Shown in pieces: positions 1 through 64,000 of a stretch of 64,000 bases of DNA (position 1 is the first letter of the stretch; every line of letters starts with the position of its first letter). The stretch is from Phallusia mammillata (taxonomy: Eukaryota): the NCBI GenBank assembly GCA_965637545.1, contig OZ281494.1, positions 3,968,001 to 4,032,000 of the forward strand. The letters are read 5' to 3'. Under the pieces are notes generated by a model. That model was not told the origin of the DNA. It made no database searches and saw only the letters and a program-made list of their open reading frames with translations. A program made the translations under genes and the position numbers.

Positions 1-1
1 G

Positions 2-330
2 CAGGGGTGTCCAAACTGTGGCCCGCGGGCCAAATGCGGCCCCCCGACGGCATTTTAAGTGGCCCGCGGCTGTTTTTTTAAATTATGTTGCGTATGGCCC
101 GCCATAGTTTGGAACTTTGTATTAAGTTTTTGGGTTTTGGCGACGCTACTTCACGCAAAAGCTTTCCATGGAACTTCATTTACCGGTAAAAAGGAAGGTG
201 CTGACTCAACAAAATCACAAAATTTCCTTAAATCCTGTAAATTTGTGTCTTAATTCTGAAATAACGTTGGCCCGCGGGCGTCATTACCTGGTAAAATTTG
301 GCCCCGTTAAAAAAAGTTTGGACACCCCTG
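2..330. mobile_element. hAT (Charlie-like) non-autonomous MITE
   Basis: Perfect 16-bp TIRs CAGGGGTGTCCAAACT (2-17) / AGTTTGGACACCCCTG (315-330), with subterminal GGCCCGCG motifs. The right flank ATCTAGAG fits the NTCTAGAN target preference of hAT-Charlie elements; the left TSD is mostly outside the window. Confidence 0.85.
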
Positions 331-497
331 ATCTAGAGGGTAGACAAACGTTTAATTTCCGTTGCCACATAAGTAGCCTATATTTCCAAATCACCACATT
401 TGGCACACTCGCACAGTAAAGGAAATTAACATGTTGCAAACTGGGTTGAAATTGAAAATTTCCAACAGAAATTATAGTGAGAAGTCAGATCCTTTAC

Positions 498-561
498 CTT
501 GCAAACTTGGTTTAAAGGAGACGACGGCCAGCACCACAAGTAGAGAAACAAAGGAGATCAT
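498..561 (-). CDS. Locus 0: signal-peptide exon 1 of an adhesion GPCR that continues beyond the left edge
   Basis: 64-nt exon ATG...CAAG|GT encoding MISFVSLLVVLAVVSFKPSLQ. Same length and phase as exon 1 of loci A, C, D, F and G. Confidence 0.75.
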
Positions 562-897
562 TCTGTCAACCACATGATTTCTGTAGAATACTTACGATTT
601 TGTAACACTGAGTCACCAGATTTTCACCAAATTTGGCATCACATTTATTGCAAAGGAAACCCACACAAAGTTGTGAACTGGGCCGAAAGTAAAAAGAAAT
701 TAAGACAGAAATAATACCAAGTGCGATCAGTTAACCCCCAAACAAACCCATACTGTTCTATTTATCGAATGTGGCCAAAAAACCTTGCCTGACTTTAAAC
801 CGCATAACAGAATCAAGACATTATGTATGTAGTGATTAATAAATTAACATAGTTGTGATGTTATGTTACATAGAAAAAACATTACGTCTAAGTTTAC

Positions 898-959
898 CTT
901 GCAAACTTGGTTTGAAGCAGACGACGGCCAGCATCAAGTAGAGAAACAAAGAAGCTCAT
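898..959 (-). pseudogene. Second, frameshifted signal-peptide exon upstream of locus 0
   Basis: Near-identical to exon 1 of the other copies but 62 nt instead of 64 (2-nt deletion). Preceded by the shared promoter-proximal sequence. Confidence 0.7.
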
Positions 960-2108
960 TTCCCAACTTGTTGTTTTCTGTAGTACTTACGATTTTGTAA
1001 CACTGAACCACCAGATTTTGTACAAAACCATTTTGCAACTGGTCAAATTAGACGTAATTACACTTTGTTAAGGCTTGCGACACAAACATGCAAAAAACAT
1101 AGTCATTCATGTGTAAACTACTTTTATTTCTACAAAATCATTTGAAACCAATGACAGCATTCGTCTTAGACTTAAACTGCCAGACCCACGGAGGTCCTAA
1201 ACTATTCACCTTGATATCACCTTGCATTGTATCTTTCTATTTTTAACTGACCGCAGCAACACCAGCCAGTAGCTATTCAATTCATTTATTTCGTTCACGT
1301 GCATATAGTAAGTAAGCAGTTTTGACACATTTAATGACAACGACGCAAACAAAAATGGATCAGCTGGAGCCACTAGTGGCCATTGCAAGTAGCTGACCCT
1401 ATCTATTTGAACGGTTAAATTTGGCACTGTTTATACAGGAATAAACAAGAAGGTAATAAAGGTCACAACAACGTTTGAAAATAGTAATAAGTTCTGTTCA
1501 TGTAATATCAACTCATTGCGAAGCGTTGTAAGTATAAAACAAAAGGTTCAACTTCCGGGGTCATGAGTCATGACACGAGTGTCAAAAGCATCACAACAAT
1601 TTCCTCGCAGCAATACTTGATTGATTACATGCAAGGCAGCTATGTACAAACACGAAAGCAAGACTGTATGAAAAACCTGATGCTTATTATCGGTTCTCCA
1701 CAGTTGGCCAAATCCACCTGCCTCCTGTAGCATGTTACCTATATGAATTGATTGTGAAGGTAAAATCAACTTTGAGTCAAGTCAGCAAAGGAGTTCAACA
1801 ACCTCTTCCTATCTTCGCTTTTTTCTGTGATGGTGCACTTCGTGGTCGTGGTTAAAACTTTATGAAATATATATTACTTGTTTACTTAAAAACGGTTTGT
1901 GTAACTTTCCTCCAATGTATGAGGAACGTTGTTAAATTTCAAACCCGATAAACAAAGGGCATGTTCAATATTACCCACTGGTTATTGCATCATGCTTAGT
2001 TTCTTCAACCTGGTCTTTGGGCTAAAACGGTTTACCTTAGGTTTAATATCTTGGTAGTTCAATTTTAGGGTCTTCAGTCATAACGAGTGCACAAATATCC
2101 CCCTAGAA

Positions 2109-2521
2109 CAGTGCTTCTCAACCTAATGGTCGCGACCCCCAAAGGGGTTGCCAAGCAATTCTGAAGGGCTCGCGAAGACGCAAAAAATTTTGGGAAAATT
2201 TTATTCAAACTTTCCCTGTGTCTTCTGTTCAGAGTTATAACTCACACAACATATTGATTTAGAATTCATCGTTTGCAAACATATAATCTTATACGATTGT
2301 GTTTTAGGTGTTTCTAAAATAAATACCACAAAATATTGAAAAGATTTATGGTGACATAGGCCATACCCACAATTTGAAAAGTTTTCTGTACCGCAAAGAA
2401 AACGTGACGTTCATAAACACATTATGGTAGTAAAACTTCTTAAATGTATTTGTAAAGGGTTTACGTTGTTTTAGGAAACAACTAAAGAGGTCGCAAAGTA
2501 AAAAAAAGTTAAGAACCACTG
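2109..2521. mobile_element. hAT MITE (CAGTG-ended) with 8-bp TSD
   Basis: Ends CAGTGCTTCTCAAC...GTTAAGAACCACTG; direct repeat CCCTAGAA at 2101-2108 and 2522-2529. Confidence 0.85.
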
Positions 2522-2672
2522 CCCTAGAACAATGTTAGGTGAGTACAAATACAAAAAGTTACAAGACTTAATCAAAAACGCCATTTGGACAAATCAGCCA
2601 TGTTTTACAACATTTAACCGATTCCGGGACGGACCAGAGGCAGCGTGTTGTTACGTCATAATAGAAAATAAC

Positions 2673-2849
2673 GCTTTTAGTAACGGTGTAGCTGCAGCTG
2701 GTTTATCATCTTTCCAACAATTGTGCCCTTACCTTTGTCGCGCTTTATAACGTCCCAACGTTGCGCAGCTATTTCCGGTTTGGTGAATATTTTAGCGCAA
2801 TTGTGCTGGTACGATTTGTATCACCGGCGAAATAAACTCAACTCAACTC
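2673..2849. repeat. Dispersed repeat, copy 1 (inverted copy at about 38921-39093)
   Basis: About 175 bp, highly similar to the reverse complement of 38921-39093, e.g. AATTGTGCCCTTACCTTTGTCGCGCTTTATAACGTCCCAACGTTGCGCAGCTATT. Confidence 0.8.
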
Positions 2850-5235
2850 GGTGACTTGGATGATTCACTTTCGTTCAAGACAAAATGATGTAATTTTGTG
2901 CACTAGCGTCGTCAAGCGGCAGAAAAATTTGAAAACAAAAACAGGTCTGTTGCAGTTTGCATGTCATTGTAATTAGTGATGCACCAAACCGCCTGAATGG
3001 GCAGGAACTTGGCCGAATGGTTTGGCGTGCCTGATCCATATACAGACATAAAAAACCTGACCGAGATTCGTCTCTAGGAGTGTCCTGGGTTCGAACCCGT
3101 ACAAAAATGGTGATCCGCCAAGAACCCGATTGAAAAGCATATTCTAAAACCTCTTTCTGATTCAGGTTTTTAACCATCAATGCATAAGCTTTGCTAAGCT
3201 TCCAATATTTTGCAGAAAACGTGACTTGTATTTTTTAGACGCAGCAATCAGTTAATTTATGATATTTCATCTTCGAGATATTGAAAGTTTTGGGATTAAA
3301 TGTATGCAATTAAAAAGTTCGGTTTCGGCCGGTTTTCTAAAAAATTCGAGCCGAAACCGAAACATTGGAAAACGGCATATTCGGCCGAAATGTTTCGGCC
3401 AACCGAAATATGGGTGCATCATTAACTGTAATGTGTTGGAATAATGTGGACAGTTTGGCAGAAACTTGGGCCAATTAGTCCGAGGCGTTACACTCATATG
3501 ATTCGACCTCAGGAGCGTCCTGGTTTCGAAACCCGTGAGAAAAGTGGACTTTAAAATTTAGGCAAAAATAGGGCAAAATATAAACATAATAAGAATGTGT
3601 TTACAGTGCACTCATATATTAACAAAGGTATAATTAGATGAGCAAAAATTGAACAAAATGTAATAAATTTGAGGCACGTTAAAATAAGAGCGATGACTAC
3701 AATCCAAATCCTGATCTTAAATGGTGTTTGTAGTTTGGCGTCGTTTGTCGACTTTGGCCTCTCAGGGTAAAAATGAAAATGTTTGAAATTGTTAATTGAG
3801 GAATTGCTAAAAAAAGATAGGAATCTTCGTTTAGATTGGAGTTGTTTGAAAACAATCAGTTGCTTTTGGTAGCACACATTTTAAAGTTTTTCGAATTGTT
3901 GACGGGCCTGTTAGAATGCTACACCATATACTAAATAGAAAATAACTTTCTCCAAAGCACGCTAGCCCTGTGGTATAAACTAAAATTGCCACAAAAGCCA
4001 TGGCAGAACATAAGATTAAATGACACGAAAGTTGTTTTGATTCCACCGATCCATTACAGAACAGACTTTCATCCATAGAGGAGGTACGTCAACGTAAAAC
4101 CGCATCTTAAAAGGTGTTTGTCTAGTTTGGCTATAGTTAATTAGGGTGGAAACGTGAATATTTTAAGGTGCCATTGAGGAATTGCTAAAATGATTGGAAA
4201 GCGCCGTTTTGATTGGATTTGTTCAAAAACATTTAGTTGCACACATTAAAAATGTCACTAGTTTTATACACACTCACACTTGTTTATTATCACGCTCTAA
4301 TGTCATGGTATCAGTGCAGTACAACGGGTCAAAAAGGCATGTGATATTCTGACAACATAACGCAACAACACAACATCGGTGGAGGAGCTATGGTTGAATG
4401 TGTCCTGTGTTTTCCTGATAATTTCCCGGGATCTTAATGTTAACTGGAGTCCAGAGAAGCCGAAATGGTAGGAAGTACACATGTTTTAGTTATGACATGA
4501 GAATACGTCAGTGTGTAAATAAGACAAAAACTCATTTAATTACAAAGTAAGATTACAAACATTGCAGTGAAATCAAATGCCAGACACACAGGAAGCATTA
4601 CAATACAAAAACAAGAATGCTTGCAAATGTCTACAGTGGAAAAACACTGGTGGCATCAAATGTTTGCTGGCAAAAACTAAATTCGTGTCTTTCCCACCAA
4701 GCAAAACCCAAATGTTTGTGGTTATAAGTAAAAAATAATCTTATATTAGCTAAACAATGTGTTCAATTTAAGGAATGTGGTTTCGTTGCCCGATGATTAC
4801 AAACTCATGTTTATGAACCATTTAAAATCTGCTTGTAACCAACCAATGCAAAATATAACGGAATTTACAGATGCAATGCTATGACACAAATAGTAACGAA
4901 ACGTCAAAGTCAAATCTGAAAACGAAACACACGATCTTTGCTTGATGATTATTCACTAAGTTGGGGTAACCCCTTAGAAGGCACTCAGCACTTGGGTGAG
5001 GGGCAAAGCAAGCATAAAAAAGTTCAACGTATAGTTTTTTCCAACGTTAACATTTATACAATACGATACAGTATCGAATAGCAAAATCCGACTTGGTGGT
5101 TTAGAGCTTCAACCAAATTTTATATTGTCTGAGACAACCAATGACAACCAATGACGCTTGCTCTTTCATAACATTGCACAACTGCAAACTAATTTTTTGA
5201 ACTTTCACCTCTTTTGCATATGCCTTATTTCTCTG

Positions 5236-8200
5236 CTACTGAGACCTGAAATCAGCTTCACGTTTGCACGTCGGCATTTTCTGTCTGATGTCGCCATCCA
5301 TGACGCAGTACAGCAGGAAGACGACGATTCCCTGCGATCCGTTCAGCAAGCTGTGGATCTACATAAACACCTCGTTCGAAATCTCGTTTACGATACCTGC
5401 AAAAACGATTTGTTGATAAAGCATAACCTTGAAAGTCCTAACACTGATGCAAATGTAAATGAAACTTGAAAAATTCACATGCACAAATATTACCTGTAAA
5501 GAAAGCCAAACCCCAAGTTCCACCAAGCATAAAGAAGAGCAAGATGAAAGACTTTGCAGCTCTCAAAGCATCTTCTGTCCCGGGATCTTCTCCTCTGTTC
5601 CGCATCTTCCTCGAGTGCAGCATCACATGTGTGATCTTTAGTATGATCATGGAGTTGATAAGGAGGACGAAAGCAAGAGGAGCGACGACCGTGGAGTAGA
5701 AGATCGGAGTACCGGGAGTCAACCAGCATCTGTCGTACTTTCGAACCTGAACAAATTTGTTGCATTGCTCGTACAATGATTGGGGCTTCATGTAGATGTC
5801 GAGGAGAAACCCCACAGCGAAGGATAGTCCCACTATCAATGCTGGAATGATCAACCGATAACCATGAAGATCTTAAAACGTTTTGACGCATTTTGGGTTC
5901 GAAACTTGACTGGAAACGAAGTTGCCATAAAGAGACGAATTCCTTCAACTAAAAACCACACTCCTGAAAACAAACAAATGCACCAGAACACATAATATAA
6001 GGCAATGCTTGTTACTTTATTTACCTGAAGACAGCAACAAATATTGATTGGCTGTTGTGTGAATCACACATGGAATCTCGTGCGTCACTGCAAGATCATG
6101 TGATATATTGACAGCGTGGAAAAGCAGAAGAGCCAATGACAAGCTGATTTGAACCGGAACCCGATCTCCGCTGTGTTTCGACTTGTAGAGGATTATTATG
6201 GTGGCGATCAGAAACACGACTGAAGTTTATTCTGTAGCGTAAGAGGTGATCTGAAACGAAATTTTGCATAAATGCAAGCAATTGTTTAAAAAATCACATT
6301 TAAATATTTACCTTGACCCCCTTTGGTATGGTGGTGAACTCGACAGCCAGTAAAACTGTAAACAAGGTAAGATGGTTGCACTTGCAGGTGACGTTGCCTG
6401 TTACGTCATCGGTGATTGTGACGCAACCACGATCCGAGTATTTTCTTTCCACTCTGTCGAAGAAGAGACAGATTGGTTCCAGTTTTTTTATCTTCAGGTT
6501 TTCGTGGGATATATTTCCCACTTTGATCAGCTTGCAGACCGTTTCTGGTGATGCTGGAGGTATGACGAAACTTGCCTCTCCAGGCAATTGATCGTTTATT
6601 TCATCGGTAGTTGATCGTTTGCGGCGTAAGCGCTTGAAGCTATCGGCATCCCAACCCACAATAGCAATGTAGGGTGTGTTGAACGTAGCTATGTACCGCG
6701 TTGTGGCCAATGAACCGGCTTCGATCTGTTGAGTCTGTGTAGTTTGTGTTGAGTTTATCTTGAAGACAAGCACCGCAATTATGATTTGTTTCACTCCATT
6801 TGTTTGCAGTGTAAAGTTGATGTGAGATGACCCAAGCTGAAGATTTGAGTTGTATGTTTCCTGGTTGATGTTGGTAACTACGATGTGCAGTTGAGCATCT
6901 CCGCTACTATAAGTGGTTCCGTTTGTTTGAAAATGATTTCGGGAAAAATTCTCAACTCGCATTTCGATGTTTTCTATTTCCCTCACACTTGCAGGATTTA
7001 AATTTGTCAACTCATCCAGGAATGAAGGATCTGGAACAAAACAATTCCATGGCAAGTTAGTGAAGCAGATATTTTAAGGTGTTTAGCGCTCTCCTGACAT
7101 TTTTAACCATGCAAATATTGCAAATGCAAACCGCAATGCCTTATTGCAATTAAAGTGAAAAAATACATCCCAGGCTGATCATAGTTTTAAACTGGTCAGT
7201 ATTTCAAACAAATAAACACAGAAAAGCAAAACTCCTGTGCTTTAGTTAATGATTTTATTAAATGTCCATAATATATGAGGTAAAGACGGAAACGGGTTCT
7301 TCACTACCTTGTTTGTTCCTAATTCCATTTAATGGGGTTTTGAAGTTAAGAACTAAATAATTTGATGTGAGTTGTAACGAATAAAGATCACTTCATGATT
7401 GTATACCGGTAATGGTCAGCTTAGATATAATTTATTTTCTAAAATATTGTTTTCCTCTACGTCTGGCAAACGTAGTGCGAGATTTAACAAGTTTGTGAAA
7501 CATGTCGTACACCGACTAATAACAACAAGAAATACCTTCTGGTATGGATGCATTTGCTATAATCTCAGATACAATATTTTTCAGGGTGTCACCAAAAGTG
7601 GCAAAATCGGCCAACAGTGTAACTGCGGTTTTAGCAACGGTTTGAAGTTCATAACACACAACGTCTGGTCCGATTCCAATGGCGTACACTGTAATGTTGT
7701 TGTTGCTCGTCAAATCGTAACTGTTGTAAGCAATGCAAGTGTTGTAGGTTTAATTGGTTAAGACTGGTGTTGATAGCAAAGTGTTGCAGTTACATAAAGT
7801 TTTCTTTCAGTCCTCTGTTTATGAAGACAATAAAAAAAGCTATTTTTTGGGAATTATTTTTAACGTATTTGTTTTTGTTGTGTAAAAAGAAAGGCAATGA
7901 CCGTGAGCATACACATGAATTCAATAAAATTGAAATAATTTTGATAAAGGTTGTCACTGGGGTGGATGTCGTAGCAACAATATGGTTACGAATAAAACGA
8001 AAAACAAAAAGACATTTAAAAACAAATATAAAATTGGTCATTACGCTAAATACTCACATGCTAGTCAACTCAACAGGGTTTGCTTTTCGGTATGTTGTAA
8101 GTATCAGAAATTTGTTGGAGGTTGCGGCGTTGGCTGAGCTTCTGAAATCTATCTATAAGAAGCTTTAAAGTTAAGAGCTTCTGCATTTTATATCCCGCTG

Positions 8201-9267
8201 AAACAACGCCTTACTTTGACAGCTCTCTCGATGGCGGTTCCGGTAAAAGCGTTTGTCCCAAAAGGCTAAACCATACTATTGTTTACAGCATCTTTGACAC
8301 AATGAACTGTAGTGCAATTTCCAAGAGTGGTTGGGTTGTGATAAAAGCTGTTCTCTTTGTAATCATGGCTGTCAAATAAGAATATAAAAAGTATTTATGT
8401 CAAAATCGGTGAACTTTTTCTCAAAGTAATTACAAAACCCTTTAGCACGTCGAAACTTATAACTACATGCTCTTAAAAATTGGTAAAGTAACTTTTAGGA
8501 AAAAACGCACATAACTTATTTATTTACTTGGAAATCTTGCCAACATCCAAAAATCCCGTCATGTTTTAATGCACTCCATAAAAACGAGACAAAAACGTTC
8601 ATGAGCAAATGAAGCGAACAAATATTAGGTATCTTATCTAAAACATCGCTCATGACATAAGCGTATTTTTCCAACTTAAAATGCCTGTTTTCTTCATGAA
8701 ACATTTAATAACACTTTCAAATAATTTGAAATGTAACAAACATCGAAATAGGAACTGGATAGTAAAATTAGTCATTTTTTATCTTTTATGCATGGACACT
8801 TAAAACAACGAACAAAAAATCTACAATCTTAATAAAATATAACTTAGTTTCTATCTTCGAAAACAATGCGTTAACAAAGGTAACAAAAATCTGGTAATCC
8901 TTGATAGTAATTCAATTAAACGCCTAATACGGCCGTAACCTCTATATATTTTCTTTCTTTAATTAAATTGTGCCACATAAATACGTTTTAGATTCGCAAA
9001 AGTCAACACACATCTTATATTAAGGATGTTGCAAACTGGGCCGAAGTTGGTTGGAAATTAGGACGGAAATGATAGTGAGAATTCAAATTCGAATTAAACC
9101 CGTTTTATTCAAATTTAAACTGGAAAGCCCGACCCGTTATAAAAATATAAACTGTCGCGTTAGTTCACATAAAGTATAGAAAAAACACCATGTTAGAGTT
9201 CACCTTGCAAACTTGGTTTGAAGCAGACGACGGCCAGCAGCACAAGTAGAGAAACAAAGAAGCTCAT
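5236..9267 (-). pseudogene. Locus A: VWA-GAIN-7TM adhesion GPCR pseudogene
   Basis: Exons 9267-9204 (SP), exon 2 deleted, 8368-8215 (TAG at 8266-8268), 8152-8058, 7720-7536, 7030-6312 (GAIN, CKCNHL|TLF), 6250-6025 (TAA at 6227-6229), 5963-5494 (470 nt vs 471 in paralogs; 1-nt deletion in the TM4 Trp codon), 5396-5236 (TAG at 5359-5361). Confidence 0.9.
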
Positions 9268-10053
9268 TTTCTTAACCTATTGCTTTCTGCAGAATACTTA
9301 CGATTTTGCAGCACAGAACTACCAGATTTTGTACAAAACCAAAATGTTTAAAACTGTGCTTAATATAGACGTAATTAAAATTTGTAAATAACACAAACAT
9401 ACAGAACACATAGTCATTCAGCTGTAAATTACTTAAATTCTACAAAATCACTTGAAACCAATGACAGCCTTCGTATTAGACTTACAATAGCAGATCGACA
9501 AAGCTCCTAAATCTTTTACACCTCGTTATCACCTTGCATCCCGTCTTACCATTTTCAACTAACCACAGCCACATGAGCCAGTATCTATATACAAGCACGG
9601 AAGCAACAAGATTGTATGAAAAACGCTGATTGTTATTATCAGTTCCCCACACTCGGCCAATCCACCTGCCGAATGCCGTTTGCAGCTCGTTATCCTTTGA
9701 TTGAAACTGTAAACAACACAGCAATTGCAATGATGATCCAGCATTTTGTACATAAATATGTTTTATTGCTGGCGGAATCGTCTATGTAAAACTCCTGGTA
9801 TTTAATTTAACAACGCGATTTTTTCATTTTGTGGGACTTTCTCAAATTAATCGCACATTGCTTTTGTACGTTTCGCAAAAAGGTTTTAAAATTGTACTGA
9901 CTCTAGACTCTAGAGTCTAGAGTAATAAAGTACATAGTCCAGAGCTTGATATTTCGATCGACGCTTAATGTTTTGTAAAGCGTTTAAAGTGTTCTTTGGT
10001 TTTATTGTGGTTCGAATCCGTATTTTTTTTACCTATTTATTTGTCTTTGACAG

Positions 10054-10128
10054 ATCCGACAACAGCGTTTACCAATAGCCAACCACTCTTGGAAGTTGCA
10101 TCACAGTTCAATGCATCAAAGATGTTGT
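10054..10128 (+). pseudogene. Isolated relic of VWA exon 3
   Basis: TTTGACAG acceptor followed by about 70 nt aligning to exon 3 of the VWA copies (ACCACTCTTGGAAGTTGCATCACAGTTCAATGCATCAAAGATG). Confidence 0.75.
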
Positions 10129-10225
10129 TATTTCGGTGGTTTCTCTTCCTGTTTAACTCTCCCTATTTCCCTTACGCGGGTGGTTAGCTTTTAGGTTTCA
10201 ACTCGACTGGTTCCACCAACGTTGC

Positions 10226-10290
10226 TTTTGTTTAGCATTACACCAGTTGAACGACAAATTTATTAAATATGCTACCTGGTGGACGAAACG
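10226..10290 (+). mobile_element. Relic of the same putative Penelope-like repeat as at 63.6 kb
   Basis: TTTTGTTTAGCATTACACCAGTTGAACGACAAATTTATTAAATA matches the reverse complement of about 63560-63605. It is followed by CTGGTGGACGAAACG, identical to the 3' half of the hammerhead motif. Confidence 0.6.
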
Positions 10291-10863
10291 CTTGTTCAGT
10301 ATTTTCCGATTATTATTAATGGAAAAATGAGCAGCAAAATAGGCACTATATCAAAACAAGCGTGTACACCTTGGCTCGTAAATTTGCCGCGTCTACGCTT
10401 CGATATTCCTAATTACTACTACGTAGCCAAGTGTTTTGACGAAACAAACCTACAAAACGACTCAAAATTTTTCGTAAAACAAACTCGGGTTGTATATATG
10501 ACGTCACAAATTAATATTGATAAAATCAAACTGTATGAAAGACGTAAAAAAGTAATTGGTGAGGTAAACACAATTATTGAAAATTTGTTACTGTATTTGG
10601 TGTCGCGACAAGGAAAGTCAAAGTTATCCACTGTTTCATGCAGATGTGCAAACCAGTATCAAAGCAATCCATTACGGTGTTCCAGCCGGAACAGTAAGTC
10701 GGGGCAGGCTTTGATTTGTTCAAAAAACTGTCGTGACTCGGGTCAGAATTTACATTCTGTGACTGTTTTTGCTGGACTTTACCTAATGTCCAACAGCCCA
10801 AAGAGGTTTTGTGTTGGCCATTGTCTATTATTATTTACCATTTTGTATGTATTTTTCTTATAG

Positions 10864-10985
10864 GCCTGTCAATTAAACTTTAGGAGTTAACCGGGATTCT
10901 AAAAAAACGATTTGGGTTCAGGCCGGGCTTCAGGCTTATACTTTTAGGTTCTGGCTCGCTTGTAACTCTGATTCCAATCCACGCT
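10864..10985 (+). repeat. Dispersed repeat (second copy at about 57850-57990)
   Basis: GCCTGTCAATTAAACTTTAGGAG...AAAAAACGATTTGGGTTCAGGCCGGG is similar to GCCTGTCAATCAAACTTTCGGG...AAAAACGACTCGGGTTCGGCCCGG. Confidence 0.6.
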
Positions 10986-11302
10986 ATGAAGGGCAACAAC
11001 CGATCGTACAGCTTATGGTTGCTTTTGAATTTATCCGCCGCTAGATGATGCTGGTTGACAGAATTGCCATTGTTTTCTGTCTTAAATGAAATTGAATCTT
11101 CCAAGGCGCGCGATTTAAAGTTGTGAACAAGATTTTCCGCTGGTCTGCCCTCGACGCGGTCAAATGTTGTAAAATGTAGCTGAACAGGCCAAGGAATGTT
11201 TTTTGGAAAAATGAAAGTTGTATTTGTGTAATGTTGTATATAAAACATATTGCTTGGTGCAGTTTCAGAAACTTTAATTGTGCACTGTATTGCGATTTAT
11301 AC

Positions 11303-11324
11303 ATATATATATATATATATATAT
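11303..11324. repeat. (AT)n microsatellite
   Basis: About 11 AT units seen directly. Confidence 0.9.
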
Positions 11325-11955
11325 GCGACAAGCGACATAAAGTTGCAACAAGAATAATATTGTTGCGGCGAAACAGAACATTCCAATACATACCTTCTAT
11401 ATAAAGTTATTATCACTGATATTTTTGTCACGTTAAACGCAGCAGACTTTTGTCCAAGAGAAGTCGTGTATTTTAGGCTTACTCTTTGCGTAAAAAATTT
11501 TCTAGTTTAAGATTTAGTGCGCACTGACTCTATTTTAAAAGTGTTTTCAGGTAGATGTTTTGCAAGTTACCTTTATCTAGAAATCAATATTTTTGTGTTT
11601 ATTAGTTTGATTTAATCCACCATGAAAGAATTTGATTCTAATCCTTTTCAGCTTCTTTCCATTTGTTTCCTACAAAACGAAAAACGCACTGTGTACGTCT
11701 GGAATCGGTTCATGCCGTTTTACGCATTTCCTTATACTTTCTGAGATGTGGAGCTGGTTGATTTATAACCCGGCACATTTGCTTGTCCTATTGTGTCTAA
11801 TATAAGTCATGTGGTATTATTACTGACGCAGTTGTTGGTTTTCGGCAATTTACCTAAAACATTGCTCAGAAATTTACCTTTAAATTTTCCCAAACCGTTT
11901 AAGTCATCCGACATCACTAAAGTTAAGTTCAGGGCTTTATATTACTGAAGCAGAC

Positions 11956-14900
11956 ATGTCGTTTATTTTGAGAGTTTTATTTGTGCACTTGGTAGCAGGA
12001 ATGCTTCTTCTTGTGCCAGTTTCGATTTGGGGTAAGTAGTTTTTTTATTAGTTTATTGACGAAACCAAAATTTTGGGTTGAAACCTAATTTTCTGCAGTT
12101 CAGTTTTAAACAATGTTAAGAGTAACAAACCTGCCTTTAATATGAGTACATTTGCAAGTTTCCTATACCAACATATTAAGCTTTGCACAAATTTCTGTGA
12201 AGCAAAGCAGTTTGAAATATTTTGGATGAAATGTTGCTCAATCTGTTTTTTGTTGTAATTTAAAGTTTTTATTTTTCAGCTCGAGGGACCGGTTGCCTGG
12301 GAAAAATAGACAAGGTGCGATGCATTGGTAAAAAGCAACAAGACCGACAATGAATTTGGCGGGGTTTTGTAAAAAGCAACACCATATAAACGTTTTGAAT
12401 TTTTGTTTAGTTTGTGAAGGAGAATTATTGAATATCACTTGCCCTGCTGGAACGGTTATTGACATAAAATCGGCTCTTTTTGGACAAAAATTTCCATACG
12501 CGGGGTAAGTAAAGAAAAAAATATAGAAAAAAAAAATAAAGTAATCTTGTGTACTGTTTGTGTTTACATTACATTTTGCAACACAGACAAATTGATTTTA
12601 TTATTAACGCTTATACTAAACATTTTTCGAAATTGCTTTCTTTAAACTTAAACTATCCTAAAATCGTGTTTTGATTTACTTTAGATTGGTAAAAGATGTT
12701 AATTCTATTTTGTCAAGGGTGTGTGGATTTACTAAATCTGAGCTTAACTGCAATGGAAGTGCGGGGGTAACAGAGATATTAAGGCAATGTCAGCAAAAAT
12801 CTTGGTGCACAGTTGTTCAAACAATCATTTTTGGTGAACCATGTCCTGGTTTTTCAAAGTACATCGACATCAACATGACATGCTCCATTAACACAAGTTA
12901 GTTATTAAAATACATTATAGCCTACGTGGTTAGCTAACTCCTGCACCATCTTGGATAATGGCCGCAATTCACCCTCGGCTTTAGATGGTTTAGGAAGTTA
13001 CATAAATTAGAACATCTTCAAGTAGGAAAAGACGTTAAATTGATTAAATATCTGATTTAACAATCTGTCATGGAGTTGTTTTGTAACAGATGTTTCATTT
13101 CTGGATCAGTATCTTTCATTTCTTGGTCAGTTAAGAAGTTTAAATCCTGCAAGTGTGAGGGAAATAGAAAACGTCGAAAATCGAGTTGAAACTGTTTCCC
13201 GAAATCATTTTCAAACAAACGGAACCAACTATAGCAGCGAAGATGCTCAACTGCACATCTTAGTTACCAACATCAACCAGGAGACATACAATTCTTATCT
13301 TCAGCTTGGTTTATCTCATATCGACTTTACACTACAAACCCAGGCAATAAAACGACTCATAGTTGCAGTGCTTGTCTTCAAGATAAACACAACACGAATT
13401 GCACAAAATCAACCGGTCACAGTCGGTTCGTTGGCCACAACGCGATACATAGCTACATTCAACACAACCTACATTGCTATTGTGGGTTGGGATGCAGAAA
13501 GCTTCAAGAGCTTAAGCCGCAAACGATCAACTACCGATGAAATAAATGATCGGTTGCCAGGAAAGACAAGTTTCATTTCACCTCCAGCATCACCAGAAAT
13601 CGTCTGCAAGCTGATCACAGCGGGAAATATATCCCAAGAAAACCAGAAGATAAAAAAACTGGAACCAATTTGTCTCTTCTTCGACAGAGTGGAAAGAAAA
13701 TACTCGGATCGCGGTTGCGTCACAATTACTGATGACGCAACAGGCAACGTCACCTGCAAGTGCAACCATCTCACCGTGTTTACTGTTTTACTGACTGTCC
13801 AATCCATCACAATACCAAAGGGGGTAAAGGTAAAGATTTGAATGTAAACTTTAACGAATGGCTCACAAAATAAACAACACGATGTTGCAGATCACATCTT
13901 ACGCCACAGAATCAACTTCAGTCGTGTTTCTGATCGCCACCATAATAATCCTCTACAAGTCGAAACACAGCGGAGATCGGGTTCCAGTTCAAATCAGCTT
14001 GTCAATGACTCTTCTGCTTTTCCACACCGTCAACATATCACATGACCTTGCCGTGATGCATGAGATTCCATGCGTGATTCACGCAGCAGTCAATCAATAT
14101 ATTCTGCTGTCTTCAGGTACCTAAAGTAACAGGACAATTTGAGTTTAAAGCATTGGTACATATTATGGGATCTGACGCTATTGTTTGTTTTTAGGAATAT
14201 GGTTCCTAGTTGAAGGAATTCGTCTTCTTATGGCAACTTCGTTTCCAGTCGAACTCCAAACTCAGGATTCGTCAAAGCGTCTAAAGTTCTTTATGTCGAT
14301 TGGTTGGATTGTTCCAGCCTTGGTAGTGGGAACATCCATGGCAGTGGGGGTTTCCCTCGACATCTGCATGAAGCCCCAACCATTGTACGAGCAATGTAAC
14401 GAATTTATACCGGTTCCAAAGTACGACAGATGCTGGTTGGCTCCCGGTACTCCGATCTTCTACTCAACTGTGGTCGCTCCTCTTGCTCTCGTCCTCTTAA
14501 CCAACTTCATGATCATCCTGAAGACAACACATGTGATGTTGCACTCGAAGAAGATGCGGAACAGAGGAGAAGATCCAGGGACAGGAGATGCGTTGAGAGC
14601 AGCAAAGTCTTTCATCTTACTCTTCTTTATGCTCGGTGGAACTTGGGTTTTGGCTTTCTTTACAGGTAATATTTGTGCGTTGTTTCAACGTTTAGTTTTC
14701 TTAAGATGTATTAATGCAAGGGATTTCAAAGATATGGTTTTACAAACTTATTACATTTGCAGGAATCGGGAACGAGATTTCGAACGAGGTGTTCATGTAC
14801 ATCCACAGCTTGGTGAACGGGTCGCAGGGAATCGTCGTCTTCCTGTTGTATTGCGTCATGGATGGCGACATCAGACAGGAAATGCTGACGTGCAAACGTG

Positions 14901-14974
14901 AAGCTGATATTGGATCGAAGCAGCAGAGAAACGTGGCAAATGCAGAAGGAAGTGAAAGTTCAAACCCGAAATAA
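11956..14974 (+). CDS. Locus B: adhesion GPCR with SUEL (Gal/rhamnose-lectin-type) ectodomain, GAIN/GPS and 7TM, about 681 aa; latrophilin-like architecture
   Basis: Exons 11956-12031 (MSFILRVLFVHLVAGMLLLVPVSIW, GTAAGT donor), 12280-12327, 12411-12504 (VCEGELLNITCPAGTVIDIKSALFGQ), 12718-12896 (alternative acceptor 12685; VCGF..LNC..RQCQQKSWC..FGEPCPGFSKYIDINMTC), 13090-13829 (GAIN, CNHL|TVFTVLL), 13891-14116, 14195-14665, 14763-14974. All phases are compatible and I found no stop. Confidence 0.85.
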
Positions 14975-15339
14975 GGTGAAAGTTTAAACAATTAGTTTGC
15001 GGTTGCGCAAGGTCAGCTGAAAACTTCATTTTTGTGACGTTGCTCTAATTTATGACGTGATGGAAATACCCAGTCAGATTGTTTCATTGTTTCTGCGTCG
15101 TGTTTTATTGGTGTACGCCTCTATCAGGAAGAACGGAAAAACTGATATTGCCGATTAGCCATCGGTCGCTTTTACACTTTTAAACTCAGTTTTCATCATC
15201 TTTTTATTGTTTCCTTCGTGTTACCATGTAGTGCAGTGGTGTCGCTTTTATTTTAACATAATTTAATTCATTTTTCATAAAGGTAATGTAAAATAGATAA
15301 AAATACATTTACCAGAAGAGCTCTATAAACTTGATATTA

Positions 15340-15830
15340 AGGATGGCAGCAATAGCTTATATTTGGATTTCAAGTTATTGCCACGAACTTTATACCATTT
15401 GGGATTTGCCGGGTTCGAAAGGCACTAATTTGACGGCAAACATTTAATGCCACCAGTATTTTTCCACTGTAGACATTTACAAGCTTTTATTTTTGCATTG
15501 TAATGCTTCGAATGTATCTGCCATTTTATCTAATTTCAGCGCTTTTATCTTGCACTTTTGAAAGCGTTTTCGTCTTATTTTACAAACCAATTACACCACT
15601 CGTTCCAAGTGACATATGCGCTTCCCGTCATTTTGGCTTCTCTGGACTCCAGTTAACAGTAAGATCCCGGCAAATTATCAGGAAAGCACAGGACACATTC
15701 AATAATAGCTCCTCCATCGATGCAGTGTTTTTGCGTTGTGTTGTCATCACATAACATGTCTTTTTGACCCGTTGTACTGAGAACGACTGCACTGATACCA
15801 TGTAATATGCTCGTGATAATAAATGTTGTG
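15340..15830. repeat. About 450-bp module repeated in the intergenic units
   Basis: Related copies at about 4270-4680 (inverted), 18560-18960, 25780-26270, 28940-29340 and 36700-37170; partial copies at 38215-38390 and 55242-55400. Boundaries are approximate. Confidence 0.7.
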
Positions 15831-16495
15831 GAAATGTGTGTAAACCTACTGCCTAATTTTTTGAAATGTGTATTTCTTTAGACAACTAATCGTTTATGAA
15901 CTAATCCAATCAAAACGGCGCTTCTTAACATTTTCAAAAAATCCCTAATTAATAATTCAAAACATTTCTATTCTAATTATCCAAAGATAAACTAGATAAA
16001 CATCACTTAAGATGCGGCTTACATTGACGTACCCGTTCCATGGATGAAATTCTGTTTCAGTAACCATATTCGACAATAAACCAAATTCTTTGCACAGAGG
16101 TAAATCGTTCCTTACTAAAGAGCAAGTCCTTCTAGTTGGAAACCACTTGACTAAAATAACAACCACATAAGCTAACACGTTTACAAAGATTGTCGTTGGT
16201 ATCAATTCAGTTTTAAACCGTTTTATTTTAAAGTCAGTTTCTGCTATACCAATGAGCTTAAATCAACTCCACATTGTTAACAACAGGTTTAGTCCACTTT
16301 ATTCCGTTTAAGATATTGTGAACTAGAATTTATATTTGCGATTAAACTAATGCTGCATTTGAAATATTAATTAGAAACCTAATCAACTTCCTTGCTGTGT
16401 AATTTAGTTTGTGTTCTGCCATAAACGTTTTTTTTAACGGATGTTAGTTATTGTCCATGCTACAGGCCTGGTTTAGAAGACATTTGAATATATAA

Positions 16496-16560
16496 CAGGG
16501 GTGGGCAACTTGCAGCCCGCGAGCCACATCCGGCCTGTAATGTATCTTGCCTCTAGCGGA
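16496..16560. mobile_element. Left end of a hAT-type MITE (duplicated at 26915)
   Basis: CAGGGGTGGGCAACTTGCAGCCCGCGAGCCACATCCGGCC resembles the end of the 2-330 family; no matching right end found nearby. Confidence 0.5.
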
Positions 16561-16756
16561 CCAAGCTGTTTTGTACGGATGCCAGGAAGATCGTCCTGGC
16601 TTCGCTATTGTCGCAACAATGACTTTTACTTCGTTTCCATGGCCGCTTTATGTCCGTCTTTTATGGCCATATGTGACCATACTTGAAAGTGAGAAATCAT
16701 GACGCAGCAAAATTACTCGGCCATAAGCGGTTTTCGTATGTCCTTCCCGCAGGGGT

Positions 16757-16855
16757 GCATTTATATTGAGCATTTATACACAGCATTTATAGCATTTATA
16801 TTAAGCATTTATACACTGCATTTATAGCATTTATATTAAGCATTTATATTGAACA
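16757..16855. repeat. GCATTTATA-based minisatellite (shorter paralog at about 27173-27235)
   Basis: Tandem GCATTTATA(TTGA/CACA) units seen directly; the unit number differs between the two flanks. Confidence 0.85.
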
Positions 16856-19800
16856 ATCGTAGGACAAGCAAATACCCCGGGTTATAAACCAACAAGCTCT
16901 ACATCTCAGAAAATGCAAGAAAATGCGTAAGAAGACAAGACCTTCCAGACGTACGCGGAGTGGTCGTTATTTTGTAGGAAACAAATGTGAAGAGCTCAAA
17001 AAGAGATTAGAATCTACTCCCATTATGAGTGGATTGAATTAAATCAATAAATACAAAAATATTGCTTTCTAGGTGAAGTTGAATTAAAAAGTAAAAACCT
17101 CAAAACACCAACTTTGTAAATAGAATCGGTGCGTAATAAATCGTAAGCGAGAAAATAATTTGCACAAGGAAACCCAAAATATCCGGAGTCGCATGGATTG
17201 CTGGATCAAAGGCCTAAACGCTCTTCTGCGTTGATGACAAAAACACATCGATGAACTTTATATAGAAGGTGCGTATTTGTGTGGTTCGGTGCAGCAATAT
17301 ATCGCTTGGTGCAACTTTTTGTCGCTGGGTACAAATTAAAATCGGTTAGTTCAACTATATATCTGTTGTGGTCTTTTATGTCGCTTGGCGCACGTGCATA
17401 GCATTATAGGCCATAATTAAGACTTCCTATAACTGCACCAAGCTGCCAATACGTTTACTTGATCGAGTTCTGGACGGACCAAGAACAAATATTAGCGTGA
17501 TATGACGTCATAATTTAAAACGAGCGGAGATTCGGTTTCAAGATAACAAATAATTCCGTCCCCGAGCGTCATCTAGCGTCAGTAAAATTTAAAAGCAACA
17601 GCAAGTCAATGATCGATTGTTGCCCTTCATAATGTGGGTTGGGATTAGAGTTATAAGCAAGATAAGGCCGTGTGCCGAGAAAAGAAAATTTGTTTTCCTA
17701 ATACCCGCATGAAAAATTTGAGAACCATTGATAAACAACATAACTTGTGAATTTATTACGTCATTGCGTGCTTTGCTTCGAAATTACGTCATTTTTGCTA
17801 TTAACGTAGGCGTATAACGTCACAAACGAAAATTGTGCGTATTACATCACAAATCCACATTGCAACTCTCTCTGTTTGATGTTTAATGCGATGAGTTTAA
17901 CTTGTACTTATGATGTAGCATCGTGAATTGTATGTTGTATTAAATCCGCAGAATATGTTTGAAGTAACGAGTCAGCACCAGTTCAGCAATCTTTGGAATT
18001 TGAAAGCCTCTGAAATTTAACCATATTTGTTATTAAAAATATATAAGGTATATAACTTTAGATAAAATTTTAAAAATATTAAGACAGCGTCTATTTTCAA
18101 AAAACAAAATGTCAAAAAACTGGTCCGCGTTTTTATATAGGTACAAGGTTGACAGGTACAGTCAGGGTAACTACCGTAATAAACTTATTTGTTTTTTTTT
18201 AATTTATCTGCAGCTAGATGACGCTAATGCAAAAACTTGACATCATTCATCGCTCTTGGTAAAGTCGAATTCACAGGCGTTAGATTTATGTTGAAAAGTG
18301 CTGTAGTTTAAATGTGTTTTTTTAAAACGTACAGTGAGTACATGTGTAACGTTGTATGTAAACTATATTGATTGCTTGGTGACGTTTTGCAAGTTTTATT
18401 TACTCTTATTATGTCGTAAAAATTGCCCTAACAAGCAATATTTAGCTGCATTGACCCTCACAAACTGATCAATAAACATCAATGAAATACAAGTCATCGT
18501 TTCTTTCATGTTTAACACTTCAAAACAGCCTTCAAGCTAGGAATCGACCTATGCAAAGTTTTTTTTAGCACAGGAAGTTGAAGTTATTGCCAGACACGCT
18601 TAACCATTTGGGATTTGCTTGGCACGAACGACTATAATTTGGATTTTGTCAACAAACATTCCACCAGCATTTTTCACTGTAATACTTCCCATGTATCTGT
18701 GATTTCATCCCATTGCAATTCTAGTGCCTTGCACTTATGAAAGCAACTTGGTCTTATTTTCACACTGACAAATCCATGCGACCCAACCCCAACATAAGCA
18801 CTTCCTTTCATTATGTTTCTGTAGATACCATTTAACGTTAAGACACCAAACCTTTTCAGGAAAAACACAGAGGCCATTAAACCATAGCTCATCCACCGAT
18901 GTTGTGTTGTTGCGTTATATTGTCATCACATACATTTCTTTTTGGCTCTATATAGAACGTGTGAATGTCTGTCTCCTGACAAAATTTGAAAACGTATTTT
19001 TCTATGAACGAACCAATCAAAACGACAATCCCAACCTTTTTTACTAGTTTTTCATTAAGGACTTTTATTTTTTTATTTAACCCTCATAAATCTAAGTCAA
19101 CAAACAATGCCAAACTACACAAACACCATTTAAGATGCGGATTTACATTATCTTTATCGCTCTAAGGAAGTCCCTGAAAAAAAGTCCCAATTTTTTGGTG
19201 TACCTCAAATTTAAGACATTTTGTCCGAAATCTTATAAAACCTACTCTTCTTTATTATATTAGTGCCCTGTAAACAGATTGTTACTATGTTTATGTTTTG
19301 CCACAATTGAATGTTAAAGTCCACATTTTTCCACGGGTTTCGAACCCAGGACGCTCCTGGGTGGAATCTCATTCAGTTTTTCTTTGTCTGCATTTGTTTC
19401 TAACGCTTTAAACTATTGGGCCAAGTTTCTGTCCCAACAGACCACATTTTTTTCACGGGGTTCGAACCCATGACACTCCCGGGGACGAATCCCGATCAGA
19501 GTTTTTTATGTCTATATGTGGGTCAGGCGGGTCAGGCCATTCGGCCAAGTTCCTGCCCCTCAACCGCCAACATTATTCCAAAATAATCTGAATGACAAGC
19601 AGCGGTCACAAGCTTGTTTTTGTTTTCAAATTTCTCTGCCGCTACATGACGCTAGTGCACAAAATTACACTGTATTGTCTTCAACGAAGCTGAATCATCC
19701 AAGATACTCCATCCCTATTATGACGTAACACAACACGCTGAGATTTACACTTGGTCTATTCAGGACTCGATCAAATCTTGTAAAATGTGTCTGATTTGTT

Positions 19801-21000
19801 CAAGTGATGTTTTTGATCAACTGAGTCTTGTGATTTTTTGTATTTCGATTCACCAAACACTGTTTCATGGGACTATGGATAAATGCATTACTCGGTATCA
19901 CTGAAGACTCAGAAATTGATTAACCAATATATTCGATCCAAACCGAATTAAACAGTTTTGTCAATACAATATCGTTTTTAGCCTATAGACTACGTTGGAG
20001 AAACCAACCATAAATAACCAGTTGGTAATACTGACTAAACGCTCGTTTACCGGGTTTGATAACTAAAAGTTTTTCATATGCTGGTCGAAAGTTACACAAA
20101 TCGTTTTCAAGCAAAACACTTTTTATAGTTTAGAAAGTTTCGCCCACCCGCTCGATGTGCATCATCACACCAATGAAGAGGTTGGTAAAATAAGTTAGTC
20201 GAACTTCTTTGTTAGTTGAAATGATTCAAAGTTGTGTGTACATTTGTAATCTTTCAGGTTTCAACTGATGTATAAATGAACCTCTGTATTTTTTAAAATG
20301 TTGATGTCTAGCACATTCAGTGCGCTTGACATATATCTACGCCAAAAGACGTTTTGCGCAGAAACCGGATTGATGTTAGTTTACGTCAAAAGTCTCACCG
20401 ACAATGTGTAAAACCTTGGAAGCTCCAATCGGTTTAATTGACATGATGATATTTTTCATATCGCCTTTGACCTCAGTTTACCTTTTAAAGTATACAGGGT
20501 GCATGAGTCCGTCATAACAACTTTAGGGTTCACCAACCCCAAAAAGGTTGAAGAGCACTGCTATAGGTAACGATTTACGCAACATGTACTGCAGGTAGAT
20601 TCCACTGAGTGTGGAGAACTGATAAAAAGAATCAGCGTTTTTCATCCAGCATTGCTTCCGTGCTAGTATATAGCGAATGACTGGTGTCGGTGTGGCCAGT
20701 TGATAACAGAAAGACGTGATGCAAGGTGATATTAACGTGAATAGTTTAAGACCCATATTGTGGATCTGATAGTGTACGTCTATTACGAATACGGTCATTG
20801 ACTTTAAGTGATTTTGTAAACTTCAAACTAGTTTACATCTGAATGACTATTTTTTTGTATGTTTGTGTCATAAGCCCTATCAAATTGTAATTACGTCTAA
20901 TTGGATCACAGTTTTAAAACACATTTTAGTTTTGTACAAAATCTGGTGGTTTTGTGTTGGAAAATCGTAAGTATTCTACAGAAAGAAATAGGTTGAGAAA

Positions 21001-24000
21001 ATGAGCTTCTTTGTTTCTCTACTTGTGGTTCTGGCAGTCGTCTGCTTCAAACCAAGTTTGCAAGGTAAGCTTAAAAGTAATTTCACTTCTTTGTAAGATA
21101 GCATACACAACCACTTTATATTTTAATTACTACGTACATAATGCTTTGTTTCTGTTCTACAGTTTGAAGCCGAGCAGGGCTTTTTGGCCATAGAGATTGA
21201 ACAAAACGGGTTTGTTTTTGGGGGCCTGACTGATCCCACTCGGTATCATTTCTGTCCTAAATTTTTCACCTTCGGCCCAGTTCACAACTCTGTGTGGGTT
21301 TACTTTTCAATGTATGTTATGCCAACTTGGTGATTTTAAATGTGTCACAATTGAATGAAAAGAAGAGAAATTAGGATTCGCACTGGAGAGATATTAGGGT
21401 TTACAGTATATTTTTTACAATTACAATTTGGGATTTTCAACCGTTTTAAATCATTTGCTGTTGTTTTCGAAGTTAAAATTGTATCAGTCCAAAAAAGCTG
21501 CTGCAACATCAAACTCTGGATAAGTTTCTTCTTATAGTGGGCTTGTAAATATTATGTTGCTAGCGGAATACGTAAATTATAGTAAAAAATACAAACTTAA
21601 ATTAAGTAAATCATTTTTTTATCATACTTTTTGAAAATATCATACTTTTTATTTTCCAGCCCAAGAAATCGACATTGTGTTTGTGGTGGACAGTACTAGC
21701 CCAATAACAAATTCTCAGTTTGCAATATACAAGAATGCTTTTGTAGCAATGGCTGATGCCCTAAAAGCGGGTTTCGACAGACACTTACTGCAAGTTGCCA
21801 TTCTTCAGTATACAAACAACAATTACAATAGGTAAATGTATTTTGTGAACAAAAACGTTGTTCTATCAGCGAAAAGTTCTATGTTGTAGATTATTTGTTG
21901 AATTTCTGCATTTATTACCCGAAAATTGATGTTTTGGGGAAGATTTTAGTTGCAAGAAAACAGGCCAGTTAAAAAGAATTATGCCATAAACGCTGTTGTA
22001 GATGAAGTAACTATTCGTTGTTCGTTTCATTTGCTCATCAACTTTTAGTCCCGTTCGCAGTCGGTAATTTTTAAAATTCGTTGGCAAGAAGTTTCTATAC
22101 AAATTCAATTAAACTCAGCAACTACTATTGGTGCTTTTGACTTCTAAAGTTTCTTATGATTAGTTCATTACATCCTCATACTGACTTATCCATTTCTCAA
22201 ATGTATTGTATATATGTTGAACCAATAAAATCATGCTGAGACAGATATGTTATATCTTGCGAGGATAAATACAACGAATTGGTGTAACGCCAGTCGTATA
22301 AACACGCTTTAAATTTGTTTTTGACAGCCCTGACTACACCAACAACTGGTTTTATCACAACCCCACCACTCTCGGTGATTGCACCACAGTTCAATGTATC
22401 AAAGATGCTGTAAACAATAATATGTATCAATATCTATATTCCAGTGCTTTTACCGCAACTGCAATCAAGAGAGCTGTCAAAGTAAGGCGTTGTTTTAACA
22501 GGAATAAAAGCAAAAGCACTTAACTTGAAGCTCCTTATAGATTGACTTCAACAACTCAGCCAACGCTGCAACTTCCAAAAAATTTCTTATTCTTACAACA
22601 CACTGTTTGGCAACATACGGTTGGGCAGCAGACAATTCTCTTTTGCCTACCAGGTTAGCGTTTAGTGTAACGACCAATCTTATTTTTAGTTTTTAAATGT
22701 CTTTTTTTCGCTTTATTTGTATCCTTGCCGTTTCTATGGCACCCACACAGATGCGTTTCAACTTTGTTCTCGAAATTGCCCACATTATTGAAATTGCCCA
22801 CATAAGTGTAAGCTCAGTGTCATTGTAACAGCCATTTATCTTTTTGACAAGATGATGTTACAAACAGATTTTGGACTTCTTCATTTTTGACAGACTTTTT
22901 GACAAATATGTTAGTTTTTGTTTTGCAACTTCTTGCCAACAACAGTTAAAACCAGTTAAAGCTACGTCGCATCTATTGTTTGTTACAGTTACGCGTTGAC
23001 GAGCAGCAACAACATTACAGTATACGCCATTGGAATTGGACCATACGTTGATCAAAGTCAGCTTCAAATCATTGCCAACAACGGAACCAGCAACGACACA
23101 GTTACACTGTTGAACAATGTTACCACCCTTGGTGACACCCTGGTTAACATCGTATCAAAAATTATACCAAATGTATCTATACCAGAAGGTAACTTCTTGT
23201 TGTTATTAGTCGGTGTACGAAGTGTTTCTCAAATAAGTTGAATCTGGCGCCCGTTTGTCTTTACGTAATTGCTTATATATAAGCTAGCACATTGAATTGT
23301 TTCGTTCTTAACTTCAAGACCCCAGTAACCAGATTTTTAATGGTTTGGAAAGTTGTTGTTGTTGTAGACTGATCCAATTCACTGACCGATTCAAAAATAA
23401 TCCAAAAGCTTGTGACGTTTTGCGCTGTTTACAATCATGCGTCACGTTTTGCTTTTGCAATTTTTTTGGAGGGTTAAAAATGTCAAGGGAGCGCTAAAAT
23501 TCTTAAAATATCTGCTTCACCAACTTGTCATGGAATTGTTTTGTTACAGATCCTTTATTGCTGGATCAGTTAAAAAATTTAAATCCTGCAAGGGTGACGG
23601 AAATAGAAAACATCGAAAATCGAGTGGAGAATTTTTCCCGAAATCATTTTCAAACAAACGGAACCACATATAGCAGCGGAGATGCTCAACTGCGCATCGT
23701 AGTTACCAACATCAACCAGGAGACATACAACTCAAATCTTCAGCTGGGATCATCTCACATCAACTTTACATTGCAAACCAAGGGAGTTAAACGAATCGTG
23801 ATTGCGGTGATTGTCTTCAAGATAAACACAACACAAACTACACAGACTCAACCGGTCGAATCCGGTTCACTGGCCATAACGCAGTACATATCTACAATCA
23901 ATACAACCTACATTGCTATTGTGGGTTGGGATGCCGATAGCTTCAAGCGATTAACTACCGATGAAATAAACGATCAATTGCCGGGAAACGCAAGTTTCCA

Positions 24001-25397
24001 TTTGCCCCCAACATCACCAGAAACCATCTGCAAGCTGATCAAGGCGGGAAATATATCCCTTAAAAACCAGAAGATAAAAAAACTGGAACCAATCTGTCTC
24101 TTCTATGACAGAGTGGAAAGAAAATACTCGGATCGTGGTTGCGTCACAATAACTGGTGGCGTAACAGACAACGTCACTTGCAAGTGCAACCATCTCACCT
24201 TGTTCACTGTTTTACTGGCTGTCCAATCCACCACCATACCAAAAGGCATCAAGGTAAAGACTTAACGTAAACTTTAACAATTGGCTCACAAAATGAACAA
24301 CACTGTATTTCAGATCACATCTTACGCCACAGAATCAACTTCAGTCGTGTTTCTGATTGCCACAATAATAATCCTTCACAAGTCGAAACACAGCGGAGAT
24401 CGGGTTCCGGTTCAAATCAGCTTGTCACTGGCTCTTCTGCTCTTCCACGCTGTCAACATATCACATGATCTTGTCGTGATGCACCAGATTCCATGCGTGA
24501 TTCACACAGCAGCCAATCAATATCTTCTGCTGTCTTCAGGTAAATAAAGTAATAGGATAATTGAAATTTTAGGCATAGATTTATATTTCGCAATCTGACG
24601 CAATTTTTTGTTTTAGGTGTATGGTTCCTCATTGAAGGAATTCGTCTCTTTATGGCAACTTCGTTTCCAGTCGAATTCCAAACTCAGGATTCGTCAAAGC
24701 GTGTAAAGTTCTTTATGTCGATTGGTTGGACTATTCCAGCCTTGGTTGTGGGAACATCCATGGCAGTGGGGTTTCCCCTCGACATCTACATGAAGCCCCA
24801 ACCATTATACGAGCAATGTAACGAATTCACACAGGTTTCAAAGTACGACAGATGCTGGTTGGTTCCTGGTACTCCGATATTCTACTCCACGGTCGTCGCT
24901 CCTCTTGCTCTCGTCCTCTTAACCAACTTCATGATCATCCTGAAAACAACACATGTGATGTTGCACTCGAAGAAGATGCGGAACAGAGGAGAAGATCCAG
25001 AGACAGGAGATGCGTTGAGAGCAGCAAAGTCTTTCATCTTGCTCTTCTTTATGCTCGGTGGAACTTGGGTTTTGGCTTTCTTCACAGGTAATATTTGTGC
25101 GTCTTTTTAACGTTTTAGTTTTCGTAAGTTGTATTAATGCAAGGGATTTCAAAGATATGGTTTTACAAACTTATTACATTTGCAGGAATCGGGAACGAGA
25201 TTTCGAACGAGGTGTTCATGTACATCCACAGCTTGGTGAACGGATCGCAGGGAATCGTCGTCTTCCTGTTGTATTGCTTCATGGATGACGACATCAGACA
25301 GGAAATGCTGACGTGCAAACGTGAAGCTGATGTTGGATCGAAGCAGCAGAGAAACGTGGCAAATGCAGAAGGAGGTGAAAGTTCAAACCCGAAATAA
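21001..25397 (+). CDS. Locus C: adhesion GPCR SP-VWA-GAIN-7TM, 771 aa
   Basis: Exons 21001-21064, 21660-21831 (EIDIVFVVDSTS), 22328-22481, 22541-22653 (KFLILTT), 22989-23188 (ITVYAIGIG), 23550-24253 (GPS CKCNHL|TLFTVLL), 24314-24539, 24617-25087 (WFLIEGIR, DRCWL, LGGTW), 25186-25397 (NGSQG). The exons total 2316 nt in frame. Confidence 0.9.
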
Positions 25398-28300
25398 GGT
25401 GAAAGTTCAAACAATTAGTTTGCGGTTGTGCAAAGTCAGCTGAAAACTTCATTGTTGTGACGTTGCTCTAATTTATGACGTGATGGAAATACCCAGTCGG
25501 ATTTTTTCATTGTTTTTGCGTCGTGTTTTTTTGGTGTACGCCTCTTTCAGGATGAACGGAAAAACTGATATTGCCGATTAGCCATCGGTCGCTTTTACGC
25601 CTTTAAACTCAGTTTTTATCATCTTTTCATTGTTTCCTTCGTGTTACCATGTGGTGCAGTGGTGTCGCCTTTCTTTTAACATAATTTAATACATTTTTTA
25701 TAAAGGTAATGTAAAATAGATAAAAATACATTTACCAGAATAGCTCTATAAACTTGATATTAGGGATGACAGCAATAGCTTATATATATTTGGAGTTCAA
25801 GTTATTGCCACGAACTTTGTACCATTTGAGATTTACTTAGTTCGAAAGACACTAATTTAGATTTTGACGGCAAACATTTCATGCCACAAGTATTTTTCCA
25901 CTGTAGACATTTGCAAGCTTTTATTTTTGCATTGTAATGCTTCCCATGTATCTGTCGTTTTATCCAATTTCAGCGCTTTTATCTTGCACTTTTGAACGCG
26001 TTTTCGTCCTATTTTACAAACCAATTACACCACTCGTTGCAAATGACTACATGTGTGCTTCCCGTCATTTAGTCTTCTCTGGGTACCATTTAACGTTAAG
26101 ATCCCAAGCCTTATCAGAAAATTACAGGTACCATTCAACCATAGCTCCTCCTCCGATGCAGTGTTTTTGCGTTGTGTTGTCATCACATAACATGTCTTTT
26201 TGACCCGTTGTACTGAGAACGACTGCACTGATACCATGTTATTAGCGCGTGATAATAAATGTTGTGGAAATGTGTGTTAACCTACTGCCTATTTTTTTGA
26301 AATGTGTATTTCTTTAGACAACTAATCGTTTTTGAACTAATCCAATCAAAACGGCGCATCTAAACATTTTCGAAAAATCCCTAATTAATAACTTAAAACA
26401 TTTCTATTCTAATTGTCCAAAGATAAACTAGAAAACCATAACTTAAGATGCGGCTTACATTGACGTACCCGTTCTATGGATGAAATTCTGTTTCAGAAAC
26501 CATATTTGACAATAAAAATTCTTTGCGCAGAGGTAAATCGTTCCTTACTAAAGAGCAAAGCCTTCTAGTTGGAAACCACTTGACTTAAATAACAACCACA
26601 TAAGCTAACACGTTTACAAAGATTGTCGTTGGTATCAATTCAGTTTTAAACCGTTTTATTCAGTTTCTGCTAGACCAATAAACTTAAATCAACTCCATTG
26701 TTAACAACAGGTTTAGTCCACTTCCTTCCGTTTAAGATATTGCGAACTAGAATTTATATTTGAGATTAAACTAATGCTGCTTTTGTAATATTATTTAAAA
26801 ACCTAATCAACTTCCTTGATGTGTAATTTAGTTTGTGTTCTGCCATAACCGTTTTACGGATGTTAGTTATTGTCCATGCTACAGGCCTGGTTTAGAAGAC
26901 ATTTGAATGTATAACAGGGGTGGGCAACTTGCAGTCCGCGAGCCACATCCGGCCTGTAAGATATCTTGCCTCTAGCGGACCAAACTGTTTTGTACGGATG
27001 CCAGGAAGATCATCCTGGCTTCGCTATTGTCGCAACAATGACTTTTACTTCGTTTCCATTGCCGCTTTATGTTCGTCTTTTATGGCCATGTGACCATACT
27101 TGAAAGTGAGAAATCATGACGCAGCAAAATTACTCGGCCATAAGCGGTTTTCGTATGTCCTTCCCGCAGGGGTGCATTTATATTGAGCATTTATACACAG
27201 CATTTATAGCATTTATATTGAGCATTTGTATTGAACAATCGTAGGACAAGCAAATACCCCGGGTTATAAACCAACAAGCTCTACATCTCAGAAAATGCAA
27301 GGGAATGCGTAAGAAGGCAAGACCTTCCAGGCGTACGCGGAGTGGTCGTTATTTTGTAGGAAACAAATGTGGAGAAGCTCAAAAAGAGATTAGAATCTAC
27401 TCCCATTATGAGTGGATTGAATTAAATCAATAAATACAAAAATATTGCTTTCTAGGTGAAGTTGAATTAAAAAGTAAAGAAATCAAAACACCAACTTTGT
27501 AAATAGAATCGGTGCGTAATCAATCGTAAGCGAGAAAATAATTTCCACAAGGAAACCTAAAATATCCGGAGTCGCATGGATTGCTGGGTCAAAGGCCTAA
27601 ACGCTCTTCTGCGTTTACCATGACAAAAACACATCGATGAAATGTACTTTATATAGAAGGTGTGTACTTGTGTGGTTCGGTGCAGCAATATATCGCTTGG
27701 TGCAACTTTTTGTCGCTGGGTACAAATTAAAATCGGTTAGTTTAACTATATATCTGTTGTGGTCTTTTATGTCGTTTGGCGCACGTGTATAGCATTTTAC
27801 GCCACAATTAAGACTTCCTAAAACTGCACCAAGCTGCCAATACGTTTACTTGATCGAGTTCTGGACGGACCAAGAACAAATATTAGCGTGATATTACGTC
27901 ATAATTTAAAACGAGCGGAAATTCGGTTTCAAGATAACAAATAATTCCGTCCCCGAGCGTCATCTAGCGTCAGTAAAATTTAAAAGCAACAGCAAGTCAA
28001 TGATCGATTGTTGCCCTTCATAATGTGGGTTGGGATTAGAGTTATAAGCAAGATAAGGCCGTGTGCCGAGAAAAGAAAATTTGTTTTCCTAATACCCGCA
28101 TGAAAAATTTGAGAACCATTGATAAACAACATAACTTGTGAATTTATTACGTCATTGCGTGCTTTGCTTCGAAATTACGTCATTTTTGCTACCAACGTAA
28201 GCTTATGACGTCACAAACACAAATTGTAAGTACGACATCACAAATCCACATTGTAGCTATCACTGTTTGACGTTTGATGCGATGAATTTAAATTGTACTT

Positions 28301-31300
28301 ATGATGTAGCATCGTGAATTGTATGTTGTATTAAATCCGCAGAATATGTTTGAAGTAACGAGTCAGCACAAGTTCAGCAATCTTTGGAATTCGAAAGCCT
28401 CTAAGATTTAACCATGTTTATTATTAAAAATATATAAGGTATATAACTTTAGATAAAAATTTAAAAATATTAAGACAGCGTCTATTTTCAAAAAACAAAA
28501 TGTCAAAAAACTAGTCCGCGTTTTTATATAGGTACAAGGTTGACAGGTACAGTCAGGGTAACTACCGTAATAAACTTTTTTGTTTTTTTTTAATTTATCT
28601 GCAGCTAGATGACGCTAATGCAAAAACTTGACATCATTCATCGCTCTTGGTAAAGTCGAATTCACAGGCGTTAGATTTATATTGAAAAGTGCTGTAGTTT
28701 AAATGTGTTTTTTTAAAACGTATAGTGAGTACATGTGTAACGTTGTATGTAAACTATATTGATTGCTTGGTGACGATTTGCAAGTTTTATTTACTCTTAC
28801 TATGTCGTAAAAATTGCACTAACAAGCAATATTTTCGCTGAACCACACAAACTGATCAATAAACATTAATCAAATACATGTCATTGTTTCTTTCATGTTT
28901 AACACTGCAAAACAGCCTTAAAGCTAGGAATCGACCAATGCAAATTTGTTTTAGCACAGGAAGTTGAAGTTATTGCCAGACACGCTTTAAGCATTTGAGA
29001 TTTGCTTGGCACGAAAGACAATAATTTGGATTTTGTCAAAAAACATTCCACCAGTATTTTTCCACTGTAATAATTCCAATGTATCTGTGATTTCATCCCA
29101 TTCTAGTGCCTTGCACTTATGAAAGAAACTTCGTCTTATTTTCACACTGACAAATCCATGCGTCTCAACCCCAACATAAGCACTTCCTTTCATTATGTTT
29201 CTGTAGATACCATTTAACGTTAAGACACCAAACCTTTTCAGGAAAAACACAGAGGCCATTAAACCATAGCTCATCCACCGATGTTGTGTTGTTGCGTTAT
29301 ATTGTCATCACATACATTTCTTTTTGGCTCTATATAGAACGTGTGAATGTCTGTCTCCTGACAAAATTTGAAAACGTATTTTTCTATGAACGAACCAATC
29401 AAAACGACAATCCCAACCTTTTTTACTAGTTTTTCATTAAGGACTTTTATTTTTTCATTTAACCCTCATAAATCTAAGTCAACAAACAATGCCAAACTAC
29501 ACAAACACCATTTAAGATGCGGATTTACATTATCTTTATCGCTCTAAGGAAGTCCCTGAAAAAAAGTCCCAATTTTTTGGTGTACCTCAAATTTAAGACA
29601 TTTTGTCCGAAATCTTATAAAACCTACTCTTCTTTATTATATTAGTGCCCTGTAAACAGATTGTTACTATGTTTATGTTTTGCCACAATTGAATGTTAAA
29701 GTCCACATTTTTCCACGGGTTTCGAACCCAGGACGCTCCTGGGTCGAATCTCTTTCAGTTTTTCTATGTCTGCATTTGTGTCTAAAGCTTTAAACTATTG
29801 GGCCAAGTTTCTGTCCCAACCGACCACATTTTTTTCACAGGGTTCGAACCCAGGACACTCCCAGGGACGAATCCCGATCAAAATTTTTTTTATGTCTATA
29901 TGTGGGTCAGGCGGGTCAGGCCATTCGGCCAAGTTCCTGCCCCTCAACCGCCAACATTATTCCAAACTAATCTGAATGACAAGCAGCGGTCACAAGCTTG
30001 TTTTTGTTTTCAAATTTCTCTGCCGCTACATGACGCTAATGCACAAAATCACATCATATTGTCTTGAACGAGGCTGAATCATCCAAGATACTCCATCCCT
30101 ATTATGACGTAACAACACGCTGATATTTGCACATAGTCTATCCAGGACTCGATCAAGTTATGTAAAATGTGTCTGATTTGTTCAAGTGATGTTTTTGATC
30201 AACTGAGTCTTGGAATGTTTGTATTTCGATTCACCAAACACTGTTTCATGGGACTTTGGATAAATGCATTACTCGGTATCACTGAAGACTCAGAAATTGA
30301 TTAACCAATATATTCGATCCAAACCGAATTAAACAGTTTTGTCAATACAATATCGTTTTTAGCCTATAGACTACGTTGGAGAAACCAACCATAAATAACC
30401 AGTTGGTAATACTGACTAAACGCTCGTTTACCGGGTTTGATAACTAAAAGTTTTTCATATGCTGGTCGAAAGTTACACAAATCGTTTTCAAGCAAAACAC
30501 TTTTTATAGTTTAGAAAGTTTCGCCCACCGGCTCGATAGTTAAGTCGAACTTCTTTGTTAGTTGAAATGATTCAAATTTGTGTGTACATTTGTAATCTTT
30601 CAGGTTTCAACTGATGTATAAATGAACCTCTGTATTTTTTAAAATGTTGATGTCTAGCACATTCAGTGCGCTTGACATATATCTACGCCAAAAGACGTTT
30701 TGCGCAGAAACCGGATTGATGTTAGTTTACGTCAAAAGTCTCACCGACAATGTGTAAAACCTTGGAAGCTCCAATCGGTTTAATTGACATGATGATATTT
30801 TTCATATCGCCTTTGACCTCAGTTTACCTTTTAAAGTATACAGGGTGCATGAGTCCGTCATAACAACTTTAGGGTTCACCAACCCCAAAAAGGTTGAAGA
30901 GCACTGCTATAGGTAACGATTTACGCAACATGTACTGCAGGTAGATTCCACCGAGTGTGGAGAACTGATAAAAAGAATCAGCGTTTTTCATCCAGCATTG
31001 CTTCCGTGCTAGTATATAGCGAATGACTGGTGTCGGTGTGGCCAGTTGATAACAGAAAGACGTGATGCAAGGTGATATTAACGTGAATAGTTTAAGACCC
31101 ATATTGTGGATCTGATAGTGTACGTCTATTACGAATACGGTCATTGACTTTAAGTGATTTTGTAAACTTCAAACTAGTTTACATCTGAATGACTATTTTT
31201 TTGTATGTTTGTGTCATAAGCCCTATCAAATTGTAATTACGTCTAATTGGATCACAGTTTTAAAACACATTTTAGTTTTGTACAAAATCTGGTGGTTTTG

Positions 31301-31346
31301 TGTTGGAAAATCGTAAGTATTCTACAGAAAGAAATAGGTTGAGAAA

Positions 31347-34300
31347 ATGAGCTTCTTTGTTTCTCTACTTGTGGTTCTGGCAGTCGTCTGCTTCAAACCA
31401 AGTTTGCAAGGTAAGCTTAAAAGTAATTTCACTTCTTTGTAAGATAGCATACACAACCACTTTATATTTTAATTACTACGTACATAATGCTTTGTTTCTG
31501 TTCTACAGTTTGAAGCCGAGCAGGGCTTTTTGGCCATAGAGATTGAACAAAACGGGTTTGTTTTTGGGGGCCTGACTGATCCCACTCGGTATCATTTCTG
31601 TCCTAAATTTTTCACCTTCGGCCCAGTTCACAACTCTGTGTGGGTTTACTTTTCAATGTATGTTATGCCAACTTGGTGATTTTAAATGTGTCACAATTGA
31701 ATGAAAAGAAGAGAAATTAGGATTCGCACTGGAGAGATATTAGGGTTTACAGTATATTTTTTACAATTACAATTTGGGATTTTCAACCGTTTTAAATCAT
31801 TTGCTGTTGTTTTCGAAGTTAAAATTGTATCAGTCCAAAAAAGCTGCTGCAACATCAAACTCTGGATAAGTTTCTTCTTATAGTGGGCTTGTAAATATTA
31901 TGTTGCTAGCGGAATACGTAAATTATAGTAAAAAATACAAACTTAAATTAAGTAAATCATTTTTTTATCATACTTTTTGAAAATATCATACTTTTTATTT
32001 TCCAGCCCAAGAAATCGACATTGTGTTTGTGGTGGACAGTACTAGCCCAATAACAAATTCTCAGTTTGCAATATACAAGAATGCTTTTGTAGCAATGGCT
32101 GATGCCCTAAAAGCGGGTTTCGACAGACACTTACTGCAAGTTGCCATTCTTCAGTATACAAACAAAAATTACAATAGGTAAATGTATTTTGTGAACAAAA
32201 ACGTTGTTCTATCAGCGAAAAGTTCTATGTTGTAGATTATTTGTTGAATTTCTGCATTTATTACCCGAAAATTGATGTTTTGGGGAAGATTTTAGTTGCA
32301 AGAAAACAGGCCAGTTAAAAAGAATTATGCCATAAACGCTGTTGTAGATGAAGTAACTATTCGTTGTTCGTTTCATTTGCTCATCAACTTTTAGTCCCGT
32401 TCGCAGTCGGTAATTTTTAAAATTCGTTGGCAAGAAGTTTCTATACAAATTCAATTAAACTCAGCAACTACTATTGGTGCTTTTGACTTCTAAAGTTTCT
32501 TATGATTAGTTCATTACATCCTCATACTGACTTATCCATTTCTCAAATGTAGCGTATATATGTTGAACCAATAAAATCATGCTGAGACAGATATGTTATA
32601 TCTTGCGAGGATAAATACAACGAATTGGTGTAACGCCAGTCGTATAAACACGCTTTAAATTTGTTTTTGACAGCCCTGACTACACCAACAACTGGTTTTA
32701 TCACAACCCCACCACTCTCGGTGATTGCACCACAGTTCAATGTATCAAAGATGCTGTAAACAATAATATGTATCAATTTCTATATTCCAGTGCTTTTACC
32801 GCAACTGCAATCAAGAGAGCTGTCAAAGTAAGGCGTTGTTTTAACAGGAATAAAAGCAAAAGCACTTAACTTGAAGCTCCTTATAGATTGACTTCAACAA
32901 CTCAGCCAACGCTGCAACTTCCAAAAAATTTCTTATTCTTACAACACACCGTTTGGCAACATATGGTTGGGCAGCAGACAATTCTCTTTTGCCTACCAGG
33001 TTAGCGTTTAGTGTAACGACCAATCTTATTTTTAGTTTTTAAATGTCTTTTTTTCGCTTTATTTGTATCCTTGCCGTTTCTATGGCACCCACACAGATGC
33101 GTTTCAACTTTGTTCTCGAAATTGCCCACATTATTGAAATTGCCCACATAAGTGTAAGCTCAGTGTCATTGTAACAGCCATTTATCTTTTTGACAAGATG
33201 ATGTTACAAACAGATTTTGGACTTCTTCATTTTTGACAGACTTTTTGACAAATATGTTAGTTTTTGTTTTGCAACTTCTTGCCAACAACAGTTAAAACCA
33301 GTTAAAGCTACGTCGCATCTATTGTTTGTTACAGTTACGCGTTGACGAGCAGCAACAACATTACAGTATACGCCATTGGAATTGGACCATACGTTGATCA
33401 AAGTCAGCTTCAAATCATTGCCAACAACGGAACCAGCAACGACACAGTTACACTGTTGAACAATGTTACCACCCTTGGTGACACCCTGGTTAACATCGTA
33501 TCAAAAATTATACCAAATGTATCTATACCAGAAGGTAACTTCTTGTTGTTATTAGTCGGTGTACGAAGTGTTTCTCAAATAAGTTGAATCTGGCGCCCGT
33601 TTGTCTTTACGTAATTGCTTATATATAAGCTAGCACATTGAATTGTTTAGTTCTTAACTTCAAGACCCCAGTAACCAGATTTGGAAACAATTAAGGTAGT
33701 GGGGAACCCGATTAAATTTATGTTTAAACAAAACGGACTTGTTTCAGACCGGCCGTCCACATTTGGATCCAAACTTCACCGTGATAAATTTAACATTTAA
33801 ACCCACTTTGGTCACTAACCACAAGTTAATAAACTCGACCAAAAATGGCCAGAGATTTTTAATGGTTTGGAAAGTTGTTGTTGTTGTAGACTGATCCAAT
33901 TCACTGACCGATTCAAAAATAATCCAAAAGCTTGTGACGTTTTGCGCTGTTTACAATCATGCGTCACGTTTTGCTTTTGCAATTTTTTTGGAGGGTTAAA
34001 AATGTCAAGGGAGCGCTAAAATTCTTAAAATATCTGCTTCACCAACTTGTCATGGAATTGTTTTGTTACAGATCCTTTATTGCTGGATCAGTTAAAAAAT
34101 TTAAATCCTGCAAGGGTGACGGAAATAGAAAACATCGAAAATCGAGTGGAGAATTTTTCCCGAAATCATTTTCAAACAAACGGAACCACATATAGCAGCG
34201 GAGATGCTCAACTGCGCATCGTAGTTACCAACATCAACCAGGAGACATACAACTCAAATCTTCAGCTGGGATCATCTCACATCAACTTTACATTGCAAAC

Positions 34301-36087
34301 CAAGGGAGTTAAACGAATCGTGATTGCGGTGATTGTCTTCAAGATAAACACAACACAAACTACACAGACTCAACCGGTCGAATCCGGTTCATTGGCCACA
34401 ACGCAGTACATATCTACAATCAATACAACCTACATTGCTATTGTGGGTTGGGATGCCGATAGCTTCAAGCGATTAACTACCGATGAAATAAACGATCAAT
34501 TGCCGGGAAACGCAAGTTTCCATTTGCCCCCAACATCACCAGAAACCATCTGCAAGCTGATCAAGGCGGGAAATATATCCCTTAAAAACCAGAAGATAAA
34601 AAAACTGGAACCAATCTGTCTCTTCTATGACAGAGTGGAAAGAAAATACTCGGATCGTGGTTGCGTCACAATAACTGGTGGCGTAACAGACAACGTCACT
34701 TGCAAGTGCAACCATCTCACCTTGTTCACTGTTTTACTGGCTGTCCAATCCACCACCATACCAAAAGGCATCAAGGTAAAGACTTAACGTAAACTTTAAC
34801 AATTGGCTCACAAAATGAACAACACTGTATTTCAGATCACATCTTACGCCACAGAATCAACTTCAGTCGTGTTTCTGATTGCCACAATAATAATCCTTCA
34901 CAAGTCGAAACACAGCGGAGATCGGGTTCCGGTTCAAATCAGCTTGTCATTGGCTCTTCTGCTTTTCCACGCTGTCAACATATCACATGATCTTGCCATC
35001 ATCCACAAAATTTCATGCGTGATTCACACAGCAGCCAATCAATATCTTCTGCTGTCTTCAGGTAAATAAAGTAATAGGATAATTGAAATTTTAGGCATAG
35101 ATTTATATTTCGCAATCTGACGCAATTTTTTGTTTCAGGAGTATGGTTCCTCATTGAAGGAATTCGTCTTTTTATGGCAACTTCGTTTCCAGTCGAATTC
35201 CAAACTCAGGATTCGTCAAAGCGTGTAAAGTTCTTTATGTCGATTGGTTGGATTGTTCCAGCCTTGGTAGTGGGAACATCCATGGCAGTGGGGTTTTCCC
35301 TCGACATCTACATGAAGCCCCAACCATTATACGAGCAATGTAACGAATTTATTCAGGTTTCCAAGTACGACAGATGCTGGTTGGCTCCCGGTACTCCGAT
35401 CTTCTACTCCACGGTCGTCGCTCCTCTTGCTGTCGTCCTCTTAACCAACTTCATGATCATCCTGAAGACAACACATGTGATGTTGCACTCGAAGAAGATG
35501 CGGAACAGAGGAGAAGATCCAGGGACAGGAGATGCGTTGAGAGCAGTAAAGTCTTTCATCTTACTCTTCTTCATGCTTGGCGGAACTTGGGTTTTGGCTT
35601 TCTTCACAGGTAATATTTGTGCGTCTTTTTAACGTTTTAGTTTTCGTAAGTTGTTTTACTGCAAGGGATTTCAAAGATGTGGTTTTACAAACTTATTTCA
35701 TTTTCAGGAATCGGGAACGAGATTTCGAACGAGGTGTTCATGTACATCCACAGCTTGGTGAACGGATCGCAGGGAATCGTCGTCTTCCTGCTGTACTGCG
35801 TCATGGATGACGACATCAGACAGGAAATGCTGACGTGCAAGCGTGAAGCTGATGTTGGGCCGAAGCAGCAGAGAAACGTGGCAAAACCAAACGGAGGTGA
35901 AAGTTCAAATGCGGAAGGAGATGAAAGTTTAAATGCTAAAGGGGGTGAAAGTTCAAATGCGGAAAGCGGTGAAAGTTCAAATGCGGAAGAAGGTGAAAGT
36001 TCAAATGCTGAAGGAGGGGAAAGTTCAAATGCAGAAGAAGGTGAAAGTTCAAATGTGGAAGGAGTTGAAAGCTCAAACCCGAAATAA
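31347..36087 (+). CDS. Locus D: adhesion GPCR SP-VWA-GAIN-7TM with extended repeat tail, 827 aa
   Basis: Exons 31347-31410, 32006-32177, 32674-32827, 32887-32999, 33335-33534, 34072-34775, 34836-35061, 35139-35609, 35708-36087. The 5' part is nearly identical to locus C. Confidence 0.9.
35896..36084 (+). repeat. 24-bp coding VNTR, (G/D/V)ES(S/L)N(A/V/P)(E/K)x, 8 units
   Basis: Tandem GGTGAAAGTTCAAATGCGGAAGGA-like units in the last exon of D; about 5 units in F (about 54334-54447). Confidence 0.9.
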
Positions 36088-38090
36088 GGTGAAGATCAAA
36101 CAATTAGTTAGCGGTTGTGCGAAGTCAGCTGTTGTTCTTATGGAGGACGTAGCTGTAAATAACAAGTCGGATTTTTTGATTGTTTTTGCGTCGTGTTTTA
36201 TTGGTGTACGCCTCTGTCAGGAGGAACGTAAAAACTGACACTACCGATTAGCTATCGGTCTTTTACACCAGTTTCCTTCGTTTTTTTTATCCTGTGTGGT
36301 GTTAAAAGAACGGATAGTAAAAACGTCCCGTATGAGACAGCTAAACGTTAGTCCCTTTAGCCTTCATGTTCACATACCTACTGTCTATAGTACGAATGTG
36401 GGGCACCAATAACATTTTGTGACTTACATCACTAATCACAGATCGTACATTTGTTTTTCATCTCTTGCTTTGTGGCTTTTTTGTTTATGTATGTAATTGT
36501 TTCATAACATTGTATCGTTTGGTAGTGATATTTTTTACCATTGTTAGGTTACATTTAGATCTTGAATGACCAATAAACTTTGCTTTATTAGCTCTGGGCA
36601 ACGCAAAGTGATGAAACACGTTTTAACAGTGTTTAATTAAATCTTAAAGTTGTATGTGTGGTGGCGCCTTTTGAACATATTTAAGATCATTCTAAATGGA
36701 GTGGAGGTTATTACCACAAACGTTTGAGTTTTGCTGGTAAAGGCACTAATTTAGATTTTGTCAGCAACCATTTTATGCCACCAGTATTTTTCCACTGTAG
36801 ACATTTACAAGCTTTTATTTTTGCATTGTAATGCTTCCCATGTATCTGCCATTTTATCCAATTTTGGCGCTTTTATCTTGCACATTTAAACGCGTTTTCG
36901 TCTTAATTTACACACCAATAATACCACTCGTTCCAAATGACATATGCGCTTCCCGTTATTTCGGCTTCTCTGGGTACCATTTAACGTTAAGATCCCAAGC
37001 CTTATCAGGAAAACACAGGAACCATTCAACCATAGCTTCTCCATCGATTTTGCGTTGTTGCGTTTTGTTGTCATCACATCACATGCCTTTTTGACCCGTT
37101 GTACTGAGAACGATTGCACTGATACCATGTTATTAGCTCGTGATAATAAATGATGTGTGAATGTGTGTTAACCTACTGCCTAATTTTTAAAATGTGTTTT
37201 TCTATAGGCAACCAATTGGTTTTGAACAAGTCCGGCGCTTTCCAACATAAAACATTCTCATTTCCACCCTAATTAAGCCTATCCATACTAGACAATCATA
37301 ATTTAAGATGCGGCTTTACATGCTCAGAGTTGAATCGTTCTTACCAAAAACAAGTCCTTCAACTGGAAACCACTTGACCAAAATAAAAACCACATAAGCT
37401 AGCACGTTTACAAAGATTGTCGTTGGTATTAATTCAGTTTTAAACCGTTTTATTTTAAAGTCAGTCTCTACTATACCAATAAGCATTAATCCATAAACGT
37501 TTTATAAACGATTTTATTTTTGTCCATGCTGCAGGCCTAGTTTGGAAGGCAATTGAACATAATACTGAATACATCTAAAACAGGGGTATAATACATCTAT
37601 AATCTGGAACAGTTCTCGTAACATACTTTGGAACTAATCACAGGTACATTTTACGTGCTTTAGCATTTAGTTTCTGTCACATCTTTTTGCAAATAGTCAC
37701 TTGACAGAATTTCTTCGTTCGGTTTCGGAGGTTTGTTGTAGGTCTTTAATAAGACGTTAAAGTATTTCGAATAGAGGATATGCCAAACCAGCAATTTGTA
37801 CGACAATTTAGTTATTGTAGATTCACCAGAAACACCCACCAAAATCCATTTCCTTTTTAACTTAGTCCCTAATTTAATCGACTATTTCACATACAATTTG
37901 TCTATATTGAGAGTTTTACGATGACGGATTCTTGTTTATCCTATTCGACCTGTTTAAAGTCAAAATTAATACCGAATTCCAACATGAGATTGCCATTTAC
38001 ATTTTTGAAGGGGGCCACAGGTCCTACAGGGCTACTTGAAGGGAGCCAAAAGGTCCAAAAGTTACTTTTAGGGGGCCACGGTCCACGAAA

Positions 38091-38213
38091 AGTTGAGAAC
38101 CACTGGCTTATGCGACCAATGACAACAAACGTGTTTGTATTTAGCAGGAAACATCCGTTGATATTTTGGGTTTTTGAATGCGGCCCTTGTACTGAAAAGT
38201 TTGCCCACCTCTG
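38091..38213. mobile_element. Two adjacent right ends of hAT-type MITEs
   Basis: AGTTGAGAACCACTG (38091-38105) and AAGTTTGCCCACCTCTG (ending 38213) resemble the TIRs of the two MITE families in the window; intact left ends were not found. Confidence 0.5.
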
Positions 38214-38920
38214 GTTTATACTATAGCTTCTCCACCGATGTTTTGTTGTTGCGTTATGTTATCATCACATTACAAATTTTGCCGTTACCTTTTTCAACCT
38301 TTGCACTGAGAACGACTGCACTGATACCTTATTATACGCGCGTAATAATAAATCAGTGCGTGAATGTGTGTTAAACTACTGCCTAATTTTAAAAACAATA
38401 TGGAATATTTGGAAACAAGAAAGTGTCCGATTATCATACCTTTATTTTGTTAAAAAAAATTGACCACTTTTTCGATGTCGCTGTTGAGTCTATGTCACAT
38501 GTCCTCAATAGTTTGACGTAAGTATTGTGTGGAGTTCTGTGATTGGCTGGTGGTCACCTGACGCTGGGGCCTTTATAACGAGACAAGTCCTACCCCAGTT
38601 GTTGTTTGGGTTTGTGTTCGCAAAATATCAGCAAAATATTATTGGTTGGTTAAAGGTGTTGGTAAATCAATTTCCTTTACTTTAAAGGTTGGTATTATTT
38701 AAAAGTTAAAAGTTCTACTTTTTGCTCTTCAGGCGACATTTACTTTCACTGGTGGTGTATGCCTGGTAAGTTATTACGTTATTGTGCATATTCGCTACTA
38801 CTAAAACCATATACTAAATCTCAAAATAACTTTAATCGCAAGATTTACAAATATAATGCTATTGAACAAGCGTGAACTGAAAGAAACCCAGCTGTACTGG
38901 TGTATTCAAAATACTTAAGT

Positions 38921-39093
38921 TGGGTTGAGTTTATTTCGCCGGTGATACAAATCGTAGCAGCACAATTGCGCTAAAATATTCACCAAACCGCGAATAGCTG
39001 CGCAACGTTGGGACGTTATAAAGCGCGACAAAGGTAAGGGCACAATTCGTGGAAAGATGATAAACGCGCTGCAGCTACGTCGTTACGAAAAGC
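38921..39093. repeat. Dispersed repeat, copy 2 (inverted relative to 2673-2849)
   Basis: Reverse-complement match to 2673-2849. Confidence 0.8.
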
Positions 39094-39842
39094 ACTTCAC
39101 TGCAAGTGTACACTTTTTATCCGACAACTGAATAAATTTGATCTTTTTGGTCGTTTTATGTGATGACATACCTTTTTAATCAGTCATATTTCTTGTTCAA
39201 TAAACTTATCAAAGGTTTGTTAAAAACCCAAGCGTGGAACGTCATTGATTACCAATAAGTGATTGATGAATTTGTAAAACAGTTAACGTTTCCATATTTA
39301 ACATAGTTTTGACCATTGGTTTAGGAACCATAGCATGTCCTTGATATGTCAAGACATGAGCGCGTCATTATATTGGTATGTCGAGGTTGTTCCGTCTTTG
39401 TTACAAATACATGCCAGTCCGACGTAACGTGATAGTCAGCTAAGGCTTGACATTGTCGAGTCGTCAATACATTTGCGGAAGTTTCAAAACCTAAGGGCTG
39501 TTAAATCATCAAAGCTTTTTTAGGAACAAATAAACGATGTGGACAAATTGTTAAGCCTGATGTTTTATCATATGACTTGTTTTCAAAATAACCCATTCAA
39601 ATAATTTTCTGAGCATCATTTTTTATGACCATGGATCAATGTTCTAAAAGATATGTATACATATAAACTATAGTTTATCAAGATATTTTTCAAACCTAAT
39701 TTTTTTAGTTTTTAATACTTAATCAAAAAGTGACATAAATGTCTTAATCATGTTGTGTTGTGTATTTTTGGAACTTATTGACCAGAAGTCGTATTTTCAG
39801 TACCTCTCGAAATGGCGAAACAATAAACAACAAAAGTCAACA

Positions 39843-41500
39843 ATGAGCACAAGCGTTGAAATACCAACACTTCGTCGGTATGAATTCGAATGTACCCCTG
39901 GAAATTTGATCGCTTGTGAAAACAATGCGATATGGTACAAAGAAAAGCATCCAGAGTTGGGAAATGTTGTGATCAAACGGTTTCGTTTAAGAGCTGCACC
40001 CGAGATGAAAATAAGCAAAAGCAATAATGAGTAAGTATAAAAACTTGTTGATTGTTTTGCATATCCTTTGTAGGCTCTGATTAAACGTCCATATTTATAG
40101 TTGCACGGAAACCAAAACAAATTTACCTCTGCTAGTATTAAAGTTAGGCAGTGTTAACCAGATTTTTAAGTTTGTTTTCTACAAAGCTGTATTTATGCAG
40201 CATGAGGAGAGAAAAGAAAATATTGGAACAATGTGACCATAAAAACATCCAGAAATGGCATGGAGAGATTCGATGGTCATCTAATTCGATCGGATTGATG
40301 TTCGAAGCAACTGACGGAGGGAGTCTTCAGGATCTTCTGCTCAGAGGAGAGGAACTTTCTTGGAATCAAATATTGCAGATGGCCAAAGAAACAGCGGACG
40401 GAATGAGCTATTTGCATTCAAAATTTTTCGTCCACAATGCCATAAGACCTCGAAACATTGCAATAAGCGACACGAAGGAGGTATTTTAAGAAAAAATATT
40501 TTGTTTTCATTTAAGCCTGAAGATATTTTTACAGGTTCCGATCAGCTTTTATAATAATCAGTGGTTGGTTTTTTGTTACGCCAATTCTTTACCGCTAATA
40601 TTACCTTTTTAAGGTAAAGCTCACCGATTTCAGCTGGGCACGAGTGATTAAAAATCGTTCCCCTTCAATGGAGTCGTTGAACAGAAAACAAAAAGACCCA
40701 AAACCTGATTTCTATTCTGAACCCGAAGTTCAACATAGTCAATACCTTACTAACGAACCTAACTGGGAACTTTGGATGGACGTTTACAGGTAGGGCAACA
40801 TTTATAAAAAAGCTTTTGCTATTACCTCGATACTAAAACAAATTTTTGCAGTTTTGCTATGATACTGTACGAACTGATCACCAGGAAAAAAATCTATGTA
40901 GATGAAGAAACTCCATGTGTTTTTGACATAGTGGTCAGCTCAAAACGACCCAGTCTCGAACCAGTCAACAAAGTATTGAACCTATTGAAACCCGATTCTC
41001 GAGATTTTCACATTTGCAAGCTTTTGTACAGCATTATGGAACGCTGTTGGCAGAAAGAGCCTGAAAAACGACCAACTATGAGTGAAGGTTGGCTGTAACC
41101 TCAAAATTATTTGTTTTATCACATTTTCTGGCATGTAGACATGTTTTACATCAAAAAATACTTTTTTAATTTTTCTCACACAAGTTATTTTGCAGTGTTG
41201 GCAGAGCTAAATAGCCTTGACCAAATACTAGCAGAAAAGGCCGGCAACAGCACAGCTGAGGCCGCACAAGATACTTGGAATGTCGAACGCGGATTGGACC
41301 GCAGAATTTCAACAGATTTACATGAGCTGTCCCGAAACCGAGCAGATGAGGAAGTCGTAACTAAGGACGAGGTGGCAAAGAGCAGCGGCACTGATATCGC
41401 ACCTGAAACAAAAGATGTAGAAGTCTTTCTCTGTTTGAACAACGATGCATTCGAGGAAACAAATGTAACAGGTAAAAAAAGTGTAGAGAAGACACAATGA
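39843..41500 (+). CDS. Protein kinase-fold protein, TKL-like, predicted pseudokinase, about 394 aa
   Basis: Exons 39843-40030 (VVIKRF), 40201-40480 (MSYLHSKFFVHNAIRPRNIAI), 40614-40789 (VKLTDFSWAR..YSEPE..DVYS), 40852-41087 (FAMILYELIT..RCWQKEPEKRP), 41196-41500. The exons total 1185 nt in frame. The start codon and last exon are less certain. Confidence 0.85.
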
Positions 41501-44500
41501 TCCTCATCAAAATGGATCACTGCAGACACGTTTTTCAAGTATAGCTTAACACTGTGGTCGTTTTTACTGTGGATTATATGCAGACTTACCCTTGTAGGCT
41601 TTTATGGTGACAATATAGTACAGCAATTTGCAACATGCTGACTCAATTATTGTCGCCGTAAACGCCTATACTCCGTTGCGCCACCCAGCAGAAATTCACA
41701 AACCTGGCTACTGTCAGTTCTTTCGTTAGTAGTTCTACCATTTTCAACGTGCTCAGTTAAAAAGACCAGAAATACAGTTAAGAAGTCAATTTTTTAACAG
41801 ATTGCAGCGTTTTACCATGTGATCATATAATCCTTCGAAGTTGCTGCAGAGCAAACTGGACTTCCAGTTGTGTACAAATCCTGCAACGTCCACGAAACCT
41901 ATGTTGGGTTGTTTTAATTGTGTTGCTATTGTATATTTTGATTGGTTGCTGGACGGATTCAACAGCTTTTGTCAACAGTGCTTTTTGGATTTTGGCGGCG
42001 TTCACAACTATAAGTTCTGTGTTAGTTATCGTTGCAATTTTCTTCGTTTATTTTATTGGATTGTTTTTTTTATTTACTTATGAATGCTGATAGGATGCCC
42101 CTCACTTTTGTTTTCTGAAAAGCAGGGTATTTTTACTTTCTGGGGCTGAAAAATGATTTATTTTATTAAAGAATAGGTACCCCCAACCACGTTGTCAACC
42201 TACTCGTTTTGTGCTGCAATAGAAGCTTTTAGCTGCCAAAATTAATTTGGACGTCATACTATTTTAATTGCATTGTAAAAAAAAAAAATAAGCGCAAAAA
42301 TACACGCGAGTGCAAAATCAGTATGAGATTGCAATTATCCGAGATGATCACATTTGCAAAGTGATTGTGACTTGGTTTAACCTGTACTTTTTTAAAATCA
42401 CAGCATTAGCGAAATCTTTATTGAGAGATCATTTTTCCTTGTGATTTTGTTTAAATTGATATGCCTGTGTAGCATATAATGCATGATTGTAGTAAAATGT
42501 AAAGCATTGTTTAAAATGAGTCTAGTATTACACTCTTTACACAAAATCGCCCAAATCGCATGTACTGTGTTTTGCAAGTATCCTATACTAGTAAGTTTCG
42601 TATGCGACATTGAAACGTCGATTAATTACAATAAAAACTGCTAAAAGAGCAATACTCGTTTATATGCTTACGGTTACTTAAACGAGGTAGACCAAAATAA
42701 CATAATTAACTGTTGGTCTAGCATAAACTTTTAGACCCGACAAGGTGCATTTTGTGCTATAATTACTTTTATTCGCACATGTACACCTTATGAGGAAACA
42801 AAGAGTGCTGATTAAAAAATCACTGATGTAGGGCAACCTATTATGTAGAATCTACATCTACAACTACATTGTAGATACAACTGGTACGAGAACACTGTAT
42901 GATGGGTTTTCAACGAGCAGAAAACAAAAAGCCCTTTTTTTCATTTGACTCATTCTTTTGCTCATCTGTGCGACTACACAAACTTGTGACAAGTTTTTTC
43001 AAGTCGTGTTTTGGGGCACTTGATTATTAAACTTTTCGCGTTGGGCTAAATACATTATTGAACAAATGAACGAACAAAATTATATGAATGTTTTATGCAG
43101 TGTGGTATAAGGTTCGATGTCTGATGACTCAAAATCGATGTATCCGTATTATTGACCCGTAGAAATCAAGTGTCCCTTTTTTATTCAATGCCGTTTTTAT
43201 TTGTCAAGGTATTTCACTGTTGATAACATCACAATACTTTGTTAAAAACATAATGACGTCACACTTTCATGGTCTATTTAATTTTGTAATTCTTTCAAAA
43301 CGAAATCTCAGGTTAACAAGTTGATTTTATCCTATTTAAAAAATACAAGTTGTACCACAGGCACAACTGAACGTAAATTAGATTAAAGGATTGCAAACAA
43401 TTCCCTCTGTTTGTAATCCTGTGATGAAATACAAGAGCTCGTCACATGAGTATGGTACACCCCACATAAGTTTACACATAAAATTGTACAGCCTGACTTG
43501 AAAACAGGGGCAACAATTTTTTTTACTTTAACCTCAACAACATCTAATTATGTAAACAAATTACTAAACAACTTCTACACTCTACCTTCCTCCGCAGTAT
43601 TTTTTTTCTTCGCAGGGACTCAGAGAGACCTAGCGAATTTCCGGGTGATGCAAATTGCTTCTCCCTTGCCATGGTCTTATTGTCATCATGCCCTGTATCA
43701 CATTACGCGACAACGGAAAGGTAACAAACTCGACAGAGGGAAAAAAGCAAACAATCTTGCGTTTCACTTATGTACAGGTAGTTTAATACCACCGTTTCTG
43801 TGTACCTTCTTCCGCAGTAAAAGTAAAGTATTGAAAGAGTTCGCCAGAGTGAAGACTTTTGTATCTACCCAAGCTCCCTTTGCCTTTTTCATACATTAAC
43901 CAACCGTTTTTGAGTAAGTCCACGACGTAAGTCTAATCATCTATTTCTATCACTCTGTCTTCCTCCCGAGCATTAGGGTTGTACCGAACTGTAAAAAACT
44001 TTACAGGATTGACAGAAGTGGGCAGAGTAAAGACATTCGTATCCACCCAAGCTCCCGGACCTGTTAGTTATTGGCCTGAGCAAAATTTGTTGCCAGGATT
44101 ATGGTTTGGGGATATTTTTGAATCGCGATTTGGAATATGTACTAATGCAGTGTTGTCATATCAGCAAATAGATGTATCAAACATTTTAAAGGTGTATCAA
44201 ACATTTTAAAGGTGCGCCAAGCGATACATCCTCGTTGTATCAAGAGGTGATGCCCAAATCGGAATAATGTTTTGCCAACGTATGTACGATATAAGCCATA
44301 AGGGTACAAACCATTCATGCCATTATAATTAAGCTCAGAAGCTTCTTTAATCGAAACGATTCAACATTTTAAGTTTGTAATGAAAAATATATGAAAGATT
44401 TTCTAGAACAACACATTTTCCTTTAGATTCCCCATCTAAAAGTTGGTGTTTTGATGTTGTTGTCACAAGTTAAATAACACAGTAAGCTTTATTCTTCTAC

Positions 44501-44901
44501 TTACTTGTTTAAACCAGAGTTGTGAGTCGGGTCAAGATTGGCCTCAGGCTTTTTTAACAAACGGTCTGGACTCCTGACATTACATCGTGCGTCGGTATTT
44601 TTGAAAAAGTTTTTTTTAGCTAAGTACCCAGTTGCTGGACTTAACCCTATGTCTTACAACCTAAATTGTCGGTTCGAGCCATTGTGACATGCTCCTTTTA
44701 AAGAGGAGGTATAGTTCGAAAATCAAACTTACGTGATATCTTACCATTTGATAACTATACGATATTAGAGAAACTTTGCCTTGGCTTTTGGTGCTTTTGG
44801 ATACTAAGTAAATTAGAACATCCAACTTACAAGGAGGAAAACACGTTAACCGCAATAAAATATGTGCTTTAGCAACCTGTCATGAAGTTAATTTGTTACA
44901 G

Positions 44902-46732
44902 ATTCTTTATTTTCGGATCAGTTAAGAAATTTAATTCCTGCAGGTGTGACGGAAATAGAAAACATCGAAAATCTAGTTGAGAGATTTTCACAAAATCATT
45001 TCCAAACAAACGGAACCACCTATAGCAGCGGAGATGACCAACTGCACATCGTAGTAACCAACATCAACCAGGAGACATACAACTCAAATCTTCAACTATG
45101 ATCATCCCACATCGACTTTACACTGGAAACAAATGGAGTCAATCGAGTTGCGATTTCAGTGTTTGTCTTCAACATAAACACAACACAAACTACACAGACT
45201 CAACCTATAGAATCCGGTTTACTGACCAAAACGCGGTACATAGCTGCGTTCAACAAAACCCACATTGCTATTGTGGGTTCTGAAGCCGAAAGCTTCAAGC
45301 GCTTACGTCGCAAACGATCAGCTCCCGATGGAATAAACGATCGATTGCCCGGAAACGCAAGTTTCGTTTTACTTCCAACATCACCAGAAACCGTCTGCAA
45401 TCTGATCAAAGCGGGAAATATATTCCAAGAAAACCAGAAGATAAAAAAACTGGAACCAATCTGTCTCTTCTTCGACAAAGTGGAAAGAAAATACTCGGAT
45501 CGTGGTTGCGTCACAATTACTGATGACGTAACAGGCAACGTCACCTGCAAGTGCAACCATCTCACGTGTTTACTTTTCTACTTGTTGTCCAATCCACCAC
45601 AATACCAAAGGGGGTCAAGGTAAAGATTTGAATGTGAACTTTAACGAATGGGTCACAAAATAAACAACACGTTGTTGCAGATCACATCATACGCCACAGA
45701 ATCAACATCAGTCGTGTTTCTGATCGCCACCATAATAATCCTTTACAAGTCGAAACACAGCGGAGATCGGGTATCGGTTCAAATCAGCTGGTCACTGGCT
45801 CTTCTGCTTTTCCATGTTGTCAACATATCACATGATCTTGCCGTGATGCATGAGATTCCATGCGTGATTCACACAGCAGCAAATCAATATCTTTTGCTGT
45901 CTTCAGGTATACAGTATAAAGTAAAAGAACAATTGAAATTTTAAGCATTGGTTTATATTCTGTGATTTGGTGCGATTGTTTTGCTTCAGGAGTATGGTTC
46001 CTAGTTGAAGGAATTCGTCTCTTCATGGCAACTTCGTTTCCAGTCGAATTCCAAACCCAGGATTCGTCAAAGCGTCTTAAAATTTTTATGATGAATGGTT
46101 GGATTGTTCCACTCTTAGCAGTGGGGATGTCCATGACAGTGGGGTTTTCCCTCGACATCTACATTAAACTCCATCCATGGTACGAGCAATGTAACGAATT
46201 TATACAGGTTTCAAAGTACGACAGATGCTGGTTGGCTCCCGGTACTCCGATCTTCTACTCCACGGTCGTCGCTCCTCTTGCTCTCGTCCTCTTAACCAAC
46301 TTCATGATCATGCTGAAGACGACTCATGTGATGCTGCACTCGAAGCAGATGCGGAACAGAGGAGAAGATCCAGGGACAGGAGATGCGTTGAGAGCAGCAA
46401 AGTCTTTCATCTTGCTCTTCTTTATGCTCGGCGGTACTTGGGTTTTGGCTTTCTTCACAGGTAGTATTTGTGCCTTTTTTTGAAAGTTTTAATTTTCATA
46501 AGTTGCATCAATGTAAGGGATTTCAAGGTTACGGATTCACAAACCTATTACATTTGCAGGAATCGGGAACGAGATTTCAAACGAGGTGTTCATGTACATC
46601 CACAGCTTGGTGAACGGATCGCAGGGAATCGTCGTCTTCCTGCTGTACTGCGTCATGGATGACGACATCAGACAGGAAATGCTGACGTGTAAGTGTGAAG
46701 CTGATGTCAATTCAGAGCAGCAGATGAACTAG
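44902..46732 (+). pseudogene. Locus E: GAIN-7TM adhesion GPCR pseudogene with no recognisable intact N-terminal exons
   Basis: GAIN exon from the 44902 acceptor with GGA>TGA at 45099-45101 and a 1-nt deletion just after CNHL at about 45565. The 7TM exons follow; stop TAG at 46730-46732. Confidence 0.88.
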
Positions 46733-47487
46733 GAAAACGGTCGAAATTGAAAGAAGTAGTTGGCGATTGTACAAACGTCAGTCGGACTAGTTTCTAAAAC
46801 TAAAATCTGAATCCAGTCTCATGTTCTTTACTAAGCGAAACAAACTGCACCAAAAATAATCAGGTCCAAAATGTTCTTTGTGTTTGATAATAACCTCATG
46901 AATTTTATGAACACAATTCACTTTTTTTTTAATATTCTGAGCAATGAGATACCAGCCAGTATTTAAGTGTAAAATATTGCAACATATCGATAGTTTCTAT
47001 TGTCATCGTAGTGCAATCTTATGAATGATGCACATTTTTAAAAACCGATCCTCCAAGCTTGTAAGTTTGCTTTTAAACTTTTGCTTTGCTTTGCATTTTT
47101 TCTGTGAATTTCTGTGATAAATTTATATATGGCTTTTGGTGTTTGATTCGGCTACCAATGTAACGTGCCCATGTTTTGAACCAATTTCATGTGTTTAGTT
47201 TGACTATTTTTTGGTCAATTAATTAAAAGCTAAAACCTAAGCATACAACAAGTTATTTGTATTTTTCATGGGTGTTATTTGTGTTCAATTAATATTAAGC
47301 ATTGTAATGCTTTCGATTTGCATTTGCATGGTAAAATTTTATTTTAAAATGCGTTTTCCTCGTATTTTTACATTGATGCCTTACCACGTCACTGCAAAAC
47401 AAATTGACTTCCTCTTAGAGGACTGTTATTTGGCAGCAGTAGATATTAATATCCGGGAAACTTGTTTGCAAAAACTATTGCACTGCC

Positions 47488-47555
47488 CTCGTATCACATC
47501 ACATGCACTGGTGTCAACATCACATGCTCTCGTATCACATCACGTACCATCGTAT
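47488..47555. repeat. About 21-bp minisatellite (CTCGTATCACATCACATGCA)
   Basis: About 3-4 degenerate units; orthologous to the array at 62782-62874 in the G 3' flank. Confidence 0.75.
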
Positions 47556-48192
47556 CCTATGATTGGCTGAAACATTTGTCGTTCCTGTAGGTTTATGAAT
47601 TCCTTTCTTTGGCAGGTTTTAATGCCACTGGTACAAGCAACGGCTAATTAAGCGCTACACTAAACCAAGTTTTTTTGTTGAGCTTGTACAACAGTTAACA
47701 TTTTTTGATTAAGTGTCATAAAAAGCATTCTAACTCATCAAACACAAGTCGCAAACTAACTTTTCTATTGACAACTTTTGTGTTGCAAAGTGAGGTGTGA
47801 AAACAAAATTGCTTTCCTAATAGGCCGCATGCTTAAAAAACCATTGATGTACAACATGGCTTGTGAAGTTATGTCATTGTTTGCTTTGCTACCAACGTAT
47901 GCGTATGACGTCACAAACGAAAATTGTACGTTTAACATCACAAATCCACATTGTAACTCTCACTGTTTGACGTTTTGACGCGATGAATTTAAATTGTACT
48001 TATGATGTAAAATCTTGAATTGTATGTTGTAATTAATCCACAGAATATGTTTGAAGTAAAAAGTCAGTACAAGTTACAAGCGCCTGACCCATACACAGAC
48101 ATAAAAACCCTGATCGGGATTCGTCCCCCGGGTGTTTCCTTGGTTAGAATCCCGTAAAAAAAAGGAAAAAAAAGGAATTCGAATGTCACAGG

Positions 48193-48392
48193 NNNNNNNN
48201 NNNNNNNNNNNNNNNNNNNNNNNNNNNNNNNNNNNNNNNNNNNNNNNNNNNNNNNNNNNNNNNNNNNNNNNNNNNNNNNNNNNNNNNNNNNNNNNNNNNN
48301 NNNNNNNNNNNNNNNNNNNNNNNNNNNNNNNNNNNNNNNNNNNNNNNNNNNNNNNNNNNNNNNNNNNNNNNNNNNNNNNNNNNNNNNNNNNN
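48193..48392. other. Assembly gap (200 N)
   Basis: Run of exactly 200 N, which looks like a fixed-size scaffolding placeholder. Confidence 0.98.
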
Positions 48393-49683
48393 GATTGCTA
48401 CCATGTTTTTGTTTTGCCCCAATAAAAGTCCAGCTTTATTTAACGGGGTTCGAACTCAGGACGCTCCCGGGAACGAATCCCGATCATTTTTTATGTCTGT
48501 ATATGGGTCAGGCGCGCCAGACTATTCGGCCAAGTTTCTGCCCAACCGTCCCCATTATTCCAACATACATCACAATGATAGGCCAACGCCACAGACCTGT
48601 CTTTGTTTTTAAATTTCTCTGCCGCTATACGACACCAGAGCACAAAATTACATCATATTGTCTTGAACGAAGGTGAATCATCCAAGACACTCGATTCCTA
48701 TTATGACGTAACAACACGCTGATAATTGCACTTGGTTTATCCGGGACTCGATCAAGTTATGTAAAATGTGTCTTATTTGTTCAAGTGATGTTTTTGATCA
48801 ACTGAGTCTTGTGATTTTTGTGTGTGTATTTACCTAACATTGTTCCAAGGGGCTTTGGATGAATGCATTACTCGGTATCACTAAAGACCCAGAAACTGAT
48901 TAACCAATATATTCGATCCCAACCGAATTACACAGTTTTGTCAATACAATATCGTTTTTAGCCTATATATCAAGTTGGAGACACCAACCATAAATAACCA
49001 GTTGGTAATACTGACTAAGCGTTCGTTTACCGGGTTTGATAATTAACAAAGTTTCTCATATACTGGTGGAAAGTTACACAATTCGTTTTCAAACAAAGAA
49101 TTTTTTATCTTTTTATAGTTCATAACGTTTCACCGACTCGATGAGCATCAACACAGCAATAAAGCGAATATGGCAAGAGTTTGGTAAAATAAGTTAGCTA
49201 AACTTTAGACTTTCATTCAAACTTCTGGTTTTAATTTAAAGTTTTGTGTACAGTTATAATCAAAAGGTAACGAGTTACGCAACACGTACTGCAGCTGGAT
49301 TAGGCCGAATGCAAGAAACTGACAACAAGGATATGGCGTTTTTCATCCAGCCTTGATGCTTCCGTGCTTGTATATAGCTACTGACTGGTGTCAGTTTGGT
49401 CAGTTGAAAACATAAAGACGCGATGCAAGGTGATATCAAGGTAAATAGTTTAAGACCCATACTGTGGATCTGGTAGTGCAAGTCTATTACGAATGCGGTC
49501 ATTGGTTTTAACTGATTTTGTAGAATTAAAACGAGTTTACATCTGTTTGTGTCATAAGCCTTATCAAATTATAATTACGTCTTTTATGACCACGGTTTCA
49601 GAACAAGTTTTGGTTTGGACAATATCTAGTAGTTTATCGCTGCAAAATCGTAAGTATTCTGAGGAAAGCAATAAGTTGAGAAA

Positions 49684-52600
49684 ATGAGCTTCTTTGTTTC
49701 TCTACTTGTGGTGCTGGCCGTCGTCTGCTTCAAACCAAGTTTGCAAGGTAAACTTAGACGTATTTTTTCTTGTATACCTTATGTAAACCTAACATACAGA
49801 ACCAGTTTACTTGCGGTGAGTGCAGAGTTGCAAATCGAGTCGTTGTTTTGCGTTTCATTTTGAATAAAACAGATTTGATTCTATCAATTCTTTCGGGTCT
49901 GACTTTTCATTATCATTTTTGTCGTACCTTTTTTTAAAATTTCAACCAAGTTTACAACATGTGAATTTACCTTATCAGCAGTGTGCCAAATTTGGTGATG
50001 TGTCTTATTGGAATTAATTAATAGAAGAAAAGTTTGTGCCTGGGAATTAGGCGTTTGCCAACCCTCTATAGAGGTGACGGCCGTATTAAGCGTTTAATTG
50101 AATTGCATTTAAAGATTAAGTAGTGTAAGAGATATTCAACCTTTGTTAACACATTGTTTTCGAAGATATAATTAAGTTATAGTAGTCCCAGAAAATTGGT
50201 GCAAAACCAAACATCTAATAGGTTTCTTGGTATAGCGGCTTTTTGATTGTTTGTTGTTAGTGAAGTGCGCTACTTATCTCCTAAATTATCTCCAGTTAGC
50301 TCCCTTTAACCTACTATTATTTTATTTTTTAGCTAAAGAAATCGACATTGTGTTTTTGGTGGACAGTACTATAGTACTGGTATACCACAATAACAACTTC
50401 TCAGTTTGCAACATACAAGAATGCTTTTGTAACAATGGCTGATGCCCTTGCACTGGGTTTTGCCAAAAACTTTTTGCAAGTCGCTATTCTTCAGTACGGA
50501 ACCAACAATTCAAGAAGGTAAATGTATTTTGTGAACCAAAAGCGTTGTTCGACCATCGAAAAGTCCTAAGTAGAACGTGGCGATTGAAACAATAGAAAAT
50601 GTTTAAAGGGGGCAATTTTAAGAGCTTTTATTTGAAGATTGTAGATTTTTGTACGTTGTTGTCCACGTATAAAAGATGAAAAATGACTAGTTTCACTATC
50701 CAGGAATTCCATTTTCGATGCTTGTTATATTCCAAATTATTTAAAAGCATTTTTACATGTTTAATGAAGAAAACAGGCATTTTAAGTCGGAAAAAAACGC
50801 TTATGCTCTAACGATGTTGTACATAAGGTACCTAATATTTGTTCGCTTCATTTGCTCATGAACGTTTTAGTCTCGATTTTATGTATTGCATTAAAACATG
50901 CCGGTAATTTTGGATGTTGACAAGATTTCCAAGTAAATAAATAAGTTGGTGGCTGTTAAAGCTGATAATAGTTACTTTCTAAAAGTTACTTTCTTTATTC
51001 TCAAACGCATGTAGTTATAACCAATAAGTTTCGAAGTGCCAAACGGTTTTGTAATAACATGGAAAAAATACACAGACTCAATGTAATGTTTTTGACATGA
51101 AACACTCTTTATATTTGTTTTTGACAGGCTTGAATACACCGACAACAAGTCTTATCACAACCCTACCACTCTTGGTGATTGCACTACAGTCCATTGTATT
51201 AAAGATGCTGTAAACAATGGTATGGTTCAGCCTTTTGGGACAAACGCTTTTACCGCAACCGCTATCGAGAGAGCTGTCTAAGTAAGGCGTTGTTTCAACA
51301 GGAATAAACGGCAAAAGCTCTTAACTTTAAAACTCTGTATAGATCGACTTCAACAACTCAGTTAACGCCGCAACTTCCAACAAATTTCTGATACTTACAA
51401 CATACCGGAGAGCAGACCCTTTTCAGTTGCATGGCAGGCGAGCATTTAGTGTGATGTTTAATTTTTATTTGTTCTTAAAAGTATTTATTTTGTTCTAGCA
51501 GAGGACTGAAAGAAAACTTTATTTGACTCCAACTCTTCCGTATCGAAAACAGTCGTAATCAATTAAACCTACAACACTTGTATTGCGTACAACAGTTACA
51601 TTTTGACATGCAGAAACAACATTACAGTGTACCCTATTGGAATTGGACAAGACGTTGTTGAAAGTGACCTTCAAGTCATTGCTAACAACGGAGTTAACAA
51701 CGACAGAGTTACACTGTTAGCCAATTTTACCACCCTTGGTGACACCCTGGTTAATATTGTATCGAAAATTATAGCAAATGCATCTACACCAGAAGGTAAC
51801 TTGTTGTTGTGATTAGTCGGTGTACGACATGTTTCTCAAATATGTTGAATCTTACGTCACTTTTTCATTAGCGCAACCACCAGACGCATAAGAAAATAAT
51901 ATTTTATAAACTAAATTATATCGGCTATGAAGTAATATTTGTTTGTCACAATCCACGTCGCTATATATAGTTCTTAACTTCAAGACCCCAGTAACCGGAT
52001 TTGGAAGCAGGCTAGGTGGTGGGGAACCAATTTAAATTTATGTTTAAACAAAACGGACTTGATACGCGCTTGTCCTTCACATTTGGGTCGTAACTTCACC
52101 GTGATTAATCCAACATTTAAACTCCCTTTGAACTTCGGTCTTTTGCCACAGGTTTTTGAGTAAATAAACTCAACCCAAAATGACCAGAGATTTTTAATGG
52201 GTTGAAATGTTCTTTCTGATATCTAATAATCTTATTATAAATTTATTATTACAAACATTGAATAAAATCATTAAGCAGAGCTCGTGAGTTTTGTTGTTCT
52301 GTGTTTATTCTTTCAGAAATACTGACCAGTTTAAAACAATAGCACAACCTTTTTTTCACTGTTTGCAGTTACGCATTGCGTTTTGCATTTGTAATTTGGC
52401 ATGGTTAAAACTATCGCTAAACTACTTACGATATTTGGTTCACCAACCTGTTATGGAATTGGTTTGTTACAGGTTCTTCATTTCTGGATCAGTTAAAAAA
52501 TGTAAATCTTGCAAGTGTGATAGAAATAGAAAACATCGAAAATCGAATTGAAAATTTTTCCCGAAATCATTTACAAACAAACGGAAGCACTTATAGCAGC

Positions 52601-54450
52601 GGAGATGCTCAACTGCACATCGTAGTTACCAACATCAACCAGGAGACATACAACACAAATCTTCAGTTGGGTTCATCTCATATCGACTTTATACTGCAAA
52701 CAAATGGAGTGAAACGAATCGTGATTGCGGTGCTTGTCTTCAAGATAAACGCAACACAAACTGCACAGACTCAACCTATAGAATCCGGTTCATTGGCTAC
52801 AACGCGGTACATAGCTACGTTCAACACAACCTACATTGCTATTGTGGGTTGGGATGCCGAAAGCTTTAAGCGCTTGCGCCGCAAAAGATCAACTACCGAA
52901 GAAATGAACGGTCAACTGACAGGAAAAGCAAGCCTCCAATTACCACCCCAATCACAAGCAACCGTCTGCAATCTGATCAAAGCGGGAAATATATCCCAAG
53001 AAAACCAGAAGATTAAAAAATTGGAACCAATCTGTCTCTTCTTCGACAAAGTGGAAAGAAAATACTCGGATCGTGGTTGCGTAACAATCACAGATAACGT
53101 AACAGGTAACATCACTTGCAAGTGCAACCATCTCACCCTTTTCACTGTTCTACTGGCTGTAGAATCCACCACCATACCAAAGGGCGTCAAGGTAAAGATT
53201 TGAATGTGAACTTTAACAAATGGCTAACAAAATAAACAACACGTTGTTGCAGATCACATCTTACGCCACAGAATCAACTTCAGTCGTGTTTCTGATTGCC
53301 GCCATAATAATCCTCTACAAGTCGAAACACAGCGGAGATCGGGTTCCGGTTCAAATCAGCTTGTCAATGGCTCTTCTGCTCTTTCACGCTGTCAACATAT
53401 CACATGATCTTGTCGTGATGCATGAGATTCCATGCGTGATTCACACAGCAGCAAACCAATATCTTTTGCTGTCTTCAGGTATACAGTACAAAATAACAGG
53501 GCAATTGAAATTTTAAGCATTGGTTTATATTCTGTGATTTGGCGCGAATGTTTTGTTTCAGGAGTATGGTTCCTACTTGAAGGAATTCGTCTCTTCATGG
53601 CAACTTCGTTTCCAGTCAAATTCCGAACCCAAAATCCGTCAAACCGTTTAAAAATCTTCATGGTCATTGGTTGGATTGTTCCAGTTATTGTAGTGGGATT
53701 ATCCTTTTCTGTGGGATTTCCTCTCGACATCTACATGAAGCCCCAACCATTGTACGAGCAATGTAACGAATTTATTAAGGTTCCAAAGTACGACAGATGC
53801 TGGTTGGCTCCGGGTACTCCGATCTTCTACTCCACGGTCGTCGCTCCTCTTGCTCTCGTCCTCTTAACCAACTTCATGATCATCCTGAAGACAACACATG
53901 TGATGCTGCACTCGAGGAAGATGCGGAACAGAGGAGAAGATCCAGGGACAGGAGATGCGTTGAGAGCAGCGAAGTCTTTTATCTTACTCTTCTTTATGCT
54001 TGGTGGAACTTGGGTTTTGGCGTTTTTCACAGGTACTATTTGTGCGTTTGTTACTTTTATATTTTTGAACGTTTTTATTTTCATAAGTTGCATCAATGCA
54101 AGGGATTTCGAAGGCTACTGTTTCACAAACTCATTACATTTGCAGGAATCGGGAACGAGATTTCGAACGAGGTGTTTATGTACATTCACAGCTTGGTGAA
54201 CGGATTGCAGGGATTCGTCGTCTTCCTGCTGTACTGCGTCATGGATGACGACACCAGACAGGAAATGCTGACGTGTAAGCGTGAAGCTGATGTTGGATCG
54301 AAGCAGCAGAAAAACGATGCTAAACCAAACAAAGGTGAAAGTTCAAATGCAGAAGGGGGTGAAAGTTCAAACGCTGAAGAAGGTGAAAGTTTAAACGCAC
54401 AAGGAGGTGAAATTTCAAATGCAAAAGGAGATGAAAGTTTCAACAATTAG
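49684..54450 (+). pseudogene. Locus F: VWA-GAIN-7TM adhesion GPCR with a disrupted VWA module but open GAIN-7TM exons
   Basis: Exon 1 49684-49747; exon 2 50333-50517 is 185 nt vs 172 (13-nt frameshifting insertion at about 50371); exon 3 51128-51281 ends in TAA (AAA in paralogs); exon 4 donor is GC (51438). The GAIN exon from 52473 and the 7TM exons are open to the stop at 54450. Confidence 0.85.
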
Positions 54451-54774
54451 TTGCGGCTAAAACATCATTTTTTGCGACAGTGGTTTTAAATTTCCGATGT
54501 TATATAACATTCACTCGCGCGCCAACAGGATCAACATAAAAACTACAATAGCTATCGTCGAGCTTTCGCACTTCTAGACATCTCTACAGTGATTTTTTTG
54601 AGCAAATTTCCTTTGGTTGATTACCCTGTGTAATGTTGCTCCAACCGATTCGTCGAAACGTCGCCTATCGGTGAACATATAATCGTCGGTTAAACAAAAC
54701 AAAAGTTTAACAAGAACGTTGGTTAGGTCACAAGTGTTGCACATTTTGTAGCTGACATAACTAACACATCTTGT

Positions 54775-55241
54775 GTCCGCGGGCCGGATCTGGCCCTCGA
54801 GGTCATTTCATCCGGCCCGCGACCACATTTTTTGGTTTGCCAAATCGTGTTGATAACTTTGTAACATTCAAAAATTAATCTACTCCTTACGAAAGTTTTC
54901 CTGTCGCGATATGTAGAATTGATATTACCTAGTTTCATAGGAATACAACTCTCAAGATTGATCCAAAGCCGGTTTGTTACGTCACAAATTGGACTACAAG
55001 TGTTAATTGTGTGCAAACAATTGCCTTATTTTGTTAGTTGTGACGTAATATACAAGCATTGCTCGTATGATGAGACCAGCTGTACAGTTTAACAGTCGCA
55101 TTACCAGATTTTGAATTAGATTGTGGAAAGACCATCTCTTGGTGCCCCTATAGAAATCGCTGGGGCATGTAAACTATGCGGCCCGCGCGAATCAATTTTA
55201 AACTTATCCGGCCCGCAGTGTAAAAAGTTTGGTGACCCCTG
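54775..55241. mobile_element. hAT-type MITE, left end eroded
   Basis: GGCCCGCG-type subterminal motifs at both ends and right TIR AAGTTTGGTGACCCCTG ending at 55241. Confidence 0.6.
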
Positions 55242-56236
55242 GTTTATATCATAGCTCCTCTTATATCACCGATGTTGTGTTGTTATCACATTACATGCCG
55301 TTTGACCCATTATACTGAGAACGACTACATTGATATAATGTTACATAAGCGTGATAATAAATGAGCAAATGTGTGTTAAACTACTGACGAAGTTAAAAAA
55401 AAACGTCTGTTTCTATTAGGCAACTGATTGTTTTTAAAAGAATCCAATCAATGCGGCGCTTTCCAACATTTTGTAAAGTGCCTCAATTAACAACATAATA
55501 CCCAACTAACCAAAGCCAATCTATAGTGTATAAGCAAACATCACTTAACACGCGGCTTTACATTGACATCTCGGCTCAATGGAAGAAAATTCTGTTTTAC
55601 AAACCACATAATGGATCAGTGGAAAGAAAACTACTTTCGTGTCGTTTAATCTTAAGTTCTTTTGTGGTGGCATTTTCAGTTTATACCACAGGGCTAGCGT
55701 GCTTTGGAGAAGGTTGTTTTCTACTAGGTATATGGTTTAGCATTCCAGCAGCCCGTCAACATTTCTGAATTAAAAAAAATGTGTTACTACAGGCAACTGT
55801 TTGTTTTTAACCAATCCAATCAACACAGCAATCCTCAATCTTTCATTAGCAATTCCTCACTTAACATTTTAAACATTTTTATCTCGATCAAGATTTGTTC
55901 AATTCTGTATGTGGGGCAGGCGCGCATGACCATTCGGCCTTTTGGGGCTGGTTCGGTTCATCAAAAAATTACAATGACAGGCAACCGCCACAGACCTGTT
56001 TTTGTTTTCAAATTTGTCTGCCGCTTGACGACGCTAGTGCACAAAATTACATCATCTTGTGTTGAACGAAGGTGAATCATCCAAGATGCTAAATTTTGAC
56101 GTAACAACATGATGAGATTTGCACTTGCGTTCACGAATCGGTCAAGTCTTTCAAAACATTGCTGATTTGCACAAAAGGTGTTATTTTGTTTAACAAAGTC
56201 TTGTAACTTTTGTACTCACCTAACATTGTTCTAGGG

Positions 56237-56477
56237 CAGTGGTTCTTTGCCTTTTTTTATATCGGAAAAGCCAAAAAAACAATCATATAAAAGTATATAT
56301 TTGCAAACACTGTCGTGTCAATTCTAAATCAATATGTTGTGTGAGTTACTATTCTAAACTGAGGATACGGGGAAAGTTTGAATAAAATGTTTCCGAGATG
56401 GGTTGCGTCTTCGCGACTCTCTCAAACCTACATGGCGACCCCTTTGAGGGTCGCGACCCCCAGGTTTAGAGACACTG
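56237..56477. mobile_element. hAT MITE, same family and same insertion site as 2109-2521
   Basis: The reverse complement aligns to the 2109 element (GGTCGCGACC..CAAAGGGGT..TCGCGAAGACGCAA..TTTTATTCAAACTTTCCC) and has the same flank CCCTAGAACAATGTTAGGTGAGTACAA. Confidence 0.8.
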
Positions 56478-57251
56478 TTCAGTGGGATAAATGTGTGCAC
56501 TCGGTATGACTGAAGACACAAAAATTGAATCATCAAGATATTAGCCTAAGGTAAACCGTTTCAGCCCAAATACCAGGTTGGAGAAATCAAGCATGGTGCA
56601 ATAAACCAGTGAGTATTACTGAACATGCGCTTCATTTACCGGGTTTGAAATTTAACAACGTTCCTCATACATTGGTGGAAGTTACACAAATCGTTTTTAA
56701 GTAAAGAACTCATGTTTTTCACAAAGTTTCGCTCACGACCACGAAGTGCACCATCACAGAAAAAGCGAGTATGGAAAGAAGTTGGTAAAATAAGTTGCCG
56801 AACTCATTTGTTGACTTTAATTAAAATGCCTCAAAGCTTTTTTGTAACAATCAATTTCGTATTAACTTAGTAACAAGCTCCTGAAGACATACATATAAAA
56901 ATATGTGGATTTTGCCAACTGTGGAGAACTGATAATAAGAATCAGCGTTTTTCATACAGCCTGTTGCTTTCGTGCTTGTATATAGCTACTGGTTGGTGTC
57001 GGTGTGGTCAGATTAATATAGAATGACGCGATGCAAGGTGATATGGAGGTGAATAGTTTAAGAAATTTGTGGATCTGACAGGTCAAGTACACGCCGAATG
57101 CTGTCATTGGTTTTAAGTGATTTTGAAGAAACAAATTATAATTACGTCTAATTTGACCACAATTTTAAAACATATTTAGGTTTTTTACAAAATCTGGTGG
57201 TTCAGTGTTGGAAAATCGTAATATTCTGCAGAAAGCAATAAGTTGACAAAA

Positions 57252-60200
57252 ATGAGCTGTTATGTTTCTCTACTTGTGGTGCTGGCCGTCGTCTGCTTCA
57301 AACCAAGTTTGCAAGGTAAACTCGGCCATGGCGTTACTTCTATACCTTATGTGAACTTAACAAACACAACCAGTTTATGTTTTGATGGCAACATAATAGT
57401 GCCTTCTGGTGGGTGCAGAGTTAAATCGGGCCAGGTTTTCGAGTTTAAGTTTGAATAAAACAGGTTTAATTGTGGTTTGAATTCTCACTATCATTGGTGA
57501 CGTATTTCCCCCAATTTCGGCCCAGTTTGCAACATGTGAATTTCCTTTAAAATATGTGTTTGTTGACGAATTCAAATAAATTTATGTGGCACAATTCAAT
57601 TAAAAGAAGGAACATTTGCGCCTGGGAAAAATATCGTCATTTTAGTCTTAAATTGAATTGCTATTCAAGATTACAAAATAATGTAAGGGATGTTCTACCC
57701 AGAGTTGTAAAACAATCTTACTTTTTGAATAAATTTAATAGCCAGTTGCTGGACCTGACCTAATGTCAAACAGCCCTACAACACATTCATTAAGACCGAT
57801 TGCCTCTTGTTTTTGTTGTCTTGGTCTTTTTTGAGGCTTCAATGCATATGCCTGTCAATCAAACTTTCGGGCTTAAACGGGGTTCTTAAAAACGACTCGG
57901 GTTCGGCCCGGATTTCGGGTTTGTACTTTTGGGTTCGGGTCGCATTCGGGCTCCAATTTCAGGCGCGTTTATAACTCGGGTTCAATCTTTGTTAACTCAT
58001 TGTGTGGAAGATTAAAGTAGTCCCAGAAAACTGCTACCAATCCAAACAAGTTTCTTAGTATATCGGCTTTGTTATTGTTACGTTGCTAGTGGAGTGCCCT
58101 TCTTGTCCCCAATTTATCCCCACTTAGCAGTCTTTGACCTTATGTTTTGTTTTCAGCCCAAGAAATTGATATTGTGTTTTTGGTGGATAGTTATTTATTT
58201 CCTTATGCACGATATCAAAATGCTTTTGTAACAATGGCTGATGCTCTAGCACCGGGTTTTTCCCAAAACTCACTGCAAGTTGCTATTCTACTGTATGGAT
58301 CCAACGATAGAAATGGGTAAATGCATTTTGTGAACAAAAACGTTGTTCTGTCAGCTAAGTTCTACGCGATGTATTAATAACAAATGTTTTTACAGTTTTT
58401 TTTGTTTTTTTGAAAGCATTATGTTTAGTTATTTGTAAGAAACATGACGTTTCAGTTGGAAAAATGCACTCATGTAATAAACGTTGCTGACACCTGATGT
58501 TTGTTTACCTCAATTGCTCCAGTTTTTAGTCTCTTTCTTTTTTGCCTAATAATAAAACATACTGAAAATCAGTTTTAAAAATCATAGACAAAATATTTCA
58601 ACATAACCTGCAAGAAAAATACAACGACTTAATATAAATTTTTACGACACAAATACTTTCCATATTTTTATTTGACAGTCCTGACTACAGCGACAACGGC
58701 TTTTATTACAACCCTACCACTCTTGGAAATTGCACCACAGTCCAATGTATCAAAGATGCTGTAAACAATAGTGTGAGTTGGGATTATTGGAAAATCTCTT
58801 TTATCGCAACCGCCATCGAGAGAGCTGTCAAAGTAAGGTGTTGTTTTAACATAAATAAAAGCAAAAGCTCTTAACTTTCTTCTTATAGATCGACTTCAAC
58901 AACTCAGCCAACGCCGCAACTGCCAAAAAATTTCTGATTCTTACAACATACCGTTGGGCAGCAGACCATTCTCTTTTGCCTACCAGGTTAGCGTTTAGTG
59001 TGACGACCAATCTTATTTTTTGTTTTTAAATGTCTTTTTTTTGCTTTATTCGTATCCTTATCGTTTCTATGGCACCCACACAGATGCGTTTCAATCTTTT
59101 TCTCGAAAATGCCCAGATTATTATTTCAAGTGTAAGCCCAGTTTCATTGTAACAGCCATTTATCTTTTTGACAAGATGATGTTACAGATAGATTTTTGAC
59201 TTTTCGATTTTTGACAGACTTTTTGACAAATATGTTAAAATTAATTTCCAAAACAAAGATTTCAGATTGTCTTCATAAACGGGGCAATGCAGAAAATTTT
59301 TGTTAGTTTTTGTTTTGCAACCTCTTACCAACAACAGCTAAAACCAGTTAAGCTACATCGCATCTATTGTTTGTTATAGTTACGAGTTGACGAGCAGCAA
59401 CAACATTACAGTGTACGCCATTGGAATCGGACCTCAAATACCTAAAAGTGAGCTTCAAACTATTGCCAACAACGGAACTGGCAACGACAGAGTTACGCTG
59501 TTGAACAATTTTACTACCCTTAGTGACATCCTGGTTAACATCGTATCAAAAATTATACCAAATGTATCTATACCAGAAGGTAACTTCTTGTTGTTATTAG
59601 TCGGTGTACGACGTGTTTCTCTAATAAGTTGAATCTTGCGCCCGTTTGTCTTTACGTAATTGCTTATATATAAGCTAGCTGTAACCGGTACAAGATCAAT
59701 AGAAATCTTTATTTGTTACAACCCACATTGAATTGTTTAGTTCTTAAAGTCAAGACCCCAAATGGATTTGGAAACAATCAAGGTAGTGGGGAACCCGATT
59801 AAATTTATGTTCAAACAAAACGGGCTTGTTTCAGACCGGCCGTCCACATTTGGGTCCAAACTTCACCGTGATTAATTTAACATTTAAACCTATTTTGGTC
59901 ATTAGCCACAAGTTAATAAACTCGACCCACAATGGCCAGAGATTTTTAATGGTTTGGAAAGTTGTTGTTGTGGTTGTAGACTGATCCAATTCACTGACCA
60001 ATTCAAAAATATTCCAAAAGCCTGTAACGTCTTGCGTTTTTCACTGTTTGCAATCATGCGTTACGTTTTGCTTTTGCAATTTTTTGGATGGTTAAACATG
60101 TCAAGGGAGCGCGAAAATCCTTAAAATATCTGATTTATTAACCTGTCATGGAAATGTTTTGTTACAGATCCTTCATTTCTGGATCAGTTGAGAAATCTAA

Positions 60201-61981
60201 ATCGTGCAAGTGAGATGGAAATAGAAAACATCGAAAATCGAATTGAACATTTTTCCCGAAATCATTTACAAACAAACGGAACCACCTATAGTAGCGGAGA
60301 TGCTCAACTGCACATCGTAGTTACCAACATCAACCAGGAGACATACAACTCAAATCTTCAGCTGGGATCATCTCACATCGACTTTACACTGCAAACCAAG
60401 GGAGTTACACGAATCGTGATTGCGGTGATTGTCTTCAAGATAAACACAACACAAACTACACAGACTCAACCGGTCGAATCGGTTTCATTGGCCGCAACGC
60501 GATACATAGCTACGTTCAACACAACCTACATTTCTATTGTGGGTTGGGATGCCGATAGCTTCAAGCGATTAACTACCGATGAAATAAACAATCAGTTGCC
60601 AGGAAACGCAAGTTTCGTCATAACCCCATCATCACCAGAAACCATCTGCAAGCTGATCAAGGCGGGAAATATATCCCTTAAAAACCAGAAGATAAAAAAA
60701 ATGGAACCAATCTGTCTCTTCTTCGACAGAGTGGAACGAAAATACTCGGATCGTGGTTGCATCACAATAACTGATGACGTAACAGGCAACGTCACTTGCA
60801 AGTGCAACCATCTCACCTTGTTCACTGTTCTACTGGCTGTAGAATCCATCACCATACCAAAGGAAGTTAAGGTAAATATTTAAATGCGAACTTTTAAACA
60901 AGTGCTCACATTCATGCAACATTTTCATTCCAGATAACATCTTACGCCACAGAATCAACTTCAGTCGTATTTCTGATCGCAACCATAGTAATCCTCTGCA
61001 GGTCGAAACACAGCGGAGATCGGGTTCCGGTTCAAATCAGCTTGTCATTGGTTCTTCTGCTTTTCCACGCTGTCAACATATCACATGATCTTGCCGTGAT
61101 GCATGAGATTCCATGCGTGATTCAAACAGCAGCCAATCAATATCTTTTGCTGTCTTCAGGTATATAAAGTAATAGGACAATTTAAGTTCCAAGCATTGAT
61201 TTATATTATGTGATCTGGCACAATTGATATTCTCAGGAATATGGTTCCTCGTTGAGGGAATTCGTCTCTTTATGGCAACTTCGTTTCCAGTCGAATTCCA
61301 AACCCAGGATTCGTCAAAGCGTCTTAAGATCTTCATGATGATTGGTTGGATTATTCCAGTGTTTCTAGTGGGAACATCCTTTGCTGTGGGGTTTCCCCTC
61401 GACATCTACATGAAGCCCCAACCATTGTACGAACAATGTAACAAATTTATTAAGGTTCCAAAATATGACAGATGCTGGTTGGCTCTCGGTACTCCGATCT
61501 TCTACTCCACGGTCGTCACTCCTCTTGCTCTCGTCCTCTTAACCAACTTCGTGATTATCCTGAAGACGACACATGTGATGCTGCACTCGAAGAAGATGCG
61601 GAACAGAGGAGAAGATCCAGGGACAGGAGATGCGTTGAGAGCAGCGAAGTCTTTTATCTTACTCTTCTTTATGCTTGGTGGAACTTGGGTTTTGGCTTTC
61701 TTCACAGGTAATATTTGTGCGTTTTTTTTGAACATTTATCTTTTCATCAGTTGAATCAATGTAAGGGATTTCGAAGGTTATGATTTCACAAACTTATTAC
61801 ATTTGCAGGAATCGGGAACGAGATTTCGAACGAGGTGTTCATGTACATTCACAGCTTGGTGAACGGATTGCAGGGAATCGTCGTCTTCCTGCTGTACTGC
61901 GTCATGGATGACGACATCAGACAGGAAATGCTGACGTGTAAGTGTGAAGCTGATGTCAGGTCTGAGCAGCAGAGAAACTAA
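57252..61981 (+). CDS. Locus G: adhesion GPCR SP-VWA-GAIN-7TM, short tail, 749 aa
   Basis: Exons 57252-57315, 58157-58316, 58679-58832, 58889-58986, 59380-59579, 60168-60871, 60934-61159, 61237-61707, 61809-61981. The exons total 2250 nt in frame. Confidence 0.88.
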
Positions 61982-62781
61982 AAAACGGTCGAGATTAAAA
62001 GAAGTAGTTGGCGATTGTGGAAATGTCAGTCGAATCAGTTTGCCCTCTTTTTCAGCTCAAGGTTTAATCCTGTTGGACATATTGTTAATTTTACTTTTAT
62101 AAATGCAACTTCTGAGCCTAACTCGCGTTCGTATAAAAACTATAGCTTCTGTCCCAATCTAATCCGAATCCAGCCTTATGTTCTTTACTAAGCGAAATAA
62201 ACTGCACCAAAAATAATCAGGTCCAAACTGTTCTTAGCAATAAGATGCAATTCAATATTTAAGTGTAAAACATTACAATGTGTTGATAGTGTCTATTGTC
62301 ATCGTATTGCAATCTTTTTAATGATGCACATTTAAAAAAACTATTACTCAAAGCTTGTGAGTTTGCTTTAAAACTTTTGCTTTGCTTTGCTTTGCTTTTT
62401 TCCTGTAAATTTCTGCGGAAAATTTATATCTGGGCTATTGATGTTATTTCATGTGTTTAGTTCGACTATGTTTTGATCAATTCATTAAAAGCTAAAACCT
62501 TAGCATGCAATAATTTTTTTGTATTTTTCCATCGGTGTTATTCGCGTTCAATTTTCATTAAGCATTGTAATGCTTCGATCTGCATGATGGAATTGCATTT
62601 TGAAATGCATTTTCCTCGTATTGTTACATGGATGCCTTACCACGTCTCTGCAAAACATGTTGACTTCCTTTTATCCAACTGTCAATTTGCAGCACTAGAA
62701 GTTAAAATTCCGGAAAATTGTTTGCAAAACTAAGAATCAATTCTTGCTTTGCTTCAATGGCGTTTATATTATTGCACTGCC

Positions 62782-62874
62782 CTCGTATCACATCACATGC
62801 ACTCGTATAACATCACATGCACTCGTATCACATTCACGTGCACTCGTATCACATTCACATGCACTCGTATCACA
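62782..62874. repeat. 21-22-bp minisatellite
   Basis: About 5 units of CTCGTATCACAT(T)CACATGCA seen directly. Confidence 0.85.
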
Positions 62875-63636
62875 CAAAAATATTCGCTGTTTTAGAGTGC
62901 TAGCGTTTTTAGATTAACGACAATTTTGGCGTTCATGACAACGTTAGAAATCTCATTTTTAAGTAAGTATCATAAAAAGCATTCCAAGGCATCAAACAAA
63001 GTTGAATTTGCAATTTAACTTTTGTATTGACAACTTTTGTGTTGCAAAGTGTGCCGAATTTGTTTTTCTAAAATTTTGTTTTTCTACTACTCCGCATGCA
63101 AAAATTTGAGAACCATTGATGTACAACATAACTTGTGAATTATTACGTCATTGTGTGCTTTGGTACGAGACTTCGTAATTTTTGCTACCAACGTAGGCGT
63201 ATGACATCACAAATCCACATTGTAACTCTCGCTGTTTGACGTTTGATGCGATGAATTTAATTTGTACTTATGATGTAACAACTTGAAGTGTATGTTGTAA
63301 TAAATCCACAGGTTATGTTTAAAGTAACGGTCAGCACAAGTTCAGCAATCTTCGGATATTGAAGGCCTCTAAGATTTAACCTTGCTTGTTATTAGAAATA
63401 TATAAGGTATATAACTTAATATTCAAAAAAAAAATTAAGACAGCGTTTAGTTTTAAGACAATAAATGTCAAAAACTATTTCTCGTTTTCATATAGGTGCA
63501 ATGTTAACATATAACTATTCATTTTGCTCATACACCAGTGTTAAAGTAACCTCTTCTGTTATTTAATAAATTATTTCGTTCAACTGGTGTAATTCTAAAC
63601 AAAATACTAATTGTTGTTTTCAAGAACTTGTATTTT

Positions 63637-63682
63637 TTGCTGACGTTTCGTCCACCAGAACGGTAGGACTTCTTCAGAGCAA
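63637..63682 (-). ncRNA. Minimal type I hammerhead ribozyme motif (Penelope-like element type)
   Basis: Minus strand reads UUGCU CUGAAGA A GUCC-UACCGUUCUGGU-GGAC GAAAC GUC AGCAA: conserved core, stem II GUCC/GGAC, short helix III with palindromic ACGU, GUC cleavage triplet and a 5-bp stem I UUGCU/AGCAA. Confidence 0.8.
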
Positions 63683-64000
63683 TGAACGAATAATACAGCG
63701 GGCACAGAGACGAAAATGTATGGAAACAGCGGGATACGATGCACAATAATTACATTAGGACAAAGGCTTTCCGTGAAGAGTTGCGGGTGCTACAAAACCA
63801 CAGGGCGTAACTAATGTCCGATTTTTGATGGGGAAGTCGGCCGCAAAACGTCGCGGAAAACTGGGCTCAGGCTTTTGCCATCGTTACGGTTTAAAACATT
63901 TGAACTAGAATTAATGAGGCAACTTTCAAAAACCAAACGTTTAGACCAATTCGGTTCTTGTTTCAAAATTTGGGCACCGTTCCAATTAATGCGGTGGTCG

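Follow-up and report, generated by a model that had tools for sequence, protein, structure and literature searches.

The window analysed here, a stretch of 64,000 nucleotides from the ascidian Phallusia mammillata, contains a real lineage-specific tandem cluster of adhesion GPCR genes. Eight loci occur in it: four with open reading frames (B, C, D, and G), three pseudogenes (A, E, and F) and one cut by the window edge (Z). The explanation that fits best, to which we give a probability of about 0.7, is an ordinary fast-evolving receptor family whose extracellular half is under relaxed constraint, rather than a hypervariable recognition system.

Gene content of the array

Repeat finding and self-BLAST of the window recover seven GAIN-7TM blocks, A on the minus strand and B to G on the plus strand; the eighth locus, Z, is a 5' fragment on the minus strand that runs off the left window edge. 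An earlier reading of the sequence alone had counted eight loci (four open, three disrupted, one edge-cut), and self-BLAST and exon models bear this out almost to the base; the limits which that sequence-only reading assigned to the array, 498 and 61981, are the donor end of the second signal-peptide exon of Z and the end of the stop codon of G. Pfam domains detected in the array are GPS, 7tm_2, VWA, SUEL_Lectin, and Pkinase, and AG/GT borders are found at all introns of the four open models. The main features are as follows.

498-4727, minus strand: locus Z, 5' part of a VWA-type unit (self-BLAST to the region upstream of D, pairwise alignment, translation)
5211-9267, minus strand: locus A, VWA-GAIN-7TM pseudogene (Pfam GPS); exons E1 9267-9204, E3 8368-8215, E4 from 8152, E5 7720-7536, GAIN 7030-6312, E7 6250-6025, E8 5963-5494, E9 from 5396
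11956-14974, plus strand: locus B, open, 7 exons, 676 aa, signal peptide, SUEL/rhamnose-binding lectin, GAIN, 7TM; exon model 11956-12031, 12411-12504, 12685-12896, 13090-13829, 13891-14116, 14195-14665, 14763-14974
21001-25397, plus strand: locus C, open, 9 exons, 771 aa, signal peptide, VWA, GAIN, 7TM; exon model 21001-21064, 21660-21831, 22328-22481, 22541-22653, 22989-23188, 23550-24253, 24314-24539, 24617-25087, 25186-25397
31347-36087, plus strand: locus D, open, 9 exons, 827 aa (Pfam GPS, 7tm_2, VWA); exons 31347-31410 (signal peptide), 32006-32177, 32674-32827, 32887-32999, 33335-33534 (VWA), 34072-34775 (GAIN), 34836-35061, 35139-35609, 35708-36087 (7TM and tail)
39843-41500, plus strand: kinase-like gene lying between D and E; a 5-exon model stays open over about 380-424 aa, its splicing at exons 2 and 5 being uncertain
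44902-46732, plus strand: locus E, GAIN-7TM pseudogene; exons 44902-45619 (GAIN), 45681-45906, 45990-46460, 46560-46732
48193-48392: assembly gap, 200 N, intergenic between E and F
49684-54450, plus strand: locus F, VWA-GAIN-7TM pseudogene; exons 49684-49747, 50333-50517, 51128-51281, 51343-51437, 51596-51795, 52473-53191, 53253-53478, 53562-54032, 54146-54450
57252-61981, plus strand: locus G, open, 9 exons, 749 aa, VWA type; exon model 57252-57315, 58157-58316, 58679-58832, 58889-58986, 59380-59579, 60168-60871, 60934-61159, 61237-61707, 61809-61981
63071-63509, plus strand: segment homologous to the beginning of units D and F (81% identity to D 28076-28545, self-BLAST)

Each of the disrupted copies carries several independent lesions. 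Locus A lacks exon 2, is interrupted by stops in E3, E7, and E9 and by a 1-nt deletion in E8, and keeps a GPS CNHLT at 6380-6366. In locus E the GAIN exon contains a stop and, directly behind CNHLT at the GPS, a frameshift; its homology to D begins 46 nt before the GAIN exon and no earlier (self-BLAST), no ectodomain exons are recognisable and the upstream ORFs are free of any Pfam domain. In locus F the damage is confined to the 5' part (E2 frameshifted by +13 nt, E3 with a stop at its end, E4 with a GC donor), E5 to E9 still being open. The signal-peptide exon of Z is doubled, with a 2-nt deletion in the copy at 959-898 and an intact copy at 561-498 (MISFVSLLVVLAVVSFKPSLQ); a search of positions 1-497 for its exon 2 found none. 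Judging from its match to D, the segment at 63071-63509 is likely to be the upstream portion of a ninth unit past the right window edge.

The assembly gap lies about 1.46 kb past the E stop and about 1.29 kb ahead of the F start and touches no exon or reading frame. Its flanks (47799-48075 and 48393-49142) match the D unit at 28070-28374 and 29659-30537 with order and orientation kept (self-BLAST), about 1.3 kb of the D unit being without counterpart at the gap; the copy count between E and F is that of the assembly across these 200 N.

The pseudokinase that had been noticed inside the array stands: the kinase-like model matches PK_Tyr_Ser-Thr (1.3e-16) and Pkinase in Pfam and generic kinases only in a PDB sequence search, and has the motifs VVIK, HNAIRPRN (HNA for HRD) and DFS for DFG, with no glycine-rich loop. 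Its product is predicted to be catalytically inactive.

The receptor half is that of an adhesion GPCR. An AlphaFold2 model of the D GAIN exon (pLDDT 66, pTM 0.68) shows a compact GAIN with two N-terminal helices, and its best eight Foldseek matches are all GAIN domains (CELSR1, CD97, GPR110, BAI3, and latrophilins; probability 1.00). The four GPS cysteines and H-L-T are invariant in 15 relatives, and the intact genes have the canonical HL|T site (in D, CNHL|T at 34707-34721) with the tethered agonist T(L/V)FTVLL directly behind it; across the array, the motifs of the GPS, the tethered agonist and the 7TM are all conserved. The solved structures nearest to the 7TM are ADGRG2 and ADGRG6 and the nearest vertebrate protein is ADGRG6 (26-28% identity); the 7TM is of secretin type and most like the ADGRG group. 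The GAIN/7TM exons had been described as nearly identical, which holds for the C/D pair only; the other copies show 85-97% nucleotide identity (at the amino acid level, 77-87% in GAIN and 89-95% in 7TM).

A protein from an intact gene consists of a signal peptide, one adhesive module that is either a MIDAS-less VWA (C, D, and G) or a SUEL lectin (B), a compact GAIN, 7TM and a short tail with a repeat of variable length. By analogy with adhesion GPCRs, it might cleave itself at HL|T; its adhesive module could bind an extracellular matrix, cell-surface or glycan ligand, and ligand binding or mechanical pull would then expose the tethered agonist, activating the 7TM and a G protein.

Ectodomain cassettes and exchange of sequence between copies

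Pfam finds both ectodomain types of the sequence-only reading; among the open genes, B is of the SUEL type and C, D, and G of the VWA type. The VWA cassette has four exons and the SUEL cassette two, and both are flanked alike, on the left by the phase-1 donor of the signal-peptide exon and on the right by an identical phase-1 GAIN acceptor (read directly). The ectodomains are thus modular units with shared phase-1 boundaries, as the term "interchangeable" had implied, and this exon structure shows cassettes with phase-1 intron borders swapped through exon shuffling. In B the lectin is matched by Pfam at 5.8e-8 and its eight cysteines were read directly. Pfam matches both ends of the VWA domain, exon 2 matching a VWA domain of collagen VI alpha-3 (4.5e-9) and exon 5 the A3 domain of von Willebrand factor (vWF). 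In the literature searched, no adhesion GPCR with a VWA domain was found to be described. The metal-binding (MIDAS) motif is degenerate, DxSxS being replaced by DSTSP or DSYLF and TDG by LILTTH or LILTTY, so that integrin-style metal coordination is unlikely in any binding by these VWA domains. The loop variation noticed earlier is concentrated in three loops of the MIDAS face; relative to D, loop 1 of G is shorter by 4 aa and loop 3 by 5 aa.

Variation in the furin-like site and in tail length was also confirmed. The site reads RRKRS in A (6626-6612), E (45306-45320) and F (52877-52891) and SRKRS in B (13515-13529), and a 15-nt deletion removes it in C, D, and G. A 24-nt repeat in the tail has about eight copies in D, 4.5 in F and about one in B and C; E and G lack it. 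The repeats and the C/D tract discussed below are located as follows.

20238-24312, plus strand: tract of C matching D 30584-34834 at 99.7% identity, introns included (sliding identity, aligned C/D units)
35893-36100, plus strand: 24-nt tandem repeat in the cytoplasmic tail of D, about 8 copies, encoding (GESSNAEx)n (Tandem Repeats Finder and translation)
54333-54439, plus strand: 24-nt tandem repeat in the tail of F, 4.5 copies

Rapid turnover is borne out by three pseudogenes among the seven complete loci and by the recent C/D duplication, and the alignments show a unit of about 7.6-10.5 kb that underwent tandem duplication followed by gene decay. They also show exchange of sequence among the array copies, through gene conversion or unequal crossing-over. 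Between C and D, a core of 4.1 kb is 99.7% identical, the flanks on either side are 92-97% identical and the sequence past the stop codon 60-90%, with many indels; within the GAIN-7TM block a maximum chi-square analysis separates parts with 0.2 and 4.6% mismatches (permutation p = 0.002). This tract is read as the trace of a recent gene conversion or unequal crossover. B diverges from C and D by 13.5% over the GAIN half as against only 5% over the 7TM half (p = 0.001), the trees of the 5' half, (G,(C,D)), and of the 3' half, (B,(C,D)), conflict with support of about 0.99 each, and the intron 6 sequences form two groups that cannot be aligned with each other and do not follow the relationships of the exons.

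Selection, expression and competing explanations

In the comparison of D with G no domain reaches a dN/dS of 1 (0.59 in the VWA ectodomain, 0.55 in GAIN and 0.29 in 7TM), and the diversifying selection on the ectodomain that had been proposed leaves no sign in any domain, in a test of low power as the window has only two independent intact VWA sequences. A higher ratio in the ectodomain is seen, modestly, against 7TM (p = 0.02) and not against GAIN, from which it is indistinguishable (Fisher p = 1). Among the intact copies the 7TM ratio is 0.2-0.3 at a dS of 0.15-0.25, and these values show purifying selection to be strongest on the 7TM. Within the VWA domain the loops, in which in-frame length changes also fall, have a dN/dS of 0.93 vs. 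0.37 in the framework, a contrast biased upward since the loops were picked after viewing the differences. VWA exons 2 and 3 of D and G share 73-77% identity and their flanking introns 57-68%; because the introns are even more diverged, the divergence of these exons reflects age and mosaic ancestry, not faster exons.

No RNA contig matching B, C, D, or G at 99% or more was found. The RNA-labelled contigs recovered, one of which extends into intron 8, are only 90-95% alike and therefore derive from paralogues; run X12 contains a transcript, spliced at the exon 8/9 junction, of a paralogue about 90% alike. DNA runs of other individuals contain between 46 and 71% of gene D's 31-letter words, indicating that the locus is polymorphic, and summed contig depth hints, roughly, at many more copies at least 90% alike elsewhere in the genome.

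These data bear on the proposal of a diversified recognition-receptor system (for microbes, self/non-self or a substrate), in which positive selection and cassette exchange would act ahead of a common GAIN-7TM relay. Its components of turnover, modularity and loop clustering are supported, and that of diversifying selection is not. The birth and death of copies, two ectodomain types on one chassis, polymorphism among individuals and the possible copies elsewhere all agree with it, and the clustering of substitutions and length changes in three loops could represent diversifying selection diluted by averaging. However, the ratios below 1 with the ectodomain equal to GAIN, the post hoc choice of loops, VWA exons less diverged than their introns (the opposite of what faster exons would give) and the lack of RNA contigs at 99% or more for the array genes argue against it, and a degenerate MIDAS is uninformative on the ligand. 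We regard such a system as improbable, if still the leading competitor of an ordinary fast-evolving family.

Slightly less probable again is an assembly artefact in which uncollapsed allelic haplotypes were laid out in tandem and pass for separate genes, C and D being the foremost candidates. The units of C and D share 97% identity across some 8 kb, introns and upstream sequence included, which is within ascidian allelic divergence; an assembly gap exists elsewhere in the array; and run X1 shows only the C-type letter at four sites in the VWA exons that distinguish C from D (32166, 32778, 32950, and 32964), at a depth no lower than that of the shared flanks. This last evidence is limited, as X1 comes from a different individual than the one assembled (71% of words) and contigs drop rare variants. 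Moreover, there is no gap between C and D, their identity is patchy in the manner of conversion, their tail exons differ by a 168-nt repeat expansion, and the regions downstream of these two and of B are homologous to one another, placing each copy in its own unit. The remaining copies, with 8-15% divergence in exons, 20-45% in introns and lesions and ectodomains that differ too, cannot be alleles. That the whole array is a decaying relic whose four open frames have merely not yet been hit is very improbable: the share of pseudogenes and the missing RNA matches would suit it, but four frames of 676-827 aa are open over 7-9 exons with all splice sites intact, the 7TM is constrained between intact copies, exons are consistently better conserved than introns and a close paralogue is transcribed and spliced.

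Relation to known receptor families

The public protein closest to the array is an "ADGRD1-like" protein of P. mammillata (P0001, 61% identity over the GAIN exon). Another Phallusia relative has a sub-threshold C-type lectin match ahead of GPS-7TM (E 0.003, 18.7 bits, cut-off 22.6), and in Clavelina two such genes lie in tandem.

The ADGRG family (ADGRG6/GPR126 and ADGRG2) provides the best 7TM matches among both solved structures and vertebrate proteins. The GPR126 ectodomain has a furin site besides the GPS, and the ancestral form in the array likewise has RRKRS, which also occurs in P0001. Unlike ADGRG receptors, the array proteins are devoid of CUB, PTX, and SEA domains and their GAIN is much more compact; identity is only 26-28%, a level of likeness short of demonstrated orthology. 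Latrophilins (ADGRL) resemble locus B in having an N-terminal SUEL/rhamnose-binding lectin ahead of GAIN-7TM, whereas B has no olfactomedin or HormR domain and a 7TM of the array's own type; the lectin exon of B matches free rhamnose-binding lectins (3.6e-17) much more closely than it does the lectin domain of latrophilins (5.6e-4), which points to acquisition independent of latrophilins, by exon shuffling. The VWA cassette recalls the adhesion modules of collagen VI, vWF and the integrin alpha I-domain through its exon 2 and exon 5 matches and departs from them in its degenerate metal-binding motif.

In Ciona, 24 "unclassified" adhesion GPCRs have been described as probably ascidian-specific and fast-evolving (Kamesh et al., 2008; PMC2396169), and to call the array an undescribed system is thus an overstatement, such expansions being known since 2008. 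Like the array, that set is lineage-specific, fast-evolving, without vertebrate orthologues and numerous for the size of the genome, and it includes recent duplicate pairs and short N-termini around the GPS. In 21 of the 24 Ciona intestinalis models the GPS stands alone in the N-terminus, whereas the array has a VWA or SUEL lectin ahead of GAIN; VWA does not occur in that report, nor are tandem structure, pseudogenes or exchange of sequence between copies described (PMC2396169). Amphioxus has lineage-specific adhesion-GPCR expansions with shuffled N-terminal domains (PMC2246102), which share with the array the mix-and-match ectodomains of paralogues on related GAIN-7TM halves; peculiar to the array in this comparison are its VWA and SUEL cassettes, the recent C/D conversion tract and the embedded kinase-like gene.

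Organization of the array

The window is AT-rich (G+C 35–42%) and contains a block of about 2 kb that repeat finding and self-BLAST recovered seven times, once on the minus strand (locus A, at about 5.2–7.1 kb) and six times on the plus strand (loci B to G, whose blocks begin near 13.0, 23.5, 34.0, 44.8, 52.4, and 60.1 kb). Pfam recognized GPS and 7tm_2 domains in the block's long open frames, and VWA, SUEL_Lectin and protein-kinase domains in frames upstream of or between the units. The model of gene D was obtained by direct reading of frames and splice sites, and its exons were then mapped onto the remaining units. Gene D comprises nine exons with AG/GT at all introns and encodes 827 aa, with a VWA domain distributed over four exons and TM1–7 plus the tail over three. 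Exon mapping yielded further open genes, namely C (771 aa), G (749 aa) and B (676 aa), the last with a separate signal-peptide exon and a two-exon SUEL/rhamnose-binding lectin containing eight cysteines. The exon models are based on sequence alone, except for the exon 8/9 junction, which was seen in a transcribed paralogue. Database and structure searches covered individual exons, and joined models served for translation and dN/dS.

Features of the array:
0.5–4.7 kb, minus strand: locus Z, 5' fragment of an eighth unit, cut by the left window edge
31347–31410, plus strand: signal peptide of D (exon model)
34072–34775, plus strand: whole GAIN domain of D in one 704-nt exon (exon model)
48193–48392: assembly gap between the E stop (46732) and the F start (49684), exons and frames untouched

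Loci A, E, and F are pseudogenes. A is without exon 2, is interrupted by stops in exons 3, 7, and 9 and has lost 1 nt in exon 8. In E, ectodomain exons could not be recognized (the ORFs upstream of it gave zero Pfam domains); its GAIN exon contains a stop, and the frame shifts directly after CNHLT. F is shifted by +13 nt in VWA loop 1, meets a stop where exon 3 ends and has GC as the donor of exon 4. The exon models and these lesions confirm the count and placement of loci made in the sequence-only reading (eight, of which four are open, three disrupted and one cut). In Z the signal-peptide exon occurs twice on the minus strand, as an upstream copy with a 2-nt deletion (898–959) and an intact downstream copy (498–561, ending at 498), about 400 nt apart, the product of a small duplication around exon 1 within the unit. 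At the other end of the window, the segment 63071–63509 resembles the beginnings of units D and F (self-BLAST), and the array probably continues past the right edge. The flanks of the assembly gap correspond to D-unit intergenic DNA with order and orientation kept, about 1.3 kb of the D unit having no counterpart there (self-BLAST).

A and B are arranged head to head (9267–11956, start codons 2.7 kb apart) and the remaining neighbors head to tail, so an inversion breakpoint is placed within this interval; a 198-aa open frame located between the two genes (10267–10860) gave zero Pfam matches. A dispersed repeat of about 170–660 nt, with copies 69–89% alike and in both orientations, occurs just downstream and upstream of receptor units and may represent a short mobile element giving substrates for unequal crossing-over.

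Copies of the dispersed repeat (both orientations):
4094–4727
15418–15907
18670–18944
25845–26343
29055–29326
36739–37233
38220–38395
55223–55469

A 21-nt tandem repeat, TGCACTCGTATCACAT(T)CACA, is found at 47484–47543 (3 copies) and 62778–62874 (4.7 copies), about 0.8 kb past the stop codons of E and G, and marks the homologous 3' flanks of these two units. The whole window gave no match to Rfam at gathering scores, and a proposed minimal hammerhead ribozyme (63637–63682, minus strand) matched no Rfam hammerhead family up to E = 10 in 63400–63900.

The gene situated between D and E (39843–41500) has an open five-exon model of about 380–424 aa, two splice choices being uncertain. Its kinase domain is recognized by Pfam, and the PDB search returned generic kinase matches only. 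The VAIK lysine is kept (VVIK), HRD is changed to HNA with loss of the catalytic Asp, DFG reads DFS and the GxGxxG glycine loop is absent, on which grounds "pseudokinase" is a fair, predicted description; nothing ties its function to the receptors.

Receptor identity and ectodomain modules

The array genes are predicted adhesion GPCRs (class B2) on the basis of their 7TM region, GPS and modeled GAIN fold. The 7TM region is of the secretin type (Pfam 7tm_2, E 1e-16 to 1e-18 on single exons); the exons jointly cover TM1–TM7, and WxxxEG (TM3), GGTW (TM6), and QG (TM7) are read directly. The GPS is recognized by Pfam (1e-9), with CNHLT located in all seven copies. When the exon-6 product was aligned with 14–15 relatives, C182, C197, C210, C212, H214 and the L-T pair were invariant or nearly so. 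The H-L|T triad stands directly before TM1 and is followed by T(L/V)FTVLL(A/T)V, of which the relatives keep T.F(A/T)VLL; HL|T self-cleavage and activation by a tethered agonist are predicted for these receptors. The Pfam GAIN model had zero match on the exon-6 product, where the GPS motif alone was recognized. An AlphaFold2 model of the GAIN exon (moderate confidence, pLDDT 66, pTM 0.68) displays two N-terminal helices and then a beta sandwich, and the best eight Foldseek matches in the PDB were GAIN domains only, including those of CELSR1, CD97, GPR110, BAI3, and latrophilins (probability 1.00, E 3e-5 to 9e-4, TM about 0.45–0.48).

A furin-type site, RRKRS, falls in a low-confidence loop of the GAIN model (residues 133–142). 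It is taken as ancestral because the Phallusia protein P0001 has SLRRKRST; it was lost in C, D, and G through a 15-nt deletion and reads SRKRS in B, the perfect motif occurring within the window in the three pseudogenes only.

In all genes the end of the signal-peptide exon and the start of the GAIN exon are in phase 1, so the VWA (four exons) and SUEL (two exons) cassettes could be swapped without breaking the frame. Similarity between B and the other units begins just about 50 nt 5' of the GAIN exon (self-BLAST). The nearest relatives of the VWA exons are the A domains of collagen VI and vWF. Every copy has a degenerate metal-binding motif, and the array domains lack the set that defines the MIDAS/integrin I-domain type (DxSxS, Thr, TDG Asp): loop 1 reads DSTSP (C, D) or DSYLF (G), and the TDG position reads LILTTH or LILTTY. 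Differences between VWA copies are clustered in three stretches, matching the three MIDAS-face loops, two of which also vary in length (DSTSPITNSQFAIYKN vs. DSYLFPYARYQN; NNNMYQFLYSSAF vs. NNSVSWDYWKISF; LILTTHRLATYGW vs. LILTTYRW).

Divergence, selection and sequence exchange

Leaving aside the C/D pair, nucleotide identity between copies is 85–92% in the GAIN exon and 85–97% in the 7TM exons, and introns are less conserved than exons almost everywhere. Among the intact genes, amino-acid identity amounts to 73–74% for VWA (C or D vs. G), 77–87% for GAIN and 89–95% for 7TM, values for which the term "nearly identical", applied to the GAIN/7TM exons by the sequence-only reading, is too strong. 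For D vs. G, dN/dS (Nei-Gojobori) amounts to 0.59 (ectodomain), 0.55 (GAIN) and 0.29 (7TM), and other pairs are concordant. The excess of ectodomain over core that was anticipated for a variable receptor holds against the 7TM region (Fisher p = 0.02) but not against GAIN (p = 1). Within the VWA domain the loops reach 0.93 vs. 0.37 for the framework, a contrast that is not a fair test, since the loops were marked after the differences had been seen, which biases the value upward, and even so it does not exceed 1. The window supplies only two independent intact VWA sequences, too few for codon site models. Conservation of the GAIN-7TM core merely through homogenization was rejected, as dS between D and G in the 7TM region (0.19–0.25) is similar to that in the ectodomain (0.29) and it is dN that differs. 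Exons 2 and 3 of D and G are 73–77% identical and the adjoining introns lower (57–68%), and from intron 3 on exons and introns alike are 89–95% identical; the 5' part is either older or has another origin, and a burst of change confined to the exons is not the explanation.

Several observations point to exchange between copies. The C and D units (genes at 21001–25397 and 31347–36087, respectively) can be aligned over about 10 kb, with an upstream identity of 92–97%, a core of 4.1 kb (20238–24312 vs. 30584–34834) that is 99.7% identical with introns included, 94–97% in the 7TM exons beyond it and only 60–90%, with many indels, past the stop. The maximum chi-square method detected a shift in mismatches from 0.2 to 4.6% between C and D (p = 0.002) and from 13.5 to 5% between B and C or D (p = 0.001), several further pairs being significant. 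Trees conflict, the GAIN exon giving (G,(C,D)) and the 3' exons (B,(C,D)) with a support of about 0.99 each, and the intron 6 sequences of A and G cannot be aligned with those of B, C, D, E, and F, a division at odds with the exon relationships. Together, these mosaics, trees and intron groups make exchange among array members, by gene conversion or unequal crossing-over, a well-supported reading of the sequences.

Alternatively, some copies, above all C and D, could be uncollapsed allelic haplotypes placed in tandem by the assembly. All copies outside this pair have diverged well beyond what alleles would show. For C and D, the sequencing run X1 carries the C-type letter only at four sites in the VWA exons that distinguish the two genes (32166, 32778, 32950, and 32964), at a depth no lower than that of the adjoining shared contigs; yet X1 derives from another individual than the one assembled and contigs lose rare variants. 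The letters of the D type may occur only in the individual that was assembled. Moreover, there is no assembly gap between C and D, their tails differ by a 168-nt repeat expansion, and a near-identical core inside divergent flanks is typical of conversion. An artefact of this kind is therefore considered improbable, and exchange between true tandem copies is preferred.

Parts of gene D occur in DNA runs of five studies with the same species label, and at least half of its 31-letter words are present in four runs, from two of the five studies. In other individuals 46–71% of these words are present, which indicates that the locus is present there and polymorphic. In X1, 990 contigs were placed on gene D at a likeness of at least 90%. 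Their summed depth, which is not a copy number, is about 420–680 over introns 1–2 vs. 19,000–32,000 over the last 7TM exons, and hints at dozens of further copies at least 90% alike in the X1 genome; many more related 7TM exons are suggested to exist in the genome. Over the last 7TM exon (35647–35807) the summed depth is about 50–70 times that over introns 1–2 of gene D. RNA-labeled runs yielded almost nothing, with zero contigs at least 99% like B, C, D, or G. In one RNA contig (X12, 90% alike) exon 8 is spliced to exon 9 where the model predicts, which reveals a transcribed paralogue, and another (X16, 95% alike) runs into intron 8.

Interpretation and comparison with known receptor families

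The proposal of rapid turnover and modular ectodomains on a common signaling core is supported, and is sharpened by the sequence exchange between copies. In this scheme, a GAIN-7TM core under purifying selection is acted on by tandem duplication, copy loss, sequence exchange and phase-compatible swaps of ectodomain exons. The further proposal of a variable recognition-receptor system is so far unsupported; dN/dS is nowhere >1 (0.59 for the ectodomain and 0.93 for the post hoc loops) with the two independent intact VWA sequences available. A probability of roughly 0.12 is assigned to the view that the VWA-type members form a polymorphic, fast-turnover recognition family in which three loops of a metal-free VWA face would act as hypervariable ligand contacts and VWA, SUEL and perhaps C-type lectin cassettes would be shuffled onto a common tethered agonist and 7TM region. 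If true, such a family would be an equivalent, built on GPCRs, of the immune-type or allorecognition receptor families known from other invertebrates. Were diversifying selection to act on the loops family-wide, which is not evident from the present data, the array would become a candidate recognition system in the lineage that is sister to the vertebrates. Adhesion-GPCR specialists may find in the VWA type a minimal receptor with a single module for studying how ligand binding leads to tethered-agonist activation.

Close relatives are few. An HMMER scan with the GAIN exon found only six below 1e-10, the best being a P. mammillata "ADGRD1-like" protein (P0001, 61% identity), with a Clavelina protein among the next matches. 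These matches assign the window to an ascidian, probably one near Phallusia. A search with the Phallusia protein P0001 gave five hits, none of which (0/5) had a VWA domain. A related contig of 3.2 kb (L001) has a GAIN exon and then a TM1–2 exon as in the array, and no recognizable VWA exon upstream. In another Phallusia relative the GPS-7TM region is preceded by a weak, sub-threshold match to C-type lectin (E 0.003, 18.7 bits; cut-off 22.6). Clavelina lepadiformis (contig L002, 10001–20170) possesses two tandem genes with GPS and 7tm_2 domains (808 and 724 aa) that belong to the same broad family; their N-termini of about 440 aa gave zero Pfam matches. The searched literature, a limited collection and hence not proof of absence, yielded no account of an adhesion GPCR bearing a VWA domain.

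Among vertebrate families, the ADGRG group (group VIII) provides the best 7TM matches: ADGRG2 and ADGRG6 are nearest to the TM3–6 exon among solved structures, and ADGRG6 proteins are the vertebrate proteins nearest to the Phallusia relative. The identity is only 26–28% (E about 1e-6 to 1e-18), and none of the N-terminal domains of vertebrate ADGRG (CUB/PTX/SEA or PLL) occurs in the array genes. Assignment of B to the latrophilins (ADGRL) was ruled out, since of the lectin/olfactomedin/HormR set only the lectin is present; in contrast to the L-type 7TM of latrophilins, its 7TM region is 89–91% identical to that of its VWA-type neighbors, and its SUEL exon resembles free rhamnose-binding lectins much more closely than it does the lectin domain of latrophilins.

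Of the 30 adhesion GPCRs of Ciona, 24 are "unclassified" and probably ascidian-specific or fast-evolving (Kamesh et al., 2008; PMC2396169), and in 21 of these 24 the N-terminus carries a GPS only (PMC2396169). Similar adhesion-GPCR expansions with shuffled domains are known from amphioxus (PMC2246102). The array is a VWA-bearing case of this known phenomenon, the lineage-specific tandem expansion of adhesion GPCRs in invertebrate chordates, and offers a base-level example of how the family grows in tunicates.

What the first reader, a model, noticed from the sequence alone, without database searches (positions are those of the whole stretch)
21660..22653. VWA domains have a degenerate MIDAS and hypervariable loops on that face
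Seen, loop 1: DSTSPITNSQFAIYKNAF (C/D) vs DSYLFPYARYQNAF (G). Loop 2: NNMYQYLYSSAFT (C), NNMYQFLYSSAFT (D), NSVSWDYWKISFI (G), NGMVQPFGTNAFT (F). Loop 3: LTTHCLATYGWAADNS (C), LTTHRLATYGW (D), LTTYRWAADHS (G), LTTYRRADPF (F), LTTYRKANPV (A). Adjacent strands and helices stay conserved. Between near-identical C and D, I found 3 replacement changes and 1 silent change in the VWA exons (not an exhaustive count). Known: the DxSxS, T and D MIDAS residues lie in these three loops, the ligand-binding face of integrin I domains; DxSxS and the TDG Asp are lost here. Inference: a metal-independent, aromatic-rich, antibody-like variable binding surface under diversifying selection.
Basis: partly seen in the sequence, partly recalled or inferred. 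Interest (0 to 1): 0.75.

Follow-up and report, generated by a model that had tools for sequence, protein, structure and literature searches.

The report
Sea-squirt adhesion GPCRs with metal-less VWA
A tandem cluster of sea-squirt adhesion-type G-protein-coupled receptor genes carries an integrin-like VWA domain that has lost its metal-binding site and varies mostly in the loops around that site, but the data show loosened constraint there and do not prove antibody-like diversifying selection.

Summary
The quoted peptides are all present. Positions 21660-22653 are exons 1-3 of a four-exon VWA module in a 9-exon, 771-aa adhesion GPCR gene (copy C: signal peptide, VWA, GAIN/GPS with HL/T, 7tm_2).

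The closest relatives of the VWA are ascidian integrin alpha-I domains, which keep an intact MIDAS.

Only C, D and G have intact VWA modules.
- C and D are 99.7% identical and may be alleles.
- F has a frameshift in loop 1 and a stop at the end of exon 2.
- A is a pseudogene throughout.
- B carries a SUEL lectin instead of the VWA.

Replacements and all indels concentrate in the MIDAS-face loops and the helix turns after them, which are rich in aromatic residues (19-26% against 8%). The fold core is under purifying selection (omega 0.23-0.37).

With loops defined beforehand from a predicted integrin I-domain structure, loop omega is about 1 (0.75-1.2; higher for G-F on few sites). Bottom loops behave similarly. 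Omega near 2 appears only with a loop definition widened after seeing the data.

So the degenerate MIDAS and the localised variability are confirmed, while diversifying selection remains unproven. A VWA on an adhesion GPCR was not found in the papers I searched. An earlier scan note reports a related receptor with an intact MIDAS elsewhere in this genome.

The parts
21001..21064 (+). Copy C signal-peptide exon (MSFFVSLLVVLAVVCFKPSLQ), donor in phase 1
   Evidence: It is conserved in C, D, G, F and A.
21660..21831 (+). Copy C VWA exon 1: strand bA, MIDAS loop 1 (DSTSP, loop 21692-21709), helix a1, strand bB
   Evidence: Pfam VWA match, E 1.7e-5, 25.6 bits against a 23.8 cut-off. AG/GT splice sites. 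Aligns to the integrin aX and vWF A1 DxSxS region.
22328..22481 (+). Copy C VWA exon 2: ascidian-type Cys-loop insert (LGDCTTVQC) and MIDAS loop 2 (22425-22451; the MIDAS Thr position is Ala)
   Evidence: A phmmer search of 1.84 billion proteins found as homologous hits only one ascidian fragment and the Clavelina integrin alpha I domain; the other three sub-threshold hits were unrelated repeat proteins or a fragment. Alignments.
22541..22653 (+). Copy C VWA exon 3: strand bD (FLILTT) and MIDAS loop 3 (22601-22633), with a 15-nt tandem duplication (HCLAT resembles YGWAA)
   Evidence: The MIDAS Asp position is Tyr/His.
22989..23188 (+). Copy C VWA exon 4: bE (ITVYAIGIG), variable bE-a6 loop (23038-23049), a6, bF, a7. 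The donor is in phase 1, so the VWA module is phase 1-1.
   Evidence: Pfam VWA positions 129-169, E 0.018.. It begins at the point where the Ciona integrin isoform P0010 rejoins P0007.
23550..24253 (+). Copy C GAIN/GPS exon with CKCNHL/TLF cleavage motif
   Evidence: Pfam GPS match, E 1e-9..
24314..25397 (+). Copy C 7TM exons (24314-24539, 24617-25087, 25186-25397 including the stop)
   Evidence: Pfam 7tm_2 match, E 1.2e-16. One open 771-aa frame across 9 GT-AG exons.
31347..36087 (+). Copy D, intact. VWA exons at 32006-32177, 32674-32827, 32887-32999 and 33335-33534. It is 99.7% identical to C over 20193-23336.
57252..61981 (+). Copy G, intact. VWA exons at 58157-58316 (12 nt shorter in loop 1), 58679-58832, 58889-58986 (lacks the 15-nt loop-3 duplication) and 59380-59579.
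49684..54450 (+). Copy F. The VWA module is disabled: 50333-50517 has a 13-nt insertion in loop 1, 51128-51281 ends in TAA, 51343-51437 has a GC donor, and exon 4 is 51596-51795. The GAIN and 7TM exons are open.
5190..9267 (-). Copy A, a pseudogene. It has no VWA exon 1. Exon 2 (8368-8215) has a TAG in loop 2. Exon 4 (7720-7536) has a 15-nt deletion. The 7TM exons have stops and frameshifts.
10049..10129 (+). Copy B: decayed remnant of VWA exon 2 (it contains a stop), upstream of a SUEL-lectin ectodomain. The GAIN/7TM exons at 13111-14974 are open.

Best explanation
This is a tandem, birth-and-death cluster of ascidian-specific adhesion GPCR genes.

Architecture. Each intact gene (C, D, G) encodes, in order:
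- a signal peptide;
- one VWA domain of the ascidian integrin alpha-I type, carried on a four-exon phase 1-1 module;
- a GAIN/GPS domain with an HL/T cleavage site;
- a secretin-type 7TM.

State of the VWA. It has lost four of its five MIDAS residues, so it cannot hold the metal that integrin I domains use to bind ligand. The fold core is still under purifying selection, so the domain is in use. In the VWA fold both termini sit opposite the MIDAS. Because this domain follows the signal peptide directly and leads into the GAIN domain, the former MIDAS face would be the membrane-distal tip of the receptor. This geometry is inferred.

How the loops evolve. The loops of that face, freed from metal coordination, change at about the neutral rate. 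They gain and lose codons by slippage: a 15-nt tandem duplication in C/D, a 12-nt deletion in G and a 13-nt frameshifting insertion in F. They have become rich in Tyr, Trp and Phe.

Likely mechanism (inferred). A protein or matrix ligand binds this aromatic tip without metal, pulls on the N-terminal fragment, exposes the tethered agonist that begins at TLFTVLL, and activates the 7TM. Paralogs differ in specificity because their tips differ. Whether that difference was driven by positive selection is open.
For: - Gene model: 9 GT-AG exons and one 771-aa open frame. Pfam hits for VWA, GPS and 7tm_2.
- Origin: exon 2 searched against 1.84 billion proteins returned as homologous hits only an ascidian fragment and the Clavelina integrin alpha I domain; the other three hits were unrelated. 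All four exons align to the Clavelina and Ciona integrin I domains at 35-49% identity. They share the LGDCxxxxC insert, and exon 4 starts where a Ciona integrin isoform rejoins.
- MIDAS: the integrin residues D15, S17, S19, T101 and D133 are invariant in alignment A2. The Thr register was checked against integrin aX and aM structures. C has D, T, P, A, Y/H and G has D, Y, F, S, Y. PMC4237329 states that all five residues are conserved in alpha-I domains, including those of tunicates.
- Core constraint: omega in secondary-structure elements is 0.23-0.38 for C-G, and 0.34 for GAIN+7TM.
- Localisation (C vs G): 10 of 17 aligned MIDAS-loop codons differ, 9 further loop codons are indels, and 10 of 20 first-helix-turn codons differ, against 13 of 105 remaining core codons.
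- Aromatic content: 19-26% in the loops against 8% elsewhere.
- Loop omega is about 1.
- Birth and death: F and A are disabled, and B swapped in a lectin.
- Fold: the AF2 model of the Ciona integrin I domain (pTM 0.76) matches aM, aX and a2 I domains and vWF A1/A3.
Against: - There is no RNA evidence that these genes are expressed or spliced as modelled.
- The VWA of C and G itself was not folded. Loop assignment rests on homology to an integrin I-domain model of only moderate confidence (pLDDT 71, and low in residues 54-81).
- Some signals exceed neutrality. In loop 2, 19 of 30 nucleotides differ between C and G, against 31-38% at synonymous and intron sites (p 0.0003-0.004, but the patch was chosen post hoc).
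- The widened loop set gives omega of about 2.
- Unitigs from other individuals show 10 replacement and 2 silent variants in the VWA exons, against 6 and 8 in the GAIN/7TM exons. The VWA exons are also about 4 times more variable than their introns.
- No ligand is known.
Confidence: 0.6

Rival explanations
1. One reading: the MIDAS-face loops form a variable, antibody-like binding surface kept diverse by positive (diversifying) selection among paralogs and alleles, for example for immune or self/non-self recognition.
For: - The widened top-loop set gives pN 0.41 against pS 0.25, omega about 2.
- pN of the top loops without the insert, against pS of the whole domain, gives p=0.04.
- The loop-2 patch is more diverged than intron or synonymous sites.
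- G-F loop omega is 1.7-4.9.
- Loop synonymous divergence is not clearly raised (pS 0.25-0.36 in loops against 0.23 in the core, on 9-29 synonymous sites), which argues against simply older loop sequence.
- Variants in other individuals are 10 replacement to 2 silent in the VWA exons. All ten lie in top loops, the insert or first helix turns. The neighbouring intron 1 is identical over 465 nt in run X5.
- The loops are enriched in aromatic residues.
- The birth-and-death pattern is typical of recognition receptor families.
Against: - With a-priori loop boundaries, omega is 0.75-1.2 in C-G and C-F, and bottom loops give the same values.
- There is only one independent intact comparison (C/D against G).
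- There are three loop-2 types in seven gene copies.
- Loop 1 is conserved among C, F and the other-species contig L001.
- The unitig variants may come from paralogs that map only in exons.
- There is no expression or tissue information.
Confidence: 0.3
2. The VWA module is a relic on its way out across the whole cluster. After MIDAS loss it has no function, the receptors work through GAIN/7TM alone, and the loop variation is decay.
For: - Two of five VWA modules are disabled (F, A). B has replaced its module with a lectin and keeps only a dead exon-2 remnant.
- The module is phase 1-1, so skipping it keeps the reading frame.
- PMC2396169 reports that 21 of 30 Ciona adhesion GPCRs have only a GPS domain.
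- Loop omega is about 1.
Against: - In C, D and G all four exons are open with canonical splice sites.
- Core positions have omega 0.23-0.38, with dS 0.27-0.4. That is clear purifying selection on the fold.
- The Cys pair of the insert and the hydrophobic strands are invariant.
Confidence: 0.12
3. The pattern is a recombination mosaic. Gene conversion homogenises the frameworks and introns among paralogs. The loop 'types' are older patches, or patches imported from paralogs outside the window, not sites of faster substitution.
For: - Divergence is clearly mosaic. For C-G, dS is 0.4-0.5 in exons 1-2 but 0.14-0.2 from exon 3 onward, and introns 2-4 differ by only 4-11%.
- C and D are 99.7% identical in the VWA but have dS 0.06-0.12 in the 7TM exons.
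- F and A share one loop-2 type.
- Run X5 carries a G-like S-D change at the start of exon 2 on a C-like intron.
Against: - No donor for any loop sequence exists elsewhere in the window at up to 5 mismatches.
- Synonymous divergence inside the loops is not clearly higher than in the frameworks.
- This rival is compatible with either selection or drift. It explains how the variants are distributed, not why they are kept.
Confidence: 0.25

Closest known systems
Ascidian integrin alpha-subunit I (inserted) domains (Ciona intestinalis 'integrin alpha-1' P0007; Clavelina lepadiformis 'integrin alpha-2-like' P0005/P0006)
   Same: These are the closest sequence relatives found (35-49% identity per exon). 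They share the VWA fold and the ascidian-specific LGDCxxxxC insert before helix a3. Exon 4 starts where the Ciona integrin isoform P0010 rejoins P0007.
   Different: The integrin domains keep all five MIDAS residues (DSSNS..T..D), sit inside an FG-GAP beta-propeller, and end in the internal-ligand segment. Here four of the five MIDAS residues are replaced, there is no propeller, and the domain follows a signal peptide and leads into GAIN/7TM.
von Willebrand factor A1 and A3 domains (VWA domains without a working MIDAS that still bind GPIb-alpha or collagen)
   Same: They have the same fold (Foldseek hits to the integrin-domain model). Their DxSxS is degenerate, e.g. DGSSR in vWF A1 (alignment). 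Their ligand binding is metal-independent; that is established knowledge, not tested here.
   Different: They are not close in sequence (E about 0.2 for exon 1). They sit in a secreted multimer, not a GPCR. From memory, vWF A3 binds collagen on a side face and not on the MIDAS face, so metal-free binding need not use the top loops.
Lineage-specific 'unclassified' adhesion GPCRs of Ciona (Kamesh et al. 2008, PMC2396169)
   Same: An ascidian-specific, dense, tandemly duplicated adhesion GPCR expansion with GPS and 7tm_2 and no vertebrate orthologue. Many members have little beyond the GPS domain.
   Different: That paper reports no VWA domain (0 occurrences of the term). The species of this window was not established beyond 'sea squirt', and no annotated protein model of these genes was found.
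Latrophilin-type adhesion GPCRs with a SUEL/rhamnose-binding lectin domain
   Different: The GAIN/7TM part of B belongs to this ascidian cluster (85-90% nucleotide identity to C) and not to latrophilins. No olfactomedin or hormone-receptor domain was seen.

Membership tests
VWA / integrin alpha-I domain | Sequence match to the VWA family profile | tested here: met
   Exon 1 matches PF00092 at 25.6 bits (cut-off 23.8, E 1.7e-5). Exon 4 matches at E 0.018, below the cut-off. Exons 2 and 3 match only through the ascidian integrin alignment.
VWA / integrin alpha-I domain | Complete MIDAS (DxSxS ... T ... D) | tested here: not met
   C/D has D-x-T-x-P, Ala and Tyr/His. G has D-x-Y-x-F, Ser and Tyr.
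VWA / integrin alpha-I domain | Inserted in the FG-GAP beta-propeller of an integrin alpha chain, with a C-terminal internal ligand | tested here: not met
   The domain lies between the signal-peptide exon and the GAIN exon. There are no FG-GAP exons. Helix a7 ends at IPE with no E-G motif.
VWA / integrin alpha-I domain | Rossmann-like alpha/beta fold of the domain itself | not tested
   Only the homologous Ciona integrin I domain was folded and matched to solved I domains. The spliced VWA of this window has no reference and was not folded.
Adhesion GPCR (class B2) | GPS motif with the H-L/T autoproteolysis site directly before TM1 | tested here: met
   PF01825 match, E 1e-9. CKCNHLTLF is present in all copies.
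Adhesion GPCR (class B2) | Secretin-type 7TM (7tm_2) | tested here: met
   PF00002 match, E 1.2e-16, on exon 24617-25087.
Adhesion GPCR (class B2) | Complete GAIN fold and actual self-cleavage | not testable with these tools
   Only the GPS subdomain was recognised by sequence. Cleavage needs protein work.
Diversifying-selected variable recognition receptors | Non-synonymous rate above synonymous rate at the binding sites | tested here: inconclusive
   A-priori loops give omega 0.75-1.2 (C-G, C-F) and 1.7-4.9 (G-F, few sites). Post hoc widened loops give about 2.
Diversifying-selected variable recognition receptors | Many distinct variants among paralogs or alleles | tested here: inconclusive
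   The window has three loop-2 types. Unitigs of three other individuals add about 10 replacement variants, but alleles and paralogs cannot be separated. No further copies could be retrieved.

The most novel reading that the evidence does not exclude
An integrin-I-type VWA domain that has given up its metal site has been recruited as the variable, aromatic-tipped recognition head of a polymorphic adhesion-GPCR family in a sea squirt. On this reading the family is a previously undescribed kind of invertebrate-chordate recognition receptor (immune, allorecognition or settlement cue) that couples a diversifying binding surface directly to tethered-agonist GPCR signalling.
Probability: 0.2. Interest if true: 0.8.

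Novelty: new variant of a known kind. Interest (0 to 1): 0.45.

Why it matters
Adhesion GPCRs are mostly orphan receptors, and how their ectodomains acquire ligands is poorly understood. The 2026 consortium review says co-evolution of their binding domains with ligands has hardly been studied.

This cluster shows several steps side by side:
- one exon module taken from the integrin I-domain lineage;
- loss of its metal site;
- re-tipping with aromatic residues;
- alteration by slippage;
- in neighbouring copies, disabling of the module or its replacement by a lectin.

A VWA head was not found in the adhesion-GPCR papers I could search. If the loops prove to be under positive selection or highly polymorphic, the family would be a candidate recognition system in the closest invertebrate relatives of vertebrates. 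If not, it is still a clear example of how a MIDAS-less VWA evolves once metal coordination stops constraining it.

Tried and rejected
- Retrieving more paralogs failed.
  - phmmer of exon 2 against 1.84 billion representatives gave only one 122-aa ascidian fragment (P0001) and the Clavelina integrin (P0005) as true relatives. P0002-P0004 are unrelated repeat proteins or a fragment.
  - The word search with the integrin I-domain region found integrins and collagen VI, but no GPCR model.
  - The word search with exon 2 found nothing, though it sees only proteins of 28-89 aa.
  - The only contig for P0001 is 1.9 kb.
- The RNA evidence was blank. No RNA run holds the locus, and the one 'RNA?' contig touches only 31 nt of a 7TM exon. 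Splicing is therefore inferred from frames, GT-AG sites and conservation.
- Read laying returned only short unitigs, so alleles and paralogs could not be separated. Depth in the 7TM exons is 30-45 times that in the VWA introns, which points to a large family sharing the 7TM.
- No loop donors were found inside the window.
- A compensated-frameshift origin for loop 2 was considered only by eye. No shifted similarity was seen.
- I considered and rejected the idea that the region is a repeat element or a non-coding conservation block, because the exons form one open frame with family-profile hits.
- The exon excess among the C-D differences is not significant (p=0.27).
Full report
WHAT IS THERE

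The window is eukaryotic (introns, GC about 37%). An earlier follow-up note on the same genome calls it a sea squirt.

Positions 21660-22653 are the first three of four exons of a VWA domain. Using frames, GT-AG sites and conservation among copies, I built a 9-exon model for copy C. It is one open 771-aa frame.
- Signal peptide: 21001-21064.
- VWA exons: 21660-21831, 22328-22481, 22541-22653, 22989-23188.
- GAIN/GPS exon: 23550-24253, with CKCNHL/TLF.
- 7TM exons: 24314-24539, 24617-25087, 25186-25397.

Pfam recognises VWA in exon 1 (above the curated cut-off) and in exon 4 (weakly). It also recognises GPS (E 1e-9) and 7tm_2 (E 1e-16). The VWA module starts and ends in phase 1. The gene is an adhesion GPCR whose ectodomain is a single VWA domain directly after the signal peptide.

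The exons were concatenated only inside scripts, to check the frame and count codons. No joined protein was printed or sent to a search or folding tool.

THE CLUSTER

Self-comparison and projection of the C model give seven copies.
- C, D and G are intact.
- C and D are 99.7% identical over 20193-23336.
- F has open GAIN/7TM exons, but its VWA module is disabled by a 13-nt insertion in loop 1 (a frameshift) and a TAA at the last codon of exon 2. Its exon-3 donor is also a non-canonical GC.
- A (minus strand) lacks exon 1, has a TAG inside loop 2 and a 15-nt deletion in exon 4, and has stops and frameshifts in the 7TM exons.
- B has a SUEL-type lectin in place of the VWA, plus a dead remnant of VWA exon 2 at 10049-10129.
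- E is a GAIN/7TM pseudogene.

ORIGIN OF THE DOMAIN

Exon 2 searched against 1.84 billion representative proteins gave five hits. The homologous ones are:
- a 122-aa fragment (P0001) from a 1.9-kb contig (L001) of another species;
- the I domain of a Clavelina integrin alpha chain (P0005).

A word search from P0005 added the Ciona intestinalis integrin alpha chains. All four exons align to these I domains at 35-49% identity. They share the LGDCxxxxC insert. Exon 4 starts exactly where a Ciona integrin isoform that skips part of the I domain resumes.

L001 holds a four-exon VWA closer to ours (42-63% identity per exon). It ends in phase 1 like ours and has a nearly intact MIDAS (DSTSS, NTF, TTDG).

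THE MIDAS

In the integrins the residues D15, S17, S19, T101 and D133 (P0007:186-400 numbering) are invariant. The Thr register was confirmed against the integrin aX and aM structures (GFT-YTATAI). [quoted passage not shown]
- In C/D they read D, T, P, A and Y (or H, depending on where the five-residue insertion is placed).
- In G they read D, Y, F, S and Y.
- F and A have Ala at the Thr position and Tyr at the Asp position.

WHERE THE VARIATION LIES

I could not fold the spliced VWA, because it has no reference. I folded the Ciona integrin I domain instead (pLDDT 71, pTM 0.76). Its best structural matches are integrin aM, aX and a2 I domains, collagen VI and vWF A1/A3. I used its secondary structure to define classes before counting.

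For C against G:

| Class | Codons that differ |
|---|---|
| MIDAS loops | 10 of 17 aligned, plus 9 indel codons |
| All top loops | 22 of 50 |
| First helix turn after top loops | 10 of 20 |
| Bottom loops | 6 of 19 |
| Remaining core | 13 of 105 |

Among C, G and F, 21 of 26 MIDAS-loop columns vary. The comparison values are 8 of 19 bottom-loop columns (p=0.012) and 27 of 112 core columns (p=1e-7).

All indels are in MIDAS loops:
- a 12-nt deletion in G loop 1;
- a 15-nt tandem duplication in C/D loop 3 (HCLAT copies YGWAA, 11 of 15 nt identical, and all four changes are replacements);
- a 13-nt slippage-like insertion in F loop 1.

The loops are rich in aromatic residues: 19% FWY in C and 26% in G, against 8% elsewhere and 8% in the integrin loops. 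The refuting condition 'variable residues map all over the fold' is therefore not met.

One caveat: loop 1 is strongly different only in G. C, F (apart from its insertion) and L001 share DST-x-x-IT-x-x-x-F.

IS IT SELECTION?

Nei-Gojobori counts for C-G give omega 0.53 for the VWA and 0.34 for GAIN+7TM. By a-priori class:

| Class (C-G) | omega |
|---|---|
| MIDAS loops | 1.16 |
| All top loops | 0.93 |
| Bottom loops | 1.16 |
| Core (all secondary structure) | 0.38 |
| Core without first helix turns | 0.23 |

C-F gives 0.75 for the loops. G-F gives 1.7-4.9, but on 1-6 synonymous changes. That is what loops released from constraint would show.

Signals above neutrality exist, but each is post hoc or confounded.
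- A loop set widened after seeing the data gives omega of about 2.
- pN of the top loops against domain-wide pS gives p=0.04.
- The loop-2 patch differs at 19 of 30 nucleotides, against 31-38% at synonymous and intron sites.
- Unitigs from three other individuals show 10 replacement and 2 silent variants in the VWA exons, against 6 and 8 in the GAIN/7TM exons (p=0.05). All ten lie in top loops, the insert or first helix turns.
- The VWA exons are about four times more variable than their introns (p=0.003).

The exon bias could come from paralog unitigs that reach 95% identity only in exons.

The same data show that run X1 carries only the C letters at the C/D-distinguishing sites and run X3 only the D letters. 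C and D may therefore be alleles, or a copy-number variant, and not fixed paralogs.

Divergence is also mosaic. For C-G, dS is 0.4-0.5 in exons 1-2 and 0.14-0.2 further on. C-D are nearly identical in the VWA but have dS about 0.1 in the 7TM. This indicates gene conversion. No loop donor lies in the window.

HOW IT PROBABLY WORKS

Shown:
- the architecture;
- the loss of MIDAS residues;
- purifying selection on the fold core of C and G;
- the localisation of change.

Inferred:
- VWA termini lie opposite the MIDAS, so the former MIDAS face is the membrane-distal tip.
- A ligand binds there without metal, as in vWF A1/A3.
- Force on the N-terminal fragment exposes the tethered agonist after HL/T and activates the 7TM.
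- Paralogs differ in specificity through their tips.

I put 0.6 on this reading with drift-like loop evolution, 0.3 on genuine diversifying selection, 0.12 on a functionless relic, and 0.25 on conversion mosaicism as a contributing process. These are not mutually exclusive.

COMPARISON AND NOVELTY

- Lineage-specific adhesion GPCR expansions in Ciona are known. PMC2396169 reports 24 unclassified receptors, with 21 of 30 carrying a GPS domain only and no VWA mentioned.
- MIDAS-less VWA domains are known.
- A VWA or integrin-I-type head on an adhesion GPCR does not appear in that paper, in the amphioxus repertoire paper, or in the 2026 consortium review.
- No annotated protein model of these genes was found.
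- Another first-stage note reports an adhesion GPCR with an intact-MIDAS VWA elsewhere in this genome (s1-388533, not checked).

I rate this a new variant of a known kind, of moderate interest.

LEFT OUT

The N run at 48193-48392 was not touched.

Noticed in passing
window 35889-36087 (D), 54330-54450 (F), 25340-25397 (C): The cytoplasmic tail ends in a variable number of GGESSNAE-like octapeptide repeats: about 8 in D, about 5 in F, one in C and B, and none in G, which stops earlier. The tandem repeat is also visible in the self-comparison at 35889-36100.
   Followed up: partly
window 49684-54450 (copy F): F's VWA exons are disabled but its signal-peptide, GAIN and 7TM exons are open. The VWA module is phase 1-1, so skipping all four exons would give an in-frame receptor with only GAIN and 7TM. 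This resembles the many GPS-only Ciona adhesion GPCRs.
   Followed up: no
window 10049-10129 and 12350-12901 (copy B): B keeps a dead remnant of VWA exon 2 upstream of exons encoding a SUEL/rhamnose-binding-lectin-like domain (CEGELLNITCPAGTVI...; ...FGEPCPGFSKYIDINMTC). The ectodomain was therefore swapped within this cluster. A and B lie head to head.
   Followed up: partly
window 20193-37300 (copies C and D): At the sites that distinguish C from D, run X1 shows only the C letters and run X3 only the D letters. C and D may be alleles or a copy-number variant, or even haplotypes placed in tandem by the assembler, and not two fixed genes.
   Followed up: partly
window 24394-25282: Unitig depth in the 7TM exons is 30-45 times that in the VWA introns in all three DNA runs. 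Many more genes in this genome share near-identical 7TM exons than carry this VWA.
   Followed up: no
L001 337-1496: A 1.9-kb contig from another species' sequencing run (DRR090687) carries a four-exon VWA with short introns. It is closer to this family than to integrins, ends in phase 1, and has a nearly intact MIDAS (DSTSS / NTF / TTDG). It is a possible picture of the state before MIDAS loss.
   Followed up: partly
window 624-1276 (minus strand): There is another copy of the conserved 5' block that holds the signal-peptide exon. It points to a further family member whose body lies beyond the window start.
   Followed up: no
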